Shown here piece after piece: positions 1 to 64,000 of a stretch of DNA of 64,000 nucleotides. This stretch comes from Amoebophrya sp. A120 (taxonomy: Eukaryota > Protista > Dinoflagellata). The notes beneath the pieces were generated by a model. That model did not search any database and was not told where the DNA came from. It saw nothing but the letters and a program-made list of their open reading frames with translations. Position 1 is the first letter of the stretch. Every line of letters begins with the position of its first letter. The position numbers and the translations under genes were made by a program. The stretch is from positions 10,771,655-10,835,654 of the forward strand of contig CAJINV010000004.1 in assembly GCA_905178155.1 (NCBI GenBank). Direction: 5' to 3'.

Positions 1-2161
1 AACGAGTAGCAGGCTCAAGGAGATCAGCAAAATCGGCAAAGCAGCACAAGGACAGGTAGTAAACAAAGTATACAAGACAGCCGAGGATGCTACTGTGTCG
101 CGCGTTTGGGCAATCCAACCCGCCAGCAGCACGCTGTGTTTCACCGCGCTTGTCGAGTTTTGCGGTTCGGAATGCATGATGCTCTACGTAGTCGCACCCG
201 ACGGGCGCGAGGAAGAGCGACTCGTCTACGAGGAAGGGCTACGAACAGTGTCAACAAACGTCGTCCGTCTGCTTGCGCATTATGAGCAACAACGCGACCC
301 GCCCGAGCCGGATATCGCTGCTGTGCTGATCCCGTTGTACGGAGGTGGGATTTTCCGGCCAGCACGGTATCTCAAGAACAAGGTCGCGTCCAACATCCTC
401 GCGCCACTGTTCCAACAGATCAGGAAAGAGCCGCAAGCAGTCAACGTCACGTATATTTTCGCTTACGATGACAACGTCTTCGCGTCTGAGTACTACAAGA
501 GCGCCACATCCACACAGCAGCAGCAGAAACCAGCGAAAATTTTGCACAAGCTTGCTGCCGTGAAGGCGGCAGGCGGCGCCAAAGCCGCTGCAAAGAAGAG
601 ACCAAAATCAAAAGCGAAAGCGAAGTCGCAGCCACAGGCGAAGCCGAAAGCAAAGCAGCCCGCTGCTGTTGCCGCTGCCGCGGAACCTCCGCGTGCAGTC
701 GAGAGCGAAACTCTGCTGCCGCCGCTCGACGATGAGGAGACTGGAGATGCGAAGGCCAAGACGGAAGAGCATGGATATGAGGAGTATCCTTTCGAGGAAT
801 ATGCGGAGTCTGAGTTTGTGACCGAGGTCGAACAACAGACCGCTGTTGAGCTCAAGGGACAGGACGTAGAGCTGATAAAGAATTCCTTCGCCGGGCTCAG
901 CTCCGCCGGGAAGCTCTTCGTGATAACCCCAGAGAAAAACGAAATCGACGTTCCAGTCGACATCGCCGACGCCGATGCGGCAATAGTACTAGTAACCGGG
1001 AAGACACACTCCAAGTACGCCGATGTCCGATTTTTCCAGACGAGCGGAACGACTGTCGACATTCCCCGCCGGTTCAGACAGAACGCAGTAGTAATTGCGG
1101 CATACAACAGCGAGGAAGTCCAGGCAGGTTTTTGTGACCAGGAAGTCACTTTGTTCCTCCATGATCTCGATTTCCGGCAGCTTGTAGAAAAACAAAAAAC
1201 GTGTGTCGAGTACGGCGATGTGTGCGCTTCACTTGCTGGAAAAGCGCTCTCCGCTGCAGCAAGCCGGAAGGCGACAGTCACGGACGGAGAGTTTTCGCTG
1301 TGCAGCAGCCTCATGCTCTACAAGAGGCGGATTTATCTTCCGAAGCAGGCGCAGCCGGACGTCGAGGCCGGTGATCCGGCTCTTGGTAAGCAGAAGACAC
1401 GCCTGCGTATCACCGTGCTGATCAAAATTCACAGACGATGGGCATTGCACTCGAAAGCTGCTGCAACTGCCGAGGTCGCAACGCAGTACTTCGCGTGCCC
1501 GTCGCTGTGCCACGACGTCGTGGCGGTGTGTAAAAGTTGCCGTGAGTGTTTTCTCTGGCACCAAGAGGAAGAGTTAGTCCGGATGTTCAACAACAATCCG
1601 AAGCCACGGAGTTTGTGGCGGGAAATCACAACTGACCACATTCCGAATCTTCCTCCTGTGACCATCGATAATGTCACATACACCACGATCCTTCGAGTCA
1701 AGGAGCGGCTAACCGGTGCGACTGTGCTCATCCCGTGCTCTTCAACATCTCCGCATGAGGCAGTGAACAAACTCGACCTCACGCTGTTCGGGCTCACCGG
1801 TTATCCTGCGCGAGTCGTTGCCGACGGGGCTTTCAAGCCAGTCAAGGGCGATTTTGCGCGGCGCGGGGCGTATCTCACAGTCAACAAGCCGGATGATGCA
1901 CGCGGACGACAAGAAGCGGAGCGACCGAACGCCGGCTCGAACGAGAAATTCTACAAGAGCTGCGAGAAGAATAAAGACAACTGGCCGCACCTCTGTCCAA
2001 TTATGTCGATTGTCGAAACGAACGCAGCACAAGATCAAAACTGCGGGAAGAGCGCTGCGGAACTCTTGCGCGGCCAGAAGCTCGCGCTGCCGGGCGCGCA
2101 GGCGTTTGCTGGCGCTGCAGAGCACGACAATTCGGTAAGAAACCAGGCGCAGTTAATAGAA

Positions 2162-2843
2162 TTGGGTGGAGCCGCCCCCGGCGATTTGCTTGCTAAGTCC
2201 GTGCTATTTTTTGAAAGGCCCAATCATTTGCGCCAAGCCGCTGCGCCCCCGCGGGGCCACGCGCGGGCGCCCGGGCGGCGGCCCGGGGGGCAGCGCCTGC
2301 TTTCGAAGCGCCCCGGGCTAGGGTCGAAAGCGCGCCGGCCGGGCCTCCCGTCTTGCATGCGCGAGGGGTCGTGTCTCCTGCACGCAATGGGGCCCGCCCA
2401 TCGGCCGCCCAAGGGCCGAGGAAGCCTGCCCCCCCCTTCGCGCGGCTTATCGTTTTGCTATTTTTTTTGCTATCTCCGATGCCCGCCCAAAATACAGGGG
2501 AATCGCAAAGGAAAAAAAAGTCCGGCGAAATAGCAAAGGCGGGCCGGAATTTTGGCGGAAATTTGGGAGGGGGGCATAGAGGGTGAATTAGCAAGGGGAT
2601 TTAGCACGCGAATTAGCAAAGGAATTAGCAAGCGAATTAGCACAGGAATTAGCACGCGAATTAGCAAGCGAATTAGCAACGAAATTAGCAAGCAAATTAG
2701 CAAGGGTTGCGCGCGGAATTGGGCCAAAGAGGGGGGGTGGGGGAGGCTTGCTTTTTGGGGGTTATTTTCCTGGAAAAATTCTTGGACGGGCAAAAAAATA
2801 GCCGCGGTTTAGCACGGCCGCGGCCGGCAGCGGCTCCGCCCAA
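2162..2843. mobile_element. 682-bp non-autonomous TIR element (MITE) with 6-bp TSD ATAGAA
   Basis: Imperfect TIRs TTGGGTGGAGCCG... / ...CGGCTCCGCCCAA; ATAGAA at 2156-2161 and 2844-2849. Confidence 0.85.
2585..2703. repeat. Tandem array of about 12-bp units with an AATTAGCA core, inside the MITE
   Basis: About ten consecutive (A)ATTAGCA-containing units. Confidence 0.9.
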
Positions 2844-3753
2844 ATAGAAAAAGCGCGCGGGTTCAGGGATATCCTGCCCGACATCGCGAACGAAAGGTCG
2901 AGGAAATCCACCGAACAACAACTCCAGCGACGCGGTGTTGTATCCGAGACGGAGATCCAAGCTGGAGACTTTATCATCAAAAGAGACAGCCACAAGACGA
3001 AGCACAGGCTCGAGCTCGGCCCCCAGAAGCACAGGATTGAACTCGATGAAGTCCTCCTCGTCGTCGAAAAACTCAATCACAACACGCTGCGCGTCATCAA
3101 CGCAGTTCATTTCGACCTCGACGAAGGAGTTGTGTCGCTGTCTGGAGATCCCAAAGAAGTAGCGAAAATTGTGTCGGCGCGGCTGTGCGTCAAGATTTTG
3201 GTGAGCGAGTTTTTCATCGAATGTACGGCGCCGCGCCCGCTGTATCTCGACGGAGAACCTACTGGAGAGGATATCATTGGGCACAACCTGTTGTCGGGAA
3301 AGTACCTTGCGCGACAACTCGTTGATCAAGTTGTCAAAAGCAAAAACAAGAAGTCCGAGAAGTTGCGCCAGAAATACAAGGTCTTCGAGTCCGCCGCCCC
3401 GGTCGGGACCACGGAGATCCCTTTCTTGCAGTAGAAGAAAACGAGACAGCTTGCAGGCATCTTTCCTTCTCCTGATGCGCTGCTACGCTGACAAGATCCT
3501 CAACAAGTACAACTACAACGACAATAATGGACGACGATCACTACAATGATAAGACAAAACAGTATAACCATCACGATCAGCAATATTATCATCTTCTACA
3601 TCTCACTTTCTTGCACAGCAACGAGCTTCCTTCTCCGGTCAGAGCGTGCCTTTTTCAAAAACAAAAAGCATGTTTCTTGTTTTCTACAACAGCGACAATC
3701 TGGATAAGCGACTAAATTTTCTTGCACAAGTTTGTCTTAGGTCAAGATGCAGA

Positions 3754-4242
3754 ATGTCGAGTGAACAAATTAGATTAATCGAACACGGTTCCCGGGAATA
3801 CCGGTCGCAACCTCGCCTCTTTCGTAGTAAGTCGTCAACAACATCAAGAGAACTAGTAAATTTTGTTCCTAATTACGACGTCGAAAACGATAACGACGAG
3901 GCGTGCGAGTTGTTACTTCGGCGAGCACGCGGGTTAGAGCGACCGGCTGTGGTAACCCCGCGCAACCGAAACAACACGGAGGTGCCCGGTCCGCCGCCGA
4001 CGCGCCAAGGCAACCGCGTACAACGCCGGCGCTGCGACCTGTTTGAACAAAACGCGCTGCAGCTGCACCAGATCGAGGAGGTGCGAAGAGCGCAACAGGT
4101 GCAGCGTACAGAGGTCAGCCGCATCTTGCAGCGTCAAGACCAGCTGTTACAACAACTAACTCAACAATTGGCGGCGTTGCAGCAGGTGGCTCTGTACTCG
4201 GCGGGAACAACGGGACTCGACGCGAACAGTTTTTACTTCTAA
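3754..4242 (+). CDS. Unknown Q-rich coiled-coil ORF in the Gypsy 3' region
   Basis: ORF track 3646..4242, plausible ATG at 3754; heptad-like LLQQLTQQLAALQQV segment; no recognisable family. Confidence 0.4.
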   Translation: MSSEQIRLIEHGSREYRSQPRLFRSKSSTTSRELVNFVPNYDVENDNDEACELLLRRARGLERPAVVTPRNRNNTEVPGPPPTRQGNRVQRRRCDLFEQNALQLHQIEEVRRAQQVQRTEVSRILQRQDQLLQQLTQQLAALQQVALYSAGTTGLDANSFYF

Positions 4243-4252
4243 GCAGTCTATC

Positions 4253-5419
4253 ATGCTCCAGTGCAACCCGATGAACAGAGGGATAGAGCGGCGTATCGAC
4301 CCGAGTGACGGAAGTGGTCCGCTCACAAGGCGCGGGCTCATGACCGCCCACGGAGTGAGGGAGGGGCTGCGCCTGTGGAACGCAGCGGCACCCCAACGAG
4401 AAGTTCTCCCTCCACCGCCGGAGCAGCAGCAACGACAGCTGCAAGATCAAGCTGCAGCACGGCGACACGACACAGCGGCACACGATCCAGCACGTGGACC
4501 CCCGCTGGTGTTCGGGGCGCCGTTGCCTGAAAATAACCCCAATAACAACTACGGTGTAAATCAAGCCGACCTCCTGCCGGCGGGTCGGGATATGCAAGAA
4601 ACCCCTTCTTGCTATCGCGCGAATCCTTCGAGCCAGGAGGTACCCCGGTGACGGCGGCCTCGTGCAACGACTCCGCATATTTGCAAGCACAAAATATTGC
4701 GTTGTCGTCGCGACTCGACGCTACCACGGCGGAGCGCAATTTTTACGCCGAGCAGTACCAGCTGCCTGGAACGGGCTCTGCGGGAAGAGATGCAGGCGCA
4801 TCTCACCGCGCCGGACACCTCTCCGCGTTTAAGCGAGATTCCAAGGAGAGGTGCTGAAAATCCGGATCGCAGAGATGTCCGTAGCTTTCTTCTGGGACTT
4901 CCTGCGAATCGACGAGCCGCGCCGCCAGGAGAATCAGTGCGATCGGCTGGCGTATTCAACTTCAGACACCGCCATCGGTGCGATTCGATCAGCCGAATTT
5001 CGTCCGAAGGAGGTTCCAGTGTGGAGGTAGAACGGGCGTTGCAACGCAATCTCCGCAGCCACCAGCTGCACCAGAGGCGTGTGCAGGCTGAGGGGAGAAT
5101 GCAACGCAGCCACGAGGTCAGGACACGAAGTCGGCGGCTCGGAAGGAATTCGAGTACTGGTTTAGAACGGGAACGATCAACGGATCGCGCCTTAGTGGCA
5201 GACGCCGACCGTGTTCGGTTCCCAGGCCAGGAGGTAGATGAGCGAATTCGCGCTCAGCGCGAGGCTGAGCGCGAAGCAGAAGTCCAGAGGGACATCGCGC
5301 GCCTCAGGCGAGCGGCGCGCGGCCAGGGACGTCCCGGCTTTGGCTTCTCGTCAAACGACTCTGAAGCAACAAGATCCGAGACATCCAGCCGCGAAGAGGA
5401 GGATAGAGCTGAGGAGTGA
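4253..5419 (+). pseudogene. Probable single R/E/Q-rich ORF broken by two frameshifts, in the Gypsy 3' region
   Basis: Three overlapping plus-strand ORFs (4253..4651, 4609..4857, 4697..5419) hand over coding-like composition from one frame to the next. Confidence 0.4.
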
Positions 5420-6005
5420 AGTGCTGGAAGAGAAAATAAAAATTCCTACCTCTAAGATAATCCGCTGCTGGTCGCGATACCTTTTTCGAATACAAAGTAA
5501 CAAATAATACGGAAAATCTCATATCAAAATACAAATAAACCATACAAAATTTCACACTTCTATGATTGAGAAATAAGACGTTTCTGTCCAATCACAGAAG
5601 GCAGTTGCGCATCACAAATAAGAAAAGTCCCACTTTCAAAAACAAAAAGATCCACGCTTCCTACAAGATCATTTACACATGCCTGTCGAAGCTTTATTTT
5701 CTGCTGTCGACAGGAGCATTGTGTTTTTTCCTATCGCAGCGAACCCCGGATCAGCCAGTACATTTATTTCAAAAATTTTCGGATTGTCTCCCCAGATCTT
5801 TCTGACAATAAATACAGCTTCTACTACACGTTCCAACAGCGACAAAGCCTAAGCGTTGTGCTGTGTGTGTCCAGTGCGTAGAATTAGAAATAACAACCAG
5901 AAATACAAAAATTTTTCATTCAGAAGCACCCTTGTGCTATAGAAATACATATCAGTTTTTTCAACTCAAAACTTTTTCTAGTTACATCGCAACTTTGCAT
6001 TAAAA

Positions 6006-6536
6006 GTGACCAACTTAGTTTTGGGCTGTTCCATGGAGATGTGTGAAGAGAACGTGAAGTCCCTCCCCACGGTGTGGTCTTGTCCGGATGAGTTTTTTCA
6101 TTCCGGCGAGACCACCATCTCCTACCCGCTCACTTCCATGTCGCAGTTCCTCAAAACCCGCGAGGCAGTCACGCGCTGCAAGGTTGAGGAACAAACGCGA
6201 CAGCGTGAGTACGTGGAACACATGAAGACCCTCCCGAGCAAACACCAGCCCCGGATCTGCACTGTCGAGACCGTGATGGTCCTCGACATTGTTAAGACGT
6301 CCGAACGCGCTGCGTTCGAGGAGGGCTCTTGGTGGGATTATGTAGAAGATAGTTGGGAGGAGGCAAAAACAAAGGTGTACTCAAAATGGGACTCTACATA
6401 TTCTACCGAGCAGTGGCAGGAGCAGTACTGGACTGACGACGCCAGTTACTGGACTCCATATCACCACTGGCATACCTGGGATGAGAAAGAAAATACCTCC
6501 CCAAGGTATAGCCTAAATGAAAAGCCTAAGGACTAA
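6006..6536 (+). CDS. Unknown Trp/acidic-rich ORF in the Gypsy 3' region
   Basis: 176-aa ORF with AT-rich flanks; C-terminal W/D/E/Y-rich tract. Confidence 0.35.
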   Translation: MTNLVLGCSMEMCEENVKSLPTVWSCPDEFFHSGETTISYPLTSMSQFLKTREAVTRCKVEEQTRQREYVEHMKTLPSKHQPRICTVETVMVLDIVKTSERAAFEEGSWWDYVEDSWEEAKTKVYSKWDSTYSTEQWQEQYWTDDASYWTPYHHWHTWDEKENTSPRYSLNEKPKD

Positions 6537-7333
6537 GCCACTAATTTTAAAACCATAGATAAAGTAGACAACAAGTAAAGAGGTGGTTGCTGTTCTACTT
6601 TTTTACTGTTAAATCTGAATCCTTCGTTACTGACATATCTTTTCTTATTTCTCTTCGTATCTTTATTTCTATCGAAGTCAAAACTGATTCTACAAAATTA
6701 TGTCGATACAAAACAACAGTACGCAAAGTCTACCCATAGGCAGTACAGCAAAACCCTCATCATCCAAGCAATGCCCCAATTTTAAATACATCAGTAATTT
6801 TTTCTGGTGACGAATCATCACAGTAGTGCATGACAAAGTTCGTTTTAGGTCTTTCAAATAAAAAATCATAATCTCTTGGTACACAACAGTTTTGAAACAG
6901 ATAGCGGTAAATAAAAAAAATAAAAAAAAGCATAAAATAGCATGCACCGCCGCGGTTACCCATTGCGTGACCCGGTCGCGCAACAGAAAAAGAGTTCTAC
7001 CAGCACGAAAAAAGCCACCGTGTCTTGTGCTTCAGCTGTTGAGTCAAAAACTACTACCCTTGTTTCCAAAAAACTAAAAAACGCCAAAAAATAAGAAGCC
7101 AAAAAACACGTAACGACGCAACACGCAAGGAACTAGCCATCTATTGTTCAAGCCGGCCTGTTACTTCCAGTAAAAGAAGCGTAGTTTACGCAACGCGTTC
7201 TCTTCTCGTAGCGTTACAAAACTTCATCCGTCCACGTAGTGTTCGTTACCCGCTCCTTACTTGTTTCCTTTTCGTAGTTTCTACTTCGTAGTGTCACGAA
7301 AAACACATGCGTATTTTTCTTCTAAAAAACACC

Positions 7334-7344
7334 GGGGGGGAGGA
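7334..7344 (+). other. Polypurine tract (PPT)
   Basis: GGGGGGGAGGA immediately before TGTAAC. Confidence 0.8.
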
Positions 7345-7706
7345 TGTAACTTGTCAGTACATCAAACCACCGGCGTTCCATTGGATGTCAAAAGAACGTT
7401 GTGAGCAAGCGTGCGTGCGAGAACGGAAAGAGAACTGAAAGTGAACTGGTGAAGATCCTCGCGCTGTCGTCGTTCGTTGAACAACAAACAATTGCGAAGC
7501 AAATGTGAACCCTTTAGGAAAGAGAGAGATTATTTGTGTCGCCAACACGCCGGTGCGGTTGGCAAGAAACTGGCCAGACGAAGTTGTGTCGTCTGTGCGT
7601 GTACGCTGCTGCTGGTTCGCGCAGCTTGTTCTTCGTAGATCCACGCTAGTTTCGTTTGCGTTCAAGATGATCACGAAGACTCACTACGTGTAGCGATCCA
7701 GTTACA
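7345..7706 (+). repeat. 3' LTR (362 bp) of the Gypsy element
   Basis: Starts TGTAAC after the PPT and ends in the inverse GTTACA, where an unrelated ORF resumes mid-domain. Confidence 0.8.
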
Positions 7707-7707
7707 C

Positions 7708-9757
7708 ATCATCGACGCTGTCGTCTTCTTCGAGCGGATCCAGATCCAGCAACTCCGCGACCGGGCGGACTACATCTGCGCACAGCCAGAGTGCACCGAA
7801 GAACAGCGCCAGGAGATCGAGTTTCTTCTGTTCAATGTGACGGCCTTACGCTACTCAACCCTGGGGAGCGGGGCTGGTTGCACAGTGTTGAAACAAGATC
7901 CAGAGAAAGGCACACCGATTGGCGGCATTTGCAGCAAGACCGCGTGCTCAATTTCGATGGGTGTTGCCGAGCACAAAGCGTACACAGATCCCGCCTGCGA
8001 ATTGAAAGACGACACAGTAGCAATGGAGAGATTTGTAGATGATTCGGGTGGCATGAGTAGCGTTTTCTGTACTCCCTGCACCGACGAACTGATGACCGAA
8101 ATGTCTTCAGGCGTCGAAGTAGAACTTGACAGGAAACTGCTGCCACGCGAAGACAGCACGAACACGCAGTACATGCGATGGCTCCACTATGATCTGAATG
8201 CAAAAATCCGACAGACGGACAAACGGATACAAATCGAAGCAGTTCTAAAATCCAAGCCATTGCAGACGAAGTTTCGCACCAATTCAGACATACAGTACTA
8301 CACAGGGATCTTTCGAAGCCGCATGCTTTCAACGCTACGCGACGCAACAATAACACAGAGCAGCAAGATCATCCGTCTTCTTGGTGAGCTGCTTCAATGG
8401 ATTGAGAACAAATTCAACTTCAAAATCTTACGAACTATTCTGCACAGCGTCGCCCGGTCTTCTCTAGTTGGTTACCCTAGTAGCCTAAAAGTCATCAGGC
8501 TGGCAACTTCTCTTCTTTCCGTTTGTAACGAAAAACCAGAACCACAAATAAAGCCCTACATCCTTACCATCATGCCGTCGAAACATGGCAAGGACAGCGA
8601 CGGCTACTGGAGCAGTAGCAACCAGTGGTACGAACGTGCCCCGAAAACGGAAGAAGAGCAACGGTTTGCGGACTACTACCAGGTCCAGAAGATGTCCGAC
8701 TACATTCGGGCAAACGAGAAGAAGATCCAGGAAGAGAAGCAACAGAAAGAACGTGTCGAGAAGTGCACCTCCTTGGCCGGCGCAATTTCCGAAGGAATCG
8801 AGAAGAACATTGGCAGTACTGGTGGCAGCAAGAGCGGCGACTTCATGATCACCAAAGAACAACTACAGCAGCAGTTCAACCAGTTCGGCGAAGCGCTCGC
8901 CGCTCGCTCCCAGCAGGAGAAGGAGCAGCTGCGCACCGAATTCCGCGGCGAAATCCATACGGCCGTCAACGCTGCCGTGACCGGGATCGTCGGGCAGATG
9001 CAGACGGGGTTTACCGCCATCACCGACACGTTGAACCGCATGCAGCAGCAGCGCGCTGCTGGTGCTGGCATGGCGGGCGTGCCGCCGTATGGAGGAGGGT
9101 ACTATGGTGGCCCAGCCCCGGCCCCGGGACCGCCGATTGGTATCCCAGTCCCGGGACCGCCAGCTGGTGGTGCTGCAGGAGGAGTTGCTGCGGGTGGCCC
9201 CGTCCCCGCCGGTGGTGCAGGTGGTGTCCCAGCTGGAGGTGGTGGTCCCGCCCCTGCCGGAGGTGCCGGAGGAGCAGGTGGCATCCCAGCCGGAGGTGGC
9301 GCTGGCTCCCGCGCCCGGCCCGATCGGAGGCGCAGGTGGTGCCGGAGGAGCAGGTGGTGGCCCCGCCCCAGCCCCAGCTGCCGGTGGTGCAGGAGTCGGC
9401 GGAGTTCCCGTGCTGGCGATGGTCGGCCAAGCGAACGACGGAACCTTGATTCAGTACACGGTCGAAGACGTCAACAACAACACGAACAAGGTCCGGCTGT
9501 ATGAGCTGCTGAGTGCGGCCGAGCGGCAAGCCCTGACCGCCAACAACACAGCCTTCGAGAACTGCGATACGCCGATCGAAACGAAGCTGGAAGAGTTCAA
9601 CCGCGACGAGTTACGGGTCATCTACCAGCGGATCCATGCGGACCGACGGGCTGCGGCGTTCCCCGTCAATGGTCCGAACCAGGTCCAGAAGGCGGCCCTG
9701 GTCGACGGCATCCAGCAGTGCTTCAACCGGCAGCACGACCAACACCCAGTGCAGTAG
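7708..9757 (+). pseudogene. 5'-truncated divergent reverse transcriptase (Penelope/TERT-like), continuing into coiled-coil, Gly/Pro-rich and SAP/HeH-like segments; frameshift near 9310
   Basis: Motifs IDAVVFFERI (A), KQDPEKGTPIGGICS (B'), RFVDD (C), WLHYDL (E-like); the frame is open from the LTR junction; the Gly/Pro repeat continues in ORF 9062..9757. Confidence 0.65.
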
Positions 9758-9906
9758 AACAGCGACACAGTAGAACAACCGAAGATCAACAGCAATACAC
9801 CCTAGTAGTATGGAGCAGTAGAACAGCCGAAGAACACAGCAGTGCGGTACCGAGACGACCAGCATTTTCCCCTCTACATGTTCCCGTTTCCCGATGGGTT
9901 TGAGGA

Positions 9907-12900
9907 TGTTGTCTGAAGTGAGTCGCAAGAATAGCTTGCTGGTGCTGCATGCACGAAAGAACATCGAGTAGATAGTTAGTCAGGTTGGCCTGCCCTGTTC
10001 TCGTGTGTGCCGTTGTTAAGATCTTGTAGTTCTGCTTCGGCGCGATTCGGTTGCAGAAGAAAGTTATAGGATCTCGATGTATTGGATTGCCGCTCCTACG
10101 CGCCAGGTGTCGTTCACACTTCGGTCTGACGTCGTAGGAAGCAAGTCTGTTGTTGTAAGTCTCGAACACATCAACACAGGAGCGGAATCGGTAGCAGTGA
10201 TTTTCGTCCGTTGAGTATCCGAGTGGGGTTACTCATTTACACTGTGAGGATGGAAAGGTTCACGATAGGCATAAGCATAGGCGTAGGCTGGCTAGGCTTA
10301 GGCTGTACGATTCTACTAGGCTAGGCATGGTGTACGATGCTACTGGCTACGGTCCGAACGTCTTGGGCGTTTTGCACGTTGCCGAAGGGGTGCGGTATCT
10401 TGTACGAAAATCATCAGGCTGACCGACCTGAGTCACTGTATATCTCGTACCGACATTCCCCCCCTCCGTAACTTGTGCGACGCTCGCACAATTTGCGGAC
10501 TTGTAAGCCTTGTGCGTAGCCGTACTAAAAATTTTCTCGATCGCTTTCTTCGTACATCGCGTCGATGTCCGGAGCGAGAGATTCAAAAATTTGTATGTAC
10601 TGATGAGGGCGAACCTGCTTCGTAAGCGGGTCGGCGCGGTTGACATCAGTTGGCACACAGCAGAGCGATTTGAAATTTTCTTGCACTAAACTGTAGCGAA
10701 GCATGTAGCGCTTACTTTTCTTGGTGGGCAAACTTGTTTTGGACAGTGCCAGCGCAGACTGATTGTCGGAGAAGATCAGAGGTAGCTCTTTTTCTTCTAG
10801 CAACCACTCTAGATACCCCTGGCCCTGCGACAGGCGGATGGTATCGTAGATCGCAACAAACTCGGCTTCGCATGTGCTGTGTGCTCGGATGGCCTGCCGC
10901 GCAGACTTCCAGCGCACAGGAGTTCCTTTGTAATAAATGATCGAGCCCGTGGTCGATCGGAACGTCACAGAACATCCCGCGAAGTCACTGTCTGCGAATG
11001 CTGTGAAGTCGCTAAACTTTTTCTCGTAACCCCCTTCCCTTGCGATGTTTCGATAAGAGAAGTTGAAAGCAGCTTCGTTCTCTGGAGAGTAGGTCAGCCC
11101 TCGATCCAAAGAGCCACTCAGGTATTGGAGAATACGTTTTGCGCCTTTTATGCGTTTTTCAGTTGTCACCGGATGAATCGATCGCGCCACACGTTGCGTC
11201 GCGAGGGCGATATCCGGGCGACACATGTTCGCAACATGCTGCAATCCTCCCACCAGCGACCGAATAGGAAAAGTTTTATTTTTCCGGACCCGTGTCCAAT
11301 CGATCCGAGGTGCATGGAGTGCCAACTTGTCTGCGTTTGTCCATGTTGAACTTTTTCAAAAGTTTGCGAATGTGCTCCGCCATTGTGATGCTAAGCCGAC
11401 GCTCAGCTTGGCAGTAAGCAACTTCTGCACCTAAGACATCCCATTTCAACCACTTGCCATCTACCCGGGGCGGAATGATTTTGCCTGGGAACTTTTTCCA
11501 AATTTCGTCGCGCGCTTTTTCAACTTCCTTCTTGTTGGGCCCTGCCAGGAGTGTGTCATCGACGTAAAGTGAAAGCGTTAGATCACCTTTGCGCCAAAGA
11601 CCGGGCTCGGTCGGATTCATCTCCCAGCCTGCCTCGCGTAAGTAGGCTGCGTACGTATCATACCACTTGCGCGGGCTGATTCGCAATCCATAAAGGCTTT
11701 TGAGGAGACGGACGAGGGGACCTCTGTCAGAGCCGGGCTCGGCCCAATGGGGAGGCAGACGGACAAAAACTCTTTCGGCTTTTGGATCACTGTCATCCGT
11801 GTTCAGCGTTGCCAGGATGAAAGCATTGCTGATATCGAAGGACTCGATAAAGTGACCTTTCGAAGCGGCATCGATGAGCAGTACTCTACTCGCACAGTGC
11901 GACACTGTGGGCGAGAAGACCTCGGAGGCCATGGCTTTCGTTTGTCGGCTGCCCAGCGCTACTAGCCGTGCTTTGTAGCGGCCGTCGCGCTTCTTGGTGT
12001 AGATCACCACGCTGGGGATCACTTCATCCTTTGGCTTTAGCTCGCCGGGCTTTACTGGGCGCCAACAGCCAAGGGCTTCGAGTTGGCATGTCTCAAGATT
12101 TCCTGCCTCGATGTACTTAGTCGCGTCTTCACTCTCCAGAGCCTTCTTGTGCGTGAGCTGTAACGCATAAGCGACTCGCTCTTCGGTCTCAAGATCATTC
12201 TGCTTTTCCCACGCGCGATCGACTGCGGCGTCGATGTGGGCTAGAAAGATCTTTTCGAACTCGTCTTCCGATGCCTGAATCTGGTTGGCCGAGGGGCCTG
12301 GGGGTTCCGGATTCGGCTTCTTTTTCTTTGGGCCTGGCTTTTTCCAGTGGGGTTGAGCTTTTGCCCCAGGTTTTCTGCCGCGTTTCTTCACGACAAAGCC
12401 ACCATCGGGAGTTTCCTCGACCGAAATCCGCGCTGGCTGATCAAGCCCGGGGATCTCGTCGCTGGCAGCTCTTTTGTTACTTTTCGGGCCCGCCGACTGT
12501 TGTTCGTCGGTTTCTGTTGCCGAAAGTTTTCTGAATTTGGAAACTCCAACCCACTTGCGACTGGGGTTTTCGTAAACTGCTTTCCCGGACCAGCTGTCGA
12601 CTATTACTCTTGAACTGCCTGAATCGAGGTAAGTGAGCTGCGTCTCACGTGTACCGTCAAGATCCAACGCAGATGGACCGTCTCGATTTCCGCTGGGGGA
12701 AAACAAGGCAACCCGGGGACAGACGTGGTGTCTAACCCACTCGCAGGCCGTTTCAGTCCAATAGTCTTGCTGTGTCTCTTTAGCTTGCGCCGGAATTGGG
12801 GCTGCTGAAGCAGGTGGAGCACCGATGGACGGGGCATGACTTCCCTCCTGGGCCACCGGGCCCACGACAACAATTCCCGCCTCACTATCAAGCTGGGTAT

Positions 12901-13200
12901 TTACATTTTCCAGAATCGCCTCAAGTTTGCTTTGCTTGAGAGAATCCCAAAACTTGACGTCGCGAAACTCCTCGACGCGAAACGCTTCCCCTGAAGTCGT
13001 TCGCTCGTCGGGGCACCATCTACCCACGCGGTAGGTGCTGTTTTGGAGACTATACCCTAGAAAGACGCCGGGTGGGTATCTTTCTTGCAGTTTGGTTACC
13101 GGGCCTAAAACCTTGCCGAAGCACAAGCAGCCAAATTTTCGAAAATGACTCCGGCTAGGCTCTCGCTCATACTTCCAAAAGTACGCTCATCATGGCTCCA
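9907..13200 (-). mobile_element. Ty1/Copia LTR retrotransposon, 5'-truncated (left LTR border uncertain)
   Basis: Copia pol remnant; minus-strand PPT GGAGGGGGGGAA at 10456-10467 followed by TGTCGG LTR start at 10455; outer LTR end is a guess (TG at 9907 or 10108). Confidence 0.8.
10525..13180 (-). pseudogene. Copia pol (post-integrase FGC region, RT, RNase H) with one frameshift near 11285
   Basis: HFRKFGCLCF, RYKARLVALG, FDISNAF, LLKSLYGLR, LYVDD, CRPDIA, FADSDFAG, STCEAEF, NRADPLTK. Confidence 0.92.
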
Positions 13201-14095
13201 CAAGGCTGCGTCACTGATTCCGTTTTCACTTTTTAGCCTGTTTTGCTTGTGGAGATCATCCCGTACTATCACATCACCGAGACTGTTCGATGCGCGTCTA
13301 CAACTAGCTCGATGTGTAGTCAAGGTGGCGAGATGATCTTCGAGATGAAGCGGCTCGTGGAGGTGCTGTTCGAAATCTGTCAAACGTAATAAATGACCAG
13401 AGTTTCAATTCGACTTAGAATTTCAAACTCAAGATCCGAAAAATATAAAGCAATTTCTTTATTTTGTAGGCGACAAATCACAACCAGTCCCAGCGTTTGT
13501 CAGTACTAGCAGTGCACTATGTACAACTACATGTGCATATAAGTCTCCTGCAAAGTAGTTTAAGTTGTCTGTGGCGCACGTGCATTGCAATGAGTAGACA
13601 GAGCGCTTCTGTCTACTTGTACTACAGCACAGAGCAGATCACTCTAATTTCAAAAAAGCGCCCAATTTGTTCCAAGTAACACATGAGTATATCCATTTTG
13701 TTTCATCATGTCGATGGCAGCTGCGCCATGTTGCACTAGCGCCGCGACCGCCGTTTTGGCAAAAGGGGCTATGGGAGACGATCGCAGAGTAATATTCCCA
13801 TTTTTATCATTGCATATCCAGTATGAGAATATTAGATACAGCATCTGTCTTCGGCGCGAGCTATTTTCTAAAGATGTCAATTTTTTGAAACGAATAAGAA
13901 GGCGCATTCGGCCTTTCTACTGACATGATGTCCCTCTCTCAAGCTGGAAACATTTGGTGCAGAAATGCAAAAATGAGAAGAAGCATTTTTTCGCCGTGAC
14001 GTTATATATTAGAGCACTACATGTAGGACAGAAAAATAAAACGAAAATGGGGGCCGCGAAAGCAGGAAGCAGAAGAACTTTAAGTAAACAGTCCG

Positions 14096-15083
14096 TATGG
14101 ATTGCAAATGTTTTTGGGCGGTCGGAAGCACAGCAGAGCGCTGTTATGTTGTGTCAGTGTGACCCAGATGAAGGTCCGGCTTGTATCGCACGTTTGGCAG
14201 AGAAGATGAAGGTTTCTCAATGCCTAATCGGCACGACAAATTCCTGGTGTCGGTGACAAGAGCGGGAAACTCTTGCTGTCCATGCATGACAGATTTTTGT
14301 GAAATGCGCATCACAGGAGCTTTGCATTATATGTAGTGAGGTCACGAACGTTCTAATCTAGCGGTTTTTTTGACAGGCAGTGCGCAAAACGACCGGCAGT
14401 TATCAAGCGGGCGGAAGTGTTTTTGGGCATAAAAAATTTTCAATTATCAAGCAGCCGGGGCTTTGCCGTCAAACAAGCCCGAGCGGATTCTATCGATTCC
14501 CGCTTGATAAAACGACGCAGGGGAGCCGGCAAAAGGGGCGCCCTTCTGAGGCGCCCACCGCCTTAGTTTCTGGCGGTTTTGGCCGCCCAAAAAGGGGCGC
14601 TCAAAAAGCAGCAGTCCGAAAAAAACAGCGAAGCCGCATAGTATGGGCCCCATTTTGGCCCACATCCGAGCCGCCCAAAAGACGCCACCAAAATCCGCCA
14701 TCTCAGAGGCGGACTTAAGGCCAGAAGATGAGGCATCTTAACAAAAAAAACCAAAAGAAACAAAGTCAGCCAAAAGCAAAAAGCGAATCCGCATGCTATT
14801 GGCCCGATTTGGGGGCCCATGGGGCCGACCCGGGGGTGGGGCCTGGCGGGGCCATAGCATGCGGGGAAGGTTTTTCGATTCGAAACCAAATGGAGGCCAG
14901 TTCTGGATCGACATTTTTAGCGACCGCCGTGCCGTCGTGCATAACATTACTCACGATGGCACGGTGGGCAGAGAAGTCGCTTCTGTTTTTAGCGTGAAGA
15001 CAAAAAAACCGCCATGACCTCACTACCCCCGCTGAGGCGGCTATTATTGGTTCTAGACCCAGAGATATTTGCAATCGTGCACA
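14096..15083. mobile_element. Family A introner-like element carrying a nested insertion
   Basis: TATGGATTGCAAATG... / ...TTCTAGACCCAGAGATATTTGCAATCGTGCACA; perfect GTCCG duplication; host transcript unclear. Confidence 0.7.
14333..15026. mobile_element. MITE-like element nested in the family A copy
   Basis: Inverted ends GTAGTGAGGTCA..GCGGTTTTTTTG / CAAAAAAACCGC..TGACCTCACTAC; no clear TSD. Confidence 0.55.
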
Positions 15084-15223
15084 GTCCGTGGCACTGTTCG
15101 TCCTCCGCCTACCACTTCATCTGGCGGCCCAGGCAACCTGAATGACCATCCACGATAGCAGCCCTTGCAGCACGAATTCCTCGGGATCCACCGTTGTGGT
15201 GAACAAGTAGTACATAAAGTAGA

Positions 15224-18200
15224 ATGAGTGGCGAGGACCCTCTTTCTCTCCTGAAGGCGGCCAAGCCCCGTCCTGCCGTGCCTGCAGTGGGCGGGTGCCC
15301 GGCGGGCGCCACGATAACACCAGCGAATGCTGGTGGCGGAGCTAAGTCCACCATGTTTACGGACTCTTTGTTCGATCTAGATGACGTTCTCGGTGACAAA
15401 CCCGGCGCCGGACACTATCATTTGTAAAAACGTCGTCCCTACTCCAGATTTTTCATGCAAATCTGCATGCTGGAGCTGGGCTCGGCTGTCACTGTCTCTC
15501 ATGCGCAGCCCGATGAGGAGTCGTTTCTAGTGGTGTTTTGGAATTTGTACTGCTATAATCTTCACGTCGATAGGGTGATGGATTTGTGATGCCGCTTCTT
15601 TAGGCGAGCACGACTCCTTACACTAAGTGTCCCGATTTGTCATGCGGAGTTCACAAACCTTTCGTTTCTGATTTGTGTAAGCAAAGTGCCCATCTTGGTT
15701 GACTCTGGGGCGCGGACGGTTTTGCATAGGATAGGTGCCAGCTGTTTGGCACCACGACAACGCATCCGGCCGACGCGAAAACCGCGGACTACCTGTTTGC
15801 CACCGCTGCCCCGACGACAGGAAGCGCAAACTCACTGTTCGGGGCACCAGTCGGGATGACCACGACTGCGCCGGTGGCCGGTGCTTCAGCTCCTGCGGTA
15901 GCCTCCAACCTCGGCAGTGCCACAGGCGCCGGGGCGGGGCTCAAGCCTTTGTTTCCCGCTGGTGGATCTTCGTCCTCTTCCACCGGGCGAAATGCAAATA
16001 AGAACGCCAGCATTTCTATGGGAATCTCAGGGAGGATATCGCCAGAATGAATGAATGAATGAATAATGTTTTGCACATGCAGAAGTAAGGGGACACAAAT
16101 TCCAGGCTTTGGGACACGATTTCTAAGCGGCGCATGTGAAAATTCAATTTTCTTGATTCAATAGATTGAGTCCCCGGAGTGGTTTATAGCAACGAAGAAG
16201 CGCCTTGCCATGCGGTTCCAGCGACTTCATACTTGCTGAGCCACAACAGGCTTAAGCACAGGCTCAATTTCATGCCATGCAACATAGCCAAAAAGCGCAT
16301 GACAAGTGTATCATTCCACTTCGTAAGTAAGTTTCCAACCTGACACAGCCATAACCTCCTCATCGCTTTTTGGGGACTTTGATGTGGACTTTGGCCTCCC
16401 GACGAGCAGTCTACCGGCGCCGCCCCCCGTACCGCACAATCCGTCAAACATATGCATCGGCGCAGCGACGTCTGGGTTTCGGTCTGGAAACTTGCACGCA
16501 CACTTGTGATGCTTGATCTGACTTTGCAGCGCAGCAGACAAAAAACTGTGTTCCATGAGCTGCAAGAGTGGCTGCCCACTTGATAAAAAGTAAGTAAGTA
16601 TTTGTACCGAAGGAGGGAGACAGGATTACTCTCGTGCGGACTAGGCCTCCTGCGTGTAGTAAAACCTGTGAAGAAGTAGAGTTCGTTTGTGCAGCTGAAG
16701 GCCGAGCTGCATTGGCATTGCAGATCGTCTATGTGCTCGTCTGTGTCCGATAAAGCAAGGGGCCGCATGACCAGCCTTTGCACTTTTCCAGCCCCAGACG
16801 CACAGGCATTTGCAGTGTATAAAGCAGTTCGAGCGACAACTTCCTCGACTCTTTCGACTTTCTAGACCCGCCCCCGCCTGCGGTTCCGGCACTGCATATG
16901 ATAGTGGACAACTTCATCCCCTGCTCCCTCTCGGTTAGAGCATGCATCAAAAGGTAGCATGGATGATTTTGAACCTGCCTGAAACCTGCTCATGCAGCCT
17001 CTGCGGGGCAAGTTCCGGCCCGGAGTGAAGGTGTACGTAGGAATTGGTATTTTGTTGCATCACCACAAAAAAAAATGACTAAGGGACGAGAGTAGTTGTT
17101 GTCCACTGTTATGATATAGTCGCCCAGTACGACCACGCTTGGAGGAGCTCCTGGGGCGGAATGCGGAACGGTAAAACATGCCAACACCTCCAAGAACCCG
17201 CTGTTTAATGCAGGCGGAGGGTCCTCATCCAGCACCGCCAACTTGCTTGCCTCGGATGGTCGTGCAGCTGTATCCCAGGAAAAAGTATTTCAGTTACACC
17301 TTTGCTGTAGCTTCAGCAATACAAAGTTGTTGTAGAAGAGTGAGAAAACCAAAACGTGTAAGAATTATACAGAGGTTGCTTGTCTTGCTTGGCTTCTGGC
17401 GCAATGTGTATCTGTATTAACACTTTTTTCTTTTCATACTACATCGGCTCGTCCACCACGGCGGCAGCCCCACGGCTGGGAGAGCCAGGCGGCGCACCGG
17501 GGGCACCCCTCTTTGCTGGCAAGGGACCGACCGCCGGTCCGGGTCGCGTTCCCGGTGGTGGGGGCCACCACCACAAGTCCGGATCTCGGGGTATGTTCGG
17601 CGGGCTGACCTCGCTCGCAAGTTCCGTAATGCGGCAGGGAGAAAAGATGCTGCAGCAAGCCGCGGCCGCCATGCCCGAAAACGAATTCGAACAGCCGTCG
17701 GGCGTCGCGGGGGCTGGATTCGGGCCAGACGCCGCACTGCCTTCCGGGGCCGCCCCGCCAGCGAGTGGATCCGGGGGCGGAATGTTTGGCGGCACGGCCG
17801 CCGCTCTCCCAGCGCAGCAGGGCGGCGCACCATCGGGCGAGACCAGCTTCTTGGCGTCCGGCAGTGCCTTCCTGATGAACAAGGGACCCGTAGCAACTTC
17901 GCTCGGCGGACCGGCGGCTGGTGGCCTTGTGTACGAGCCGCCCGAAGACCTCTTTGAGCTGTATAGAAGCGCACTCAGGTGTTACACATTCAGCGGTTAG
18001 AATGAAACTAACTATAAAGGAGATCATGCAAAAAGACGAGCTATGAAATATAAAAACGAAAACCTGGCTAGATTTAAATGCCCTAATCCCGTCCACCGGT
18101 TGAAAGCGGATGACAACTTAAGTAGTCCTGGAGCCTGAAAGAAGAAGTGCACTGTAATCCGGCGCAATTTGTACTGCGAAAACCGCAATAAAGCGCGCTC

Positions 18201-21200
18201 CTTTTGCTCTGCTTTTCATGGATGGCAACGGCCTTCCAGATGCACACTTCACTGTAACAGTTAGGATTTTTGCAACACCTGAGGAGGCCTCCATAAGCTG
18301 CCGGACGCGTACCGTTTCTGGAGACCGACCGTAGCGTGGTCCGGTGACGCGCACGACTCCCCCGCCTCCCGCACTGCTGACGGCCTGCGGCGAAAAGCTG
18401 CGTCGGGGACTGCTGCGAAAAGTTGGACGGCGACCGACCCGCTAGTTTCTTTGCTCGCCGGAGAGCAGATTTTGTTTGAGGTCCCGCGTGGAGGAGCGAC
18501 ACCCGCACCCGGCGCGGCCACGAACATAGCAGCGTCGTCGACGCCGCTGCAGCACGTAGACCCTAGCGGCGGGATCAAGATGGTAGTGCCCACCGTATTT
18601 CCCTGCCCCTATCCCTGCAAAAAGCTGACGGTGACCAACTACCGTCTGCATATGCAACTGAATGTCGATAGCAACCTGCTTTTTTCGGACGGCCACTGGA
18701 TCTTTTGCTCCGGCGCAGGACGTATGGATTGCAAAAATGTCTGGGTCTGGAACATTCTAAACTTGTGATGCTGTCTCTGGATTCTGAAAAAAAATTGTAT
18801 TGCATGACCAGCAAGAGGACTCCAGTTTGTGCTACACGGAGAGGGCATTTCTCATGCGGTAGAGGTATCACAAGGCGCTCCAAAAATCTGTGATGCTACG
18901 GCATGCATCACAGACATCACGGGTCATGGAAAATATGCATGACAAATCTAGAAATCTTCCAGACCCAGACATTTTTACACTTGATAGGACGAGGCCCTGC
19001 GCAACATGCAGGAGCAGACAGCAGTGCGGAGGGGGCCGTGGCTGCCTCGGGTGCTGGATATCAAATGTAAAAATGTCTGGGTCTGGAAACTTGTGATGCT
19101 GGGTGGCGTCTCATGATGAGGCCACATATGCTGGCTCAGCATGACAAGTTTCTCAGCTTCTAGGTGTTGCCTATTCTGCATGACAAACTGCGTTTCTGCA
19201 TCACAGAAAAATGGAGCTCTTGGGTAGCGTGCATGACAGATTTAAGAGTCATGCCAGACAAGCATGACAAACATGCATTCTCCAGACCCAGACATTTTTG
19301 CACTTGATACTGGACCGGTGCCACCGATTCCGGACGGTATCCTCGGAAACCAAAGCGTGCCCACCTCATCCTTCACTCTAGCAGAAACGCATGACGAATT
19401 TGTTTGGCCCGAAGTGTAGTCGTGATCAGCTGCTATCAGCGTGGCGGCAATTCACTTATTTTGCCACGCGAAACGCAAGACCAAGATTGCAAATTGTGCT
19501 TTTACCAACGAATTTATTGTAAGTACGCCAACCACTCACTCTATCTTTTTTGTAACCCTGATTAGAAGTTACACAGCCCACAGACAACCTAAGAAAACCC
19601 AAAAACTAACTCGTGCACTATTTTTTTCGGGCTGCGCTAGCGCTGTCGACCACACGTTTAAGGCATGATGAAAGCAACAATTTTGGGGGTGGGTACGTTA
19701 TTTTTGACCAGGACACGCGAATTTACTGCCTCGGTGCAAGATGAGACAGCTCTTCGCGGGGTCACAGCGTCTTCATCTCCCTCCAACGCCTTGACAAGTA
19801 CTAGTTCAGCGAGCAGTTCTTCCTCCCTTCCCGCATGGCTACACGAAGCGGGGCTCCTGTCCATTCCGTGGGGCGCAGTACTCAGCATATGCACTGCAAA
19901 TACCTAGATCAACATCTGCGTCGGGGCACTATTCTTTGAAGCGTGCCATCCCTAGCGCAGTGACAACATTGAAGTACTTAGAGCTATGTACGTAAGTATT
20001 GGAAAATCTAAGTCGACCGTCCTATATTAATGTTGTCGAGAACGAAGTACCATTACGAAGAAATGAGTGTGTCGAGATCTGGCATGGGAGAATCAGGAAG
20101 ACAAACTGCCCGCACCTGGCCAGACGCTAGATGGCTGCTACATATTTGCGGGTGATAAAGCATCAAACAGTACGATTCCAGTGGGGTAGCCCGTGTAAAA
20201 ACTGCGCGTAGTCATGAAGTGCGTTCTTTTCGCGCTTTTGCACTAAGCAACAACCTGCTAAGACACAGATGTATGATGCTGAAGAAGAACGTATACAACA
20301 GTAAGTAGTATGTTTATGCTATATGGAAATCTAAATGCACATGAACATTATCGATAGGCATGACTGCAAGATCGGGCGTGCAGACGTGTGCCTCGTCATG
20401 ATTAGCTAGTGTGGCCGCTGGACCAAGCCGCTAGCTTGCCCTGATCGGCTGCAATGAAGACCCTTCCTCATAATTGGGCATTCTCCAGCTGCACGTTCCA
20501 AAACAAACATGATCGGGCAGCCATTCCCCGGGCAGGATCGGGCTGGTGAAGGGGGCCGCAGTCACGGTGGGGAGGTGCGGGCTTTCGCATGGGTTAGCCC
20601 TCGCCCGCGGGGGCTACCATCCGCATGTAGCGCAGGGTTGGGATGAGCTGCTAGTCAGTGTTGGATCTCTTGTTTGGGCATGTTTTATTGCCGCGGGCAG
20701 CCGCAGCACTACAGTGCCGGGAGGTGAATTTCGCGGGAGTGTCTAGATGATGAGTAGCTGGGGCTCGACTTATAATCTCTACGAGTTGCATTGCATTGGG
20801 GGCCAGTGGGGCCAGCAGGCCTTTTTGTCTGTCGCACGCTTCGGCTATGGGGATGCACCGGCCTGGAGCTACCTTGCTTTTTCGGCCGGCTACGTTTGGC
20901 CAGGCGGTCTCCCCCCGTCGGCCTGATGTCAGTATTACCCCTCAACAGCAAGGGTGGGTAGGAATTCTTTTCCTTTGGTTTTCGTCTTTAATGCAGGTCG
21001 GGCTGGGATTTCTGGCGGTTTCTATCTCTATGTGATTGTCGGGTTTGTGAACGTCACAACTAGGCTTTGGCGGCTTGAGGGGGACCGACTGGCATTTTCT
21101 CTCTATCGCTTTCGGAGGGCCGAGTTCGTGCTCGCTCCTTTTCCCAGGGGGTTTTGCCCCCTGGCGTTTACGGTAGTTTTGGCCTTGTTGTTCGGTGGGG

Positions 21201-24200
21201 CCGAATAAGTTGTTTTTGGAACTGGCTTCACAGCTTGGTAGCTACAAGGGCGGCCCGTCAACAACTTTACTTTGCGGCGAGAGCCTGCGAGGGGGCACTT
21301 AGCGGAATCGGGGCACCCCGGACAAGGCGAGGGGCTGTGGCGTCGGCGCCGCCCTTCAGCAGGTGGCAGCATTTGGTAAGAGTGCCTGAGGGCGGGCTCC
21401 CCTACTCGTGTTAGCGGGTCTAATTCGATAGCGGGATCTACATACCCGCCGGATAGTAGGTTAACGGCCGGGCTCTTATCGGTTTGCACGGAGACGGATA
21501 TGAGTGCGCTCAGGTCTGGCGTGGCGCTAGTTTCTTGGCCGGGGTTTGGTGTTCGAAGGGGCCGACGCCCTCAGAGTCAAACTCAAAGGCGCCAGTCTAC
21601 TACTCTGGGGGCCTAGGTATCAGGTGGGTCAGTAGCTTTTGGACCTGGGGGCGCGTCCCGCATCATCATATACGATGCCCCTCGGCGCATCATTTTCGAG
21701 TAAGTGACGGAAAGGACTAGACTTATATGGAAAGGGCTAGCAGATCCCTGGTAAGCTAATGCAAGGCGGCACGACTGGACCCGCATTCGAGGCGGGGGTC
21801 GTGCCATGGAAAATTTCTTTCGATCCCACCCACCCACCCGGTGCGCTGTTTCCTCGCGCCCACGCGGCTTTCGTGGTGACAGAGGATTCATTTTGGGAGG
21901 GGCCTTGAGGCATCCCAGTAGGCTGTCTCAGCGGTGAGGGACCGAGACGCCCTTGCCCTCTCTCCTCCGATCACGCCATAGGGCGTGTCGGGTGGTTGGT
22001 TCAGATTGATAGGACGATAGGAACGGAGCGAAATGGGACCAGGCGCATTCTCCAGCTGCACGTTCCAAAACAAACATGATAAAAGCAAGATTATGAACGT
22101 AAATCGCTGTTAATGGCAGATCAAAGCAGAATGGACCGATTCTGGTGGGCGAACAACAATTCTTATTCGAAGCAGAAGGCACGATTTACATCGTGAGTAA
22201 TCGCGATTACGTCGCGATTTGCAACAAGTTCAAATTCTTACTTTACATTTTTAGTGCTTTTGTACCACTCTAAAAAGCCTAAAGATTTTGATTCAAACAT
22301 TCACTTTTTGTCGCTGATGAAATGAAATCATTTTTTGCCGTAACTCTTCTTGCAAATTTTTTCAACCCATTTGTACTTTTCGGCTGCTGACTGTCCGACT
22401 TCTTCTTTGTATGCTGGCGACTCGGGATCCAGCTGCTTGTAACTCGCTCGCACTTCGTCTTTTTTCTTGATCAATTCCTTCAAACGGGGAATCTCGCTTT
22501 CCAACTTTTCCTTCAGCCGCCGCAGGTGTCTTCTTTTGTCTTCACCCACGCGCTGCCGATCTTCACCCAACTTTCCTGGTGGTCTCGGGTGGATCCGTTG
22601 CTGACGATGTAACTCACGCTGATACTTTCGTCTTTCTGGTTCTTTGTCTCTTCTTCTAACTGCTGAATTTGTTCCGCAATTGCTGTGGTGCTGAAACTCT
22701 CTTCGTTGGAAAGGTTCGCGTCGACGGTTAGTTTAGCAACTTCGCGAGCAAGATCTTCGACTTGCTGTTCGTCCTTTACCCGTTGTTCCTGGTCGTGGTC
22801 GACCGCTTCTTGCTTTCCAGCCTCACCGACGGAGAGAACTGGTCCACAAGCCGCAGTCTTGGGCTTGATGAAGACCCTTCCTCATAATTGGGACCAGGCG
22901 CATTCTCCAGCTGCACGTTCCAAAACAAACATGATAAAAGCAAGATGAAGATTATGAACGTAAATCGCTTTCTTAGCATTGTAATTGCGAACAGCACGTG
23001 GAGGTGGACGACGACGAGCAGTATTTTTTCACGGGATACCGCTACAAGGAGATTCTGAAAGACATCAGCACCATGATGGGTGGTTTTTCTGACATATGGA
23101 TTGCAGATATGTCTGGGTCTGGAAACTTGTAATGCTAAAAGTGAATGATAGAGGCACTGCCATACGCAGCTATGCATGACAAATCTTTTGGCTGCCATGT
23201 GCATGTCTTACGTATTCCGCATGACAAACTGCGTTTTTGCATGACAGGCAAGAGGGCCTTTTCGTGCCTATGCAACACAGATTCTCGAGTCATGCCAGAC
23301 AAGCATGACAAACTTGCAATCTTCCAGACCCAGCCAGTGGACATATTAGCACGTTTAATCTCTCTCTACATAGTGCATTCACGTAGTTCTCTTTTATTTT
23401 CTTTCTTCAAAAAGTTCAAGTCGTTCTCTTCCCCGTGCTGTACCAAGGTCTTGTTTCCAGACAAAACACCAGACATATTTGCAATCCATACGAAACTTCA
23501 GGCCTGTCGGCGCCGTATCAAAAGGAAAACTCTACCGCCTGGCGATACGCAATAGAGGGATTTTTTGATTGCAGAGTGCGACATATGCAAGTAAGAGTAC
23601 GTACTAGACTTGAAGAGGAGCCTTATCTTTTCTTGGTAGTGATGCAGTGTGTAAGTAGTCTGAGCCTCTGCAGCTGCAGCTTAGCCGGTAGTAGCTTCTA
23701 GCGCAGTAGCGTAGTCGTCCGGTCGTTGGTTCGGCACGCTAGACGCGCCTTCTGTAGGGTCTCGCAGTATTGGAAACCTCTTCTCGACGCACAGCACGAG
23801 AGAAAGCCACTCTAGCTCTGCCCGTTTTTTTGTATGCAGCGCAACCAGAAAGAGGACCGAAGAACAGCAGGGTTGTACATCTTGGTACGCAAATTTGTGA
23901 TGCACTTGCAAAAACATATAAGAGCGGGGTAACAAATTCTGACGAGTTGTGGCCTTCCCACTTCTCACCCGCCCGGCCGGGTGGGTGACTAGTGGGACGG
24001 AACCAGGATCCTGACCACGAGAACGGCGAAAAGCAAGATCCGGCCAGCTGGTCATCCGGCCAGCTGGTCAGGATCCTGGTTCCGTCCCACTAGTCACCCA
24101 CCCGGCCGGGTGGGTGAGAAGTGGGAAGGCCACAACTCGTCAGAATTTGTTACCCCGCTCTAATAAAATCCCTTGAGTACTACTACGTGTGCGATATAAT

Positions 24201-27200
24201 ATGAGGAAGGAGTTGTAGTTTTCCACGCCATACGCCGGGGCACACTTTCAGCAAGGCACAGCTGGCCACCGATGGAGGCGGTTGCTGGAAAATCGCCACG
24301 AAGGACCTGCGTGCCTTCTACCTAGAGGACGTGCCACCGCAATTTGGTGCGCAGCTGCAGGAGGCCTTTCGCAAATTCGCGAACGCTGCCTACGGTCCGG
24401 CAAGCCTGGTATCCAATTGAAAACGTCAAGGGTTGAAAACGTCTGCTCGGAGGACTTCGAATTCTTTCATATGGTCAGCAAGTTTCTAGCTTTGTATGAT
24501 ACGACTAGCAAATGCAACCAGAGTGAAGCAAAAAGATCTTCTTTGAATCTCCATCGCATCTTTTGACGTGGATAAGTATGCGCTTTTTATCTCTTGGCTC
24601 CTTTGAAATCTATCTGGTGGTGGTTTTCGTCCATTTATCAGTTACAGCAAGAACACGCCAGTAGGGTATAGACATCACATTTGTTGGAACTAGGCAAAAA
24701 TGTCCTGCAAACTTGAAAGAGCATGCCATGCGCATTCCCTCGTCCATGACTGAATTGGATTCACTTTTGCATGTAAGTCGATATAAATCGACCACTTGGA
24801 TGCAAGTACAACTTACAAATAAAATGTGAAGAGACCCCGCCGGCCGCGTTTTTCTGTGAGAGACGCATTTTGTTTTCACCAAGACGGACGAAGGGACAGA
24901 CGATTAAACCGCGTTTTCAATTTGATGTCTCTTCGCGTTCGCGCACTGCAACGGCGGCCTCGGCGCTACCGCCGGTTTATGAAGTGGAAAGAATTTAGCT
25001 CTCGCTCTGCCACAGTTCTATGTATGTTTTTCGTTTTTTCTTCCGGGATACGATCTCCAAGCGAAAGGTACTAAACTTGCTCACTGGGCGGGCAAGTTTT
25101 TTTTTTTCAGATTCGCTGACGCAGGGCAGGGAAGAAAACGAAAAAGAGATTGATGATTATTAATTTACCCACTGAGGTGGACGACGAGGGCAAGGTTTTT
25201 CCTAGGATTTGCGGGGACAAGTATCGGCGACGGGGCGACCAAGGATGGCTGGCATTTGTACGACCCCCTGGCGGAATATGGTATACTTTAGTTATAATTT
25301 TTTCAAAAGCAAATGCAAAGGTTAAGAAAGGTCCGGATCGATAATGGTCATTATTTTTTCTTTATCTTTTGCAGTACCTACTTAGCTCTAGCCAGCGATA
25401 AAGTAAGAATGTAATAAATTCCAGGTCGCATGTTATCCTCCGTGATATAATCGTCCCCACGACCACCACGACCCGCTGCAAATTAGGTACGAGGAAGATG
25501 AAAAAAACTCTGCTTGGCAAGAAGCTCTGTGAGTTAGCATGGTTTGTAGCGGCATATATAATATCAAATAAAGCTCGACTTGGCTTAGGCTTTCTTCTTT
25601 ACTCTGGTTTTCTAATGCTATGCAGGTCGGGTGTTGTCGTGGTAAGGTCGTTTTTTCACAGGATGCGTGGGCATCGATATGACGGAGGGGCCGGGCGACT
25701 CACCCTGGCGGCTGTATGCCCTGCAAAAGCAATACATACTTGATGCGGGCGGCTTTGGAGTGCCGGAATGGCATAAAAGAGAAAAGCAACCATGTATAGA
25801 GATCTGTCATTTTGCATTTCTTGTGGCTCATTCGAGCGAATCGCAAGAGGTCTGGAGGTTTTGCGAGAAGACAGAAATATGCATGCCCGAGGGGAATTTC
25901 TGGAAAGAAGCAGCAGGCTTTTACGCTCGCCAGTAGCGGCAGTTCTGCTTCTGCAGACCAAGACCGCGATAATTAAACTGGCTTCCAGCACGACCCAGCA
26001 TTCATCCATCGTGCCTTGCAGATCCAGATTCACCTTACGATGAGAATGAGAAACGTCAATATCATATCGCACGGCCAGTTCAGAAGGAGTATCCGCTATA
26101 ATCATAGCCCAGATTCTTCTACTTGAGTTTCTTTTACGTTTAACTGCAAACCCAATCAACATCCGGTATTGTGCTAATTTGCAATGTATCAAACGCAAAT
26201 AGGTGTGTTGGAAGAATGCAGATAATTGATACTTCTCATGGTGCAGGTTTTGAATCTGCCAAATAAAGGCCTGAAATGCACACATCAGAGCAGCACAAAT
26301 TCTACGGAGGCTTTGCCATGCGCTGTCTGCGTGAGAAGAAATGCCCCCTCCTGGAAGCAAAGAGCGCATTTCTTTTGCCGTGCCGGCTATGCAAGACAGA
26401 CTTTATTTGCCTATTCCAGAATCCGCCATCACAAGTTCGCATTCTTCCAAACCCAGAAATCTTTGCAATCCATACAATGCATAGGAGGTCGAGCGTGAAT
26501 AAGAGCTACCAGCTCTGCGAGAGCTACCCGCAATGGCTGGTGGTGCCCAAGTATCCTGTGCAAGAGTTCGATATCGTGCTCGCGGTACTCATCTGTGTCT
26601 GTCCGATGCAGCATCTTCACCGATTATTGCCTTTTTGCAAGAAGGTTAGGCTTGACAAGTCGCATTTTACTTATTAATTTGTTCTTCGATTCCGAGAATA
26701 GAAAGTTGTAGTAGAGCTGCCAGTTGTTTACGTTTAGTTGTTCTACGTAGCGAGAAAGCACTGCTCGATAAGTATTTCTTTTGCACTGCATACCACGCGA
26801 GTATCGGACCCGGTGCTGCTGGCGGTGAGTAACTACCGCAAGAAGAAGCGGATCCCCTCTCTGAGCTGGTGCGGGGTATTCAAGAAAAAAACATTGTAGG
26901 TGTAACTTTTTTGGAGGAACAGCATTACAAATTTGTCTGGCATGACAGCAGAAACATGTCATGCGCAGATAGTACGTGAAAACGCCCTGTAATGGACCCT
27001 ACGATGCATGCCAAGCATGACAGACGCAATCACTTTGCATGTTGCGCATCACAAATTTACACCAACAACGTTTTTTTCTTAGATACGGCGGCCCCGCGCT
27101 GCACTACGCCTGCGTGTTCCGCTCCTCGCAGCCATGCGACGGGCTTTGGGGCAACAGTTCCGAGGCGGACGAACGCCTCCTCCGGGAAATTGCGACGGGG

Positions 27201-30200
27201 AAACAGATATCCGCAGCAAAAGCAAAACTAACGTATTACTCATGGTGCGCCTCCACAATAAAGCTGCACAAGAAACTGAAACGAAGAAAGTAAGTAATTT
27301 AGATAAGTATTAGACTAGAAGAAAAAAATTAAAATTTCACAAAATTTTTACCGAGAAGACATGCCCCTGTCACAGAACAATATGGGCATGCAGGTGCATG
27401 AAACTGTAGACGATATCAGACCTGCAGACCCACTCATCTGCACGACTTTCTATGTGAGTACCTGTGCACAAACATGATATGGCTACCGTGTGTCTCCGCG
27501 CGTCGATGGTTTTGCGCTGGATAGCCAAATATCAAATGCAAATATGTCTGGGTCTGGAAGGATGCAAGGTTTGTCATGCACATTTTGCATGACTCCTGAT
27601 GTCTGTGATGCATGCCCTAGCATTAAATATTTCGTGAGGGCTTTCTGATGCCTAGACCGCATGAGAAATGCCCCCTCACCGTGGCAAAATCTGGACCGCT
27701 TTTGCTGCTCATGCAATACAGATTTTTGTAGAATCCAAATGCAGCATCACAAGTTGCATCCTTCCAGACCCAGACATATTTGCAATGCATACCAAATGGC
27801 CTCTCCAAGCCGCTCTTCGTCCTGGATCTTCGTACGCACAAATCCGCTTTGGGAAACAAGGCCGGGGGCGGCGGGTAAGAAACCATGAAGCAGCGAATAT
27901 TATTGCACTATATTCTTCTCTTCCTTGCGATCGCTTTACCTTTACTTCAAAGTACTTAATACGATGCCATGAAGTGTATTTTCGCACTAGGTTGATGCAC
28001 AAGTGAGTAAAAATCTTTCCGGTTTGTTGTTTGACAAGTACGCATTACATTTAGTATAGCTATAGCTATAGTCGTCTGGTTTAGAAGTCTCGACGACGGC
28101 ACTGGTGTAGTAACTTGTGATCGCTACAGGTATGAGGACTACTCCTTTTGTCAGCTGGAGTTCGCGTATCAGAGTGCCCAACTCCCCCTCCCTGTCCTTA
28201 TTTGTCGCGCAAACAGCGAATCCAGATCAAGTCTTTGCATTGTTCGCATGGCAGGCTCGGACCGCCAGAAGAGTGCTGCAACCTTGTGTAAATTCGTCTT
28301 GCAAATGCAAATAATAAACCTGCTCTCTTGCCGACGCTTGTTCCATTCCTGTGGATGCCCTTCTATAAATAAATCAGAGGGAGGGGCAGTTGTGCACTTC
28401 CATATCGAGGGGATTCCGAACATACACGCAGTCCGAGACTCCTACGAGGTACGCAAGGGAAAAAAAGTGTGTACTTAATGACCTATGTTGTACTCATGCC
28501 ATGGTCGGAGAACGTCGCGGACGTCGATGCACGATTCCCGGCCGATTTTCAGCCTATGCACATTGCATGAGAAACTGAAATTATGCAAATTTTTGATATG
28601 ATTTGCCAGATAGATGTGAAGGAAAAGATGTATTTGACGTGAAGGAGAAAATCGTGCTGCGAGCGTGGTGCCCCTGTCGCGCTGGGGAGAATATAATTGC
28701 AGTCTTTTTCTTCGAAGACGGTGTACGTAGCTGTATCTGTATGTTGCTCGGTACTGCTGCAAAAGTGCAGAGTTAATAGAGGATGAACACGCTTTTTTCC
28801 CTTTGGATACGAGAAAATGGAGAAAGCGGTGTGTCGCATCGCCTACAACCAAGCGGGTTCCTGTATCATATCGAATACACGGGATACAAAACAAGTTGCA
28901 GATGAATCGATGATGTAGAAGTACTATGTATGTGAACCTTTTTGATGCTTTTTGCTTTTGCTGCAGAAGATGCTATTGTCTCGGAATGATGATAGATTAT
29001 GTTTCTTTTTCGGTCTCTGCGGACGCCTTGCGGATCACGATATGCACTGCAAACATGTAGTCTGGGCCTTGTGATGTGATGAATGAGTGAATGTGGACTT
29101 GTTGTGCGCTTACTGCGAATGGTTTCACGAGAACCCGTAACGCATGAAGGAGATAATAAAAAGCCACGCCTCCGCCACAACAATTGTCATCATTTAAAAC
29201 ACAGCTTGTCGTGCTGACGCGCAATTCGACTAGCTTCTGTTCAATGGGATACACGTTTAGAATATCGTGATCGTCCCGCCGAAGTAGAAGTGGGTATTGG
29301 TATGCGATGGAGTTGTTCTCCCGCGCTCATCTCGCAGGAAGTACGTACTATACTGGGATTGCAAGAATAGATGAAAATGTCGAGCACTCCATTTCCAGAG
29401 GGCAACCCGACGAAGACATGTTTGTAGTGCATATCTGATTTCCATTTCCGTATGATACTCGGGTACACCGACGTGGGAAACAGCCTGTGGTTTGAGAATC
29501 TCAGCCTGATCCTGCAAGCGGCCGCGAACGTTGCGTGGAAAATGCGGCAGAACCGGGCCTGTCTGGTGCACTGCAGCGACGGCTGGGTATGCATCAAAAA
29601 TATTGTAGCTCCAAGTCTGGATTTCGCTGACCACTAGCGGAGGATCAAAAAAAACACGTGCCTAATTATTAATTTTTATTAGTACATGATTTGGATTCAT
29701 GTGACAACGCGCAGCATCATCGAAGCATCAATTATGATCGTTATGATCGTTGCATTTTTTCCATTAGCAGCAGGGGCACCTAGTGTAGTTGTCATGACGG
29801 AACACGTAAGTACGTTTACGTAGCCACGTGGCTAGGAGGGTTTCAAGTCGTTTACCGTGGCTTCCTGAAGACGTGAAGACTAAATATACCCTGAATATTA
29901 AAACGGTAACAAGCCCGATGAATGCGACACGGAAATACAAAAGACTTGAATTACACTGGAGAAAAACGCAACTTCGGCACATAAATCTATGCAACAAGCA
30001 CCATGAAAGAGCCTCCTCCAAACCTTGAATTATTGAGCGATGAATTAGAATTCCAGACCTGGAGGACATATTTACACCTGATACGGGGACCGCACCGCGC
30101 AAAACACGACGTTGGCCATGCTCAGTCTCGACCCATTTTACCGCACGATCGAAGGTATGTTATTTGCTTGTGTACCTATAGGTGGGACTGGGAGAAAATT

Positions 30201-31730
30201 TTTAGCATTCAAGAACTATTCCTGCAGGAACATCATCTCTCCTAGTACTTCTCTTATGCGATATGATCAAAAATCGAGGGACAGCTCTGGTACTGCACAC
30301 GGCCGCTCCTGCACTACCTCCGTAATTGAGAATGACCACCTTTGCTTTATTACCGGACTCCTCTGCTGCCTCACAACAGGTTTCTGCGTGCTGATTCAGA
30401 AGGAGTGGTGTTCGTACGGACACCAGTTTAAGACGCGGCTGGCGACCAGCCAAAAAGCGACGGGAGAATACTCGCCGGTCTTTTTTCAGTGGCTGGACTG
30501 TGTGTACCAATTCGCGGTCCTGCAGCACCCCGAGCGCTTCGAGTTCAACGAGCAGCTACTGTATCATCTGCAAATGTGCCTGCTGAGTCGGCGCGGAAAT
30601 AAAGATATAAGTGTATACTGAGTTGTGATGCTAATTTTTGCATAAAAGATGAGTGGTCACTTGTACGGTATTTTCCCACGATTTATTGCAAAGTTTTTAA
30701 GTAGTCGTGTTTCGGACGACAACGAAATGGGCTCCCTGCAGCACGACATCAAAAGAAATCGCTACTTCCCTCCATGCAACACAGTAGATCTTGTTGCCCT
30801 TCAAATCTGCATGACAAGTCCGGACGCAGACAAATTTCCAATGCATATGCTGCTAGACCTTACTACCTTTGCCGTTTCGAATCAGTTTGGCACCTTCGTA
30901 TTCAAGAAGAAATGCTGTGTCCGCGTAACTTAAAAAAACCCACAACATGTTGATAAATTTGCCTTGTTACATACTGCATGATGACAGCGACCAAGAAAGC
31001 GGCTTCTTTTCGGGCGTAGCTAGTACGCGTGGATGAAGACAGAGAAAACGAAATACTTAAGTAGAAACTACATTTGTGAAAAGAGGCTGCTAATGATGTG
31101 ATCTGGCATCACGAGAAATGAGAACAAAGTCACACGTCACCCACACAGCTTTTTTCTTTCGATACTTTCTGGCTGACAACGAGTCTGAGTGCTGCTCGCG
31201 GTACTTGACGAAAACGAAAAGCGTGTGGACGCACGTATCAACTGCAGAAATGTCCTGTGGGTTTCTTGGAGTATTTCGTATTATTTCATGCCAGCACTCT
31301 CGCCCGGTCTCCTACATCGTGAGAAACGGACTTCAGTACGCCACCAGACATGACAAAGTGAAATTTTTTGAAGGGTCTCTACACGCCCACAATGCACAAG
31401 CACCGTGAAAAACAGAAAGCGCATTTTTGCTTGACAAACTACATAGCACTGTTGGTTCGCTTCGTGCCACACAGGCGACTAGAAGTGCATCATTCGGAAT
31501 GCGCAACACACACTTACTGCCATACCGAGACCCACGCATTTTTGCAATGCATAGCAGGTTCTGGAGAACAAAACCCGCTACCGGAACCCGCGCTTCCGGG
31601 CGAAAATCTCGCCGCACGGCGTCAACATCGGGGAGGATGCCGGTGCTACTACGCCACCTTCGCTGATGGCCGCACCTCCCTCCGCAACAAGCCGCACCCT
31701 CTCTGTCACGATCGATTACTTGCCTATCCA
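15224..31730 (+). CDS. Myotubularin-family phosphoinositide 3-phosphatase, many exons (3' end uncertain)
   Basis: PH-GRAM pieces (LLAGEQI, LTVTNYRL, SIPWG, IATKDLR), LFAF, VNKSYQLCESYP, RIPSLSW, RSSQP, IPNIHAVRDS, catalytic VHCSDGW|DRTAQ, DPFYRTIEG|F, KEW, SPVFFQWLDCVYQ, FEFNE, FGTFL, YRNP. Confidence 0.92.
15416..15733. mobile_element. Old TIR intron element
   Basis: TATCATTTGTAAAAACGTC / GACGGTTTTGCATAGGATA; flanks GACAC/GGTGC; removal with 5 nt keeps the frame (AGH|QLFG). Confidence 0.65.
16451..16821. mobile_element. Diverged family A intron element
   Basis: TATGCA..GTCTGGG..GTCTGGAA / TTCCAGCCCCAGAC..GTGTATA; flanks AAACA/AAGCA; PSN|SSSDNF in frame. Confidence 0.7.
17271..17438. mobile_element. 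Old TIR intron element
   Basis: TATCCCAGGAAAAAGT / ACTTTTTTCTTTTCATA; removal with 5 nt joins in frame to ORF 17380..18000. Confidence 0.55.
18723..18986. mobile_element. Family A intron element
   Basis: TATGGATTGCAAAAATGTCTGGGTCTGGAA / TTCCAGACCCAGACATTTTTACACTTGATA; TSD GGACG. Confidence 0.95.
19059..19309. mobile_element. Family A intron element
   Basis: Same TIRs; TSD CTGGA. Confidence 0.95.
20454..22969. repeat. Composite intronic insertion with three direct-repeat copies (20454-20513, 22034-22108, 22868-22969)
   Basis: Shared core CATTCTCCAGCTGCACGTTCCAAAACAAACATGAT; includes a segment identical to 48489-48579 and an antisense coiled-coil ORF remnant. Confidence 0.8.
23095..23490. 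mobile_element. Family A intron element whose right TIR is split by an insertion of about 135 bp
   Basis: TATGGATTGCAGATATGTCTGGG; TTCCAGACCCAG[...]CCAGACATATTTGCAATCCATA; flanks TGACA/CGAAA. Confidence 0.85.
23922..24160. mobile_element. PIF/Harbinger-like (Tourist-type) MITE, nearly all foldback
   Basis: About 95-bp near-perfect TIRs GAGCGGGGTAACAAATTC...; TAA on both sides. Confidence 0.88.
24410..24927. mobile_element. Old TIR intron element
   Basis: TATCCAATTGAAAACG / CGTTTTCAATTTGATG; flanks CCTGG/TCTCT; joins ASL|FAFAH. Confidence 0.75.
26187..26474. mobile_element. Family A element nested in the right end of another intron
   Basis: TATCAAACGCAAATAG / TTCCAAACCCAGAAATCTTTGCAATCCATA; TSD CAATG; host end TTTGCAATG|CATA. 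Confidence 0.85.
26552..26792. mobile_element. Family D intron element
   Basis: TATCCTGTGCAAGAG / CTTTTGCACTGCATA; flanks CCAAG/CCACG; LVVPK|RVSD. Confidence 0.85.
26877..27085. mobile_element. Family E intron element
   Basis: TATTCAAGAAAAAAACATTGTAGGTGTAA / TTACACCAACAACGTTTTTTTCTTAGATA; flanks CGGGG/CGGCG. Confidence 0.88.
27530..27791. mobile_element. Family A intron element (opposite orientation to the 18723 copy)
   Basis: Family A TIRs; TSD CCAAA; interior is the reverse complement of the 18723 copy. Confidence 0.95.
29588..30083. mobile_element. Diverged family A-like intron element splitting the phosphatase P-loop
   Basis: TATGCA..AAATATTGT..CTCCAAGTCTGGA / TCCAGACCTGGAGGACATATTTACACCTGATA; flanks CTGGG/CGGGG; HCSDGW|DRT. 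Confidence 0.88.
30155..30379 (+). other. Canonical GT-AG intron
   Basis: GAAG|GTATGT...ACAACAG|GTTTC restores YRTIEGFCVL. Confidence 0.9.
30899..31164. mobile_element. Family E-like intron element following a micro-exon of about 12 nt (30886-30897)
   Basis: TATTCAAGAAGAAATGCTGTGT / ACACAGCTTTTTTCTTTCGATA; flanks CTTCG/CTTTC; FGTF|LADNE. Confidence 0.8.
31236..31553. mobile_element. Diverged family A intron element that now has GT...CAG boundaries
   Basis: TATCAACTGCAGAAATGT / CATTTTTGCAATGCATA; flanks GCACG/GCAGG; VWTH|VLENK. Confidence 0.85.
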
Positions 31731-33074
31731 GTTCTATCCCACAGAAAAGTTGCTAGTGCAGCACGACCTTATCCGTTCACGTATGAGTATGCTCAGACAA
31801 ACAGAAAAATGAAAGAGCATGCTAATGCTATCACCTCGTGCTGGAGCGGCCTAACCAGGACCATGCTCCTGTATTTATTCAGCATCTCCTCGGCAAAAAT
31901 GCTGACAGATCCACTTTTTGCTTGTTTTCAACAGCATGCGCGGAGGTCGTGCACGATCATGTTGGTGTGCTACTAGCTTTTTTCTGGGTGATAAATTCTC
32001 ACAGGCACGGCTGAAACTGTGGGAGAAATTCTGGCTACGGTATCACCCACACCTGTGGCTGATGGACCGCTCAACATGATGCAGTGGATAGGTATTTTTC
32101 GATCGGACCACCGGTCCGGTTTGGGCTGCATAATTCCTTTATATAATTGTTCGTAAAAAGGATGCGACGCAGGTAGAAGTACCTGTAGCAAGGACCGCAT
32201 TCTCTCTACCGAATTCTCCCGATACACCCGTAGCTATGTAGACTTTTTTAACAAAAAGAAAAAACTCAAATAAAGATAAAGATGAACGCAAGATTGATTT
32301 GGAACCCCGACAGACGAGACCTTTTAACAAGTATCGCAAAAAAAGACGACACAGACACTGGCATTGAAACTGCTCCCATTCTTAGATATGATGTTGGATC
32401 ATTCATAGCGCTTGGCTTGCCTACGTCCGACACGTCTGTCATGAAGAAGGATGCTCTGATGTTCTGAATTTCTTATATAAGATAAGCGAACAGCTGCATG
32501 ACGACCACGACTTTTGTAAAAGCGCGATCATCAATGGAAATCTTGACAAACGTCGTGTGCAGCATGTATCTTTTTGCGGATCGAAGTTCAACGCAGTTTT
32601 GGTTTTGCAGCTTTTTCTTTATAGATACAACTTTCAGCCTAGAAGACACATGTAGGAGCCGGTGTGTAGGTGAGTTGCAACCACTTACCACGTAGCGCAT
32701 TGAAGACCATTGGCCCGCCGTACTAATCGTTCTTGTGCAGAAAGAACATGAATTTCGATAGAGTTCCAGTTCTACAAACAAAAGCACCGAGCTCCGCAAT
32801 AACTTCTTGAAATGATGGACTACTTTTGCTGGCTTGTACTCACTCCTGGTGATCTACGCAGGATCACAACTGTATCAGGATCATCTCCATATCTCTTCTT
32901 TGTTAATGCCAGGTTTTACGCCATACCTTAAAAGAGTTTTCGCTTTGTTTATTAGAAAACCGCGGCGCACGAGATCTTCATTTTACTCAGATCGATTTGC
33001 TATATTCTAGTGCTACCTCTGAAAGACCTCTTTGACGTTTTTGTTTTGAATTAGAGACGCACGCATCCTTTAAC

Positions 33075-36000
33075 ATGTCGCTGAGTAGCAACAAGCGCAG
33101 TCGGGAGGAGGCATTGCTTGAGGATGAGGACGTATGCGAAGAAAAAAGTGTTTTACGGATACTTACTTAATACACTCCTTACGGTTACGTCGTACAACTG
33201 TGTGTGTATGTTCTTGTCTTCACACAGTAGAGCACAGCAAACGCAAACCTGTCTTGCTGTTGCTGAATCTGCGAAAGAAAATGAGCGATAATTGCATCCA
33301 TAAAACACTTTTTCTCTTGGATACGCGGTGGGCGACGAGGAGGATGTTCTTGCTGGCGGGATTCCAGAGGACCTGCCCGACGAAATCGACGAAGAGGAGA
33401 TTCTGCGCATGCTGGCGCAGGCCGACGAAGTGGAGGTCGAGCAGCTGACGGCGCAGACACTCAAGAAGACCATCCTCACACTGGAGCGGAAACTTAAGGT
33501 GAACCAGGAGCTCCGCATATCGAATGCAAATATTCTGTCTGGGTCCATGATAATGCAAAGTTTGTTACGCAAGACATACTAGACGATGCCCCATTGACAA
33601 GCTTACACTCAACAATAGCTTGATGAGAAATAGGCATTACGTTTGGTAGTTATGCAAGACAGATCGCATCACAAGTTTGCACATTTCCAGACTAGTTTGC
33701 ACTGCATACCGCATTAAACACGCCGAGGACCCGGCCGCGTTCGCCGACAGCGAGATCGAGCTATATGACCTGGTCAAACGTTACAATCTCAAAGCGGGTG
33801 CAATAGAATCTGGGTTTTGTATTGCATGACGAGCATGACAGACTCGGACAGCCTTGCGCTTTCTGCAATACATGTTGCGGTTTGGAACTCCGGAACTTGT
33901 CATGCGCAATCCTATCAGAGTTGGCTAGATCATGCACTTCTTGCATCACATCAAAATCCAGACTCTATATGCAACCATTGAGATTGTAACGTGTGAGCGA
34001 GTCATACGCTAAACGAGCAGATTCTGAAGTTGCGGGAGCTGTCGACCGCCCCGGAACTGTACGCCACGTTCCTGGAGTTGAAGGGCCTGCAGCTGCTGCT
34101 CAAGTGCATGGCGCACGTGAACACGGACATCGGGCTCTGCGTGCTGGATGTGCTCAATGCGCTCACGGAAACCGACAACTTTTCGGCCCCGCTCGCGGCA
34201 AATAATGAGCCGCCCAAGAACCTGCAGAACGGCGGGTCGTCCTCCTCCTCAAAGCCGCAGGAGACGGCGACCGACAGCCTCGAGGTGGGAGAGAAGTTTG
34301 TGGACGCGCTGGTCAAGGCAAATGTGGGCGAGATGGTCGTGGAGATGCTGTTACTCATTGCAAACGTAGGGGGATCTTGGTCCTTGTTGGACAATTTTGC
34401 ATGTACGAAGTTGTAGTAGTCACTACTAGCATGTATTGCAAAAGTTTGTGCTGCACTACTAGTGCAGCACAAATTTTTGCATAAGAGGACCTACTGGGAC
34501 TTGCATGTGCTATTGCAGGAGTCGAGAATAAGTAGAAAGAGTCACTTGACCTTGCCGATGAACTTGTCTTGCTGGTGTGTCGCAAGTTGCACGACGCCGA
34601 TACTTTTGCACAGGATAGCGGTTCAGGGTCGACGAAGCACAATCAGAGGAAGACGCTAAGGGAATAACTGACGCCTTCGGCTTATGGAAGTGTCACCAGA
34701 ATCGAAATTGACAAAATCGAAAAACTTGTGATGCACAAAATCGATGCCAATTAGACCCACAGTTTGTAGTCGGCGCATGACAAATTCTCCTCGTCCTGGA
34801 AGCGAATTTGTCATGCGGTTTAGGGCAAAAGAGCTGCCTTCTGTCATACTAGTCAGCAGCCCAACACCTAACCCTTACCAGGACTACAATCGGCCTTCCT
34901 TGCATCCTCTGCAATAGAGTCGCTTTTTGCGTAGCATTTTATGCATTACAGATCATTTCGATTTTGTCGATTTCGCTCCTGACACTCCCATACGGTTTCA
35001 TCGAAAACCTCGTAGAAATAAAACCAGACGCCATTGCCGTGTTTGCTAAGGTACTATACGTACTTACTACTCTAGGACCCTTTGTTGTGGACGCGGGAAG
35101 TGCTTCGTAATTTTCCGTTGCTCTACTTTCTTGTATTTTTCTCATACTGTAGTTGTACGAGTACTAGTAGCACCAAGGCCACGGACGGTGTGTGACAAAC
35201 TGGGGCCAGCAGTCAGGGGCGTATTTGTACTTCTACTTTTTTTGGATAGAGATGCCTATTTGTATTTCGCACACTATCAGATCAAGAAGTTTCACACGTG
35301 GCTGCTGAAGCGTATGGATGTGTCAGAGTTGAAATCGACAAAGTTGAAATAATTTGTCATGCATAAAATGGATGCCAGTTGGAGCCCAGTTTTCAAGTGG
35401 CGCATGACAAATTTCGGTGGTCCCTAAATCCAGTCTGTCATTCTGTTTAGGCAAAGAAGAGCGATTTTCTCATGCTACTTTAGCAGCTCGAGCTGTAGCC
35501 CCAAACAGGCTTACAATCGGCCTCACTTGCCTGCGCTGCTGCACACGTGCCTCGGCTCGTGCATTTTATGCATTACAAATTATTTCAACTTTGACGATTT
35601 CAAACCTGGCGCTTCCATAAAGCGGCTCCGGTCCGAGAAAGTGGACCAGAATAAGGCGTACGCGAGCGAAATTCTCGCCATTGTATTGCAGAATAACACG
35701 GACGCGCTGGTATGGTTTTGGACAACTCGCCCACGACCCCCTCGTCCGCTTCATCAGCATGTAGACAAGCAGGGCCTATCGTGGTATTATCTTGGTGTCT
35801 ACTGTACGCTTTGGCAGTATAATTCGCATGACTAGTATTTGACAGGTGCTGTCGTGAAGCACTCCAAGCCGCAGGATGCTTGAGAATTGGCCAAGCAGCG
35901 GCTCCACCTCTTTGAACGTGGTCTGTATTACAGTAGACGCAGTTCAAATCAGGGGGGCGGGGAGTTGGCCACGATCATAACCGGACAACTTCGGCGATGG

Positions 36001-38812
36001 CGTGGAAAAGCTATTGAAGGGCATCGCCGTGTACCGTAAACGAGACCTAGAAGACAATGTGGAAATCGAATACGCGGAGAACATGTTCGACTGTCTATGT
36101 ATCCAAACTGCAACAAGAATTTGTCTGGGTCTAGTTTTCTGAAGAAATGAGCTTGAACTTCGTTTTCTTGCTTATATGCCCCTGCTACCTACATAGTTTG
36201 AAATTGAAGATAACGCTAGCAACGGATTCCAGACACCACCCAAGCGCGACATGCTTTTTTCGGCCTCATTCCGCTGTAACCATCGTAATGAGAAGATGAA
36301 AAAATGAGATGATGCGACTTTCTGTTTTTTGCCCGAATTGCTGTTGTACACCTCACCTGCTGCATGCATGTTGACAGAGTCGCCTCTAATATCTTCGTTG
36401 GAATGTTGTCGGCGCGAATTATATGTACAATATCTTAAACCCTAAACCCTAAATCTATATCAAATATAAAAAACGGGTAATTTTTGCATACTTTTGCATC
36501 GAGATGAAGATTTTCTTCCCACCCGACTGAGATCGATGTCTGTTGCAAAAATGCATACTTTGCCAGCTTTTGCTGCAGGCAAAACACCAGCAGGCTTTTT
36601 GCGATGCGCAGGGCGCCGAGCTCATGGTGCGAATCATGAACCGGGGCAGCTACGCGGCCAAACTTGCGGTCAAGCTGTGCGACATGGCCTGCCGGGGACA
36701 CAAGCAGAACTGTGACCTGTTCGTTATGGCGCTCTCAACTGTTACATTCTCAACTGTTACATGATTTGTCATGCAAAATTGCCTTGACTATCAACGCCAT
36801 CGAGCTGCTTCGCATGACAAATTCCCAGACGGCCAAAGAGGCTGAGAATCTGTGCCAAATCTGTCATGCAAGACGCGCAAGGTCCTTGCTTTCACTTTTA
36901 CCATTCTTGCATCACAAATTCATGTAACAGTTCAGAATGTAACGTTTGAGAACGCCATATTCGTGGAAAAACTCGGCCTCAAACCGCTGTTCGCCTTCTT
37001 CATGCGCAAGGGGCTCAAGAAAAAGGTAATATTTTGCTAGATCTAGATAGAAGAAAACGAATCATGCCTCGTCCCACTCGAACTATAAATAATAATACTC
37101 CAACCTTCTGCACCAGGAATCACTTTAGTGGTAGTGGTGCATTTATTAACGTCCCGTAATGATCTGTTCTACTTCTAAGTTGTTTCTGCGACGTCGGACC
37201 TGCAGAAGTAGCAGTAACAAAAATGAGAAGACTAATATGATGAATGCGCTGGCCCTAGTACTTCTAGGGTAAAGCGACATTCATTCTCTCGCACCACAAA
37301 ACGAAGTAGTTGTTCTAGCCGAGTCGTCTTATAGCCTACTCCACTCCACCGATTTCGATTCCGCAAGACTTGTCGTGGAAAAGTTAAAGTATATCACACT
37401 CCTCAAAAGGATTTCGCGGAGTCGGAGGAGTATATTCTCGGCTTGATCCACAGCATCTCGCGATGGTGCTCCGGAAATTGCCAGGCCCGGTTCTATCGCG
37501 CGGAAAACTCTTAGCCACGATTTCACAGTTCGCGCAATAAAGAATAATCATGATAGAAGTAGATTCATCATGTTGGTCTCAGCATGATTTGTTGATGTCA
37601 GATTTTCCGGTAACAATTTGACCGGATTAATCATTGAATATAAAAAAATGCCTCTGGTGTAGTAGGGCAGGACCAGCAGCTGTGCTGCGGAATAATTTGC
37701 AGGCACCCGAGTGCGCAATCACACTGCGCTGCCAAAATAAATCTGAGTGGTCCTGGTGCCACGCCTTGTCCTATGTATTGTATATTGATGAAAAGGCACG
37801 GTCGTGTGTGTCAATGCAATGTTGCTAGAAGCAGGCACAGGAAATGCTGCACATGCATTTGGTAGAGCCGAAATTTGAATTTGACTTTATTGGGGATGGT
37901 GGGGGGGGGCTACTTTTTTTCCTTGCATCGCTTGATGAATAAGTTTACGGAGAATGGGTTCGAAAAGCTGCAGCGACTGTTTGAAATTCACGTCGAATTT
38001 AGCCAGAGGCTCAAGTTGGCGGATGATCAGCGGCAGGAAGGCCGGCTACTCATTGCAGAGGAGATATCACAATGAACTTTTTTCATTTGTGCTCGCACGA
38101 CAGTGAGTCGTGCCACATTCCTCATCTCCAAGGAAATCAAGGAAATATATGAAAGTCTCGATCTCCTCCACTGTTGTATACGATACCAATGTTTTTTAAC
38201 GAAGACTTAACGAGGCTGCAAGAGGTAGAAGTGTGCTGTTTTTTTTTTATATGACTTCAAGCCCAAAGCCAAAAATTCGTGTTGAGCATGAGAAATGTGA
38301 CGCGCTTGCAATATTTTTGTGCCTGATAAGAAATGGAGCTCGACGCCGAGGACATTTATCTGGAAAGGTAGAGCAATGTCTTTTTTTATTCGATGTGGAA
38401 GTTTCCGATAAAACCAGATATTTCTCATCAAACAAGCACGATACACGATAGAAACATGAAAGTTGTGCTTGCGAAGATGACGCGGAATGAAAATCAAAAT
38501 TGAACTCTGTCCTTCATGCTACTTACGCATTCTCCGTTTTGATGCAGGTGTGACGACGGTCTGGCTACCTTGCAGCAAGCCGACCTGATCATCGTGCGAC
38601 TTGCCAACATGGGAAATCGGCAACTCGCAGAAGCGGTGCAGAGCCTGTTTGGCATCAAGGGCGTACCAAAGGAGGAATTCCGAGAGACGGTCGAGGAGTA
38701 CTGTTCCCACCTCGACGAAGAGCTGGGCGCAAAAGAGAAAAAAGAAGTGCTCCGCTACCTGAAAGAGGTGGTGCCCGTGACGAAACAAGCCGGTACTGCA
38801 AATAACGCGTGA
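33075..38812 (+). CDS. CTNNBL1: Beta-catenin-like protein 1 (Prp19/CDC5L spliceosomal complex), multi-exon
   Basis: NQELR|IKH..DP..F.DSE, APELY, HVNTDI, WLLKR|L, DQNKAYASEILAIVLQ, YAENMFDCLC, F|VEKLGLKPLF.FFM, RLMNKFTEN..EKLQRL, DDGLATLQ. Confidence 0.95.
33133..33323. mobile_element. TIR intron element
   Basis: TATGCGAAGAAAAAAGTGTTTTACGGAT / ATCCATAAAACACTTTTTCTCTTGGATA; flanks GGACG/CGCGG. Confidence 0.8.
33518..33708. mobile_element. Short diverged family A intron element
   Basis: TATCGAATGCAAA / TTTGCACTGCATA; TSD CCGCA; NQELR|IKH. Confidence 0.9.
33764..34006. mobile_element. Family C intron element
   Basis: TATGAC..ACGTTACAATCTCAA / TTGAGATTGTAACGT..GTCATA; flanks AGCTA/CGCTA. Confidence 0.9.
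34352..34617. mobile_element. Family D intron element (reverse orientation) with internal hairpin at 34437-34481
   Basis: Right end TACTTTTGCACAGGATA; flanks GCTGT/GCGGT; EML|FRVDE. Confidence 0.85.
34683..34992. mobile_element. Family B intron element
   Basis: TATGGAAGTGTCA / TGACACTCCCATA; flanks CGGCT/CGGTT; homologous to 35313 and 41658 copies. Confidence 0.92.
35051..35280 (+). other. Canonical GT-AG intron
   Basis: GCTAAG|GTACTA...TATCAG|ATCAAG, in frame. Confidence 0.85.
35313..35619. mobile_element. Family B intron element
   Basis: Long TIRs TATGGATGTGTCAGAGTTGAAATCG...; TSD AAGCG; WLLKR|LRSEK. Confidence 0.95.
35711..35979. mobile_element. TIR intron element
   Basis: TATGGTTTTGGACAACTC / GAGTTGGCCACGATCATA; flanks GCTGG/ACCGG; DAL|DNFGDG. 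Confidence 0.8.
36100..36557. mobile_element. Old TIR intron element
   Basis: TATCCAAACTGCAACA / TGTTGCAAAAATGCATA; flanks CTATG/CTTTG; DCLC|QLLL. Confidence 0.8.
36725..36959. mobile_element. TIR intron element (distinct family)
   Basis: About 50-bp TIRs TATGGCGCTCTCAAC / TTGAGAACGCCATA; TSD TTCGT; CDLF|VEKLG. Confidence 0.93.
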
Positions 38813-39614
38813 ATAAAAAAGAAACTTCTTGTTCCAGTTCCTGCTTTCCGTAAAAATAGCAATGGGCATCCTCGAGCTCGTTGTACTTGTAGCGACCACT
38901 ATCCTATCGTCCAGAGGACGGTATTATATTCGACTTGGAAAATCTCGCCGAACAACACGTTGTACTGACTTTGCGCAAGCGACTACGCGTACTGAAAAGA
39001 ATTGCAATGCGTACGGAACACGATAGTACTTGTTCCCTTCACTGTACTTCTTTCACCACCCTATTTGTTCCTCTAATTCTTCATGTTCGGTGTTGACTAC
39101 ATCCTTCATGTTAGCACGCCTAGATCTTGAAGAACAGAAAGTGTCATCATCTCATGGTCTTTGGTACTCTGGTCCGCCTTGACCTCCCCGTGCACTGTAG
39201 TACATCGTTACAAGTTTCATTTCGCGCCATCGTTGCACTATGGAATCATCATCAAAGATATCGTATGAAGCATCTCCGCCAGCGCCTTCGCCCCATGCGT
39301 ACTAAAAAATTTTGGCTTTCAATATGATAAAACTAAAATTCACGACGCATTAATGTGCTGTCCTCGTGAGATTGATCATCTCTCTCTTCAATACGTTTCG
39401 CTTTTTGGCCGGCTGCAAATAAGGTGAATGAAAAAGAAAATTAAATCAAAGTATTTTCACAACTACAGTTGCCGCTGTCCTCGATGAAGCAGTTGTTTTA
39501 TTTGACGATCTTATTTGCATCGGTAGGCAAAGACAAAGTATTTACGTATTGAATAGGTGCTAACTATAGGTTAACGCATTACTTACTTATTCCAATCGGA
39601 GAGAGTAGATTTCG

Positions 39615-42600
39615 ATGGCGGACTTCTTGATTCCTGCCCCTGCGACCGGGGCGGGTGAGCTGGACGACGAGGCACAAAACGGGCGGCGCGTGAACATTTT
39701 TCTACAAACAAATAACTACCACTGGCAGATGGCCCTGCCAACCGACCGCCTGGAGAGCCGGTACGAGAAGCTGGGGCACCCGATCGGCGAAGGCACGTAC
39801 GGAACGGTCTGGAAAGCGAGGCTGCGAACAACAGGACATCTTCCCCGGGCCCACCACGGCGGAAGGAGCAGAGAAGATGCAACTACAAGTAGGAGGTCCT
39901 TCGACGTCCTGCGCGGTCGCAAAGCAGAACAAGGGCACCAGCGACCTGGTGACGTGCACGAAGACCAGCCATCGCCGCAAAGCCGCCGGGTGGAAGACGC
40001 CGGGCAGCAGCTCCTGGGAACAGATCTTCACGAAGTTGTCCCAGAGGACGAGGAGAAAACTGGAACGGCCAACATGCAGCTTTCGTCGGATGATGATCAA
40101 GATGACGAGGTGGGCGGCGATGATGAAATGGTAAAAGAAGAGGAGGAGCACAGCGACGTGCAGGCCCACCAAGCGGAAGTTGTACAGAAAGCAGAAAATG
40201 ATCTTTCCCAGCGTCCAAAGACGAGCACCCTCGAACAACATCAAGAAGCCCGTGCAGGAGCCCGGACGGCAGCTTCGCAAGAGTTGCTGCCCGTAGAGGT
40301 GAAGCAACCAGAACATCAGCAGCAGGAGCAGGAGCAGCTCCCGAATGAACAAGGTGAAGCCCACACTGCGAGCACCATCAAAAGCGCCGTTGCTCCTGGT
40401 GTGGATTTGACTTTTACTGCGACATCAAAACAAGAAGACAAGCTCAAACCCACTACAACTGGAACTGCTCCTTCCAACCGCGAGCCGGATGAAGCGAAAT
40501 CATCATCTGCGAGGACGAGAATGGGCAGTTCTTTGTTCGCCATGAAAAAGGTGAACCTGCGCAACGAGAAAGAAGGCTTTCCGCTGTCCGCGATTCGCGA
40601 GATCCGGCTGCTGCAGCGGCTGGACCACCCGAACATCGTCCGGCTCAAGGATTTATCAAATGTAAAAATGTCTGGGTCTGGAAGATTGCGAGGTTTGTCA
40701 TGCTTGTCTGGCATGACCAAAAAGTTTGTGATGCGTGTCCAAGAAGAGATCCTTTTGCCTGTCATGCAAAAACGCATTTTGTCATGCGAAAAACGCAACA
40801 CAAAGAAGCGCAGATATTTCTCATGCTTGGCTGTGCATTACAGAGCATACACTATTCCCAACGCAGCATCACAAGTTTCCAGACCCAGACATTTTTACAT
40901 TTGATAGGATTTGGTCTGGTCCGAGCAGGAGAAGCAGAACCGGTGGAAGGGGGTGGTATGACCTGCTCAGTTACAATAGAATCTGGATTTTGTCTTGCAT
41001 GATAAGCATGACAGAATCGCAGAGCATTCCACTTTCTGCAATACAAATTTCGCTAGATTATAATTCTAGTGCGGTTTGGGGCTCCGAAGCTTGTGATGCG
41101 CCATCCTGTGGGAGTAGGGTACATCATGCACTTCTTGCATCACTAACGTTTGAGATTATAACACCTGAGCAGGTTATAGGTGGTGCACCTCGTTTTTGAG
41201 TTTGTCGAGCACGATTTGACGGGCTTGCTGCTGTACCGGAAGCGCATGGTCTCGCTACCGGAAGTGAAAAACATGGCGACGCAAATCCTGAGGGGATTAT
41301 CCTTCCTGCACGGCCGCTTCGTCGTGCACCGAGACCTAGGGATTGCAAAAATGTCTGGGTCTGGAAGAGTGCAAGACTTGTCATGCAGGTTTTCCATGAG
41401 CCAGGAGGTCTGGTATGAAGGACATAGCATGACAGATTTTGCGAGAGTTCTATCATGCCTATCCTGCATGAGAAACTGCCTCTCGATTAGGTCAAAAGTG
41501 GACAGCTCCTGGTAATCATGCAACACAGATTTTTACATGATTCAGATTTAGCATGACAAGATGTTTTGTTCCAGACCCAGACATTTTTGCATTTGATAAG
41601 ACCTCAAGCTGAGCAACATCCTGGTGACGAACGGTGGCGTACGGAATTGAAGCAGTCTATGGATGTGTCAGGTTTGAAATCGTCAAAGTTGAAATAGTTT
41701 GTCATGCATAAAACGGATACCAGTTAGACCTACAGTTTGTAGTCGGCGCATGACAAATTTTCCCGGTCCTGGAAGCGAGTCTGTCATGCGGTTTTGGGCA
41801 AAAGAGCTGCCTTCTGTCATGCTAGATAGCAGTCCAACTTTTGACCCTTACCAGGATGATAATCTGCCTCCCGTGGGTCCTCTGCAATAGATTCGCTTTT
41901 TGTGTCGCATTTTATGCATTACAAATTATTTCAACTTTGACGATTTCAAACCTGACGCTCCCATACAGTCGTCTCATGTGCGATCTTCCAGGTTTGGAAC
42001 CGATTCTGGTGTTGTACTACTTGCCACTTAAGTATTAGTTTGATCGCCGTAATAAAACTACAGTAAGATGAACGAGCACGCCTAAATTTTTTTGATCACC
42101 GAGCACGTAATGGAATTGTAAATCTGTTGCATGTTCTTCTTCTTGACAAGTGTTCTGCAAAGAGAAGTTCCAGGCTCAGACGTGTTTTTCTATTCCTCCA
42201 TACGATTGCCTCAAGCTTGCGGACTTCGGGCTCAGTCGGTACTTGGAGGATCCGGCGACGTGCCCAACCGCGGTGCTGCCCCCTCTCAGCGGTACAGCAG
42301 TCGCTGCTGCGGCTACCGGTAAAAATGCGGGCGCGATCTCGACGGGGACATCTCATGCTGAAGATGACGAAGCTGCAGTACATGACGCACCTGTTTTAAG
42401 TGTAACAACGCCTGGTGAGCAGAACGTTGCTGATAATAATTTATTTTCTAATACCGGCGAGGAGACCACATCAGCCGTTCACGTCCATCCCCGCCCGCGG
42501 AGCCGCACCATCGACACGCTGCTGCCCCAGCGCACGAACCGCGTGATTACACTCTGGTATCGACCGCCGGAGCTGCTGCTCGGTTGCAAGGTGTACGAAT

Positions 42601-44229
42601 ACGAGGTAGATGCTATTCCGGGTAGATCAAACGTGCCCATTTCGCGTTCAACAACGCACAGTCGTGAAGTCGTCCGTTGTAGTTCTACTACACAAATTGA
42701 TACCAATTTTTTATGGGCGGGGGTTTGGTTAAAGTTAACTAGCATCAAAACCAAAAACCGAATGGTTCTACTGCGAGTTAAAGTAGTAGTTGCGCATCAC
42801 AAGAAGATGAAGAAATTGGCTACAACTGCGCGCCGGAGGTGCAGCAGAGGTGCTTAGCACCATCTAGCATGGCCGTCACAGCGAGCTCGTAGTAGGGCAA
42901 GTTTGGCTTTCGTAAGCGTAGGGAGTTGGAAATAGCGTATCGTGCGCTTCTTCTACAAACTGCCACGAAACGTGATGCAGGTCGTTGTAGGAAAAATGCG
43001 CATCCCCCCGCCATTCCCATCTTGTACTTGAAACGCAAGTCTTCATCATGACAGACACTAGCGCACGTCGGTCTCGGTGTTCGTTATCATCTGGCGTCAA
43101 GACTAGGAAATAACTGGAGACGAGGATATTCGGCTCGTTTGCTTTACACTGGATACTCCTCTGGTCGGCCGGGTGCGTCATTGCGGAGCTACTGATCGGC
43201 CGACCACTGTTTCCGCTGGACAACGAAAAGAAGGTGTACCAAAAAATCAGCGAGTTCTGCGGGCACCCGAACCCCACGACGTGGCCCGATCTGTGGAACA
43301 AGCCGACAATGTACCCCTTGCGTGGCGAGTACCTGGTTGGTACGGGCGGGGGCTCTGGTGTGGGTTCTGCGTATTATCATGGCAGTTTTTACGGCGGGTC
43401 GTCGCGCAGCGGGACGGCCGCTGCAGTAGGTGGAAATTCGCAATATCACTACTTGGATCAGCAGAACAAGCACAACTACTACAACAGCAACCCACAGATG
43501 AATTATAAGAATCCTCAGCAGGGCGGTGGGTCTTCATCGAGTCGCAAGCGCTCCGCCTCCGATCGGGATATTGATTATCCTGGGAGAACAATAGGTGATC
43601 TTCGTGGGCCCCCGCCACCACCTTCAAAGGACGTCGATGCTGGCGGCTATGACCACCACCAGCCTAGTACAACTAGTCGACAAGCGAGAAAAAGAAAGCC
43701 CAACAAGTACAACTACTCCCTGTTTGACATGAATCCCCTGATTCTCGACGAAAACGGGCTGCCCGTGGTGCAGACGGGGGAAGAACAACCAGCAGACGGA
43801 GAGCAAAGCGACGCAATAAATCTGGAACCCGCCTATGACCTCGAAAGTAGAACTACCCGGGCGGACCAGAAATTCGTCGCGGAGCACGAAAACAGCAGCT
43901 CCCTGTTCCACCACAGCGAAGACTTCCAGAGTGAGGACGAAGAAACGCCGTTCGAGGAGTGCTTCGGCACCGCCAATGCGGTGAAGAGCCGTTTCATGGC
44001 GCAAATGCTCAGCATGGACCCGACCAAGCGGGAGGTCTGCGAAAGGATCCTGGACCACGAGTTTTTGCGCTCGCACCAACCTCTGCCCTGCAAAAACGAG
44101 GAAATCAAACTGAACAAATTCGTGCACTGCCACGAGCGGTCAGCAATCAAAATCAAGGAGAAAGAGAAGCGGCAGCGGGAAGCCCGCGAGGAGCTGGCGA
44201 GAAAGAGGCAACGTCGCTGGGAGCACTGA
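39615..44229 (+). CDS. Cyclin-dependent kinase, CDK9/CDK12/CDKC-like; six exons, about 915 aa with long low-complexity inserts
   Basis: IGEGTYGTV, AMKKV, EKEGFPLSAIRE, HPNIVRL, LVFEFVEHDLTG, HRD|LKLSN, LKLADFGL, TNRVITLWYRPPELLLG, WSAGC, PLPC; exon lengths sum to 2748 nt. Confidence 0.93.
40654..40906. mobile_element. Family A intron element
   Basis: Perfect family A TIRs; TSD GGATT. Confidence 0.95.
40957..41178. mobile_element. Family C intron element
   Basis: TATGACCTGCTCAG / CTGAGCAGGTTATA; TSD GGTGG. Confidence 0.92.
41337..41598. mobile_element. Family A intron element inside the kinase catalytic loop
   Basis: TAGGGATTGCAAAAATGTCTGGG / CCCAGACATTTTTGCATTTGATA; TSD AGACC; HRD|LK. Confidence 0.95.
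41640..42202. mobile_element. Old TIR intron hosting a nested family B element
   Basis: TACGGAATTGAA / TTCTATTCCTCCATA; joins TNGG|CLKLADFG. Confidence 0.7.
41658..41965. mobile_element. Family B element nested in an intron
   Basis: Family B TIRs; TSD CAGTC. Confidence 0.93.
42614..43155. mobile_element. Old TIR intron element
   Basis: TATTCCGGGTAGATCAAACG / CGTTTGCTTTACACTGGATA; flanks GATGC/CTCCT; EVD(V)WSAGC. Confidence 0.8.
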
Positions 44230-45410
44230 TGACAACGAAATCTTCAGGTGGTTGCGATTTTTATTGTGTTTTCGGTATTTTTTATCCGGTCCTTTTCGTC
44301 TTCTATGACGCGACGTTCCCTTACGAACAAGTACGTACCTCTACTTTCTGTGGAACTTCTGTAGCTTGTTTCTTGAACAAAGCACAATACGACGAATCGA
44401 TCCCGAATGTGGGCCTGGGCCTGCTCGCCCTGGATCATGGATGTCTTTATGGACCTCGTTCGACATCGACTCCCGACGCTGTTCGAATAAGTGGTATCTT
44501 GATCTTCCACATCCTCGATGCATACGTGCAAATCGTACCACAAGAACCACAGCCAGATAGATAGTGAAGAACATCAACCATCGTGGATGAAATTAAACTC
44601 GATTCTAGATCCAAGATCCGTGCGTAGCCACCTACAAAGGTGGCTGCGAAGCCGCTAAGTACCTTCGTTGCCTCTGTTTGTCGTTGTTCCTTCTCGTCCG
44701 TCTTCGTTGTTATTGAATGGCATCAACATGTAAGTACATGATGACTTCCCAGTCGCAGTCGTGCTCCTGAAAGGCCACGTACGTTCGATTCCGAATCTCA
44801 AAGGTTTATTCCCGAATATGGTCGTACACAGCTAGACTGCTACTCGTCCTTCGCCGTCCTGTGTACGATCGCAAGAACATTGTCGTGCACATGAAAGATA
44901 AATGCGTGGCTACGTGCTGGTCTTTCATCGTTCATGTCTTATTCGTTCTTGGTAATTCTTTGTACTATATCTTTACTTCTGATCATCATCATTATACTGT
45001 CGCGAGAATAACAGTCGTTGTGGTATTGTCTCAGAACTCCCATGTCGATAATTCTGTAATACCCCCGTTGCAGTTGTAGAGTTACTTCCTAAGTAGTCAT
45101 TTTCGCTATTCTCTACAATTTTTCCCACTCATTTTTGCCCTGTGGCTGGCGATTGCAAAATTAAGAACGCAGGTAATACTAATATGTAAATTATTTGGTA
45201 CAACGATGAAAGATGTTTACCAAAATTCTATTCCGCTTCCGCTCGCTTTACGACCAATGTGGCCACAAGAACTTAAAGTTGTGCTGAAATACCAATCCCG
45301 CTAAAAAGGGTTGCGTCCTGAAAAATTATTCGCAAGTACATCAACCGATATTTATCTTCTTCGTCTCACCCAAGTAACGCTACAGCTACACCTTGAGGTG
45401 ATCAAATAAG

Positions 45411-48400
45411 ATGGTTTTCCTCCGGAGCCACGTGAAGATCATTCCGGGTCTCCGGGAGCTTGACCTCCAGCGCAGTTCTGACATTGACACCGTCCCGGCT
45501 GACGGTCACGAGTGTTGTGATGTTCCCCACGTCGACGGCTTTTCTTCAGAAGGACTCATCGACGCAAAAGAACTCGAACAAGGGATGTTTTCCACGCCGC
45601 GGTCTGTTGCGACCACACCGGAAGACACCGAGGATGGTGCAGCTGACCAAGGAGAAGAGGAATTCTTTTCTCCCAGACCGGCACCCGCTGATAGACAGAC
45701 GAACACCTTGAGCACCGAGAATTTTGCGGTTGGACGGCGAAGTGAGGTGTTGGTACTAGGTCGTTATGGAGGCGATGGACTTGTGACTGACAAAGATGAG
45801 AGGAACCGCAAGAACGACAGCATTTTTGCAGTGAACGTTGGGAAGGAAAAAGCAAAGGACCTAGACCAGGTCTTTCCACATGAGCGGCAGGAACGTCAAG
45901 ACCTCTCGTCCTCGCGAGGACAAGTAGACGATGAAACACTAGAAGATGAACAGCAGCAAGAACAGCACCCTGTGGTCACGATTTGTCTGCAGGACGGCCG
46001 GGTTTTGCAATCCGTCGCGGAAGATTTCCATTTGACGGATGCTCCTGCTGTGGCTTGTTTTGCCTCAGAGGAAAAAGATGTCACAGGTGTAGACCGGAGT
46101 AGAACACCAAGAAACACTAGAATTAGTACAACCCAGCCACGCGGCGGTTATGGAAGTCCGAATCGTGGCAGTGCAGTTGCTAGCGGAGAGAACAAGAAAT
46201 GCGGTCCTGTGAAGATCTTTCGCGGCCTGCAAAACCTCGGGATCACCCCGGAGTCTGCAGGCAAGCTGAGAATCGACCGGACGAGTGGTTGTAGCAGAAA
46301 GAATCCGCACCTAAATAGTAGTAGCCCCCTCTGCAGGAAAAACAACACTCGTCAGGAAACGCCTTCTCCCCCTTCCGCTCACCGCGTGACCGTGTCTGTG
46401 GGCAGTTCGCTGGACCACAACGACGTGGTTGTTCGGGGACTGGGCGTCGCGTCGCACCACTGCCAAGTTTTCTTCGAGCGAAAACACGTGCACGTCGGGG
46501 AGGAGCAACTGTTTCTGAACTTGAGGCCGGACGAGGAGGAGGAGGACGACGACGATGACCCCGGGACGAGCCAACAAGAAGTCGTGGAGGACTTGGACTA
46601 CCAGAACAACTGCACCATGAGTTGTAGAAGAACCAAGTCCAGAAATAAGCACTGGTTTCCTGGGAAAGTGACTGTGAACGGCGATCCGGTGCCGTTGTTT
46701 TCCGTTTTGAAGCTGAATCTGGGCGATATTGTGGTTTTGGGATCCTTATGGATTGCAAAAATGTCTGGGTCTGGAAAGATGCAACTTGTCGTGCGCATTT
46801 TAGAACAATGAAAAAATCTGTCATGCACGGGGAGCAAAAGTTAAAGTACTTACTTAGCCCTTTTTCTGGTCTCCGAAAGAATGGGTTTGTCATGCGGATT
46901 AGACATTGAGAAACCTGCTCAAAACCTGTGTTGCTGGGGCTTGCATGACAGACCTTCTGTGTGACGCCGACTCTGCATCACAAAAATTTGCAATCTTCCA
47001 CACCCAGACATTTTTACATTTGATAATCCTCGGTTTTCCTCCAGGTCGTGGACTTTCAGGGTGGCGACGGAGGTCCTGGTGGTCCTGCCCTGGGAACAAG
47101 CAGGAAAGTTCCCACTTCGACGGTGGACGTCGACCAGGCAGGACTACTACGGGAAAGTGCGCCAGTGTGCCGGACGTTAGCGTTATCCAACACCACTCCA
47201 AGAACTTCCAGGTCCGTCTCGCCGGAGCGGGTGACGGTGACGACCGGGCCCTTCGTCAGCGGGAAAAAGGCAATGACATACTGGACCAGGAAAAATAATA
47301 AACCCCCGGCGCAGCAGGTGTCCGTCACACATGTTGACTCCGAGAAGCCTGAAGAGGTTGAAAAATTACCTGTTCTAGCAGAATTCCAAGTAGCGAAGGC
47401 CCAGTATCAGACGGCTAAAGCGCAGTTTTATCGGAATTTCTCCTCTCCGATCGCCATCGGCGCCGAAGAGGCGAACCAGCTGTCGCAGGAGCTCCACTTG
47501 AAGGACCTGGTGCCGCACTACGAAGTGGTGTTCGGTACAACACACCAGAGCTGCTCTTTCGCGAAGGGCGTCAAGGTGTCATATCAGCCGCGGCTCGCTG
47601 GCGTGGCGGGAGTTGCGGCGCTGGGAGCAGGAGTCGTTGGTGTCGTATCCGATACGGACGTAGATCTTCAGGAAGGTCGCAATAGCGTGCTGGATTACAC
47701 ATTTGGAGGCGAGATACAACAGGATCATACCGATGGAGATGAAGAACCCACGAGCAGGGTTCTTTTTCCTGGTGGACCACCTCCATCGTCTTCTGAAATA
47801 GCGAAAGAGATAAAAAACAAGGACGACGCATCTTGTGCTAGAGAAGAATCCTTCCACACCGCTGCGGAATTCCTTCGCGTCGTTTTGCCGCAGCTCCGTC
47901 GCGCACACGCAGGTATGCTGCGCGACCAGCTGGCCGCGAATATTCTCACGTTGAGTTGCTGTTGGGAAGAAGCAGATGAGCAGGTGGGAAGCGAGGTGGG
48001 AAGCGGAAATGTGGACGTGGAGCTTGTTGGCGGGTTTGAATATAACCTTGTTCCGCCCCTCTCAGGAGTACACCTAGACTCGGAACAGGCGGCTTCATCA
48101 AATTTTTTTCCGGCGGAAAGGAAAAGAACTGCTCCAACCACGTCATTTCTGCCGACGTTTGGTGCTCCTGTTACTTCTACCCAGCATGTTGAAAACGAGC
48201 CGGAAGAGGGTAGTTCTGAAACACAGACACGGCTCTTCCGGTATAATCCTGCAGAACAAGAAGTAGTTGCAGCAGCAGCGAAAGGAGGAGCAGAGGTGGT
48301 AGCGACACAAGACTCGCCAGAGCAGGAAGAGCAAGGGCCTCCAACAAGACCTGGATCAGTAGATGCACCTGCTCCAGTTGACGGTACTTGTGAATGTTTT

Positions 48401-51400
48401 TCTGGCAGCTTTGGCTACACACTGCATTGAGATTGGCTTGTTACGTTCGAAGATGGAAGTTTACTGTTTGATGTCATTCATAATTACGGATGCCCCTCGG
48501 CGCATCATTTTCGAGTAAGTGACGGAAAGGACTAGACTTATATGGAAAGGGCTAGCAGATCCCTGGTAAGCTAATGCAANNNNNNNNNNNNNNNNNNNNN
48601 NNNNNNNNNNNNNNNNNNNNNNNNNNNNNNNNNNNNNNNNNNNNNNNNNNNNNNNNNNNNNNNNNNNNNNNNNNNNNNNATGTTTATTTCCAGTCCTAGT
48701 TTCAGACTAGGTTGGCTTTCTCCTGATTTCTCCCGTTCCGGAGAGGGAGAGAGAGTTTGTTTCCAGTCCTAGTTTCAGACTAGGTTGGCTTTCTCCTGAT
48801 TTCTCCCGTTCCGGAGAGGGAGGAAGAGTTTGTTTCCAGTCCTAGTTTCGGACTAGGTTGGCTTTGGATTTCCATTGATTTCTCCCGTTCCGGAGAGGGA
48901 GAGCGAATTTATTTCCAGTCCTAGCTTCGGACTAGGTTGGATCTCTCCTGATTTCTCCGGTTCCGGAGACGGAGAGTGAGGCTATTTCCAGTCCTATTTT
49001 CGGACCGTGTTTGATTTCTCCTATTTTCTGAGGGAAGATTTTACTTTTGTCCTAGCCTCGGACTATGTTTGATTTCTCGCGCTTTATGTTTATATGTTCC
49101 GTTCTGGAGAGGGGACTTTATTTCTACTTCTAGGCCTAGCTTCGGACGAGGTGTGATTTCTCCTGATGTCTAGCGTTCTACGGAGGGGAAATCTTTTTTT
49201 GCAAGTCCTAGTTTTCTCGGACTATGTCGGGCGTTGGTTGTCTTCTCCTGTTTCTGGAGGGAGTGAGTGTGTTTCTATTTCTGGTCCTGGTTCCGGACTC
49301 TATGTTTGACGTCTCCTGTTTTCTTTGAGTCTGGGGCGATGGGTTTCGCCCCAAATCCGGGGGGGTTTGAAACACCCCCCAGATTCTTGCTTTTCGAGTT
49401 CTGAGGAGGGAGGCTCAGCCTTGTTGCTGATGATTTGCGAGTATACCCCTATCCCCTTTGTTCTTGAGATAGTTGGGAATCCATTTCCCCTCGGGGTCGA
49501 TTTTGTTTGATTTCCGCGTCCGGCTGTGATTGAGGAATGAATCTGCGCCCGTTTTCGCATCATTCCCGCGTTTTCTCCTTCTACATCGGAGTATGCCCCT
49601 TGCGCCAGCGAGCGAGTTTCAGCCCTGCTGTCAGGCGGGCTACTTGGAGCAGGTTTGTCGCCACATGTCTCCCGTGCTCGCTGGTGAGGAAGTATCGGCC
49701 AAGTTTCTGCTGTTTCTTCGGTGTTTTTCCACTCTCCCCGCTCGGCGAGTAGGCTGTCTTGGATTTCCACTTGTGTTCCAGGCTCTCCCGTGTTCGGAGA
49801 AGGATTTTAGGGCCTAGCTTCAGGCTACTTTCTGCTCTGATTCCCGGCTTCCGCCGGTCTTGGTTTTATTGTGGGTTTCACTTTATTACCCATTTTTCGA
49901 GGTGTGTGTGTGCTGGCGAGCGCTTTTCTCGCGGTCTACTTGCAAGTTTTGTTCTCTGTTGTATTCGATGAGTGGCGTCTTTCTGACCTTGGTTATTTTC
50001 ATTTCAACCTTGCTCGGCTTTGTGGCACTGGCGGTTTGAATCCGTTAAACCTAAAAGAGGGCAGGCGCGAGATGGAAAGGCTAGGGATGTGCCCGGCGCC
50101 TATGGCGCCGGGGCTTTGTTTTCGCGGATTCTTTTGCTTCCGGTTTCCGGGTTTTTGCCGTCCCTAGCTTCACGAGCCGGGTCAAGGGCTTGAAATGAAA
50201 TGACCAAGGTCAGCGGTGGCGCCCGTTGCGCAGATTTTCCCCCGTCGGGGCGAGCGCTTTCCTTCGAGTTGCGAGTTGCCTTTGGAGGGAATGATCTTGC
50301 ATTATGGGGCCTCGTGCTCCTATTTTGTTTGCCTGAGGTCTCAGGACATTAGCATTAAGTTATTTTCAGGTCCCTGCTACACAGGGGGCAAGAAGTGTTG
50401 CGTCTGTTGTGGGTCCGATTGCATCGCTACGCAGCGATATGCTATGCTATTCCGAGTCCTGTGCCCGCCTTTCTTCGGTCCAGGTGGCGAGGCCGTTCTT
50501 CTTGATGGTTTTCTCAAGTTTCCGGGCGACCTTTCGGTCTGTGTGTCAGAATTTTCCGTAGGGGTGTATAGGCCTCTGCGCCTTCCTTACACAGGGTTTG
50601 GTCTTTTTCTCTCTGATGATGCAGCATTCGCGTTGCATGGAACGCAAAATATATCTCCGGGAGCTAGTCGCAGCTGACGGCTACAATCTTTTAGAGGGTT
50701 CCGGAATCTCTTTCTGTGGATCTTGGTGCCTGTTGGGGTGAGTTTTGGGCGACTTGTCTTCGGAAAGGCTCCCACGCCGAAGTTTCTTTTTCCGTTGGGG
50801 ACACAGGACTTGCACGGGCGTTACGGCCACCGCCACGAGGTCCGTTCTAGTGTTTTGGGAGGTTCGTTTCCGGATAGTAGGTTGGTATGCAGGTTCCCGA
50901 GCTGGGGGCGCGCTCACCCCCGTTGGCTCTTGTTCTTGGTACTCGCTGTTGCTCGATATTTTGGAAGCTATTCTCCAGCCGCAACCCGGCCGAGTTTCTT
51001 GGCTGAGTCCTCTATTATCCGTGTGCGAGCGGTCAAGCGCACTACGTGTCCGAAGTGTGGTAGCAACTTCCCGGGGTTAGTCCTCTCTGTTATTAGGCTG
51101 ATTCTTGGCCAGCGCCTCTGCCACTAGCGTTTCTTCTAGTTCCGGCAGTTGAAAGGATATTGCTAAGGGCCAGTGCGATGGCGCTTGGGTTCGTCGTTTT
51201 GGAGCCTTGTTGGGATGCTGTGTGACAGTCTTTGGCCTCTCAGTCGGTGTCGTCGCGCGCGCCCTTGCGTGTGGGGCGGCTGTTCGGTGCCCAAATTCAT
51301 CTGCAGCGGATGCTGCAGGGTTCTTTGGGCCGCGTTGTTGCGCTGCGTCTCCGCCGGTGGGGTAGGCTCTCCACATGTTAGGTCGCGGGCGCCTGCACCT

Positions 51401-54400
51401 CCTGATTCCCGGAGCGCACATCCAACGATGATCATCCATAGGATGATCTATCCGTCGGAGAAGATGTTGAGTAGATCATAAAATATGAAAAAAATCTTGT
51501 TCCTACAGGCGCTGGCACAGCAGGTGTAGCGAACCACGAAACGACCCGAGAACCTCCTGTTCGTCGAGACGAGAAGATGACCTGGTCCGTGGAGACCATA
51601 GCACCCGACGAGGACCACGTCGTGACAAGCAATACAGTGCAGCCAGCCCTTCTTGAGCAGGCCCCTGATCATGTGCAGGAGCAGCAGTCAGAAATAGAAC
51701 GTGACGTCGCAAAAACGACGATAACATCACGGCAAGTAGACGAACAGAACAAGGAGACCCCTCTCGGCTCTGTTCTTCCAACAAGACCACAGGAATCAAA
51801 ACTACCCGACGAGATGAAGCAATCGGCTCTAGTACCTCCGCAACAAAAAACCCTGACAAATGAAGACGCAGCCCCATCTTCTTCTTCGTGGTTTCCGTAT
51901 TCCCTCTCTCTCAGCGGTTCCTGGTTTCAAAAGTGCAACCACCGAGCCGCTCCGGGTGCACCACTTGTGTTGGGGAACTACAAACACCTGCCGGAAGAAG
52001 AAACGACCAGAGCAGGGGCGCAGCAGCCTCCGAGCAGACCGCCGCGGCACGGCAGTAACGGGACGAACAGTAAACAGCATAATGGGGAACTACAACAAGC
52101 AAGGCAGTGTGCGGTTTATCATCTCGATGACAGCCTCTTCACCAACAGTCTAGAGGAAAGAGGTGTCTACAACCTGGACGAGGTACTGTTGCAACTCTCG
52201 TCCTCGTCCGTTAATCACTACGAATACCACCCCTACGGACAGCAAACTGGGCCGCGAACAAAAGACGCTGGTGAGACCAACATTTGTTCCAAGAACGGAA
52301 GTGCAGAAGCGCGTCGCGAGTTCGAGTTCGAAAATAATGGCTCGCCGGCGTCGAAAAACACTCCAATAGATATAGACCCCTACAAGAACAACTCCCCCTA
52401 CTGCCTCCAGGTGTCGAGCAAAGAGAGTGGCGGAATTATCAAGAACACGGGCCATGCGGAAACCATGATCAGCAGCTTCGTATTCAAGAAGCAGCAGCAC
52501 GTTCAACATCTTGACGCCGCTCTTCAACAACATCTGGAGGGTGGAAAAGTCGGAACCAACAAGACCAAGGCGCTGTCCACGTCAAATCTGTTCACCGTAA
52601 TGCAGCGAGGACAAAGACAAACTGAAACTCCTCGTGCCGAGGAACACAGTGCCGAGATCAACGATAGCTCCTTGAAGATGACTTCCAGAATGGTTTCCTG
52701 CTTCTACAACGATAGCGGAACCTCCCCAATTTTGAACAATACTACGAACGCGCCTGCATCCTTGACGCCCCGGCGGCCGCCGCAATCTCAACAACCTGGT
52801 GGGCAGATGAACAGCACCGGTCAACAAGCCCCCGCCCGGAGCGGGCGAGGTGCGACACCAGCTGCACAGCAACATCCGCGAGCCCTGCGAAAGAAGCACA
52901 TGATGGCGGAGCAAAAGAGGTTGGGCCTGGTGAAAGTCCAGCCGAAAACGTCGAAGTTCGAGCGAGACCTGCGCGCCGAAGCAGAAAGAACACAGATGTT
53001 CAAACCTTCGGGTTTGCAGTTTGGAAACGGGAGGCCGGGTGATTTTCTGTCGGAGGAAGAGAAGTCAGGTTTGGAAGAAGAGGAGGTGGGTACTTCTAGC
53101 GCTTCCTCCAGTTCCTCGTCCTCGGCTCTGTCGTTGCAGCAGCCAATCCACGAAGAGCGACTGATCACGGAGGAGAAGTTTTTCCTGGTGAAGATCGGGC
53201 AGGATCGCTTTTGCCGGATCGACTACGCGTTCGGCAATGTCACCCGCACGGTGGTCACCATCCGCACCGAAGCACAGGAAGTCATCACGCTGATCGACGA
53301 CCCGGAAGCGAGACAGCGGCCGGCGGTTGCAGGTTCTTTGGTCGCCCATCAACCAGCTTCGGCGGCTGCCGCGCGAAGTCGTGGGGGGGCCACGATAAAA
53401 AACCGAATGACAGCACATAATGTTGGGAGCAGCAACAATGGAACGAGAGCGCGTGTTGGTGGACGGGGTACTGCGTCATCTTCATCGCCTCTGAACATGG
53501 ATTTGAATCGTTTCACGCTGCTGGATACACACCACCTGCCCACCAGCTCCGCGGTCACCACAGCGCCGATCGGCCAGGAGAGCGCCATGGGCTACGGGTC
53601 GATGCAGCGCGACCGGCTGCTGCGCGTCAGGAGCGGCATCGCGGGGAGCGGCATGAATGCAGCGGCGACCACGAGGACGCCTTCAAAGATCAGTGAAATT
53701 GTCGGTGGGGAAGATCAGGACACCGTGGTTGCGCAAACAGCACGAGATGTTGACCTGTTGCCACCGCAGTTTGATAGGACAAGTCGGGCGGCTTCATCAG
53801 GCAGGGGCAAGAACAGTGCGAATTCCTGTACTTTCCTCTACCTGGACCTGCACAAGCAGCACCAGTCGCACCACCAGCACCGACACCACCACCACGCACA
53901 CCATGTGGAAGACGTGCATGTGACGATCGGCGCGGAACTGCCGTGGGCCACAGGTGGCACCAGAACTGATGGCACTGTTGCTCCCTTTAATATTGTGGGT
54001 GCCCCAACAAGCCCACTTTTCTCCCCCTCGTCCCGTGGTCCCCTTCCTCCCGACCAGCAAGGCCAGCAGGCCCGGCCGCGTAACCTCGTGCAGCTGCACG
54101 CGCGTCGACCGGACTACCGCGAATTGTGGGAAAACGCGGAGTGCGAGCGGTTTCTAGTGGAGTCCGACCTGCTGGAACCAGCGGACCAGCAGCGGCTCTT
54201 GCCCGAAAAGGGGGAGGCGGTCAGTTTGTACTGCGGCAACTTTGACCCGGGGAGCGCGGCCCTGCAGAACCCGCACTACTACCACCCCTGCGACGACGAG
54301 CACGTCGGGCGCATGCTGGTGCCGAAATCCGTCCCCCGCGACCACATCTCGCTGTGGAACCATCCACGGAAGGTGTCGGCGGTGGTGGTCCGCGGAACAG

Positions 54401-57400
54401 CAGGGAAGAAGCTTGCTTCGGACATCAACGGAACAAGCGTCGCCGCTGATGTTGATCCCTTCCAGCCCGAGCCGATTCTGCCGCCGAAGCCGGGGCGGGA
54501 CCTGCGCGTGCTGGTGATGAGGGACGAAGAGGCGAGGAATGAGTTTAAGTGGGAGGAGGGCACACCGGCAAAGTTCGGGAAGTTTCGCACCAACGCCGCC
54601 GCGTCAAAGTACTTGGTGCAAACTCGCCGGGGACAGGAGGGGGAACAGGAAGCGCAGCAGGTCTTTGCATTAGACGACGAAGACTATAGTGCAGCGCCAG
54701 CGGTTCTTTCTGGATTGATGTACAACACCTCCGCCGGCAAGATGAACCTCTATGGAAGCGGAGCTCCAAACAGTCCCGCTGGCACCCAGCGCACGCTGTC
54801 ACCGGAAGGCCGGGCGAGTAGCCGGGCGCAGAGTCCCACCGGTTCTCCTCGTCGCTGGGGGACGACGAGTGGCGGGACAGACAACGCCGGTTACGAAATG
54901 CTCCAACGCAAGCAAAGCACCGAATACATCCGCGCTGCCCCGGCGGTGGACGGACTGGATGGGATCGATGCTGAAGCAGGAGAGATGTTGACCTACGGTC
55001 GGGAAGATAATTCCTCTGCCTTTTTCTACATGAACGACGCGCGATTAGGTGCTTCTACTGACGCCGCCAGTGAACAACAGAGCGAAACCAGAAGCAGAAA
55101 CCAAGGGAAAATAAACAAGGAACAGGAACCGTCTAGCCAGGAAAACAACAGCAAGAACGGCACGCGCGTGGCCGCGGGGCATCCCTTGCACCAGGGCGCC
55201 GCGTCCGCGATGCACGTGGATTCCGTTTCCCGGCTGCTGAATGGCGGCAGTGTCAAAGCGCACCGTCATTCGGAGCGGGACGACCAGAAGCACCAGCACC
55301 ACCACCACAGACACCACTTGGGCAAGAAACGGGAGGACGCAGAGGACTCGTTGTCGTCGAGTAGCACGAGCTTTGAGTCCTCCGAGATCCAATCCCTCGT
55401 TCATCACGACGACGAGGGCAAGGAGGTGCCCGGGACCACGAAAGCAAAAAACGCGAACGCGAAAAATGCTACTACTCGAAAAAGTGCGCTGAAACAGCAG
55501 ACCACAGGTGACGCCCTCGATCCACCAGCGAATGTTAAAGAGCAGAAGAAAGTTGTCAAAGTGTCCGATGTCCTCGCGCGCCACGACGCCATGATGGACC
55601 GTATCGAGGAGGCGGCGCGACTGCGCAAGCAGGGAGAACTGTCGCACGATGCGGAGCGGGCAAAACACGTCGCCGACGCGGGCAAGCACGTGTTGAAGAT
55701 GGTGGTCGGCGCGTCTTCTCCGCCCGCCCGCCCGGGAGAAGTTGTAACTGCTACAACAGAGAATAAGAATATCATCACGGAACAAAACGTTGACGCAAGA
55801 ATCGAGCCCGACCACGATTTCGACCTGTACAGTGACCGCGGGCATTCGGACGAGGATTTACGGGACCCGCATGCCCACCTGTTCGCGGGCGGGGACCACG
55901 ACTTCCCGCACGTGGCCATGAAGCCGTTGCAGATCAGGGGGCACCTGCCGGAGGACAACGTGGCCCCGCAAACCCCGCCGCACCCGGGCTTAGATCCGCC
56001 CCGGATCGAGATCGAGCCGCTGGTGGATCCGGTACGGCGGATTCTGCTCGCCGAGAAACCCCAGCTGGACAACATGTGCGGTCCGCCGAAATCGGCGTTG
56101 GAAAGCTTCCTGGAGACCGGGGAGCGGCTGAGCCGCAGCAGCGCCGTGGACCAAACCCTGGTGGACTTGACGCAGTTCTTGGAGGAGATCAAGGCGGAGG
56201 ACAAGTACGCGATGACCCTGCTGAGCCCACCGACCAGGTCGCGGTCTCCCTCTCCACGCGCCGGTGGTGCAGGATGGAATGGTTCGAAAGATTATACGCA
56301 AGCGACTACGTCGACATTCGCAAGTCATGCCAAAAGAAGTGCCAGTACACCAAAACCCGGATTGTCCGCGGTGATGCAGGGGGAGCAGGAGCCGACGATT
56401 CACATCATCATCGATGCGTGCGGCAGCTTCTCGGGGCAGACGGGGAAGGACGTCTACAGCTTGCGGAGTGCCAGCAACGCGAGCAACAATAGAACTACAT
56501 CGGGAAATAAAAATAATAACAAGGTGAAAAGCGATCAACTACTGCTTTCTGCGTCAGCGCGGTCCCGCAGTCTGTCCAGCGAGAAAAGCTTGACGCACCG
56601 CACCACCGCGGGCGTGTACCTGACCACCGCGACCACGGACAGAGGTGTCCTTCGGGATAGAAGTGGGACGCAGGTAATGTTGCAAGAGGTGATGGCGGTG
56701 AATGGGGAACACTTGGGGCACTTAACCTGGGAGCAGCTCCGGGACAGCGACGCGGCACGGGAGCTGATCGCGGAAAATGTGAAGTGTGACAAACTGGACA
56801 AAAAAGCCCGCCGGAAGTCCGCGAGGCGGCGGAGTTTGGAAGGAGGAGCGTGTCGTGGGACTACTTCGCCGAGAACAAATTATAACGTAGACAACAGCAT
56901 GCTGTCATCCACCGCGAGCAATTATTATCCCTATGATACTGCAAATGCTATGGCTAATGTCTCCGACGGTCTCGACGTTCTTCCGGAGTACCAGGGCGAG
57001 CCTTTCATTCCGTTCGAGCAGGACGAGGAAGACAAAGCGCTCCGGCTTGTGGGCCCGGTCGGGGTAGTGCCGAAACTGAATCTTTTGGAGGGCGCCGAGG
57101 TGGACGAGAAAACATCAAAGACGAAGCGACCCAAGAAGCGCGAGCCAGCGGGGTTTCAACTGGTAGAAGAGACTGCAGAGATGACCGACGGCAAGCAGAA
57201 CAACCTGGCACTAGACACGCAGCAAGGTCGTGGAACCATTGCTACGCCGCCGACCTCAACCCGCGTACCGGGCCTGACGACCCCTCGGCTGACCCACCCG
57301 GCTTCGAAGTTGGAAAACAAAACGTTCACGAGCGGGGAAATTTCGCAGACCACACCGGCGGCGGGCCAAAGCGGCATTTTTCACCAGGCACACCTGCAGC

Positions 57401-58794
57401 AGCACCACACCCACAGCCTGGTCGCGCCGCACGCACTCGCACTGCAGCTGCCGCACGCGAAGGCGCCGAGCCGTACCGTGCAGAGCCACTTGGCCCGATC
57501 GAGGTTGACGGGCGGGGGTGGGGCGTTCATGACTACAAGACCGAGCAATAGAGCCGCTTCGACTGTTGTTCATCCCGCTGCATCAGCAATATCCGCCGCG
57601 ACTGCGATGAATTACCCTGCTGTGAGTGCAACAGCACCCCTCTCCCCGCAGTCCGGCGTTCTGACGCCATCGAACCACCCCCCGTCGCTGTACCCGAGAA
57701 ACGACGCGCCGATTTTGATGCACCAGACGGGTGAACAAGCAGGCGCCTCGCCGTTTTTTGTGAATCAAACGCCGCTGGTGCCCATGGCGGCGAAGCAAGC
57801 GCTGCGGGGAAGTCTGGCGGGCGTGAACACGGCACGACGGGGGAGTCGAATTTCGACTGGCGGAGGAACTCCTGCCGCGTTCTTCGGTTCTGTGCGTGAC
57901 ATGTTTAGTTCCATGTTCTCCTTCACATCGACGTCACAGCAGCACCAAAGCCAAAGCTTGTGGTCACCACAAGAACATCTTCTCGGTGCTGGAGCTGGTG
58001 CAATGCAACTACCTCTACAATATCAGCCGGACGGAGCAGTTTTTGTTCCGCTGAAGACCAATCCGGACGCACTGGCGGGGGAGATGACGCGGATTTTTGA
58101 ACAGCAGCGGCAGCATGGGAACGACCTGTCGGCGAGGCTGACGCAAGCCGGCACACGCGCGGCGACCGCGAGTCTGCCCGCCAGTCCACGGGTGCGATTG
58201 GACGACATCGCGGGAGCGGTTTTCGGGAAGGGTAATAATGTAGTGGAGGAAGAAGGCGACGACGAAAGTAGAGAACGGGAAACCAGGGAGCAGAATGGCG
58301 CTTCCCAGTCTTCTTCTGAACAGTGCTCGTCCTCCAGCAGCTCCTCCGCATCAACCTGGCAAGAAGATACAGCAAGGGAAGATGAGGGTAAGAACAGGAA
58401 GAGAAACAAGAAAGCAAAGAGACCAGTAAAAACCGCCGGTCGTGGAGGTGCTAAAATCCAGGTTCCGCTACAAGCCGGAGCCTTCTCTAGTTCCGCTTCC
58501 ACTCAAAGACGAGCCTCGCCTTTCGTGCTGGCGGCGAAAAAAGGTAAAGGAGCTGCAGCAGCTTCGCAGAAAGAGAAAGAGAAAGTAAACACTAGGGCAG
58601 ACGAGTGGGAAAACTTGCACGCGGCAAACCACACCAAGAGCTTGCACGAAAAAAACTTCGTGCCGAAAATGTTTAAAGCAAGGCCTTCGCCGGAGGAACA
58701 TGCAAAAACGGTATTTGAAAGGAAGCTAGAGAAGGGCCTACTGGAGCTGGAAGAGAAAATGAGCCGAGCGCAGACGCTCTTAGGGAGGAAATAG
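45411..58794 (+). CDS. Large low-complexity protein (about 3324 aa) with an N-terminal FHA domain; exons about 45411-46746, 47031-48383, 51509-58794
   Basis: FHA-like motifs VSVGS..NDVVVRGLGVASHHC, VTVNG, LNLGDIVVLGS|SVFL; both junctions in frame; exon sum 9975 nt. Confidence 0.8.
46747..47025. mobile_element. Family A intron element
   Basis: Family A TIRs; TSD ATCCT. Confidence 0.95.
48489..48579. repeat. 91-bp exact copy of 21674-21764 (interspersed repeat), running into an assembly gap
   Basis: GATGCCCCTCGGCGCATC...GCTAATGCAA is identical at both loci. Confidence 0.92.
48580..48679. other. Assembly gap
   Basis: 100 N. Confidence 1.
48681..49320. repeat. Tandem array of about 73-bp units that degenerates rightward
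   Basis: TTCCAGTCCTA recurs at 48688, 48761, 48834, 48913 and 48986, then more loosely. Confidence 0.9.
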
Positions 58795-59171
58795 TTCTAG
58801 TAGTTTGTCGATGAAACTGTACGGACTATATACCCACTGGCTTTTTCGAGAAGTTCGGAATTTTCATCAAAAGCTGTTTCCTCGCCCAAAAAGGTTAGAT
58901 TTCTCGTACACCGACATATATTTCAACATTTTGGTACTAGAGATAATGCCCGCTGTGTATGATCTACTTAAGCATGTTGATGCTCGAGGAAATTTGCCGT
59001 TTCAAAATCAAACTTGTGCGTTTTTGCAGCCATTTGATCATGGCTTTTCTTGGAGTTGGAAAATGAAGTTTCAAAAGAAACAGCCCCTCTTGGAGGTTCG
59101 AAAAGCATTGGGTGCAGGAGGTGCACCAGATGTTCATCTCGTTGGATACTTTAGTGGAATCGGGTGAGTGT

Positions 59172-59185
59172 CGTAGCCATTTTGG
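59172..59185 (+). other. Relic dinoflagellate spliced-leader-like sequence
   Basis: CGTAGCCATTTTGG is a 14-nt exact match to DinoSL (DCCGTAGCCATTTTGGCTCAAG), in sense orientation about 230 bp upstream of the ATG at 59418. Confidence 0.6.
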
Positions 59186-59417
59186 TCTCCATGACCTTCC
59201 TTTCCGAAGATCAAGACGGCTTCTCCTACGGGACCAGTCCCTGTTTTCAGAAAATATCATTCTCCATTGTGAAGTCAACTTTTTTGTGACGATCGAAAAG
59301 CAAAAGAAACATCGCGATCGCTTCTTGTTTTTCGCAACATGACGTGTGCGGCCTGGAAGTCGCAACCTTACATAACGAAGTCATTTTTTCATTTCCTCGT
59401 TCTTCCAAGTTGAGAGA

Positions 59418-62400
59418 ATGCAGCACGTGCGACCTTTATCCCGTTTTTCGTGCCATCCGCGGCCACGGGCGGCGAAGTTGCTTTCGCGAGATCAACATTA
59501 CAGGTCTGCTGGTTCTCGCACCCGGTTCTTGTACGACGACCTCACACCTGGTGGACGTGCGGAACAAAGGTCCTTCGCGACTGCCAGCGCTAGTAGTACG
59601 AGCGCCGTTGAGCCCAGCTTTCTAGACCGCCATGCCGAAATGCAGCACGCCAACCGTTCCATGCTCCGTCCCTATCAGCACCTGCGACTACATAGTGGCG
59701 ACAGCTTTGGGGCGGTTGGTCCAGCAGGTGTAGCGACAAGCTCTGCGGGTGCAGCAGCTGCAACAAGTGTTTCTTTACAAAACAACCCCTGGTTGCCGTC
59801 GTCCGAGACAATGCCAAAATCCGTACCGCTCGCAATGCCCAAGTTGGTCGTCGAGCCTTCGAGGTCGACAAAGATAAACGCAACTTCTACGCCTTCACCG
59901 GCCGATTGGCTCCGGGAGATGCGCAGTATTCTGGATTCGAGGCTGCACGTGACGGGGGCGATTTTGTTCCGTAACGTGCTCTCCGACAAGTTCGGTTTTC
60001 ACGACGTCACCAGCCAGCTTGGCTATCCGCCGATCAACAGCTACGCCGGCGGGGCCGCGCTGCGGGAGGAGGTGGGAGCCGATGGAACAAAGGCGGAGAC
60101 TGATGATGAAACAGCTCCCGCCTCCAAGGGACCTCAACATCAAGCCGTGTCAGCGCCGGCAGCCGCTGCGGTTTTCACTGCCTCTGACGAGCTGCCAGTT
60201 GTGATATTGGAGCCACACCAAGAGGCGAGCTACATGCCGAGCTACCCGCAGAAATTTTTTCTCTATTGTTCCGTCCCCGCTGTGGAAGGCGGGGAGAGCT
60301 GCGTCACGGACATGCGCGCGGTCACGGCGGATCTCCTGGCAGAGAAGCCTGAGCTGATGGAAAAATTGAAGCGAAAGAAGGTCCGCTACATTTTCCGCAT
60401 GGGCGCGGATAGTGCGGCCTATTACAACTGGCCCAAGCAGCTGGGAAACGGAACGGCGGACAAAGAAGCCGTGGAAAAAATGCTACACGAAAGGTACGTA
60501 TCAAATGCAAAAATGTCTGGGTCTGGAAGAATGCAAGATTTGTCATGCATATTTCTCATGACCCATAATGCCTGGAATGCGTGACCTAGCATCGTAGACT
60601 TTTAGAAAGCTTCCCGATACACCTTCCGCATGAGAAATGCCCTGTCCGTGTAGCACAAACTGCACCCCTCTTGCTGGTCATGCAATACAAATTTTCTTAG
60701 AGTCCGAAAACAGCATGACAAGTTGCAATCTTCCAGACCCAGACATTTTTGCAGTTGATAGTACGTCAATCGCGACTTGCGGACGAACTGGTCCGACAAC
60801 GCTACGGGGCGAGGTTTAGTAAAAGAATTATTGTCCTCGTCTTCTTCGGATAACTCTACTAGTAGAGGTAAATCCCTGCCGCTGCCGGAGCTGGAATTCT
60901 CCTACACAAACGAAGCTTTTGTTGAGCACCCCACGACGGGCGAGATACTTTTCTTCAACCAGGCTGCGGTCTGTCACAGCAGCTACTTCAGCTACCACCC
61001 CGATTGGAAACCGGTCACCAAGTCCGCGACGGTACCCGGAGGTAAAAATCACGAGGACAAGACGAGAGACCACGATGTTCCCCGTTGGATCCGCATTTCG
61101 GAAAACAACACAGCACAATACGCCCCGTTCGACACGTGTTTCGGTGACGGGGAGCCGTTTAGTGAAGATGACGTCAGTTCCATCCGGCGAACCGTCTGGA
61201 AGCACACGATCGCGCTAAAGGCAGAAAAGCACGACTTGTTGGTGTTGGACAATTTGCTGGCCGCACACGGCAGGTTTGGCTGGGACGGCGACAAATTCGA
61301 GCGGAAGCTGCAGGTTAGCTTGATGGAACCGGGGATGTGGGGGCGCAGCGAAAACAATAGTGCGACCACAGAAGTCGAAGAGGGAGCAGGAGAACCTTTC
61401 AAAGAAGTTGCGCCAAATAAACTAACAGCCGAAGCAGCTAGCACCCAGGAAATCAATCTTCCGAGCTCGTCTACTTCCCCCTTCGGCATCTTTCCCGCGC
61501 CGGCGAACGCGGACTCGCCGGCATTACTGCCCTCCCTGCTTCATCAACTACCGGACTTCAACGGGCTGCTAGTTTTCCGGAATGCTGGGTCGGTGTTCGC
61601 GAAAAACCTGCAGGAAGCGATTTTAGCAGCTGCTGCTGATGATGAAAATGGTACAAGGGGATCTTCTGCTAGCGACCCGCCCTCGTCAGTTCTTCTTGCA
61701 AAGGAGTTGTTCGGTCTCGACCGGGCAAGCACCACGAAGTGCATCTTCATTGAGGACGTGGACAACTGCAAATCTGCGTCTGCGCCCTTCGAACTTGTCG
61801 CCAAGCCAACATCTTCTACTTCTACTGCAAGCTGCCCTGACAGCACGACAAGTGATGTTCTTTTTGAGGACGCCGCGAAGAAAACAACGCCACCTTCCCT
61901 CGTGCTGCACCCGCTGCATGGGCGCATGAGTGTCACGAGCGCTGCCTTGGCTGACGCCACCGGACTGGTCCTGAAACCGAAAAATGCACCAGCCACGACA
62001 ATGTTAAAACAAGGCAGTAGTTTTTCTGCAGATAATGCTAAGATCAAACTGCAGCCCAACGACGTGATTCTGGTTGACCGTTTGCTCGCCGACATCGAGG
62101 AACTACCCGGCGCGGCGATCGTCGTGGGAGGGGGTAGCAGCAGCACGGCACCAGCGCGCCACCAGGGTAGTGACATATCAAATGCAAATAGTTCTGGCTC
62201 TGCATGACAAACTTTGTCTGGGAAGTCTGTCTGACAGACTTGAGAGCCATGCTGGCCGAGCATGAGAAGCTTTGCATTCTTCCAGACCTCCCAGACATAT
62301 TTGCTTTTGCAATGCATAGAATGCATATGACAGCGCATCAAGAACTACTATGACGGCACCTGTACAACTATCCTGGTCCGAATCCCGGGCAGATCTCTGG

Positions 62401-63348
62401 TCCAGCGCGGAGAAGTTTACGACCCACGTTACCGAGCACTTTCACCCGAAAAACCCCTTCAACTACGTGCAGCCCTTCAGTCTGCTGTCCTCCCTCGAGA
62501 AGGATATCGAGCTGAAGCGTGACATGGCCCGGGCGCACCGGTTGTTGAACCACTTCGAGCTCGACGAGCTGGTCTGGAACCACGTGTCCGGGCGGTCGTT
62601 TGCGCGGAAAAACCGTTTTTTCATCAGTAACGGGGACAAGACCTTCGAGCAAATGTGCGAACAGGACATGGTCCTGGAGTCGAACGGCAGCAACCAAACC
62701 GGGCAGGTGATCCACGGCGCGGTCTACATGGCGCGGCCGGACGTGAACGCGATCGTGCACGCGCACAGCCCCGCCGTGGTGGCCTGCTGTTGCCTGAAGA
62801 ACGGGCTGGAGATCCTCGATCAGCGGGGCGGGGGGCACTTGCACCGGATCGTGTACTATGACTGGAATGGGATCTCCGACAGTCTGGAAAAGGAGTGCCG
62901 CCTGTTCATGGAATGCGTCGCGTTCGAAAAAGTGAATACAATCATGCTGAAGCACCACGGAGCGCTGGTGCTCGGCGGCACGTATCCTGTGCAAAAGTAT
63001 CGCACTCGTAGTAATTGCATTCATGCATTACACTCAAGGCAAAGAAATCAGCATTACAAATTTAATTTGTAATGCTGGGCTAATTTGTAATGCAATTTAT
63101 ACTAGTGCGATGCTTTTGCATTGCATAGCACGGTGCGGGAGGCCTTCGTGAACTACTTCTACTTGGAGCGACTGTGCGAAAACTGGCTCAAGGTGAACGC
63201 CAGCAACCTGGAAATCGAGCGGCCGAAAGCCGAAGTGGCGCAGGAGAGCGCGGCGTTTTTCGATTTGCCGCAGTACAAGGCGGGGAACAAGGAGTGGGCG
63301 CCCCTTGCGGCGATGGTGCATCGGAACTTGGGTGGAATACAGTTTTGA
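59418..63348 (+). CDS. TauD/TfdA-type Fe(II)/2-oxoglutarate dioxygenase fused to a class II aldolase/adducin domain (about 1118 aa, four exons)
   Basis: GAILFR, PHQEASY, FLYC..PAVEGGES, DLLVLDNLLAAHGR; then WNHVSGR, IHGAVYMARPDVNAIVHAHS, LKHHGALVLGGT|VREAF; all three junctions in frame (3357 nt). Confidence 0.88.
60499..60760. mobile_element. Family A intron element (opposite orientation to the 18723 copy)
   Basis: Family A TIRs; TSD GTACG. Confidence 0.95.
62176..62327. mobile_element. Short deleted family A intron element
   Basis: TATCAAATGCAAATAG / CCAGACATATTTGC..AATGCATA; TSD TGACA. Confidence 0.88.
62983..63127. mobile_element. Family D intron element
   Basis: TATCCTGTGCAAAAGTATCGCACT / AGTGCGATGCTTTTGCATTGCATA; TSD GCACG. 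Confidence 0.93.
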
Positions 63349-64000
63349 TTGATAAAAAGAACGAACAAATCTACGGTGGCACAAACTGACACTTCGCTTC
63401 TGTTTCGACCACCACTTACTGGGTTAGCTCGAAAGAGGCGCTGTTAGTTCACTTTATTTCTGAAAAACTAGATAAAAACACGAACAACCCAAACTCGTTT
63501 TTGTTTTTGGCGCAACAAGAAAAAATTACAGCATTTTGACTTTTTTTTACCGCGTTGGAAAATTAACGCAGGAGATGCACGCAACATCAGATGAATGCCA
63601 AGAAAAAATCCACGCGTGCCCTCGATCGTCCGTGTCCAGCAACATGAAGAAATCTTCAACTTGTTTAGGTAGTGATCTTATCAAGAGATTGATACTATGA
63701 ACGAACAACACTAAACATTTTGAATCGATTCTGTGTTGTGACCGGAGCGATTTGTGTTTGATTGGTTCCTGCATTCTGCTTTTGACCGGATCGCTCTCGG
63801 GGGTAAGTAAGCCTCAGTTTTGCTTTTGACGCAGTATACTTTTGGAAATTTTTACCGAAAAATGTCTGTAGCGTCCGGTCAGAGGGAGGGCTCCCTACCT
63901 TGCTAGTAGAGTGGCTGCTTAAGTACACAAATAAAAAAATCAAGCTGTGCCCGGCTGGCTTCATTTTTCCATCCGGTAGTTCTGGTCGCTTCCTCGGATG

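Follow-up and report, generated by a model that had tools for sequence, protein, structure and literature searches.

Introner elements of Amoebophrya sp. A120: cut register, candidate splicing signals and mobilisation

We suggest that the introner elements of Amoebophrya sp. A120 are removed by a cut one base before their TAT and four bases after their ATA, that they are likely spread by an integrase-type transposase acting in trans, and that they are likely spliced by a relaxed U2-type spliceosome, a reading to which we would assign a probability of about 0.6. The elements of the window (the whole 64-kb stretch of DNA that was analysed) are the introner elements described for this organism by Farhat et al. 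(2021), and the system is already known, because Farhat et al. (2021) and Gozashti et al. (2025) report its main features. The preliminary description of this DNA overstated their novelty: the TAT start, direct repeats of 3-5 nt with a 5-bp example, the comparison with MITEs and RNA-seq support are in the text sections of Farhat et al. (2021; PMC7789003), and "5-bp TSD, TA/TA Termini" is in Gozashti et al. (2025). The same sections of Farhat et al. leave the splicing mechanism and the mobiliser open and call the splice sites variable. In the published text sections compared we did not find the fixed cut register, the strict 5-bp length of the duplication, the subterminal motif or the asymmetry at positions +2, +3 and -7 described below. 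With the register, one simple rule covers tens of thousands of junctions that were ambiguous before, and gene annotation in the A120 genome would be mended; its analysis also singles out three bases and a predicted branch position as open to direct test.

Host genes and the cut register

Each intron consists of 1 nt, the element and 4 nt. Insertion generates a 5-bp duplication, and since the cut removes the element plus 5 nt, a single copy of the target is regained, irrespective of the target's sequence and of the orientation of the element. The proposal that this deletion restores the reading frame is borne out by stop-free frames in all five host genes, and for 121 of 159 copies in a second assembly no other deletion gives a better frame than element plus 5 nt. 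The set of 49 element introns was obtained by mapping annotated proteins onto the window, with curation, and all five genes lie on the forward strand.

The myotubularin-family gene (15224..32079; 1205 aa; PF06602), which includes the exons at 15-19 kb and so corrects an earlier reading of them, has 29 element introns, with TIR spans at 15416-15733, 16017-16353, 16451-16821, 16897-17113, 17271-17438, 17962-18295, 18723-18986, 19059-19309, 19338-19715, 19888-20157, 20187-23038, 23095-23490, 23516-24232, 24410-24927, 24978-25209, 25434-25665, 25715-26483, 26552-26792, 26877-27085, 27208-27523, 27530-27791, 28167-28404, 28450-28809, 28864-29457, 29588-30083, 30562-30847, 30899-31164, 31236-31553 and 31735-31993, together with three GT-AG introns (25281-25424, 27875-28129 and 30155-30379). 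The PF08216 gene (33075..38812; 572 aa), which we take to be beta-catenin-like 1 (CTNNBL1), has 11 element introns (33133-33323, 33518-33708, 33764-34006, 34352-34617, 34683-34992, 35313-35619, 35711-35979, 36100-36557, 36725-36959, 37494-37929 and 38065-38328) and three GT-AG introns (35051-35280, 37026-37409 and 38368-38547). The products of these two genes are 100% identical to the Amoebophrya sp. A120 proteins P0003 and P0001, respectively. A CDK-like kinase gene with Pkinase matches (39615..44229; 915 aa) has five element introns (40654-40906, 40957-41178, 41337-41598, 41640-42202 and 42614-43155). Two further genes are predicted from frames that are stop-free once the elements are removed: one of 911 aa, without a Pfam match (45411..48430), with one family-A element bearing a perfect duplication (46747-47025), and a TauD and class II aldolase fusion assigned by Pfam (59418..63348; 1118 aa), with elements at 60499-60760, 62176-62327 and 62983-63127, all with perfect duplications.

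Over 40 element introns, an offset of -1 rebuilds P0003 and P0001 with no differences, while other offsets give 8-30 differences for P0003 and 1-10 for P0001. Scored against orthologues over 12 conserved junctions, offset -1 reaches 75 and no other offset exceeds 45. These are 12 of 24 informative junctions: the adjacent introns 27208 and 27530 were omitted, and a flank threshold of 7 instead of 6 of 12 excluded junction 16451, at which offsets -3 to -5 are preferred by one orthologue. Between those adjacent introns (27207-27527 and 27529-27795) lies a single exonic base, 27528, which implies either a 1-nt exon or inside-out removal; joint removal of the two introns yields the annotated residues.

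At the nucleotide level RNA support comes from one gene, that of the CDK-like kinase, and the other genes rest on annotated proteins. Contig X1 record 6, from a run that is only presumed to be RNA, has the coordinates predicted for this gene (616/856/1261/1262/2487), one junction being direct and four following from length. The direct one, the sole such junction among the RNA junctions listed, joins 42612 to 43160 at non-GT-AG ends, and so supports the earlier claim that element introns are spliced out at such sites. It delimits the best-resolved intron (42613..43159, forward strand; 1 nt, element 42614-43155 and 4 nt; ends CT..CC), whose junction cannot slide because its flanks share 0 of 5 bases. 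By length, the outer intron 41640-42202 is wholly missing from the contig together with the element nested in it. The raw RNA runs X9 and X10 yielded 66 and 3 reads, nearly all of them partial matches on repeats.

Candidate splicing signals

T at +2, A at +3 and A at -7 are each invariant in all 49 element introns. In the window, which is the set that suggested the idea, the number of variants at these positions is 0, compared with 11 at the bases paired with them in the stem (p = 0.001). The second assembly gives 6 against 18 (p = 0.023), a modest asymmetry based on 24 of 44 variant copies, whose strands were called by a model; the scan behind it detected 401 pairs in the real DNA and 17 false ones after shuffling. 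Invariance at these positions while the stem partners vary is easier to reconcile with the remnant of a donor and a putative branch adenosine than with recognition of a stem alone. The two bases that canonical donors carry at +2 (U) and +3 (A) are present in 49 of 49 element introns each, all six GT-AG introns of two host genes begin GTA, and published Table S4 has T second in all nine predominant A120 non-canonical motifs. The GT..AG ends of canonical U2 introns occur in only 3 of the 49, in agreement with the earlier claim of non-GT-AG ends, and A at -7 is found in only two of the six canonical introns.

We propose that the element itself supplies the splicing signals, T+2 and A+3 being the remnant of a GTA donor and A-7 a putative branch adenosine that the 3' cut would follow at a distance of six bases, and that the sole role of the inverted repeat may be to bring the ends together. 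Either orientation would work because both ends read TAT. Older copies would drift towards G at +1: of 200 young copies 54 have this base, and of 43 decayed copies 20 (p = 0.017). None of G+1, AG and A-2 is favoured in young copies; they match the coding background, which rules out G at +1 or a terminal AG as a requirement. Support for the reading as a whole includes the identity with A120 proteins and the match to the published motif, and the spliceosome proteins of Amoebophrya are reported to be nearly complete. A branch at A-7 would lie 7 nt from the 3' end inside the stem, which would need unwinding; this point, the missing preference in young copies and the two of six canonical introns with A at -7 weigh against the reading.

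It is also possible, if rather unlikely, that the terminal RNA stem is recognised by an endonuclease and a ligase independent of the spliceosome, which would cut at fixed distances; such a mechanism has been proposed for the nonconventional introns of euglenids. In its favour, the end bases apart from T+2, A+3 and A-7 vary freely; the mean in-register pair probability exceeds 0.3 in 26 of 44 folded element introns against 0 of 6 canonical ones, U1 snRNA is reported as undetected in either strain, and Euglena has a similar fixed geometry with circular products. Against this, the three invariant bases are not conserved as pairs, and the 18 of 44 folded introns with a weak predicted terminal stem still fit the same register, so that the earlier claim that splicing recognises the stem is doubtful. 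Furthermore, T+2 and A+3 are bases that the GTA donors of the host also have, G+1 becomes commoner in older copies, and the 3 GT-AG introns share the same geometry. For the fixed cut, a relaxed spliceosome is a likelier explanation than a new splicing enzyme. In a more specific form, which we put forward tentatively and at a little short of even odds, the Amoebophrya spliceosome would have dropped G+1 and the 3' AG and would read nothing but a code brought by the transposon, namely N-U-A at the 5' end, a branch A at -7 and a 3' cut six bases later, and all TAT families would share one integrase-type transposase that binds TGTSATGC. If this code is true, each insertion of one class of transposon that duplicates 5 bp would be a perfect intron in either orientation.

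Element families and their mobilisation

The preliminary description had counted 34 elements; the observation is real, but the number was too low, with 49 TAT...ATA inverted-repeat introns in five genes and 5 nested or upstream copies. A blind scan of the window found 39 TAT..ATA inverted-repeat pairs, against 5-12 per shuffle in 20 shuffles. As had been described, most element introns (44 of 49) measure 145-560 nt, TAT begins and ATA ends 44 of 49 each, and at least five families are present, six multi-copy families being represented. Sixteen perfect 5-bp duplications had been claimed, and the recount gives 15 of the 49 introns and 3 of the 5 other copies. The duplication is strictly of 5 bp: it is perfect in 247 of 470 elements of the second assembly (1.1 expected), with at most 7 elements for each of the lengths 3, 4 and 6-8 bp. 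The elements are thus short, non-coding and multicopy, with TIRs and a constant target duplication, and the MITE-like anatomy proposed for them is supported.

Copies occur in both orientations (21 against 12), inside other introns and upstream of one start codon. The upstream element (14096..15083; perfect duplication, internal GC-rich insert) precedes the myotubularin start, and nested elements lie at 23917..24165 (near-perfect palindrome with 101-nt arms, inside intron 23516-24232), 26187..26474 (in the right TIR of intron 25715-26483; perfect duplication), 29041..29433 (inside intron 28864-29457) and 41658..41965 (family B, inside intron 41640-42202; perfect duplication). Clustering placed 413 elements in 66 clusters, the largest, cluster 0 or family A, having 163 members with a median of 262 nt and a TIR of ~30 nt; its type copy is 40654..40906, with a perfect 5-bp duplication, and other window copies start at 18723, 19059, 23095, 27530, 41337, 46747, 60499 and 62176. 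Family B (cluster 6; ~308 nt, TIR ~58 nt) has its type copy at 35313..35619, with inverted repeats I3 and I4, and further copies at 34683 and 41658. Family B begins TATGG and family A mostly TATCA, and the subterminal motif TGTSATGC is common to different families. A search of viral contigs did not find the family-A TIR. The long TIR pairs L036, L040, L048, L056, L067 and L077 of the loci are interpreted as cross-pairings that enclose host exons and several short elements.

Since the ends, the duplication length and the subterminal motif are all shared, the earlier proposal of one mobilising enzyme class is a fair inference, and the shared motif provides a handle for finding the transposase. 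The 64-kb window contains no DNA transposase, as had been noted, and two LTR-retroelement pol remnants, one with an integrase zinc finger; a search for longer relatives of this integrase region found none, which is weak evidence. Neither the 163 family-A TIR hits nor the 127 ORFs of at least 230 aa (557 kb sampled) included an autonomous copy that has these TIRs and encodes a transposase, and the 13 hits that a script rule left without a closing repeat within 400 nt had no transposase-like ORF. Farhat et al. (2021; PMC7789003), in the sections compared, found no cognate transposase in A120 either.

Both of these searches would agree with an alternative that we consider improbable, in which the elements move not by cut-and-paste DNA transposition but by way of an RNA or circular intermediate, whether by reverse splicing or by the action of an LTR integrase on intron copies. 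Duplications of 5 bp are common for LTR integrases, and the pol remnants lie in the window, but copies sit in both orientations and also within other introns and ahead of a start codon, and the mobile unit is TIR-to-TIR DNA rather than an excised intron with its 1 + 4 host bases. The elements also carry subterminal inverted motifs, which are typical of transposase-binding sites.

A further reading, that these are plain MITE insertions and the genes are dead or wrongly annotated, or that GT-AG sites close by serve for their removal, is highly improbable and already largely refuted: a GT..AG pair that preserves the frame lies within 12 nt in 24 of the 49 (25 have none) and two other run X1 contigs, at depth 5-8, retain intron sequence, but the spliced RNA contig joins non-GT-AG ends precisely, only the -1/+4 cut fits annotated proteins and orthologues, element plus 5 nt is the best frame in most second-assembly copies, and 66,565 introns have published RNA-seq support.

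Comparison with known systems

Ginger elements have TGT..ACA termini. The elements described here end TAT..ATA instead (44 of 49 at each end). They share with the A120 introners of Farhat et al. (2021; PMC7789003) the organism and its host genes, inverted repeats that start TAT and continue with seven variable bases and an A run (by position counts against that text), direct repeats, many sequence families, RNA-supported removal at non-GT-AG sites and the lack of a transposase; those text sections make no mention of a subterminal motif or of the asymmetry at T+2, A+3 and A-7. Family 38 of the A120 introners (Gozashti et al., 2025; PMC12130899) is likewise a TIR DNA element, with "5-bp TSD, TA/TA Termini" in its dataset row, and differs in being ~810 bp long with ORFs related to Copia/Gypsy; no copy bearing such ORFs was found in the window or the loci examined. 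The dataset labels this family Ginger, though the portion of the text compared describes it as without Ginger termini and homology.

IS3EU (PMC12730594) ends TAYGG..CCRTA, which resembles family B, and duplicates 6 bp, a length found here in 1 of 470 elements, while hAT5 (PMC12730594) shares the 5-bp target duplication. Neither the window nor the scanned ORFs matched a hAT transposase or one of the IS3EU kind. The nonconventional introns of euglenids (PMC12501133, PMC11282704), an unrelated lineage, have a similar MITE-like origin, inverted ends and a motif that keeps a constant distance to each splice site; they differ in that their signature is CAG/CTG at +4/-8, against TAT at +2 and ATA at -7 here, that pairing has been shown to matter and that circular products are reported. 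The introns of Fritillaria borealis (bioRxiv 2025.08.15.670264; PMC11282704) are also MITE-derived and non-GT-AG, and according to the parts of these sources compared are handled by a modified U2 spliceosome; they have biased AG-AN ends and duplicated U2AF subunits, whereas in A120 only +2, +3 and -7 are fixed.

Element introns and host genes of the window

The preliminary description reported TAT..ATA inverted-repeat elements acting as introns in five genes, and this observation is real, although such a system is already known. A blind scan with a minimum of 12 complementary bases in 16 returned 39 TAT..ATA pairs, against 5-12 in each of 20 shuffles, and the five genes (myotubularin, PF08216, a kinase, a 911-aa gene and a TauD-aldolase fusion) hold 49 element introns and 6 GT-AG introns, with 5 further copies nested or upstream. 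The myotubularin gene (15224-32079) and the PF08216 gene (33075-38812) were placed by mapping of their annotated proteins, P0003 and P0001; an exon query from each finds a protein carrying the Amoebophrya sp. A120 label at 100%, and the orthologues of A25 and of a third entry labelled Amoebophrya match at 53-88%. For most introns of these two genes, intron length exceeds the inverted-repeat span by 5, and manual inspection showed the deviating ones to be canonical introns, repeats in the wrong register, nested copies or, around 27528, two adjacent introns. Among the 49 element introns, the 5-bp duplication is perfect in 15, and the ends are GT-AG in 3.

Several individual loci deserve mention. 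Removing three elements joins the TauD and class II aldolase domains in one 1118-aa frame (59418-63348, plus strand). At 27207-27795 an older element intron has a copy of family A, the largest element cluster, inserted across its 3' end, which either leaves a 1-nt exon or requires inside-out splicing. The 2852-nt element intron at 20187-23038 carries a 66-nt direct repeat in three copies, and its ORFs have no Pfam match below E 0.02; a stretch near 21670-21770 within it appears identical, by eye, to 48488-48579 beside an N gap, and degenerate tandem repeats, also seen by eye, occupy 48680-49330 beside this 100-N gap. The GT-AG intron 35051-35280 retains a decayed TAC..CTA repeat (1+4 geometry, 8/14 complementary) and is possibly an old element turned canonical. 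A single-exon ORF of 2439 aa (51475-58794, plus strand) lacks a Pfam match and contains neither an element nor the subterminal motif.

The elements at the DNA level

A second data set came from metagenome contigs searched by pattern, and comprises 134 loci totalling 557 kb in a single assembly. This assembly does not overlap the window's genes and may or may not be the same strain; the set is enriched for young family-A copies owing to the search itself. Perfect 5-bp repeats flank 247 of its 470 non-redundant pairs (1.1 expected), other lengths being found 7 (3 bp), 4 (4 bp), 1 (6 bp), 1 (7 bp) and 2 (8 bp) times, and length 2 48 times. In all, 413 elements fall into 66 clusters, and the window holds members of six multi-copy families. 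Elements outside family A contain 414 occurrences of the motif TGT[CG]ATGC, compared with 6 in shuffles and none in 14.6 kb of exon. The motif is first met 31-35 or 41-45 bases from each element end, and is present in 23/49 element introns of the window but in 0/6 canonical introns. When a codon model assigns the host strand (35 of 38 right on the window), family A lies in both orientations, 21 to 12, and the frame is best after removal of the element plus 5 in 121 of 159 second-assembly copies.

A family-A element of 972 nt with an internal insert lies within an RNA polymerase Rpb1 gene (metagenome locus L042, 5001-5972); the elements hence reach core genes. Elsewhere (locus L040, 2333-8529), a 6.2-kb span, whose inverted repeat matches at 18/20 and whose 5-bp duplication is perfect, encloses host-like exons and several short elements, and is either a chance pairing or a composite element. 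Summed contig depth in sequencing run X5, which is not a copy number, is 1.2-1.7e5 over the window's family-A bins against ~30 elsewhere, which fits a very large family.

Register of the cut and its recognition

The position of the cut can be read wherever the two flanks of an element differ. A cut 1 base before TAT and 4 after ATA (the -1/+4 register) rebuilds P0003 and P0001 with 0 differences across 40 element introns, whereas the other offsets from -5 to +2 leave 8-30 differences for P0003 and 1-10 for P0001; since the A120 annotation was built from transcriptomes, this constitutes indirect RNA evidence. A separate orthologue test, using the 12 of 24 offset-sensitive junctions in conserved context, gave summed BLOSUM62 scores of 75 at -1, 45 at -2 and -3, 40 at 0, 18.5 at -4 and 12 at -5; junction 16451, admitted only under a laxer flank threshold, favours -3 or lower. 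In record 6 of run X1, which consists of contigs only and is RNA by guess, pieces 40032-40647, 42207-42612 and 43160-44385 occupy record positions 1-616, 856-1261 and 1262-2487, exactly as the -1/+4 model predicts, and the join 42612-43160, which cannot slide, has CT..CC ends. Piece ends 34008, 34349 and 31996 of X1 are likewise consistent with this register. Contigs of run X5 continue uninterrupted through these elements. As counter-evidence, two X1 contigs (depth 4.9 and 8.0) keep intron sequence, and the RNA comparison covers a minority of the junctions. The register also predicts the T found second in all nine predominant non-canonical A120 motifs of Table S4 in Farhat 2021 (PMC7789003).

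The target sequences of 200 young copies equal coding background at all five positions, with G+1 in 54 and AG in 16, and hence neither GT nor AG is needed. All 49 window element introns keep T+2, A+3 and A-7, whereas the bases that pair with these in the stem vary, with 5 changes at A-5, 1 at T-6 and 5 at T+4 (p=0.001, from the same set that prompted the idea). The second assembly shows 6 changes at protected and 18 at partner positions (p=0.023; 24 of 44 variant copies orientable), in a scan yielding 17 false pairs on shuffled DNA against 401 real ones. Protection of T+2 and A-7 but not of T+4 and A-5 would not be expected from a single strand-biased mutation process. All 6 canonical introns of the window start GTA, so that T+2 and A+3 equal the host donor. 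G+1 stands in 25 of the 49 window element introns and, in the second assembly, is commoner in decayed copies (20/43) than in the young ones (p=0.017).

We posit, with a probability of about 0.6, that a relaxed U2 spliceosome removes the element introns. In the spliceosome, G+1 and the intron's terminal G form a pair, and the joint loss of both would thus be coherent; some protists have short, fixed branch-to-acceptor distances. Removal by a nuclease/ligase reading the terminal stem is considered less likely. As regards the stem recognition initially proposed, mean terminal pair probability exceeds 0.3 in 26 of 44 folded element introns and in 0 of 6 canonical ones, but the predicted stem, though real, is not uniform, and its partner bases vary while T+2, A+3 and A-7 stay fixed, as a relaxed spliceosome might require.

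Mobilisation and the published record

The common ends, duplication length and motif suggest a single class of mobilising enzyme. Neither the 127 ORFs of at least 230 aa in the second-assembly loci nor the window yielded a transposase, the latter as the preliminary description noted; the window holds only LTR-type pol remnants. One, an open frame running off the left end (2-2158 and 2802-3434, plus strand), has an integrase zinc finger (PF17921, E 5.6e-5) and, by eye, DDE-like motifs; it is likely an LTR-retroelement pol, and a GC-rich insert (about 2135-2871) breaks it. The other is a Copia-type remnant with RVT_2 and retroviral SH3 domains (10525-13186, minus strand).

Within the literature consulted, we found neither a fixed register nor a branch point for these introns, although Figures 3 and S19-S25 of Farhat 2021, the remaining rows of the Gozashti 2025 dataset or Roy 2023 may include some of this. 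Farhat 2021 (PMC7789003) reports for A120 a total of 29,850 repeated introns grouped into 1954 families, repeats that start TAT, direct repeats of 3-5 nt (including a 5-bp example) and splice sites termed 'variable', with neither a transposase nor U1 found. Among the 41 of 118 Amoebophrya rows covered in supplement 8 of Gozashti 2025 (PMC12130899), family 38 carries '5-bp TSD, TA/TA Termini', and on the published evidence for this family we favour, at roughly even odds, an integrase-type DDE enzyme as the putative mobiliser. To this known system the present analysis adds four refinements, namely the fixed -1/+4 register, a strict 5-bp duplication, three protected bases and a common subterminal motif, which together make the open splicing question testable.

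Follow-up and report, generated by a model that had tools for sequence, protein, structure and literature searches.

A fixed cut geometry for the TAT-ended introner introns of Amoebophrya sp. A120

The introner elements that interrupt genes of Amoebophrya A120, a parasite of algae, are almost certainly removed from transcripts in a single register, with one cut a base before the TAT at their start and the other four bases after the ATA at their end (N+TAT...ATA+NNNN). We analysed a stretch of 64,000 nucleotides (the window) that belongs to Amoebophrya sp. A120, three window proteins being 100% identical to A120 entries. Three genes in it carry the elements (Table 1), and the one at 33075..38812 we take to be CTNNBL1. 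The elements themselves are the already known, published TAT-ended introners of A120. Farhat et al. (2021, PMC7789003) describe, as found here, inverted repeats that start with TAT and end in an A-run, short direct repeats across the borders and non-canonical ends; they call the borders variable and unknown, and removal an open question. It gives direct repeats of 3-5 nt, whereas the window elements have a 5-bp TSD split 4+1, one register and asymmetric end conservation; the legend of its Fig. S23 ('1-5' nucleotides) may reflect the offsets already.

Spliced contigs of one sample provided 11 readable element junctions, all of which fit the N+TAT...ATA+NNNN cut, and four of them admit no other. 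If each cut is drawn from six TSD-compatible positions, one register would suit all 11 by chance with a probability of about 5e-6. The contigs, for which 15 of 60 joints were listed, mask minor registers; runs X1-X4 are presumed to be RNA, the record naming no run as RNA. In the raw RNA runs X9 and X10, 66 and 3 reads, most of them partial, fell on repeats and provided no evidence. The original prediction had placed the cut after TSD position 4 by comparing diverged TSD copies with conserved residues, and all of the copies, residues and junction coordinates it cited were found in the sequence, some of the copies being barely repeats (24410, 41640 and 42614; Table 1). Two of its predicted junctions, 24408/24932 and 42612/43160, were recovered in contigs. 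Its assignment of position 5 at 41640 to the right copy was borne out by a piece that starts at 42207 in both runs, which sets the joint 41638|42207, and by a record gap of 239 nt at this element, equal to the predicted exon sum. At 34352 TSD position 3 comes from the left copy, as proposed, because a cDNA piece extends to 34349. The junctions 29586|30088, 30897|31169 and 31234|31558 are absent from the cDNA joints listed and derive from the annotated A120 protein; for the first two, W1000 and L1099 are additionally backed by two orthologues. Nowhere among the readable junctions did TSD position 5 come from the left copy, the register vary between introns or extra bases remain, and cDNA junctions, annotated proteins and orthologues agree on the cut.

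Splicing 45 elements by this rule, together with six ordinary GT-AG introns that had been judged stemless by eye ahead of counting and left out of the 45, reproduced three annotated proteins exactly. At the protein level the rule fits 45/45 elements, a shift of −1 fits 35 and a shift of +1 fits 34, so that only the rule fits all. Orthologue residues or a stop codon spoke for the rule in 31 comparisons and against it in none; 31 further comparisons were uninformative. Complementarity of the arms outside the end triplets also peaks in this register (0.62; 0.19-0.36 in the others). An excess of G before TAT, which had been offered in favour of position 4, proved weak (23/45 versus 19/45 for the exonic copy; 50 versus 47 of 165 in related loci). 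A derivation of the register from an AG|G target preference was rejected, as in the 165 related elements the counts are 9 and 10 for AG at TSD positions 3-4, and 50 and 47 for G at position 5.

Table 1. Genes, introner introns and other features of the window
Feature	Positions	Strand	Details
Myotubularin-family gene (PF06602)	15224..32079	+	32 introns, 29 element-type; rule-based splice P0001, 1205 aa
Beta-catenin-like gene (PF08216)	33075..38812	+	14 introns, 11 element-type; rule-based splice P0005, 572 aa
CDK-like kinase gene (PF00069)	39615..44229	+	5 introns, all element-type; rule-based splice P0004, 915 aa
Intron G+TAT...ATG+TCTC (GT-TC)	24409..24931	+	TSD 2/5 alike; joint 24408|24932 unambiguous, runs X1, X2
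Intron T+TAT...ATT+TGCG (TT-CG)	24977..25213	+	TSD 1/5; joint 24976|25214 unambiguous
Exon, 8 nt	25425-25432	+	upstream neighbour of intron 25433..25669
Intron T+TAT...ATG+CGTG	25433..25669	+	4 letters inside joint 25282|25668 agree with parse
Intron GT-AG	25714..26487	+	joint 25713|26488; leftward shifts excluded by orthologue L804
Nested second element	26187-26474		within 3' arm of intron 25714..26487
Intron GT-AC	26551..26796	+	joint 26550|26797
Intron GT-GC	26876..27089	+	joint 26875|27090
Tandem introns	27207-27527, 27529-27795	+	joint 27206|27795, two-step product of rule
Intron GT-GA	28166..28408	+	joint 28165|28409
Intron GT-GG, within CSDGWDRT motif	29587..30087	+	annotated protein, orthologues
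Intron GT-TT	30898..31168	+	annotated protein, orthologues (L1099)
Intron GT-AG, same register as other elements	31235..31557	+	annotated protein
Intron T+TAC...ATA+GCGG	34351..34621	+	cDNA piece stops at 34349; annotated protein
Element intron junction	36098|36562
Intron C+TAT...ATC+GCTT	37493..37933	+	joint 37490|37932, 2 sliding letters
Intron AT-AA	38064..38332	+	joint 38063|38333
Intron G+TAC...ATA+CGAT	41639..42206	+	TSD 1/5; piece start 42207, 239-nt gap
Nested element	41658-41965		inside intron 41639..42206
Intron C+TAT...ATA+CTCC	42613..43159	+	TSD 0/5; X2 record 14, 42612 adjoins 43160

The window elements belong to repeated families, one arm motif recurring in about 400 stretches, and contig joints show their removal from transcripts. 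They have MITE-type traits, with terminal inverted repeats that start with TAT and finish in an A-run, a TSD of fixed length and a short non-coding body (most copies 170-800 nt); the end triplet is ATG in the element at 24410, and those at 34352 and 41640 begin with TAC. In young copies the ends are inverted and the TSDs measure 5 bp. The two TSD copies are alike at 4 or 5 positions in 25/45 elements and the sixth position is at chance (10/45); among 165 oriented related elements, which served as an independent set, the TSD is perfect in 138, this set having been selected for a TSD match. Because the cut splits the TSD 4+1, the bases removed outside the element add up to the TSD length and the insertion is silent in mRNA. 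TSD identity is weakly correlated with arm complementarity (rho 0.27, p=0.08). The 140 related loci retrieved and the window have no match of at least 330 nt in common, which leaves no empty sites for comparison; the 20 elements with non-coding flanks are too few to serve as a control. Some A120 introners have been assigned to TIR transposons (PMC12130899), and PMC7789003 reports no cognate transposase in A120.

The 45 introns end in 28 different combinations, with GT-AG ends in 3/45, and +2U is the only constraint on the end dinucleotides. Conservation is asymmetric: +2T, +3A and −7A occur in 45/45, +4T and −5A in 40/45 each, and the difference persists in the 20 elements with a TSD at most 3/5 alike. 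Since +4 pairs with −7 and −5 with +2, partners within the same pairs differ, with ten changes at +4/−5 versus none at +2/−7. This idea was written down ahead of the test on the 165 related elements, in which U is found at +2 in 165/165, a purine at +3 in 163/165, and changes number 13 at +4/−5 versus 2 at +2/−7 (p=0.007); 25 substitutions in all underlie the asymmetry, with 9 versus 1 and 5 versus 1 remaining under stricter orientation filters. In both sets together, the third pair was changed to +4C, which breaks pairing, nine times and to −7G, which keeps a wobble, once, and the three changes at −6 are all to C and retain an A-pyrimidine step. A−7 is followed by a pyrimidine in 45/45 introns. 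Judged from the sequences, a read-out of the end bases fits better than a pure structure ruler, the stem likely retaining a helping role.

Our preferred reading, to which we give a probability of roughly one half, is that the spliceosome takes N-U-A as donor and A−7 as branch point and cuts the 3' end at a fixed distance. The elements would have arrived as non-autonomous DNA transposons, with the intronic TSD copy decaying after insertion; U+2 and A+3 would be read as donor, A−7 would be used as branch point and the 3' cut would be set by the distance from it and not by AG. The inverted ends would draw the two signals together and may replace U1 snRNA. U2, U4, U5 and U6 have been reported in A120 together with almost the full set of spliceosome proteins, and U1 was not found; the window holds no snRNA, as an Rfam search of it matched nothing. 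In known spliceosomes +2U and +3A touch U6 (PMC8283771), and in spliceosomal introns of Giardia the donor is VTATGTT and the branch lies at a fixed distance from the 3' site (PMC6679479). The top published splice classes are all NT-NN in A120 and all TT-NN in A25, where the inverted repeats start with TTA (PMC7789003), which suggests an N-U-A donor in both strains. The branch-point role of A−7 is proposed from base conservation and not from an observed lariat or branch. Against it, the usual U two bases before the branch A is missing (−9 is T in 15/45, with no U consensus), and the six bases between A−7 and the 3' site are fewer than in Giardia, where we read the consensus as A at −8. Likewise, AG, which known spliceosomes use as an aid in docking the 3' exon (PMC8283771), is terminal in just 3/45 introns. 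A protein endonuclease could also read bases asymmetrically. More tentatively, and with less than even confidence, we envisage a U1-less spliceosome with no need of GU or AG, in which the 3' inverted repeat would hold the donor in cis and provide both the branch A−7 and a six-base ruler; every TAT-ended element flanked by a 5-bp TSD would then make a perfect intron, whichever way round it lay and whatever its target site.

The offsets of 1 and 4 nt had originally been read as distances from the base of a hairpin, and the offsets stood. The corresponding mechanism, in which a nuclease bound at the foot of the terminal stem would cut 1 nt outside it on the 5' strand and 4 nt outside it on the 3' strand, leaving a ligase to join the exons in the manner suggested for euglenid nonconventional introns, we consider less likely than the spliceosome. 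It would account for the free end dinucleotides (+2 excepted) and for the lack of a detected U1, and Euglena introns are defined by a stem-plus-spacer code that needs pairing (PMC12501133) and are released as circles (PMC11282704). On folding, an in-register end stem formed in 32/44 element introns versus 0/6 stemless GT-AG introns; seven of the 11 cDNA-proven introns nevertheless had no in-register end pair above a probability of 0.5, whole-intron folding being crude. Measurement from the stem is further disfavoured by the asymmetry of the fixed bases and by terminal pairs that are often broken (ATT, ATC, TAC and TAG ends) with the register unmoved. G-U pairs were also not in excess over A-C mismatches at the arm positions, neither in the window (47:37, p=0.33) nor in related loci (36:44 and 33:42).

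It is less probable still that the spliceosome is guided by an adaptor protein bound at both ends to the arm motif (TAT, seven loose bases, A-run), with the branch elsewhere and A−7 a mere contact. On both arms positions 9-14 of the profile are conserved, alike in either orientation, and a new protein subunit has been suggested (PMC7789003); this protein is hypothetical, however, and a symmetric binder alone leaves the opposite drift of +4 and −5 unexplained. Very improbable is the absence of any fixed rule, whether through variable or RNA-edited cuts of which the frame-keeping products survive or through removal of the elements from DNA. PMC7789003 calls the sites variable and mentions that 4% of A120 intron borders may be edited. 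The reading frame survives shifts of equal length, though, and decay of bad products therefore cannot select one register; the listed cDNA pieces are also free of other letters. Removal from DNA is countered by the ordinary GT-AG introns that are missing from the same contigs and by unspliced contigs that coexist in the same runs; both ends of intron 37493..37933, for instance, occur without differences in unspliced contigs as well.

Among known systems, the nonconventional introns of Euglena (PMC12501133) share with the A120 elements free end dinucleotides, direct repeats that blur the borders, and paired end motifs separated from both cuts by spacers of fixed length. The window elements do not follow the euglenid code, N3-CDG...CH'G-N5-6|R: their motif is TAT/ATA, the spacers are 1 and 4, +2U is kept and the lineage is unrelated, and where the euglenid code has a purine behind the intron, 13/45 have C or T at E+1. 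Diplomonad introns, including those of Giardia (PMC6679479), likewise have a variable first donor base and internal pairing that draws the ends close, but in these few introns AG and a full branch motif are preserved, and they are not copies of a transposon. Fritillaria borealis has MITE-derived introns with TIR and TSD, which an adapted U2 spliceosome removes (summarised in PMC11282704 and PMC13326754); it differs in preferring AG-AC and AG-AT ends and in keeping U1.

About two thirds of A120 introns are non-canonical (PMC7789003), and 29,850 repeated introns have been reported. The N-TAT...ATA-N4 code reduces their chaotic end dinucleotides to one rule; it should settle where tens of thousands of A120 introns begin and end, and accounts for how transposons could have invaded coding DNA at no cost. 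The role of A−7 is what divides a GU/AG-free spliceosome from a second, euglenid-like splicing system. A metagenome scan with the myotubularin alignment found no relative. The tandem introns at 27207..27795 are probably removed in two steps around a 1-nt exon at 27528. Two of the six GT-AG introns set aside (25280 and 30154) also carry TAT at +2 and A at −7.

The exons of the window matched Amoebophrya sp. A120 database proteins at 100% in three genes: P0001 (a 1205-aa myotubularin), P0004 (a 915-aa CDK-like kinase) and P0005 (572 aa, PF08216). The elements interrupting them are the introner elements described in the available text of Farhat et al. 2021 (PMC7789003). The original prediction held that each is cut as N+TAT...ATA+NNNN, one nucleotide before TAT and four after ATA, and at the protein level this was borne out for 45/45 elements. 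Splicing 51 introns (45 elements by this rule and six GT-AG introns) yielded P0001, P0005 and P0004 identical to the last letter. Only the unshifted cut suited all 45 elements; shifts of −1 and +1 suited 35 and 34. Because the A120 annotation was made from the same genome, the register test was rerun on myotubularin using orthologues alone (P0002, from an Amoebophrya transcriptome, and P0003, from strain A25). A shift would cause 62 residue changes, of which 31 could be decided; all 31 favored the rule, four of them through a stop codon, and each shift was ruled out at five junctions. Arm complementarity, with the end triplets omitted, was also maximal in this register. The rule leads one to expect NT-NN ends, matching the top splice classes reported for A120, which are all NT-NN (PMC7789003, available text).

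Four sequencing runs were compared with window positions 23400-43399. Runs X9 and X10 yielded next to nothing. X1 and X2 are contigs from one sample, taken by guess to be RNA, in which minor products are masked; they behave as mRNA, since ordinary GT-AG introns are absent from them. The 15 joints displayed, out of 60, comprised two repeat artefacts, three stemless GT-AG introns, eight single elements and two composites. Eleven element junctions were testable: the eight single ones, one half of a composite, and 42612/43160 and 41638/42207 (last/first exon base) from contig pieces, the latter with a 239-nt gap equal to the predicted exon sum. The composite 27206/27795 was excluded because it requires a two-step parse; it fits only with the rule applied twice. 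Four extra letters in one joint are explained by an 8-nt exon (see table). The predicted cut fit 11/11 junctions, four of which allow no alternative, compared with 2/11 for shift −1 and 5/11 for shift +1. The rule was obeyed even without a surviving 5-bp target repeat (0/5 bases alike at 42614). cDNA support covers all but three of the junctions originally proposed, and the cut geometry in this window is nearly certain.

The proposal that splice sites are measured from the hairpin base fared less well as a pure ruler. In its favor, folding gave an in-register end stem in 32/44 elements versus 0/6 ordinary introns. Against it, G-U was not favored over A-C among arm mismatches in the window and related loci (47:37, 36:44 and 33:42), the stem was absent from 7/11 cDNA-proven introns under whole-intron equilibrium folding, a crude method, and the end triplets decay asymmetrically in the window and in an independent set. 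In the window, +2T, +3A and −7A were each invariant (45/45), while +4 and −5, which pair with −7 and +2, had each changed five times. Among 165 independent oriented elements, changes at +4/−5 versus +2/−7 numbered 13 versus 2 (p=0.007), and 9 versus 1 and 5 versus 1 under stricter orientation filters. Strand mutation bias was rejected as the cause: T>C occurred at +4 and never at +2, A>G at −5 and once at −7.

The bases that stay constant match those that a spliceosome would be expected to recognize. According to the available text of PMC8283771, +2U and +3A contact U6; the A followed by a pyrimidine close to the 3' end is a candidate branch point, and Giardia offers a precedent in an N-UAU donor with a constant branch-to-3' distance (PMC6679479, in part). 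We give even odds (about 0.5) to a spliceosome branching at −7, against which stand the missing U at −9, the missing AG and the lack of an observed lariat. Removal by a euglenid-like nuclease and ligase is possible but less probable; the Euglena intron code, with spacers of 3 and 5-6 bases, is the closest working analogue (PMC12501133, in part). An adaptor-guided spliceosome appears unlikely. In the accessible sections, diplonemid work leaves RNase III, tRNA-type and spliceosomal routes open (PMC12621601), and other Amoebophrya strains splice at GT-AG and possess U1 (PMC12005148). That no rule exists is very improbable. The Fig. 3 legend of PMC7789003 states that splice sites vary relative to the hairpin and that the border is unknown, and a 2024 review restates this variability (PMC11282704; also PMC11453091; both in part). 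In the Fig. S23 legend the distance between A120 repeats and splice sites is given as '1-5' nucleotides, so the figure itself may already contain the offsets. We found no statement of a fixed register or lariat for Amoebophrya in the published literature, with subscription journals thinly covered. The elements were known beforehand; what is added is a simple, real splice code for a class of odd introns. In strain A25 every reported splice class is of the TT-NN type and the repeats begin TTA (PMC7789003, Table S4 and section 11), so the stem likely begins at +1, with U+2 and A+3 as in A120.

One arm motif was present in ~400 stored stretches of a metagenome collection; the 80 arm-motif loci among the matches listed all came from one assembly. 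Calling on 80 loci of at least 1 kb, out of 140, gave 304 elements: 165 oriented by flank coding score, 20 with non-coding flanks and 119 unclassified. On the window, 18/18 calls at the chosen cut-off were real elements, the same elements having served as the training set. In young copies the 5-bp repeats are perfect, and the sixth base agrees at chance level. No AG/G preference was detected at target sites in the related loci and the arms look the same in either orientation; the elements therefore land at nearly any site, and splitting the target repeat 4+1 keeps every insertion silent.

Unusual introns, exons and additional elements in the window
Feature	Position	Remark
8-nt exon	25425-25432	between GT-AG intron and element
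1-nt exon, inferred	27528	left between two tandem elements
Nested element	26187-26474 in 25714-26487	inner copy divides outer 3' arm
Further nested copy	29041-29433	
Further nested copy	41658-41965	
2857-nt intron	20186-23042	rule-fitting ends G+TAG...ATA+CCGC around large insertion
Inverted repeat, 101 nt, 98% perfect	23917-24165	within intron 23515-24236
Element in another gene	46747-47025	perfect 5-bp target repeat
Element in another gene	60499-60760	perfect 5-bp target repeat
Element in another gene	62176-62327	perfect 5-bp target repeat
Element in another gene	62983-63127	perfect 5-bp target repeat

Removing the inner nested copy by the rule rebuilds the outer 3' arm, which suggests ordered, nested splicing. 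At 62176 the element has a doubled 3' end, perhaps a trace left by an inner copy that has since disappeared. The insertion in the 2857-nt intron holds a segment repeated three times, and part of it recurs beside the N gap at 48490-48579. The three Pfam-bearing genes carry 45 elements in all within ~8 kb of coding DNA, whereas a 7290-nt open frame at 51500-58800 lacks a single one; non-canonical introns are reported to favor less conserved genes (PMC7789003, available text).

Follow-up and report, generated by a model that had tools for sequence, protein, structure and literature searches.

A fixed excision register for introner-derived introns of Amoebophrya sp. A120, and tests of their conversion to GT-AG introns

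Tens of thousands of Amoebophrya introns are removed without GT-AG ends and apparently without U1 snRNA, and the question is how. In the parts of the A120 intron study covered here (Farhat et al. 2021, PMC7789003), the spliceosomal protein set is near-complete and U1 snRNA was not detected. That study describes inverted repeats (IRs) that begin with TAT, followed by about 7 variable bases and then an A-run, with direct repeats (DRs) of 3–5 nt over the junctions, a layout found in 15% of the canonical A120 introns, which make up 35% of all introns, and in 30% of the non-canonical ones, which make up 65%. The main non-canonical types all start with NT (its Table S4), and where the splice sites lie with respect to the hairpin is termed variable, with the border unknown (its Fig. 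3 legend). Introner classes of A120 are also listed in PMC12130899. A first-pass annotation of a 64,000-nt window (the whole stretch of DNA analysed here) had proposed that such hairpin introns are being converted into canonical ones, GT and AG being favoured as their stems decay, and that some canonical introns are domesticated elements.

Introners of three genes and the register of their excision

By its sequence, the window is from Amoebophrya sp. A120, since the exons of three genes are 100% identical to annotated A120 proteins; our intron model of these genes (50 introns; Table 1) rebuilds all three proteins exactly. Forty-four of the introns carry terminal inverted repeats (TIRs) of the form TAT...ATA, and the other six are plain GT-AG introns, starting at 25281, 27875, 30155, 35051, 37026 and 38368. 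The myotubularin gene holds 31 introns, 27 with TIRs and four plain, including the one at 30155. Among the 44 TIR introns, 41 are non-GT-AG and three are GT-AG (25714, 28449 and 31235). RNA-type joints were taken from contigs of two runs from one sample (X4 and X6), whose RNA nature is presumed; the joints used are those among the 15 of 66 and 15 of 28 matches listed, and the contigs are spliced and agree with the annotated proteins. A raw-read run (X9) matched repeats only and was excluded, and a further run (X3) gave none among the joints listed.

Table 1. Genes, introns and target-site copies in the window
Feature	Position	Strand	Evidence and remarks
Myotubularin-family phosphatase gene	15224..32079	+	PF06602; spliced model equals A120 protein P0003; RNA-type joints
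CTNNBL1-like gene	33075..38812	+	PF08216; equals P0001; 14 introns, 11 TIR and 3 plain GT-AG
CDK-family kinase gene	39615..44229	+	Equals P0006; 5 TIR introns
Introner intron, GT-AC	17270..17442	+	Protein mapping; TSD AGCTG/CTACA, 0/5 shared
Introner intron, GT-TC	24409..24931	+	Unambiguous joint; TSD CCTGG/TCTCT
Counter-example, G in exon copy only, TT-CG	24977..25213	+	Unambiguous joint; alone forces the register
Counter-example, +1 G lost, TT-TG	25433..25669	+	Joint with 4 letters between; model rebuilds P0003; conserved Gly
Conversion candidate	25714..26487	+	Joint 25713-26488; GT start, CT>AG double change at acceptor, ends GAG
Young nested copy in right TIR of intron 25714	26187..26474	.	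Sequence; perfect TSD CAATG
Third introner intron reading GT-AG	28449..28813	+	Protein mapping; TIR score 13; TSD CGAGG/CGAGA; ends GAG
Plain canonical GT-AG intron	30155..30379	+	Joint 30152-30378; no TIR
Introner intron, GT-CT	30561..30851	+	Joint 30558-30850; TSD TACTG/TGCTG
Introner intron, GT-TT	30898..31168	+	Unambiguous joint 30897-31169; TSD CTTCG/CTTTC
Left target copy GCACG, 4 exon bases and intron +1	31231..31235	+	Sequence
Introner intron reading GT-AG	31235..31557	+	Joint 31234-31558 skips 323 nt; TIR score 9 (null P 0.001)
Right target copy GCAGG, intron -4..-1 and first exon base	31554..31558	+	Sequence
Counter-example, +1 G lost, CT-TT	37493..37933	+	Joint 37490-37932; conserved Leu codon
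Introner intron, GT-AT, CDK gene	41639..42206	+	Protein mapping; TSD TGGCG/CGATT

The elements are the published A120 introners, and this class of intron was already known. Each has TAT...ATA TIRs and a 5-bp target-site duplication (TSD) that lies across the exon-intron boundaries. At the 46 termini in the window, T, A and T occupy positions 1–3 in 43, 45 and 44 cases, and A is found 39–40 times at each of positions 11–13. The introners form families within the window, have similar copies in another assembly and are removed at the RNA-type joints (X4 and X6); the main family lies in both orientations relative to transcription (37 vs 33).

For a larger sample, the terminus pattern was searched and gave at least 153 stretches (148 loci, L001–L148; 472,657 nt after merging) in one other assembly (contigs JACKZZ01...), where about 570 stretches are estimated to match; viral and genome contig collections gave no match. 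Element copies in this relative are 70–83% like those of the window, and no orthologues of the window genes were found among its loci. A TSD pair that is identical in the window and at one of these loci resembled an orthologous insertion and was rejected as coincidental. The relative carries the element families of the window with mostly perfect TSDs, that is, with recent activity. Introns were called there by a gene parser whose coding model was trained on the loci only and which leaves the target bases of TIR introns unscored. With one conservative training round it recovered 40 of the 50 window introns, a figure only partly independent because its terminus matrix derives from the window; repeated self-training recovered 35/50, over-called canonical introns and was replaced by the single round. 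The output comprised 478 TIR introns, of which 372 passed filters on score, exon length and strand, 45 of low score were treated apart and 61 were dropped. The tests of conversion given below rest on 44 window and 372 parsed introns, and the 372 are predicted by the parser alone, belong to another organism and are skewed young (TSD perfect in 264/372, and in 10/44 window copies).

The register of excision was determined by enumerating, for each joint, all cut positions that yield an identical mRNA; 23 simple TIR joints were counted, and four plain introns, the nested intron at 27207 and two microexon joints stood outside this count. Cutting 1 nt ahead of the stem and 4 nt beyond it (-1/+4) fits 23/23 joints, the next best register fits 17, and four joints (20187, 24410, 24978 and 30899) permit -1/+4 only; the register inferred in the first-pass annotation was correct. 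The flank offsets total 5 in the TIR introns scored, including those whose TSD copies share 0–1 bases. Exactly five flanking bases are thus excised with the element, namely the last of the left TSD copy and the first four of the right, and this holds whatever their identity, which restores the reading frame. It follows from the register that the first intron base (+1) corresponds to position 5 of the left copy and the last four (-4..-1) to positions 1–4 of the right copy. The letters at +1 and -2/-1 thus come from the target site, and an element inserted at NNAGG gives an intron that is GT-AG from birth. Every base of the target is present once as exon and once as intron, which makes the two target copies a before-and-after record.

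This fixed -1/+4 register is new with respect to the published text. The introners of Farhat et al. (PMC7789003) and those analysed here share the organism, the TAT-first IRs, the A-run, the DRs and the occurrence of the layout in 15% of canonical introns; the paper gives variable splice sites, whereas here one register fits every RNA-type joint tested. The parts of its text covered contain neither a conversion test nor a test of +1 bias, and a literature search, thin in its coverage of subscription papers, returned no paper stating a fixed register or testing conversion in Amoebophrya.

The part of the stem next to the cuts is preserved. Mismatches to the terminal TAT/ATA amount to 11/264 bases (6/72 in the oldest class), compared to 73/220 differences between TSD copies, and the distal stem score drops from 20 to about 9 while the terminal triplets persist; decay spares the stem at its functional end. 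Probably the cut sites are measured from a predicted terminal stem in which T+2 would pair with A-5, which would explain why TAT/ATA and the A-run are kept while the duplications and the distal stem decay.

Several other structures were observed. First, microexons of 8 nt (25425–25432) and 20 nt (23495–23514) lie between introns, with agreement between RNA-type joints and annotated protein; intron 25433 is preceded by the former and by the plain intron 25281–25424. Second, at 27207–27794 a young copy with a perfect TSD (27530–27791) straddles the 3' junction of an older intron, and the joint removes 588 nt, which is +3 from the inner stem and -1/+4 for the outer element without the inner one, suggesting stepwise, stwintron-like removal. 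Third, a TIR intron of 2857 nt (20186–23042), in the same register as the others, contains a longer insertion, perhaps part of a retro-element, in which there are direct repeats (20464, 22031, 22886) and open frames on the antisense strand, and a near-perfect 101-nt inverted repeat element unlike the main families (23917–24165) is nested in intron 23515–24236. Lastly, a tandem array of ~73-nt units (48639–49187) adjoins a 100-N gap (48580–48679), and an open frame of 2439 codons (51475–58794) has no introns, in contrast to the intron-dense neighbour genes.

Tests of conversion to GT-AG ends

The first-pass annotation had singled out the element at 31236 for a difference between its target copies that gives GT...AG in the inferred register while the TIRs remain; the bases confirm this, and the joint allows it. 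Intron 31235 is made up of the G of the left TSD, the TAT..ATA element (31236–31553) and GCAG of the right TSD; its joint is consistent with GT..AG ends, and its inverted repeats are intact. The predicted fold pairs the ends, although overall it is no more stable than shuffled sequences (z -0.94). The intron copy probably underwent one C>G change, and orthologues have Tyr or Val at the A120 His codon. Intron 25714, absent from the earlier list, is a better candidate for conversion than 31235 and the best in the window: the exon copy at its acceptor is a conserved Leu codon, and its right TIR is split by the nested copy. In 28449, AG was likely there from birth and the +1 G was gained. Polarised with orthologues, all three probably gained GT or AG after insertion, and 25714 and 31235 are plausible single conversions. 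The proposal that some GT-AG introns are element copies thus stands for 3/9 GT-AG introns of the three genes; element-derived canonical introns had already been reported, as 15% of those of A120 (PMC7789003). Two of the three GT-AG introners end in GAG, compared to CAG in 5/6 plain introns.

Four further copies, at 17271, 24410, 30899 and 41640, had been put forward as having G in the left copy only. Their bases are as described, but the list is one-sided, since the reverse cases at 24977, 25433 and 37493, with G in the exon copy only, were left out of it. The copies at 24410 and 30899 have unambiguous RNA-type joints, and those at 17271 and 41640 rest on annotated proteins; the TSD copies at 17271, 41640 and 24410 agree at 0, 1 and 2 of their five positions, so that more than one base has changed in each. 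The +1 G was gained in 30898, where the exon copy C starts a conserved Leu codon, in 24409, where the exon copy T starts a conserved Phe, and in 20186, where the exon copy starts a conserved Tyr. In 41639, whose left arm contains a nested young copy (41658–41965), both orthologues have Val (GTN) at the A120 Cys, so the +1 G may be ancestral.

A G had also been reported before 18 of 34 elements. That set of 34 could not be reproduced, and in all 44 TIR introns the counts are G 23, A 9, C 6 and T 6. At 23/44, G is commoner than in the same-frame exon background (34.7%, p=0.017) and commoner than in the relative (p=0.012), and the latter difference is also seen among old copies (18/34 vs 33/108, p=0.024). 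This excess is among the observations that favour directed conversion, by which selection would add first GT and then AG to ageing copies, the stem would be released, and part of the plain introns would be domesticated elements. The same process would account for 25714, with its GT start, CT>AG change and right TIR broken by a nested copy, for 31235, for +1 changes that lean to G, for the gain of AG by 3 of the 4 low-score GT-AG copies of the relative, and for the published 15% of canonical introns with IR/DR (PMC7789003).

The counts nevertheless make directed conversion improbable. Within the window, G is present in the intron copy only in 7 cases and in the exon copy only in 3 (p=0.34), and there are 3/44 GT-AG copies where 1.3 are expected (p=0.13). 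AG was gained twice and lost twice there; what does favour conversion is that the two gains fell in GT introns and the two losses in AT introns, and that each of the 3 copies ending in AG begins with G. Over the 372 copies of the relative, gains and losses are 13:11 for G and 5:6 for AG, and the two are not linked to each other (GT x AG odds ratio 1.3, p=0.54). Neither the expected rise of GT and AG with age nor a drift to AG (2:2 in the window, 5:6 in the relative) is borne out: +1 G is found in 5/10 young and 18/34 old window copies and in 89/264 perfect-TSD and 33/108 decayed copies of the relative. It does not correlate with TIR score (rho 0.005 and 0.012), and the stems of GT-start copies are not weaker (mean 12.0 vs 13.6, p=0.90). 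Copies that were canonical from birth predominate and also lose AG: the relative has 11 GT-AG copies where 9.5 are expected, 10 of which carry a perfect NNAGG duplication and were therefore born canonical, and among its GT-start copies AG was gained once and lost three times. The low-score copies (n=45) point the other way, with AG gains and losses of 7:3. The idea of directed change keeps one element, the lean of +1 changes to G, and loses its trend with age and stem decay; directed conversion is not supported, and rare single conversions are possible.

A target-site preference for G was considered as the source of the excess in the window and rejected, as the relative's G matches the exon background. 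In its perfect-TSD copies, G at position 5 stands at 33.7% vs a background of 31.1% and AG at 8.7% vs 7.1%, and position 5 has G exactly as often as position 1 has C (89 each). Perfect-TSD copies that are nested or lie between genes number 5, of which 3 are oriented, too few to serve as a control. A gain of A at -2 in the relative (15:4, p=0.019) was set aside, because the window gives 4:4 and the test is one of 20. At TSD positions 1–4, in the window and the loci taken together, G is lost from the intron copy and C is gained, with 35 G>C against 9 C>G changes, a surplus that goes beyond the expectation from AT drift.

By our own arithmetic, the published percentages (PMC7789003) correspond to ~20% GT-AG among IR/DR introns. 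The shares found here, 3/44 (CI 1–19%) and 11/372 (CI 1.5–5%), lie below this, and sliding within the duplication lifts the chance count of GT-AG to 18/372 only. A preference of aligners for canonical junctions may account for part of the discrepancy.

The plain introns bear on the last step of directed conversion. Intron 30155 had been cited, on account of its geometry, in connection with domesticated elements. It is a real GT-AG intron; an element origin is not supported, since no TIR signal is present (anchored score 2, null P 0.15) and the TSD-like match of 3/5 is of a kind that plain introns commonly give (34/85 reach 3 or more). Its ends are unpaired in the predicted fold, and it is an ordinary GTA..CAG intron without evidence of element origin. 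Element termini were found in 0/6 plain introns of the window, and none of 124 parsed plain introns has TIR-like sequence at both ends (4 have one TIR-like end), so that a two-ended TIR trace, which directed conversion would lead one to look for, is missing from both sets. Parsed plain introns have ATA at -7..-5 in 1/106 cases (1.7 expected), and GTAT is their commonest donor (30/85). The plain introns of the relative (n=85 parsed) start with GTA and have an A-rich, not pyrimidine, tract before CAG. CTRAY-like branch patterns near the 3' end were not enriched, even in plain introns, and no branch motif stood out. Intron 37026, with a perfect 5-mer match (AAAGG/AAAGG) and no TIR, was tried as an element and treated as a protosplice-site match.

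All RNA-type joints tested fit the one -1/+4 register, and we consider it probable that the few GT-AG copies among A120 introners owe their letters to target duplication and drift, not to selected conversion. Old copies may be tuned at +1 by a weak bias (to G and to pairing with -4), and individual copies, 25714 and 31235 among them, may have drifted into GT-AG with no ratchet.

A weak bias at the first intron base

Changes at +1 show a bias toward G and toward pairing with -4 that is weak, real and new. One reading, which we hold to be possible though short of an even chance, is that the bias concerns the stem and not GT: selection or hairpin-templated mutation would add a closing pair between +1 and -4, of which G-C is merely the commonest form. 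This reading is compatible with target duplication and drift. The changed +1 is complementary (Watson-Crick) to -4 in 22/45 cases, where 13.1 are expected with composition kept (p=0.0035), and it is not so to -3, -2 or -1 (9, 11 and 12 vs ~12). All four pair types are present (GC 7, CG 3, TA 2, AT 2), and pairs were gained 29 times and lost 13 times (p=0.02). Among individual introns, the +1 G of 30898 can pair with C at -4 (P(+1:-4) 0.99 in the predicted fold), and 37493 lost GT and gained a C at +1 that can pair with G at -4. The pattern is post hoc; it was noticed first in the window and then found in the relative alone (15/34 vs 8.8, p=0.016). Changes at -4 only are without excess (9 gained and 7 lost of 40), although selection on the pair predicts one; the low-score copies (n=45) carry no signal (5/25), and pairs are overall as frequent as independence would give (111 vs 108.9 of 416).

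Somewhat less plausible is that G at +1 is favoured on its own: the cutting machinery would have a preference on the donor side, or one for purines, and no rule for the acceptor, as has been argued for the intermediate introns of euglenids. Changes from non-G at +1 go to G in 7/8 cases in the window and 13/23 in the relative, compared to 14/44 and 27/96 at TSD positions 1–4 (p=0.005 and 0.014), though these positions are not a neutral control. A>G outnumbers G>A at +1 (12 vs 3, p=0.035), and none of the 11 G gains in the low-score set has C at -4; in the high-quality sets, on the other hand, G gains cluster with C at -4 (13/20). G was also lost in 14 cases, and A was lost rather than gained at +1 (5 vs 17), which speaks against a purine rule.

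Comparison with other introns and meaning

Nonconventional introns of euglenids resemble those of A120 in having ends held by a stem, a fixed distance from stem to cuts and a longer 3' overhang. The Euglena splicing code consists of a CAG/CTG pair at +4..+6, a fixed spacer and a 3' spacer of 5–6 nt (PMC12501133, in the parts covered), and a purine begins the next exon, whereas A120 has TAT/ATA at +2..+4 and -7..-5. A120 also differs in its clear TSD, in the loss of A at +1 and in belonging to an unrelated lineage; with TAT/ATA at +2..+4 and all four bases accepted at +1, its introners do not carry the euglenid signature. Euglenid introns whose borders are canonical on one side or on both have been proposed to represent stages of conversion, and their GT or GC starts were later explained by a purine preference at +1, with one GC-AG case left as a possible conversion (PMC4770533, as far as covered).

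In introners of, e.g., Symbiodinium and Florenciella, the duplicated target supplies GT or AG (Gozashti et al. 2022, PMC9860276, in the parts covered). They share with A120 the MITE-like TIRs and TSDs, target-derived GT or AG and an unchanged mRNA length, but they require GT/AG, whereas 41/44 A120 copies are spliced with other ends and their target shows no enrichment for GT/AG. The MITE-derived non-canonical introns of Fritillaria borealis, as reviewed in the portion of PMC11282704 covered, are likewise recent, bear TIRs, have non-canonical ends and stand alongside old conserved GT-AG introns; their ends are mostly AG-AC or AG-AT, whereas in A120 neither +1 nor any of the last four bases is constrained. 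From the published A120 protein set and this tunicate parallel, we lean slightly toward cutting by the U2 spliceosome, with the stem taking the place of U1 snRNA; a separate, Euglena-like activity appears distinctly less likely.

A more speculative and rather unlikely extension is a splice code in which the hairpin acts as a ruler. The -1/+4 cuts at the TAT/ATA stem would match the 5-bp duplication and so allow scarless excision at any site and in either orientation, old copies would be adjusted at +1, to G and to a pair with -4 that closes the stem, and nested copies would be removed stepwise. A stem broken by nesting would allow GT-AG to take over, as in 25714, a rare route to a canonical intron.

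What is new and useful here is the fixed -1/+4 rule together with the weak +1 bias, and both can be counted on the public genome. Conversion in the 44 and 372 copies is mostly chance, which calls for caution in taking GT-AG copies as evolutionary intermediates. The -1/+4 rule provides a concrete basis for re-annotating junctions, and the exon and intron copies of each target make selection on splice-site letters countable in a public genome.
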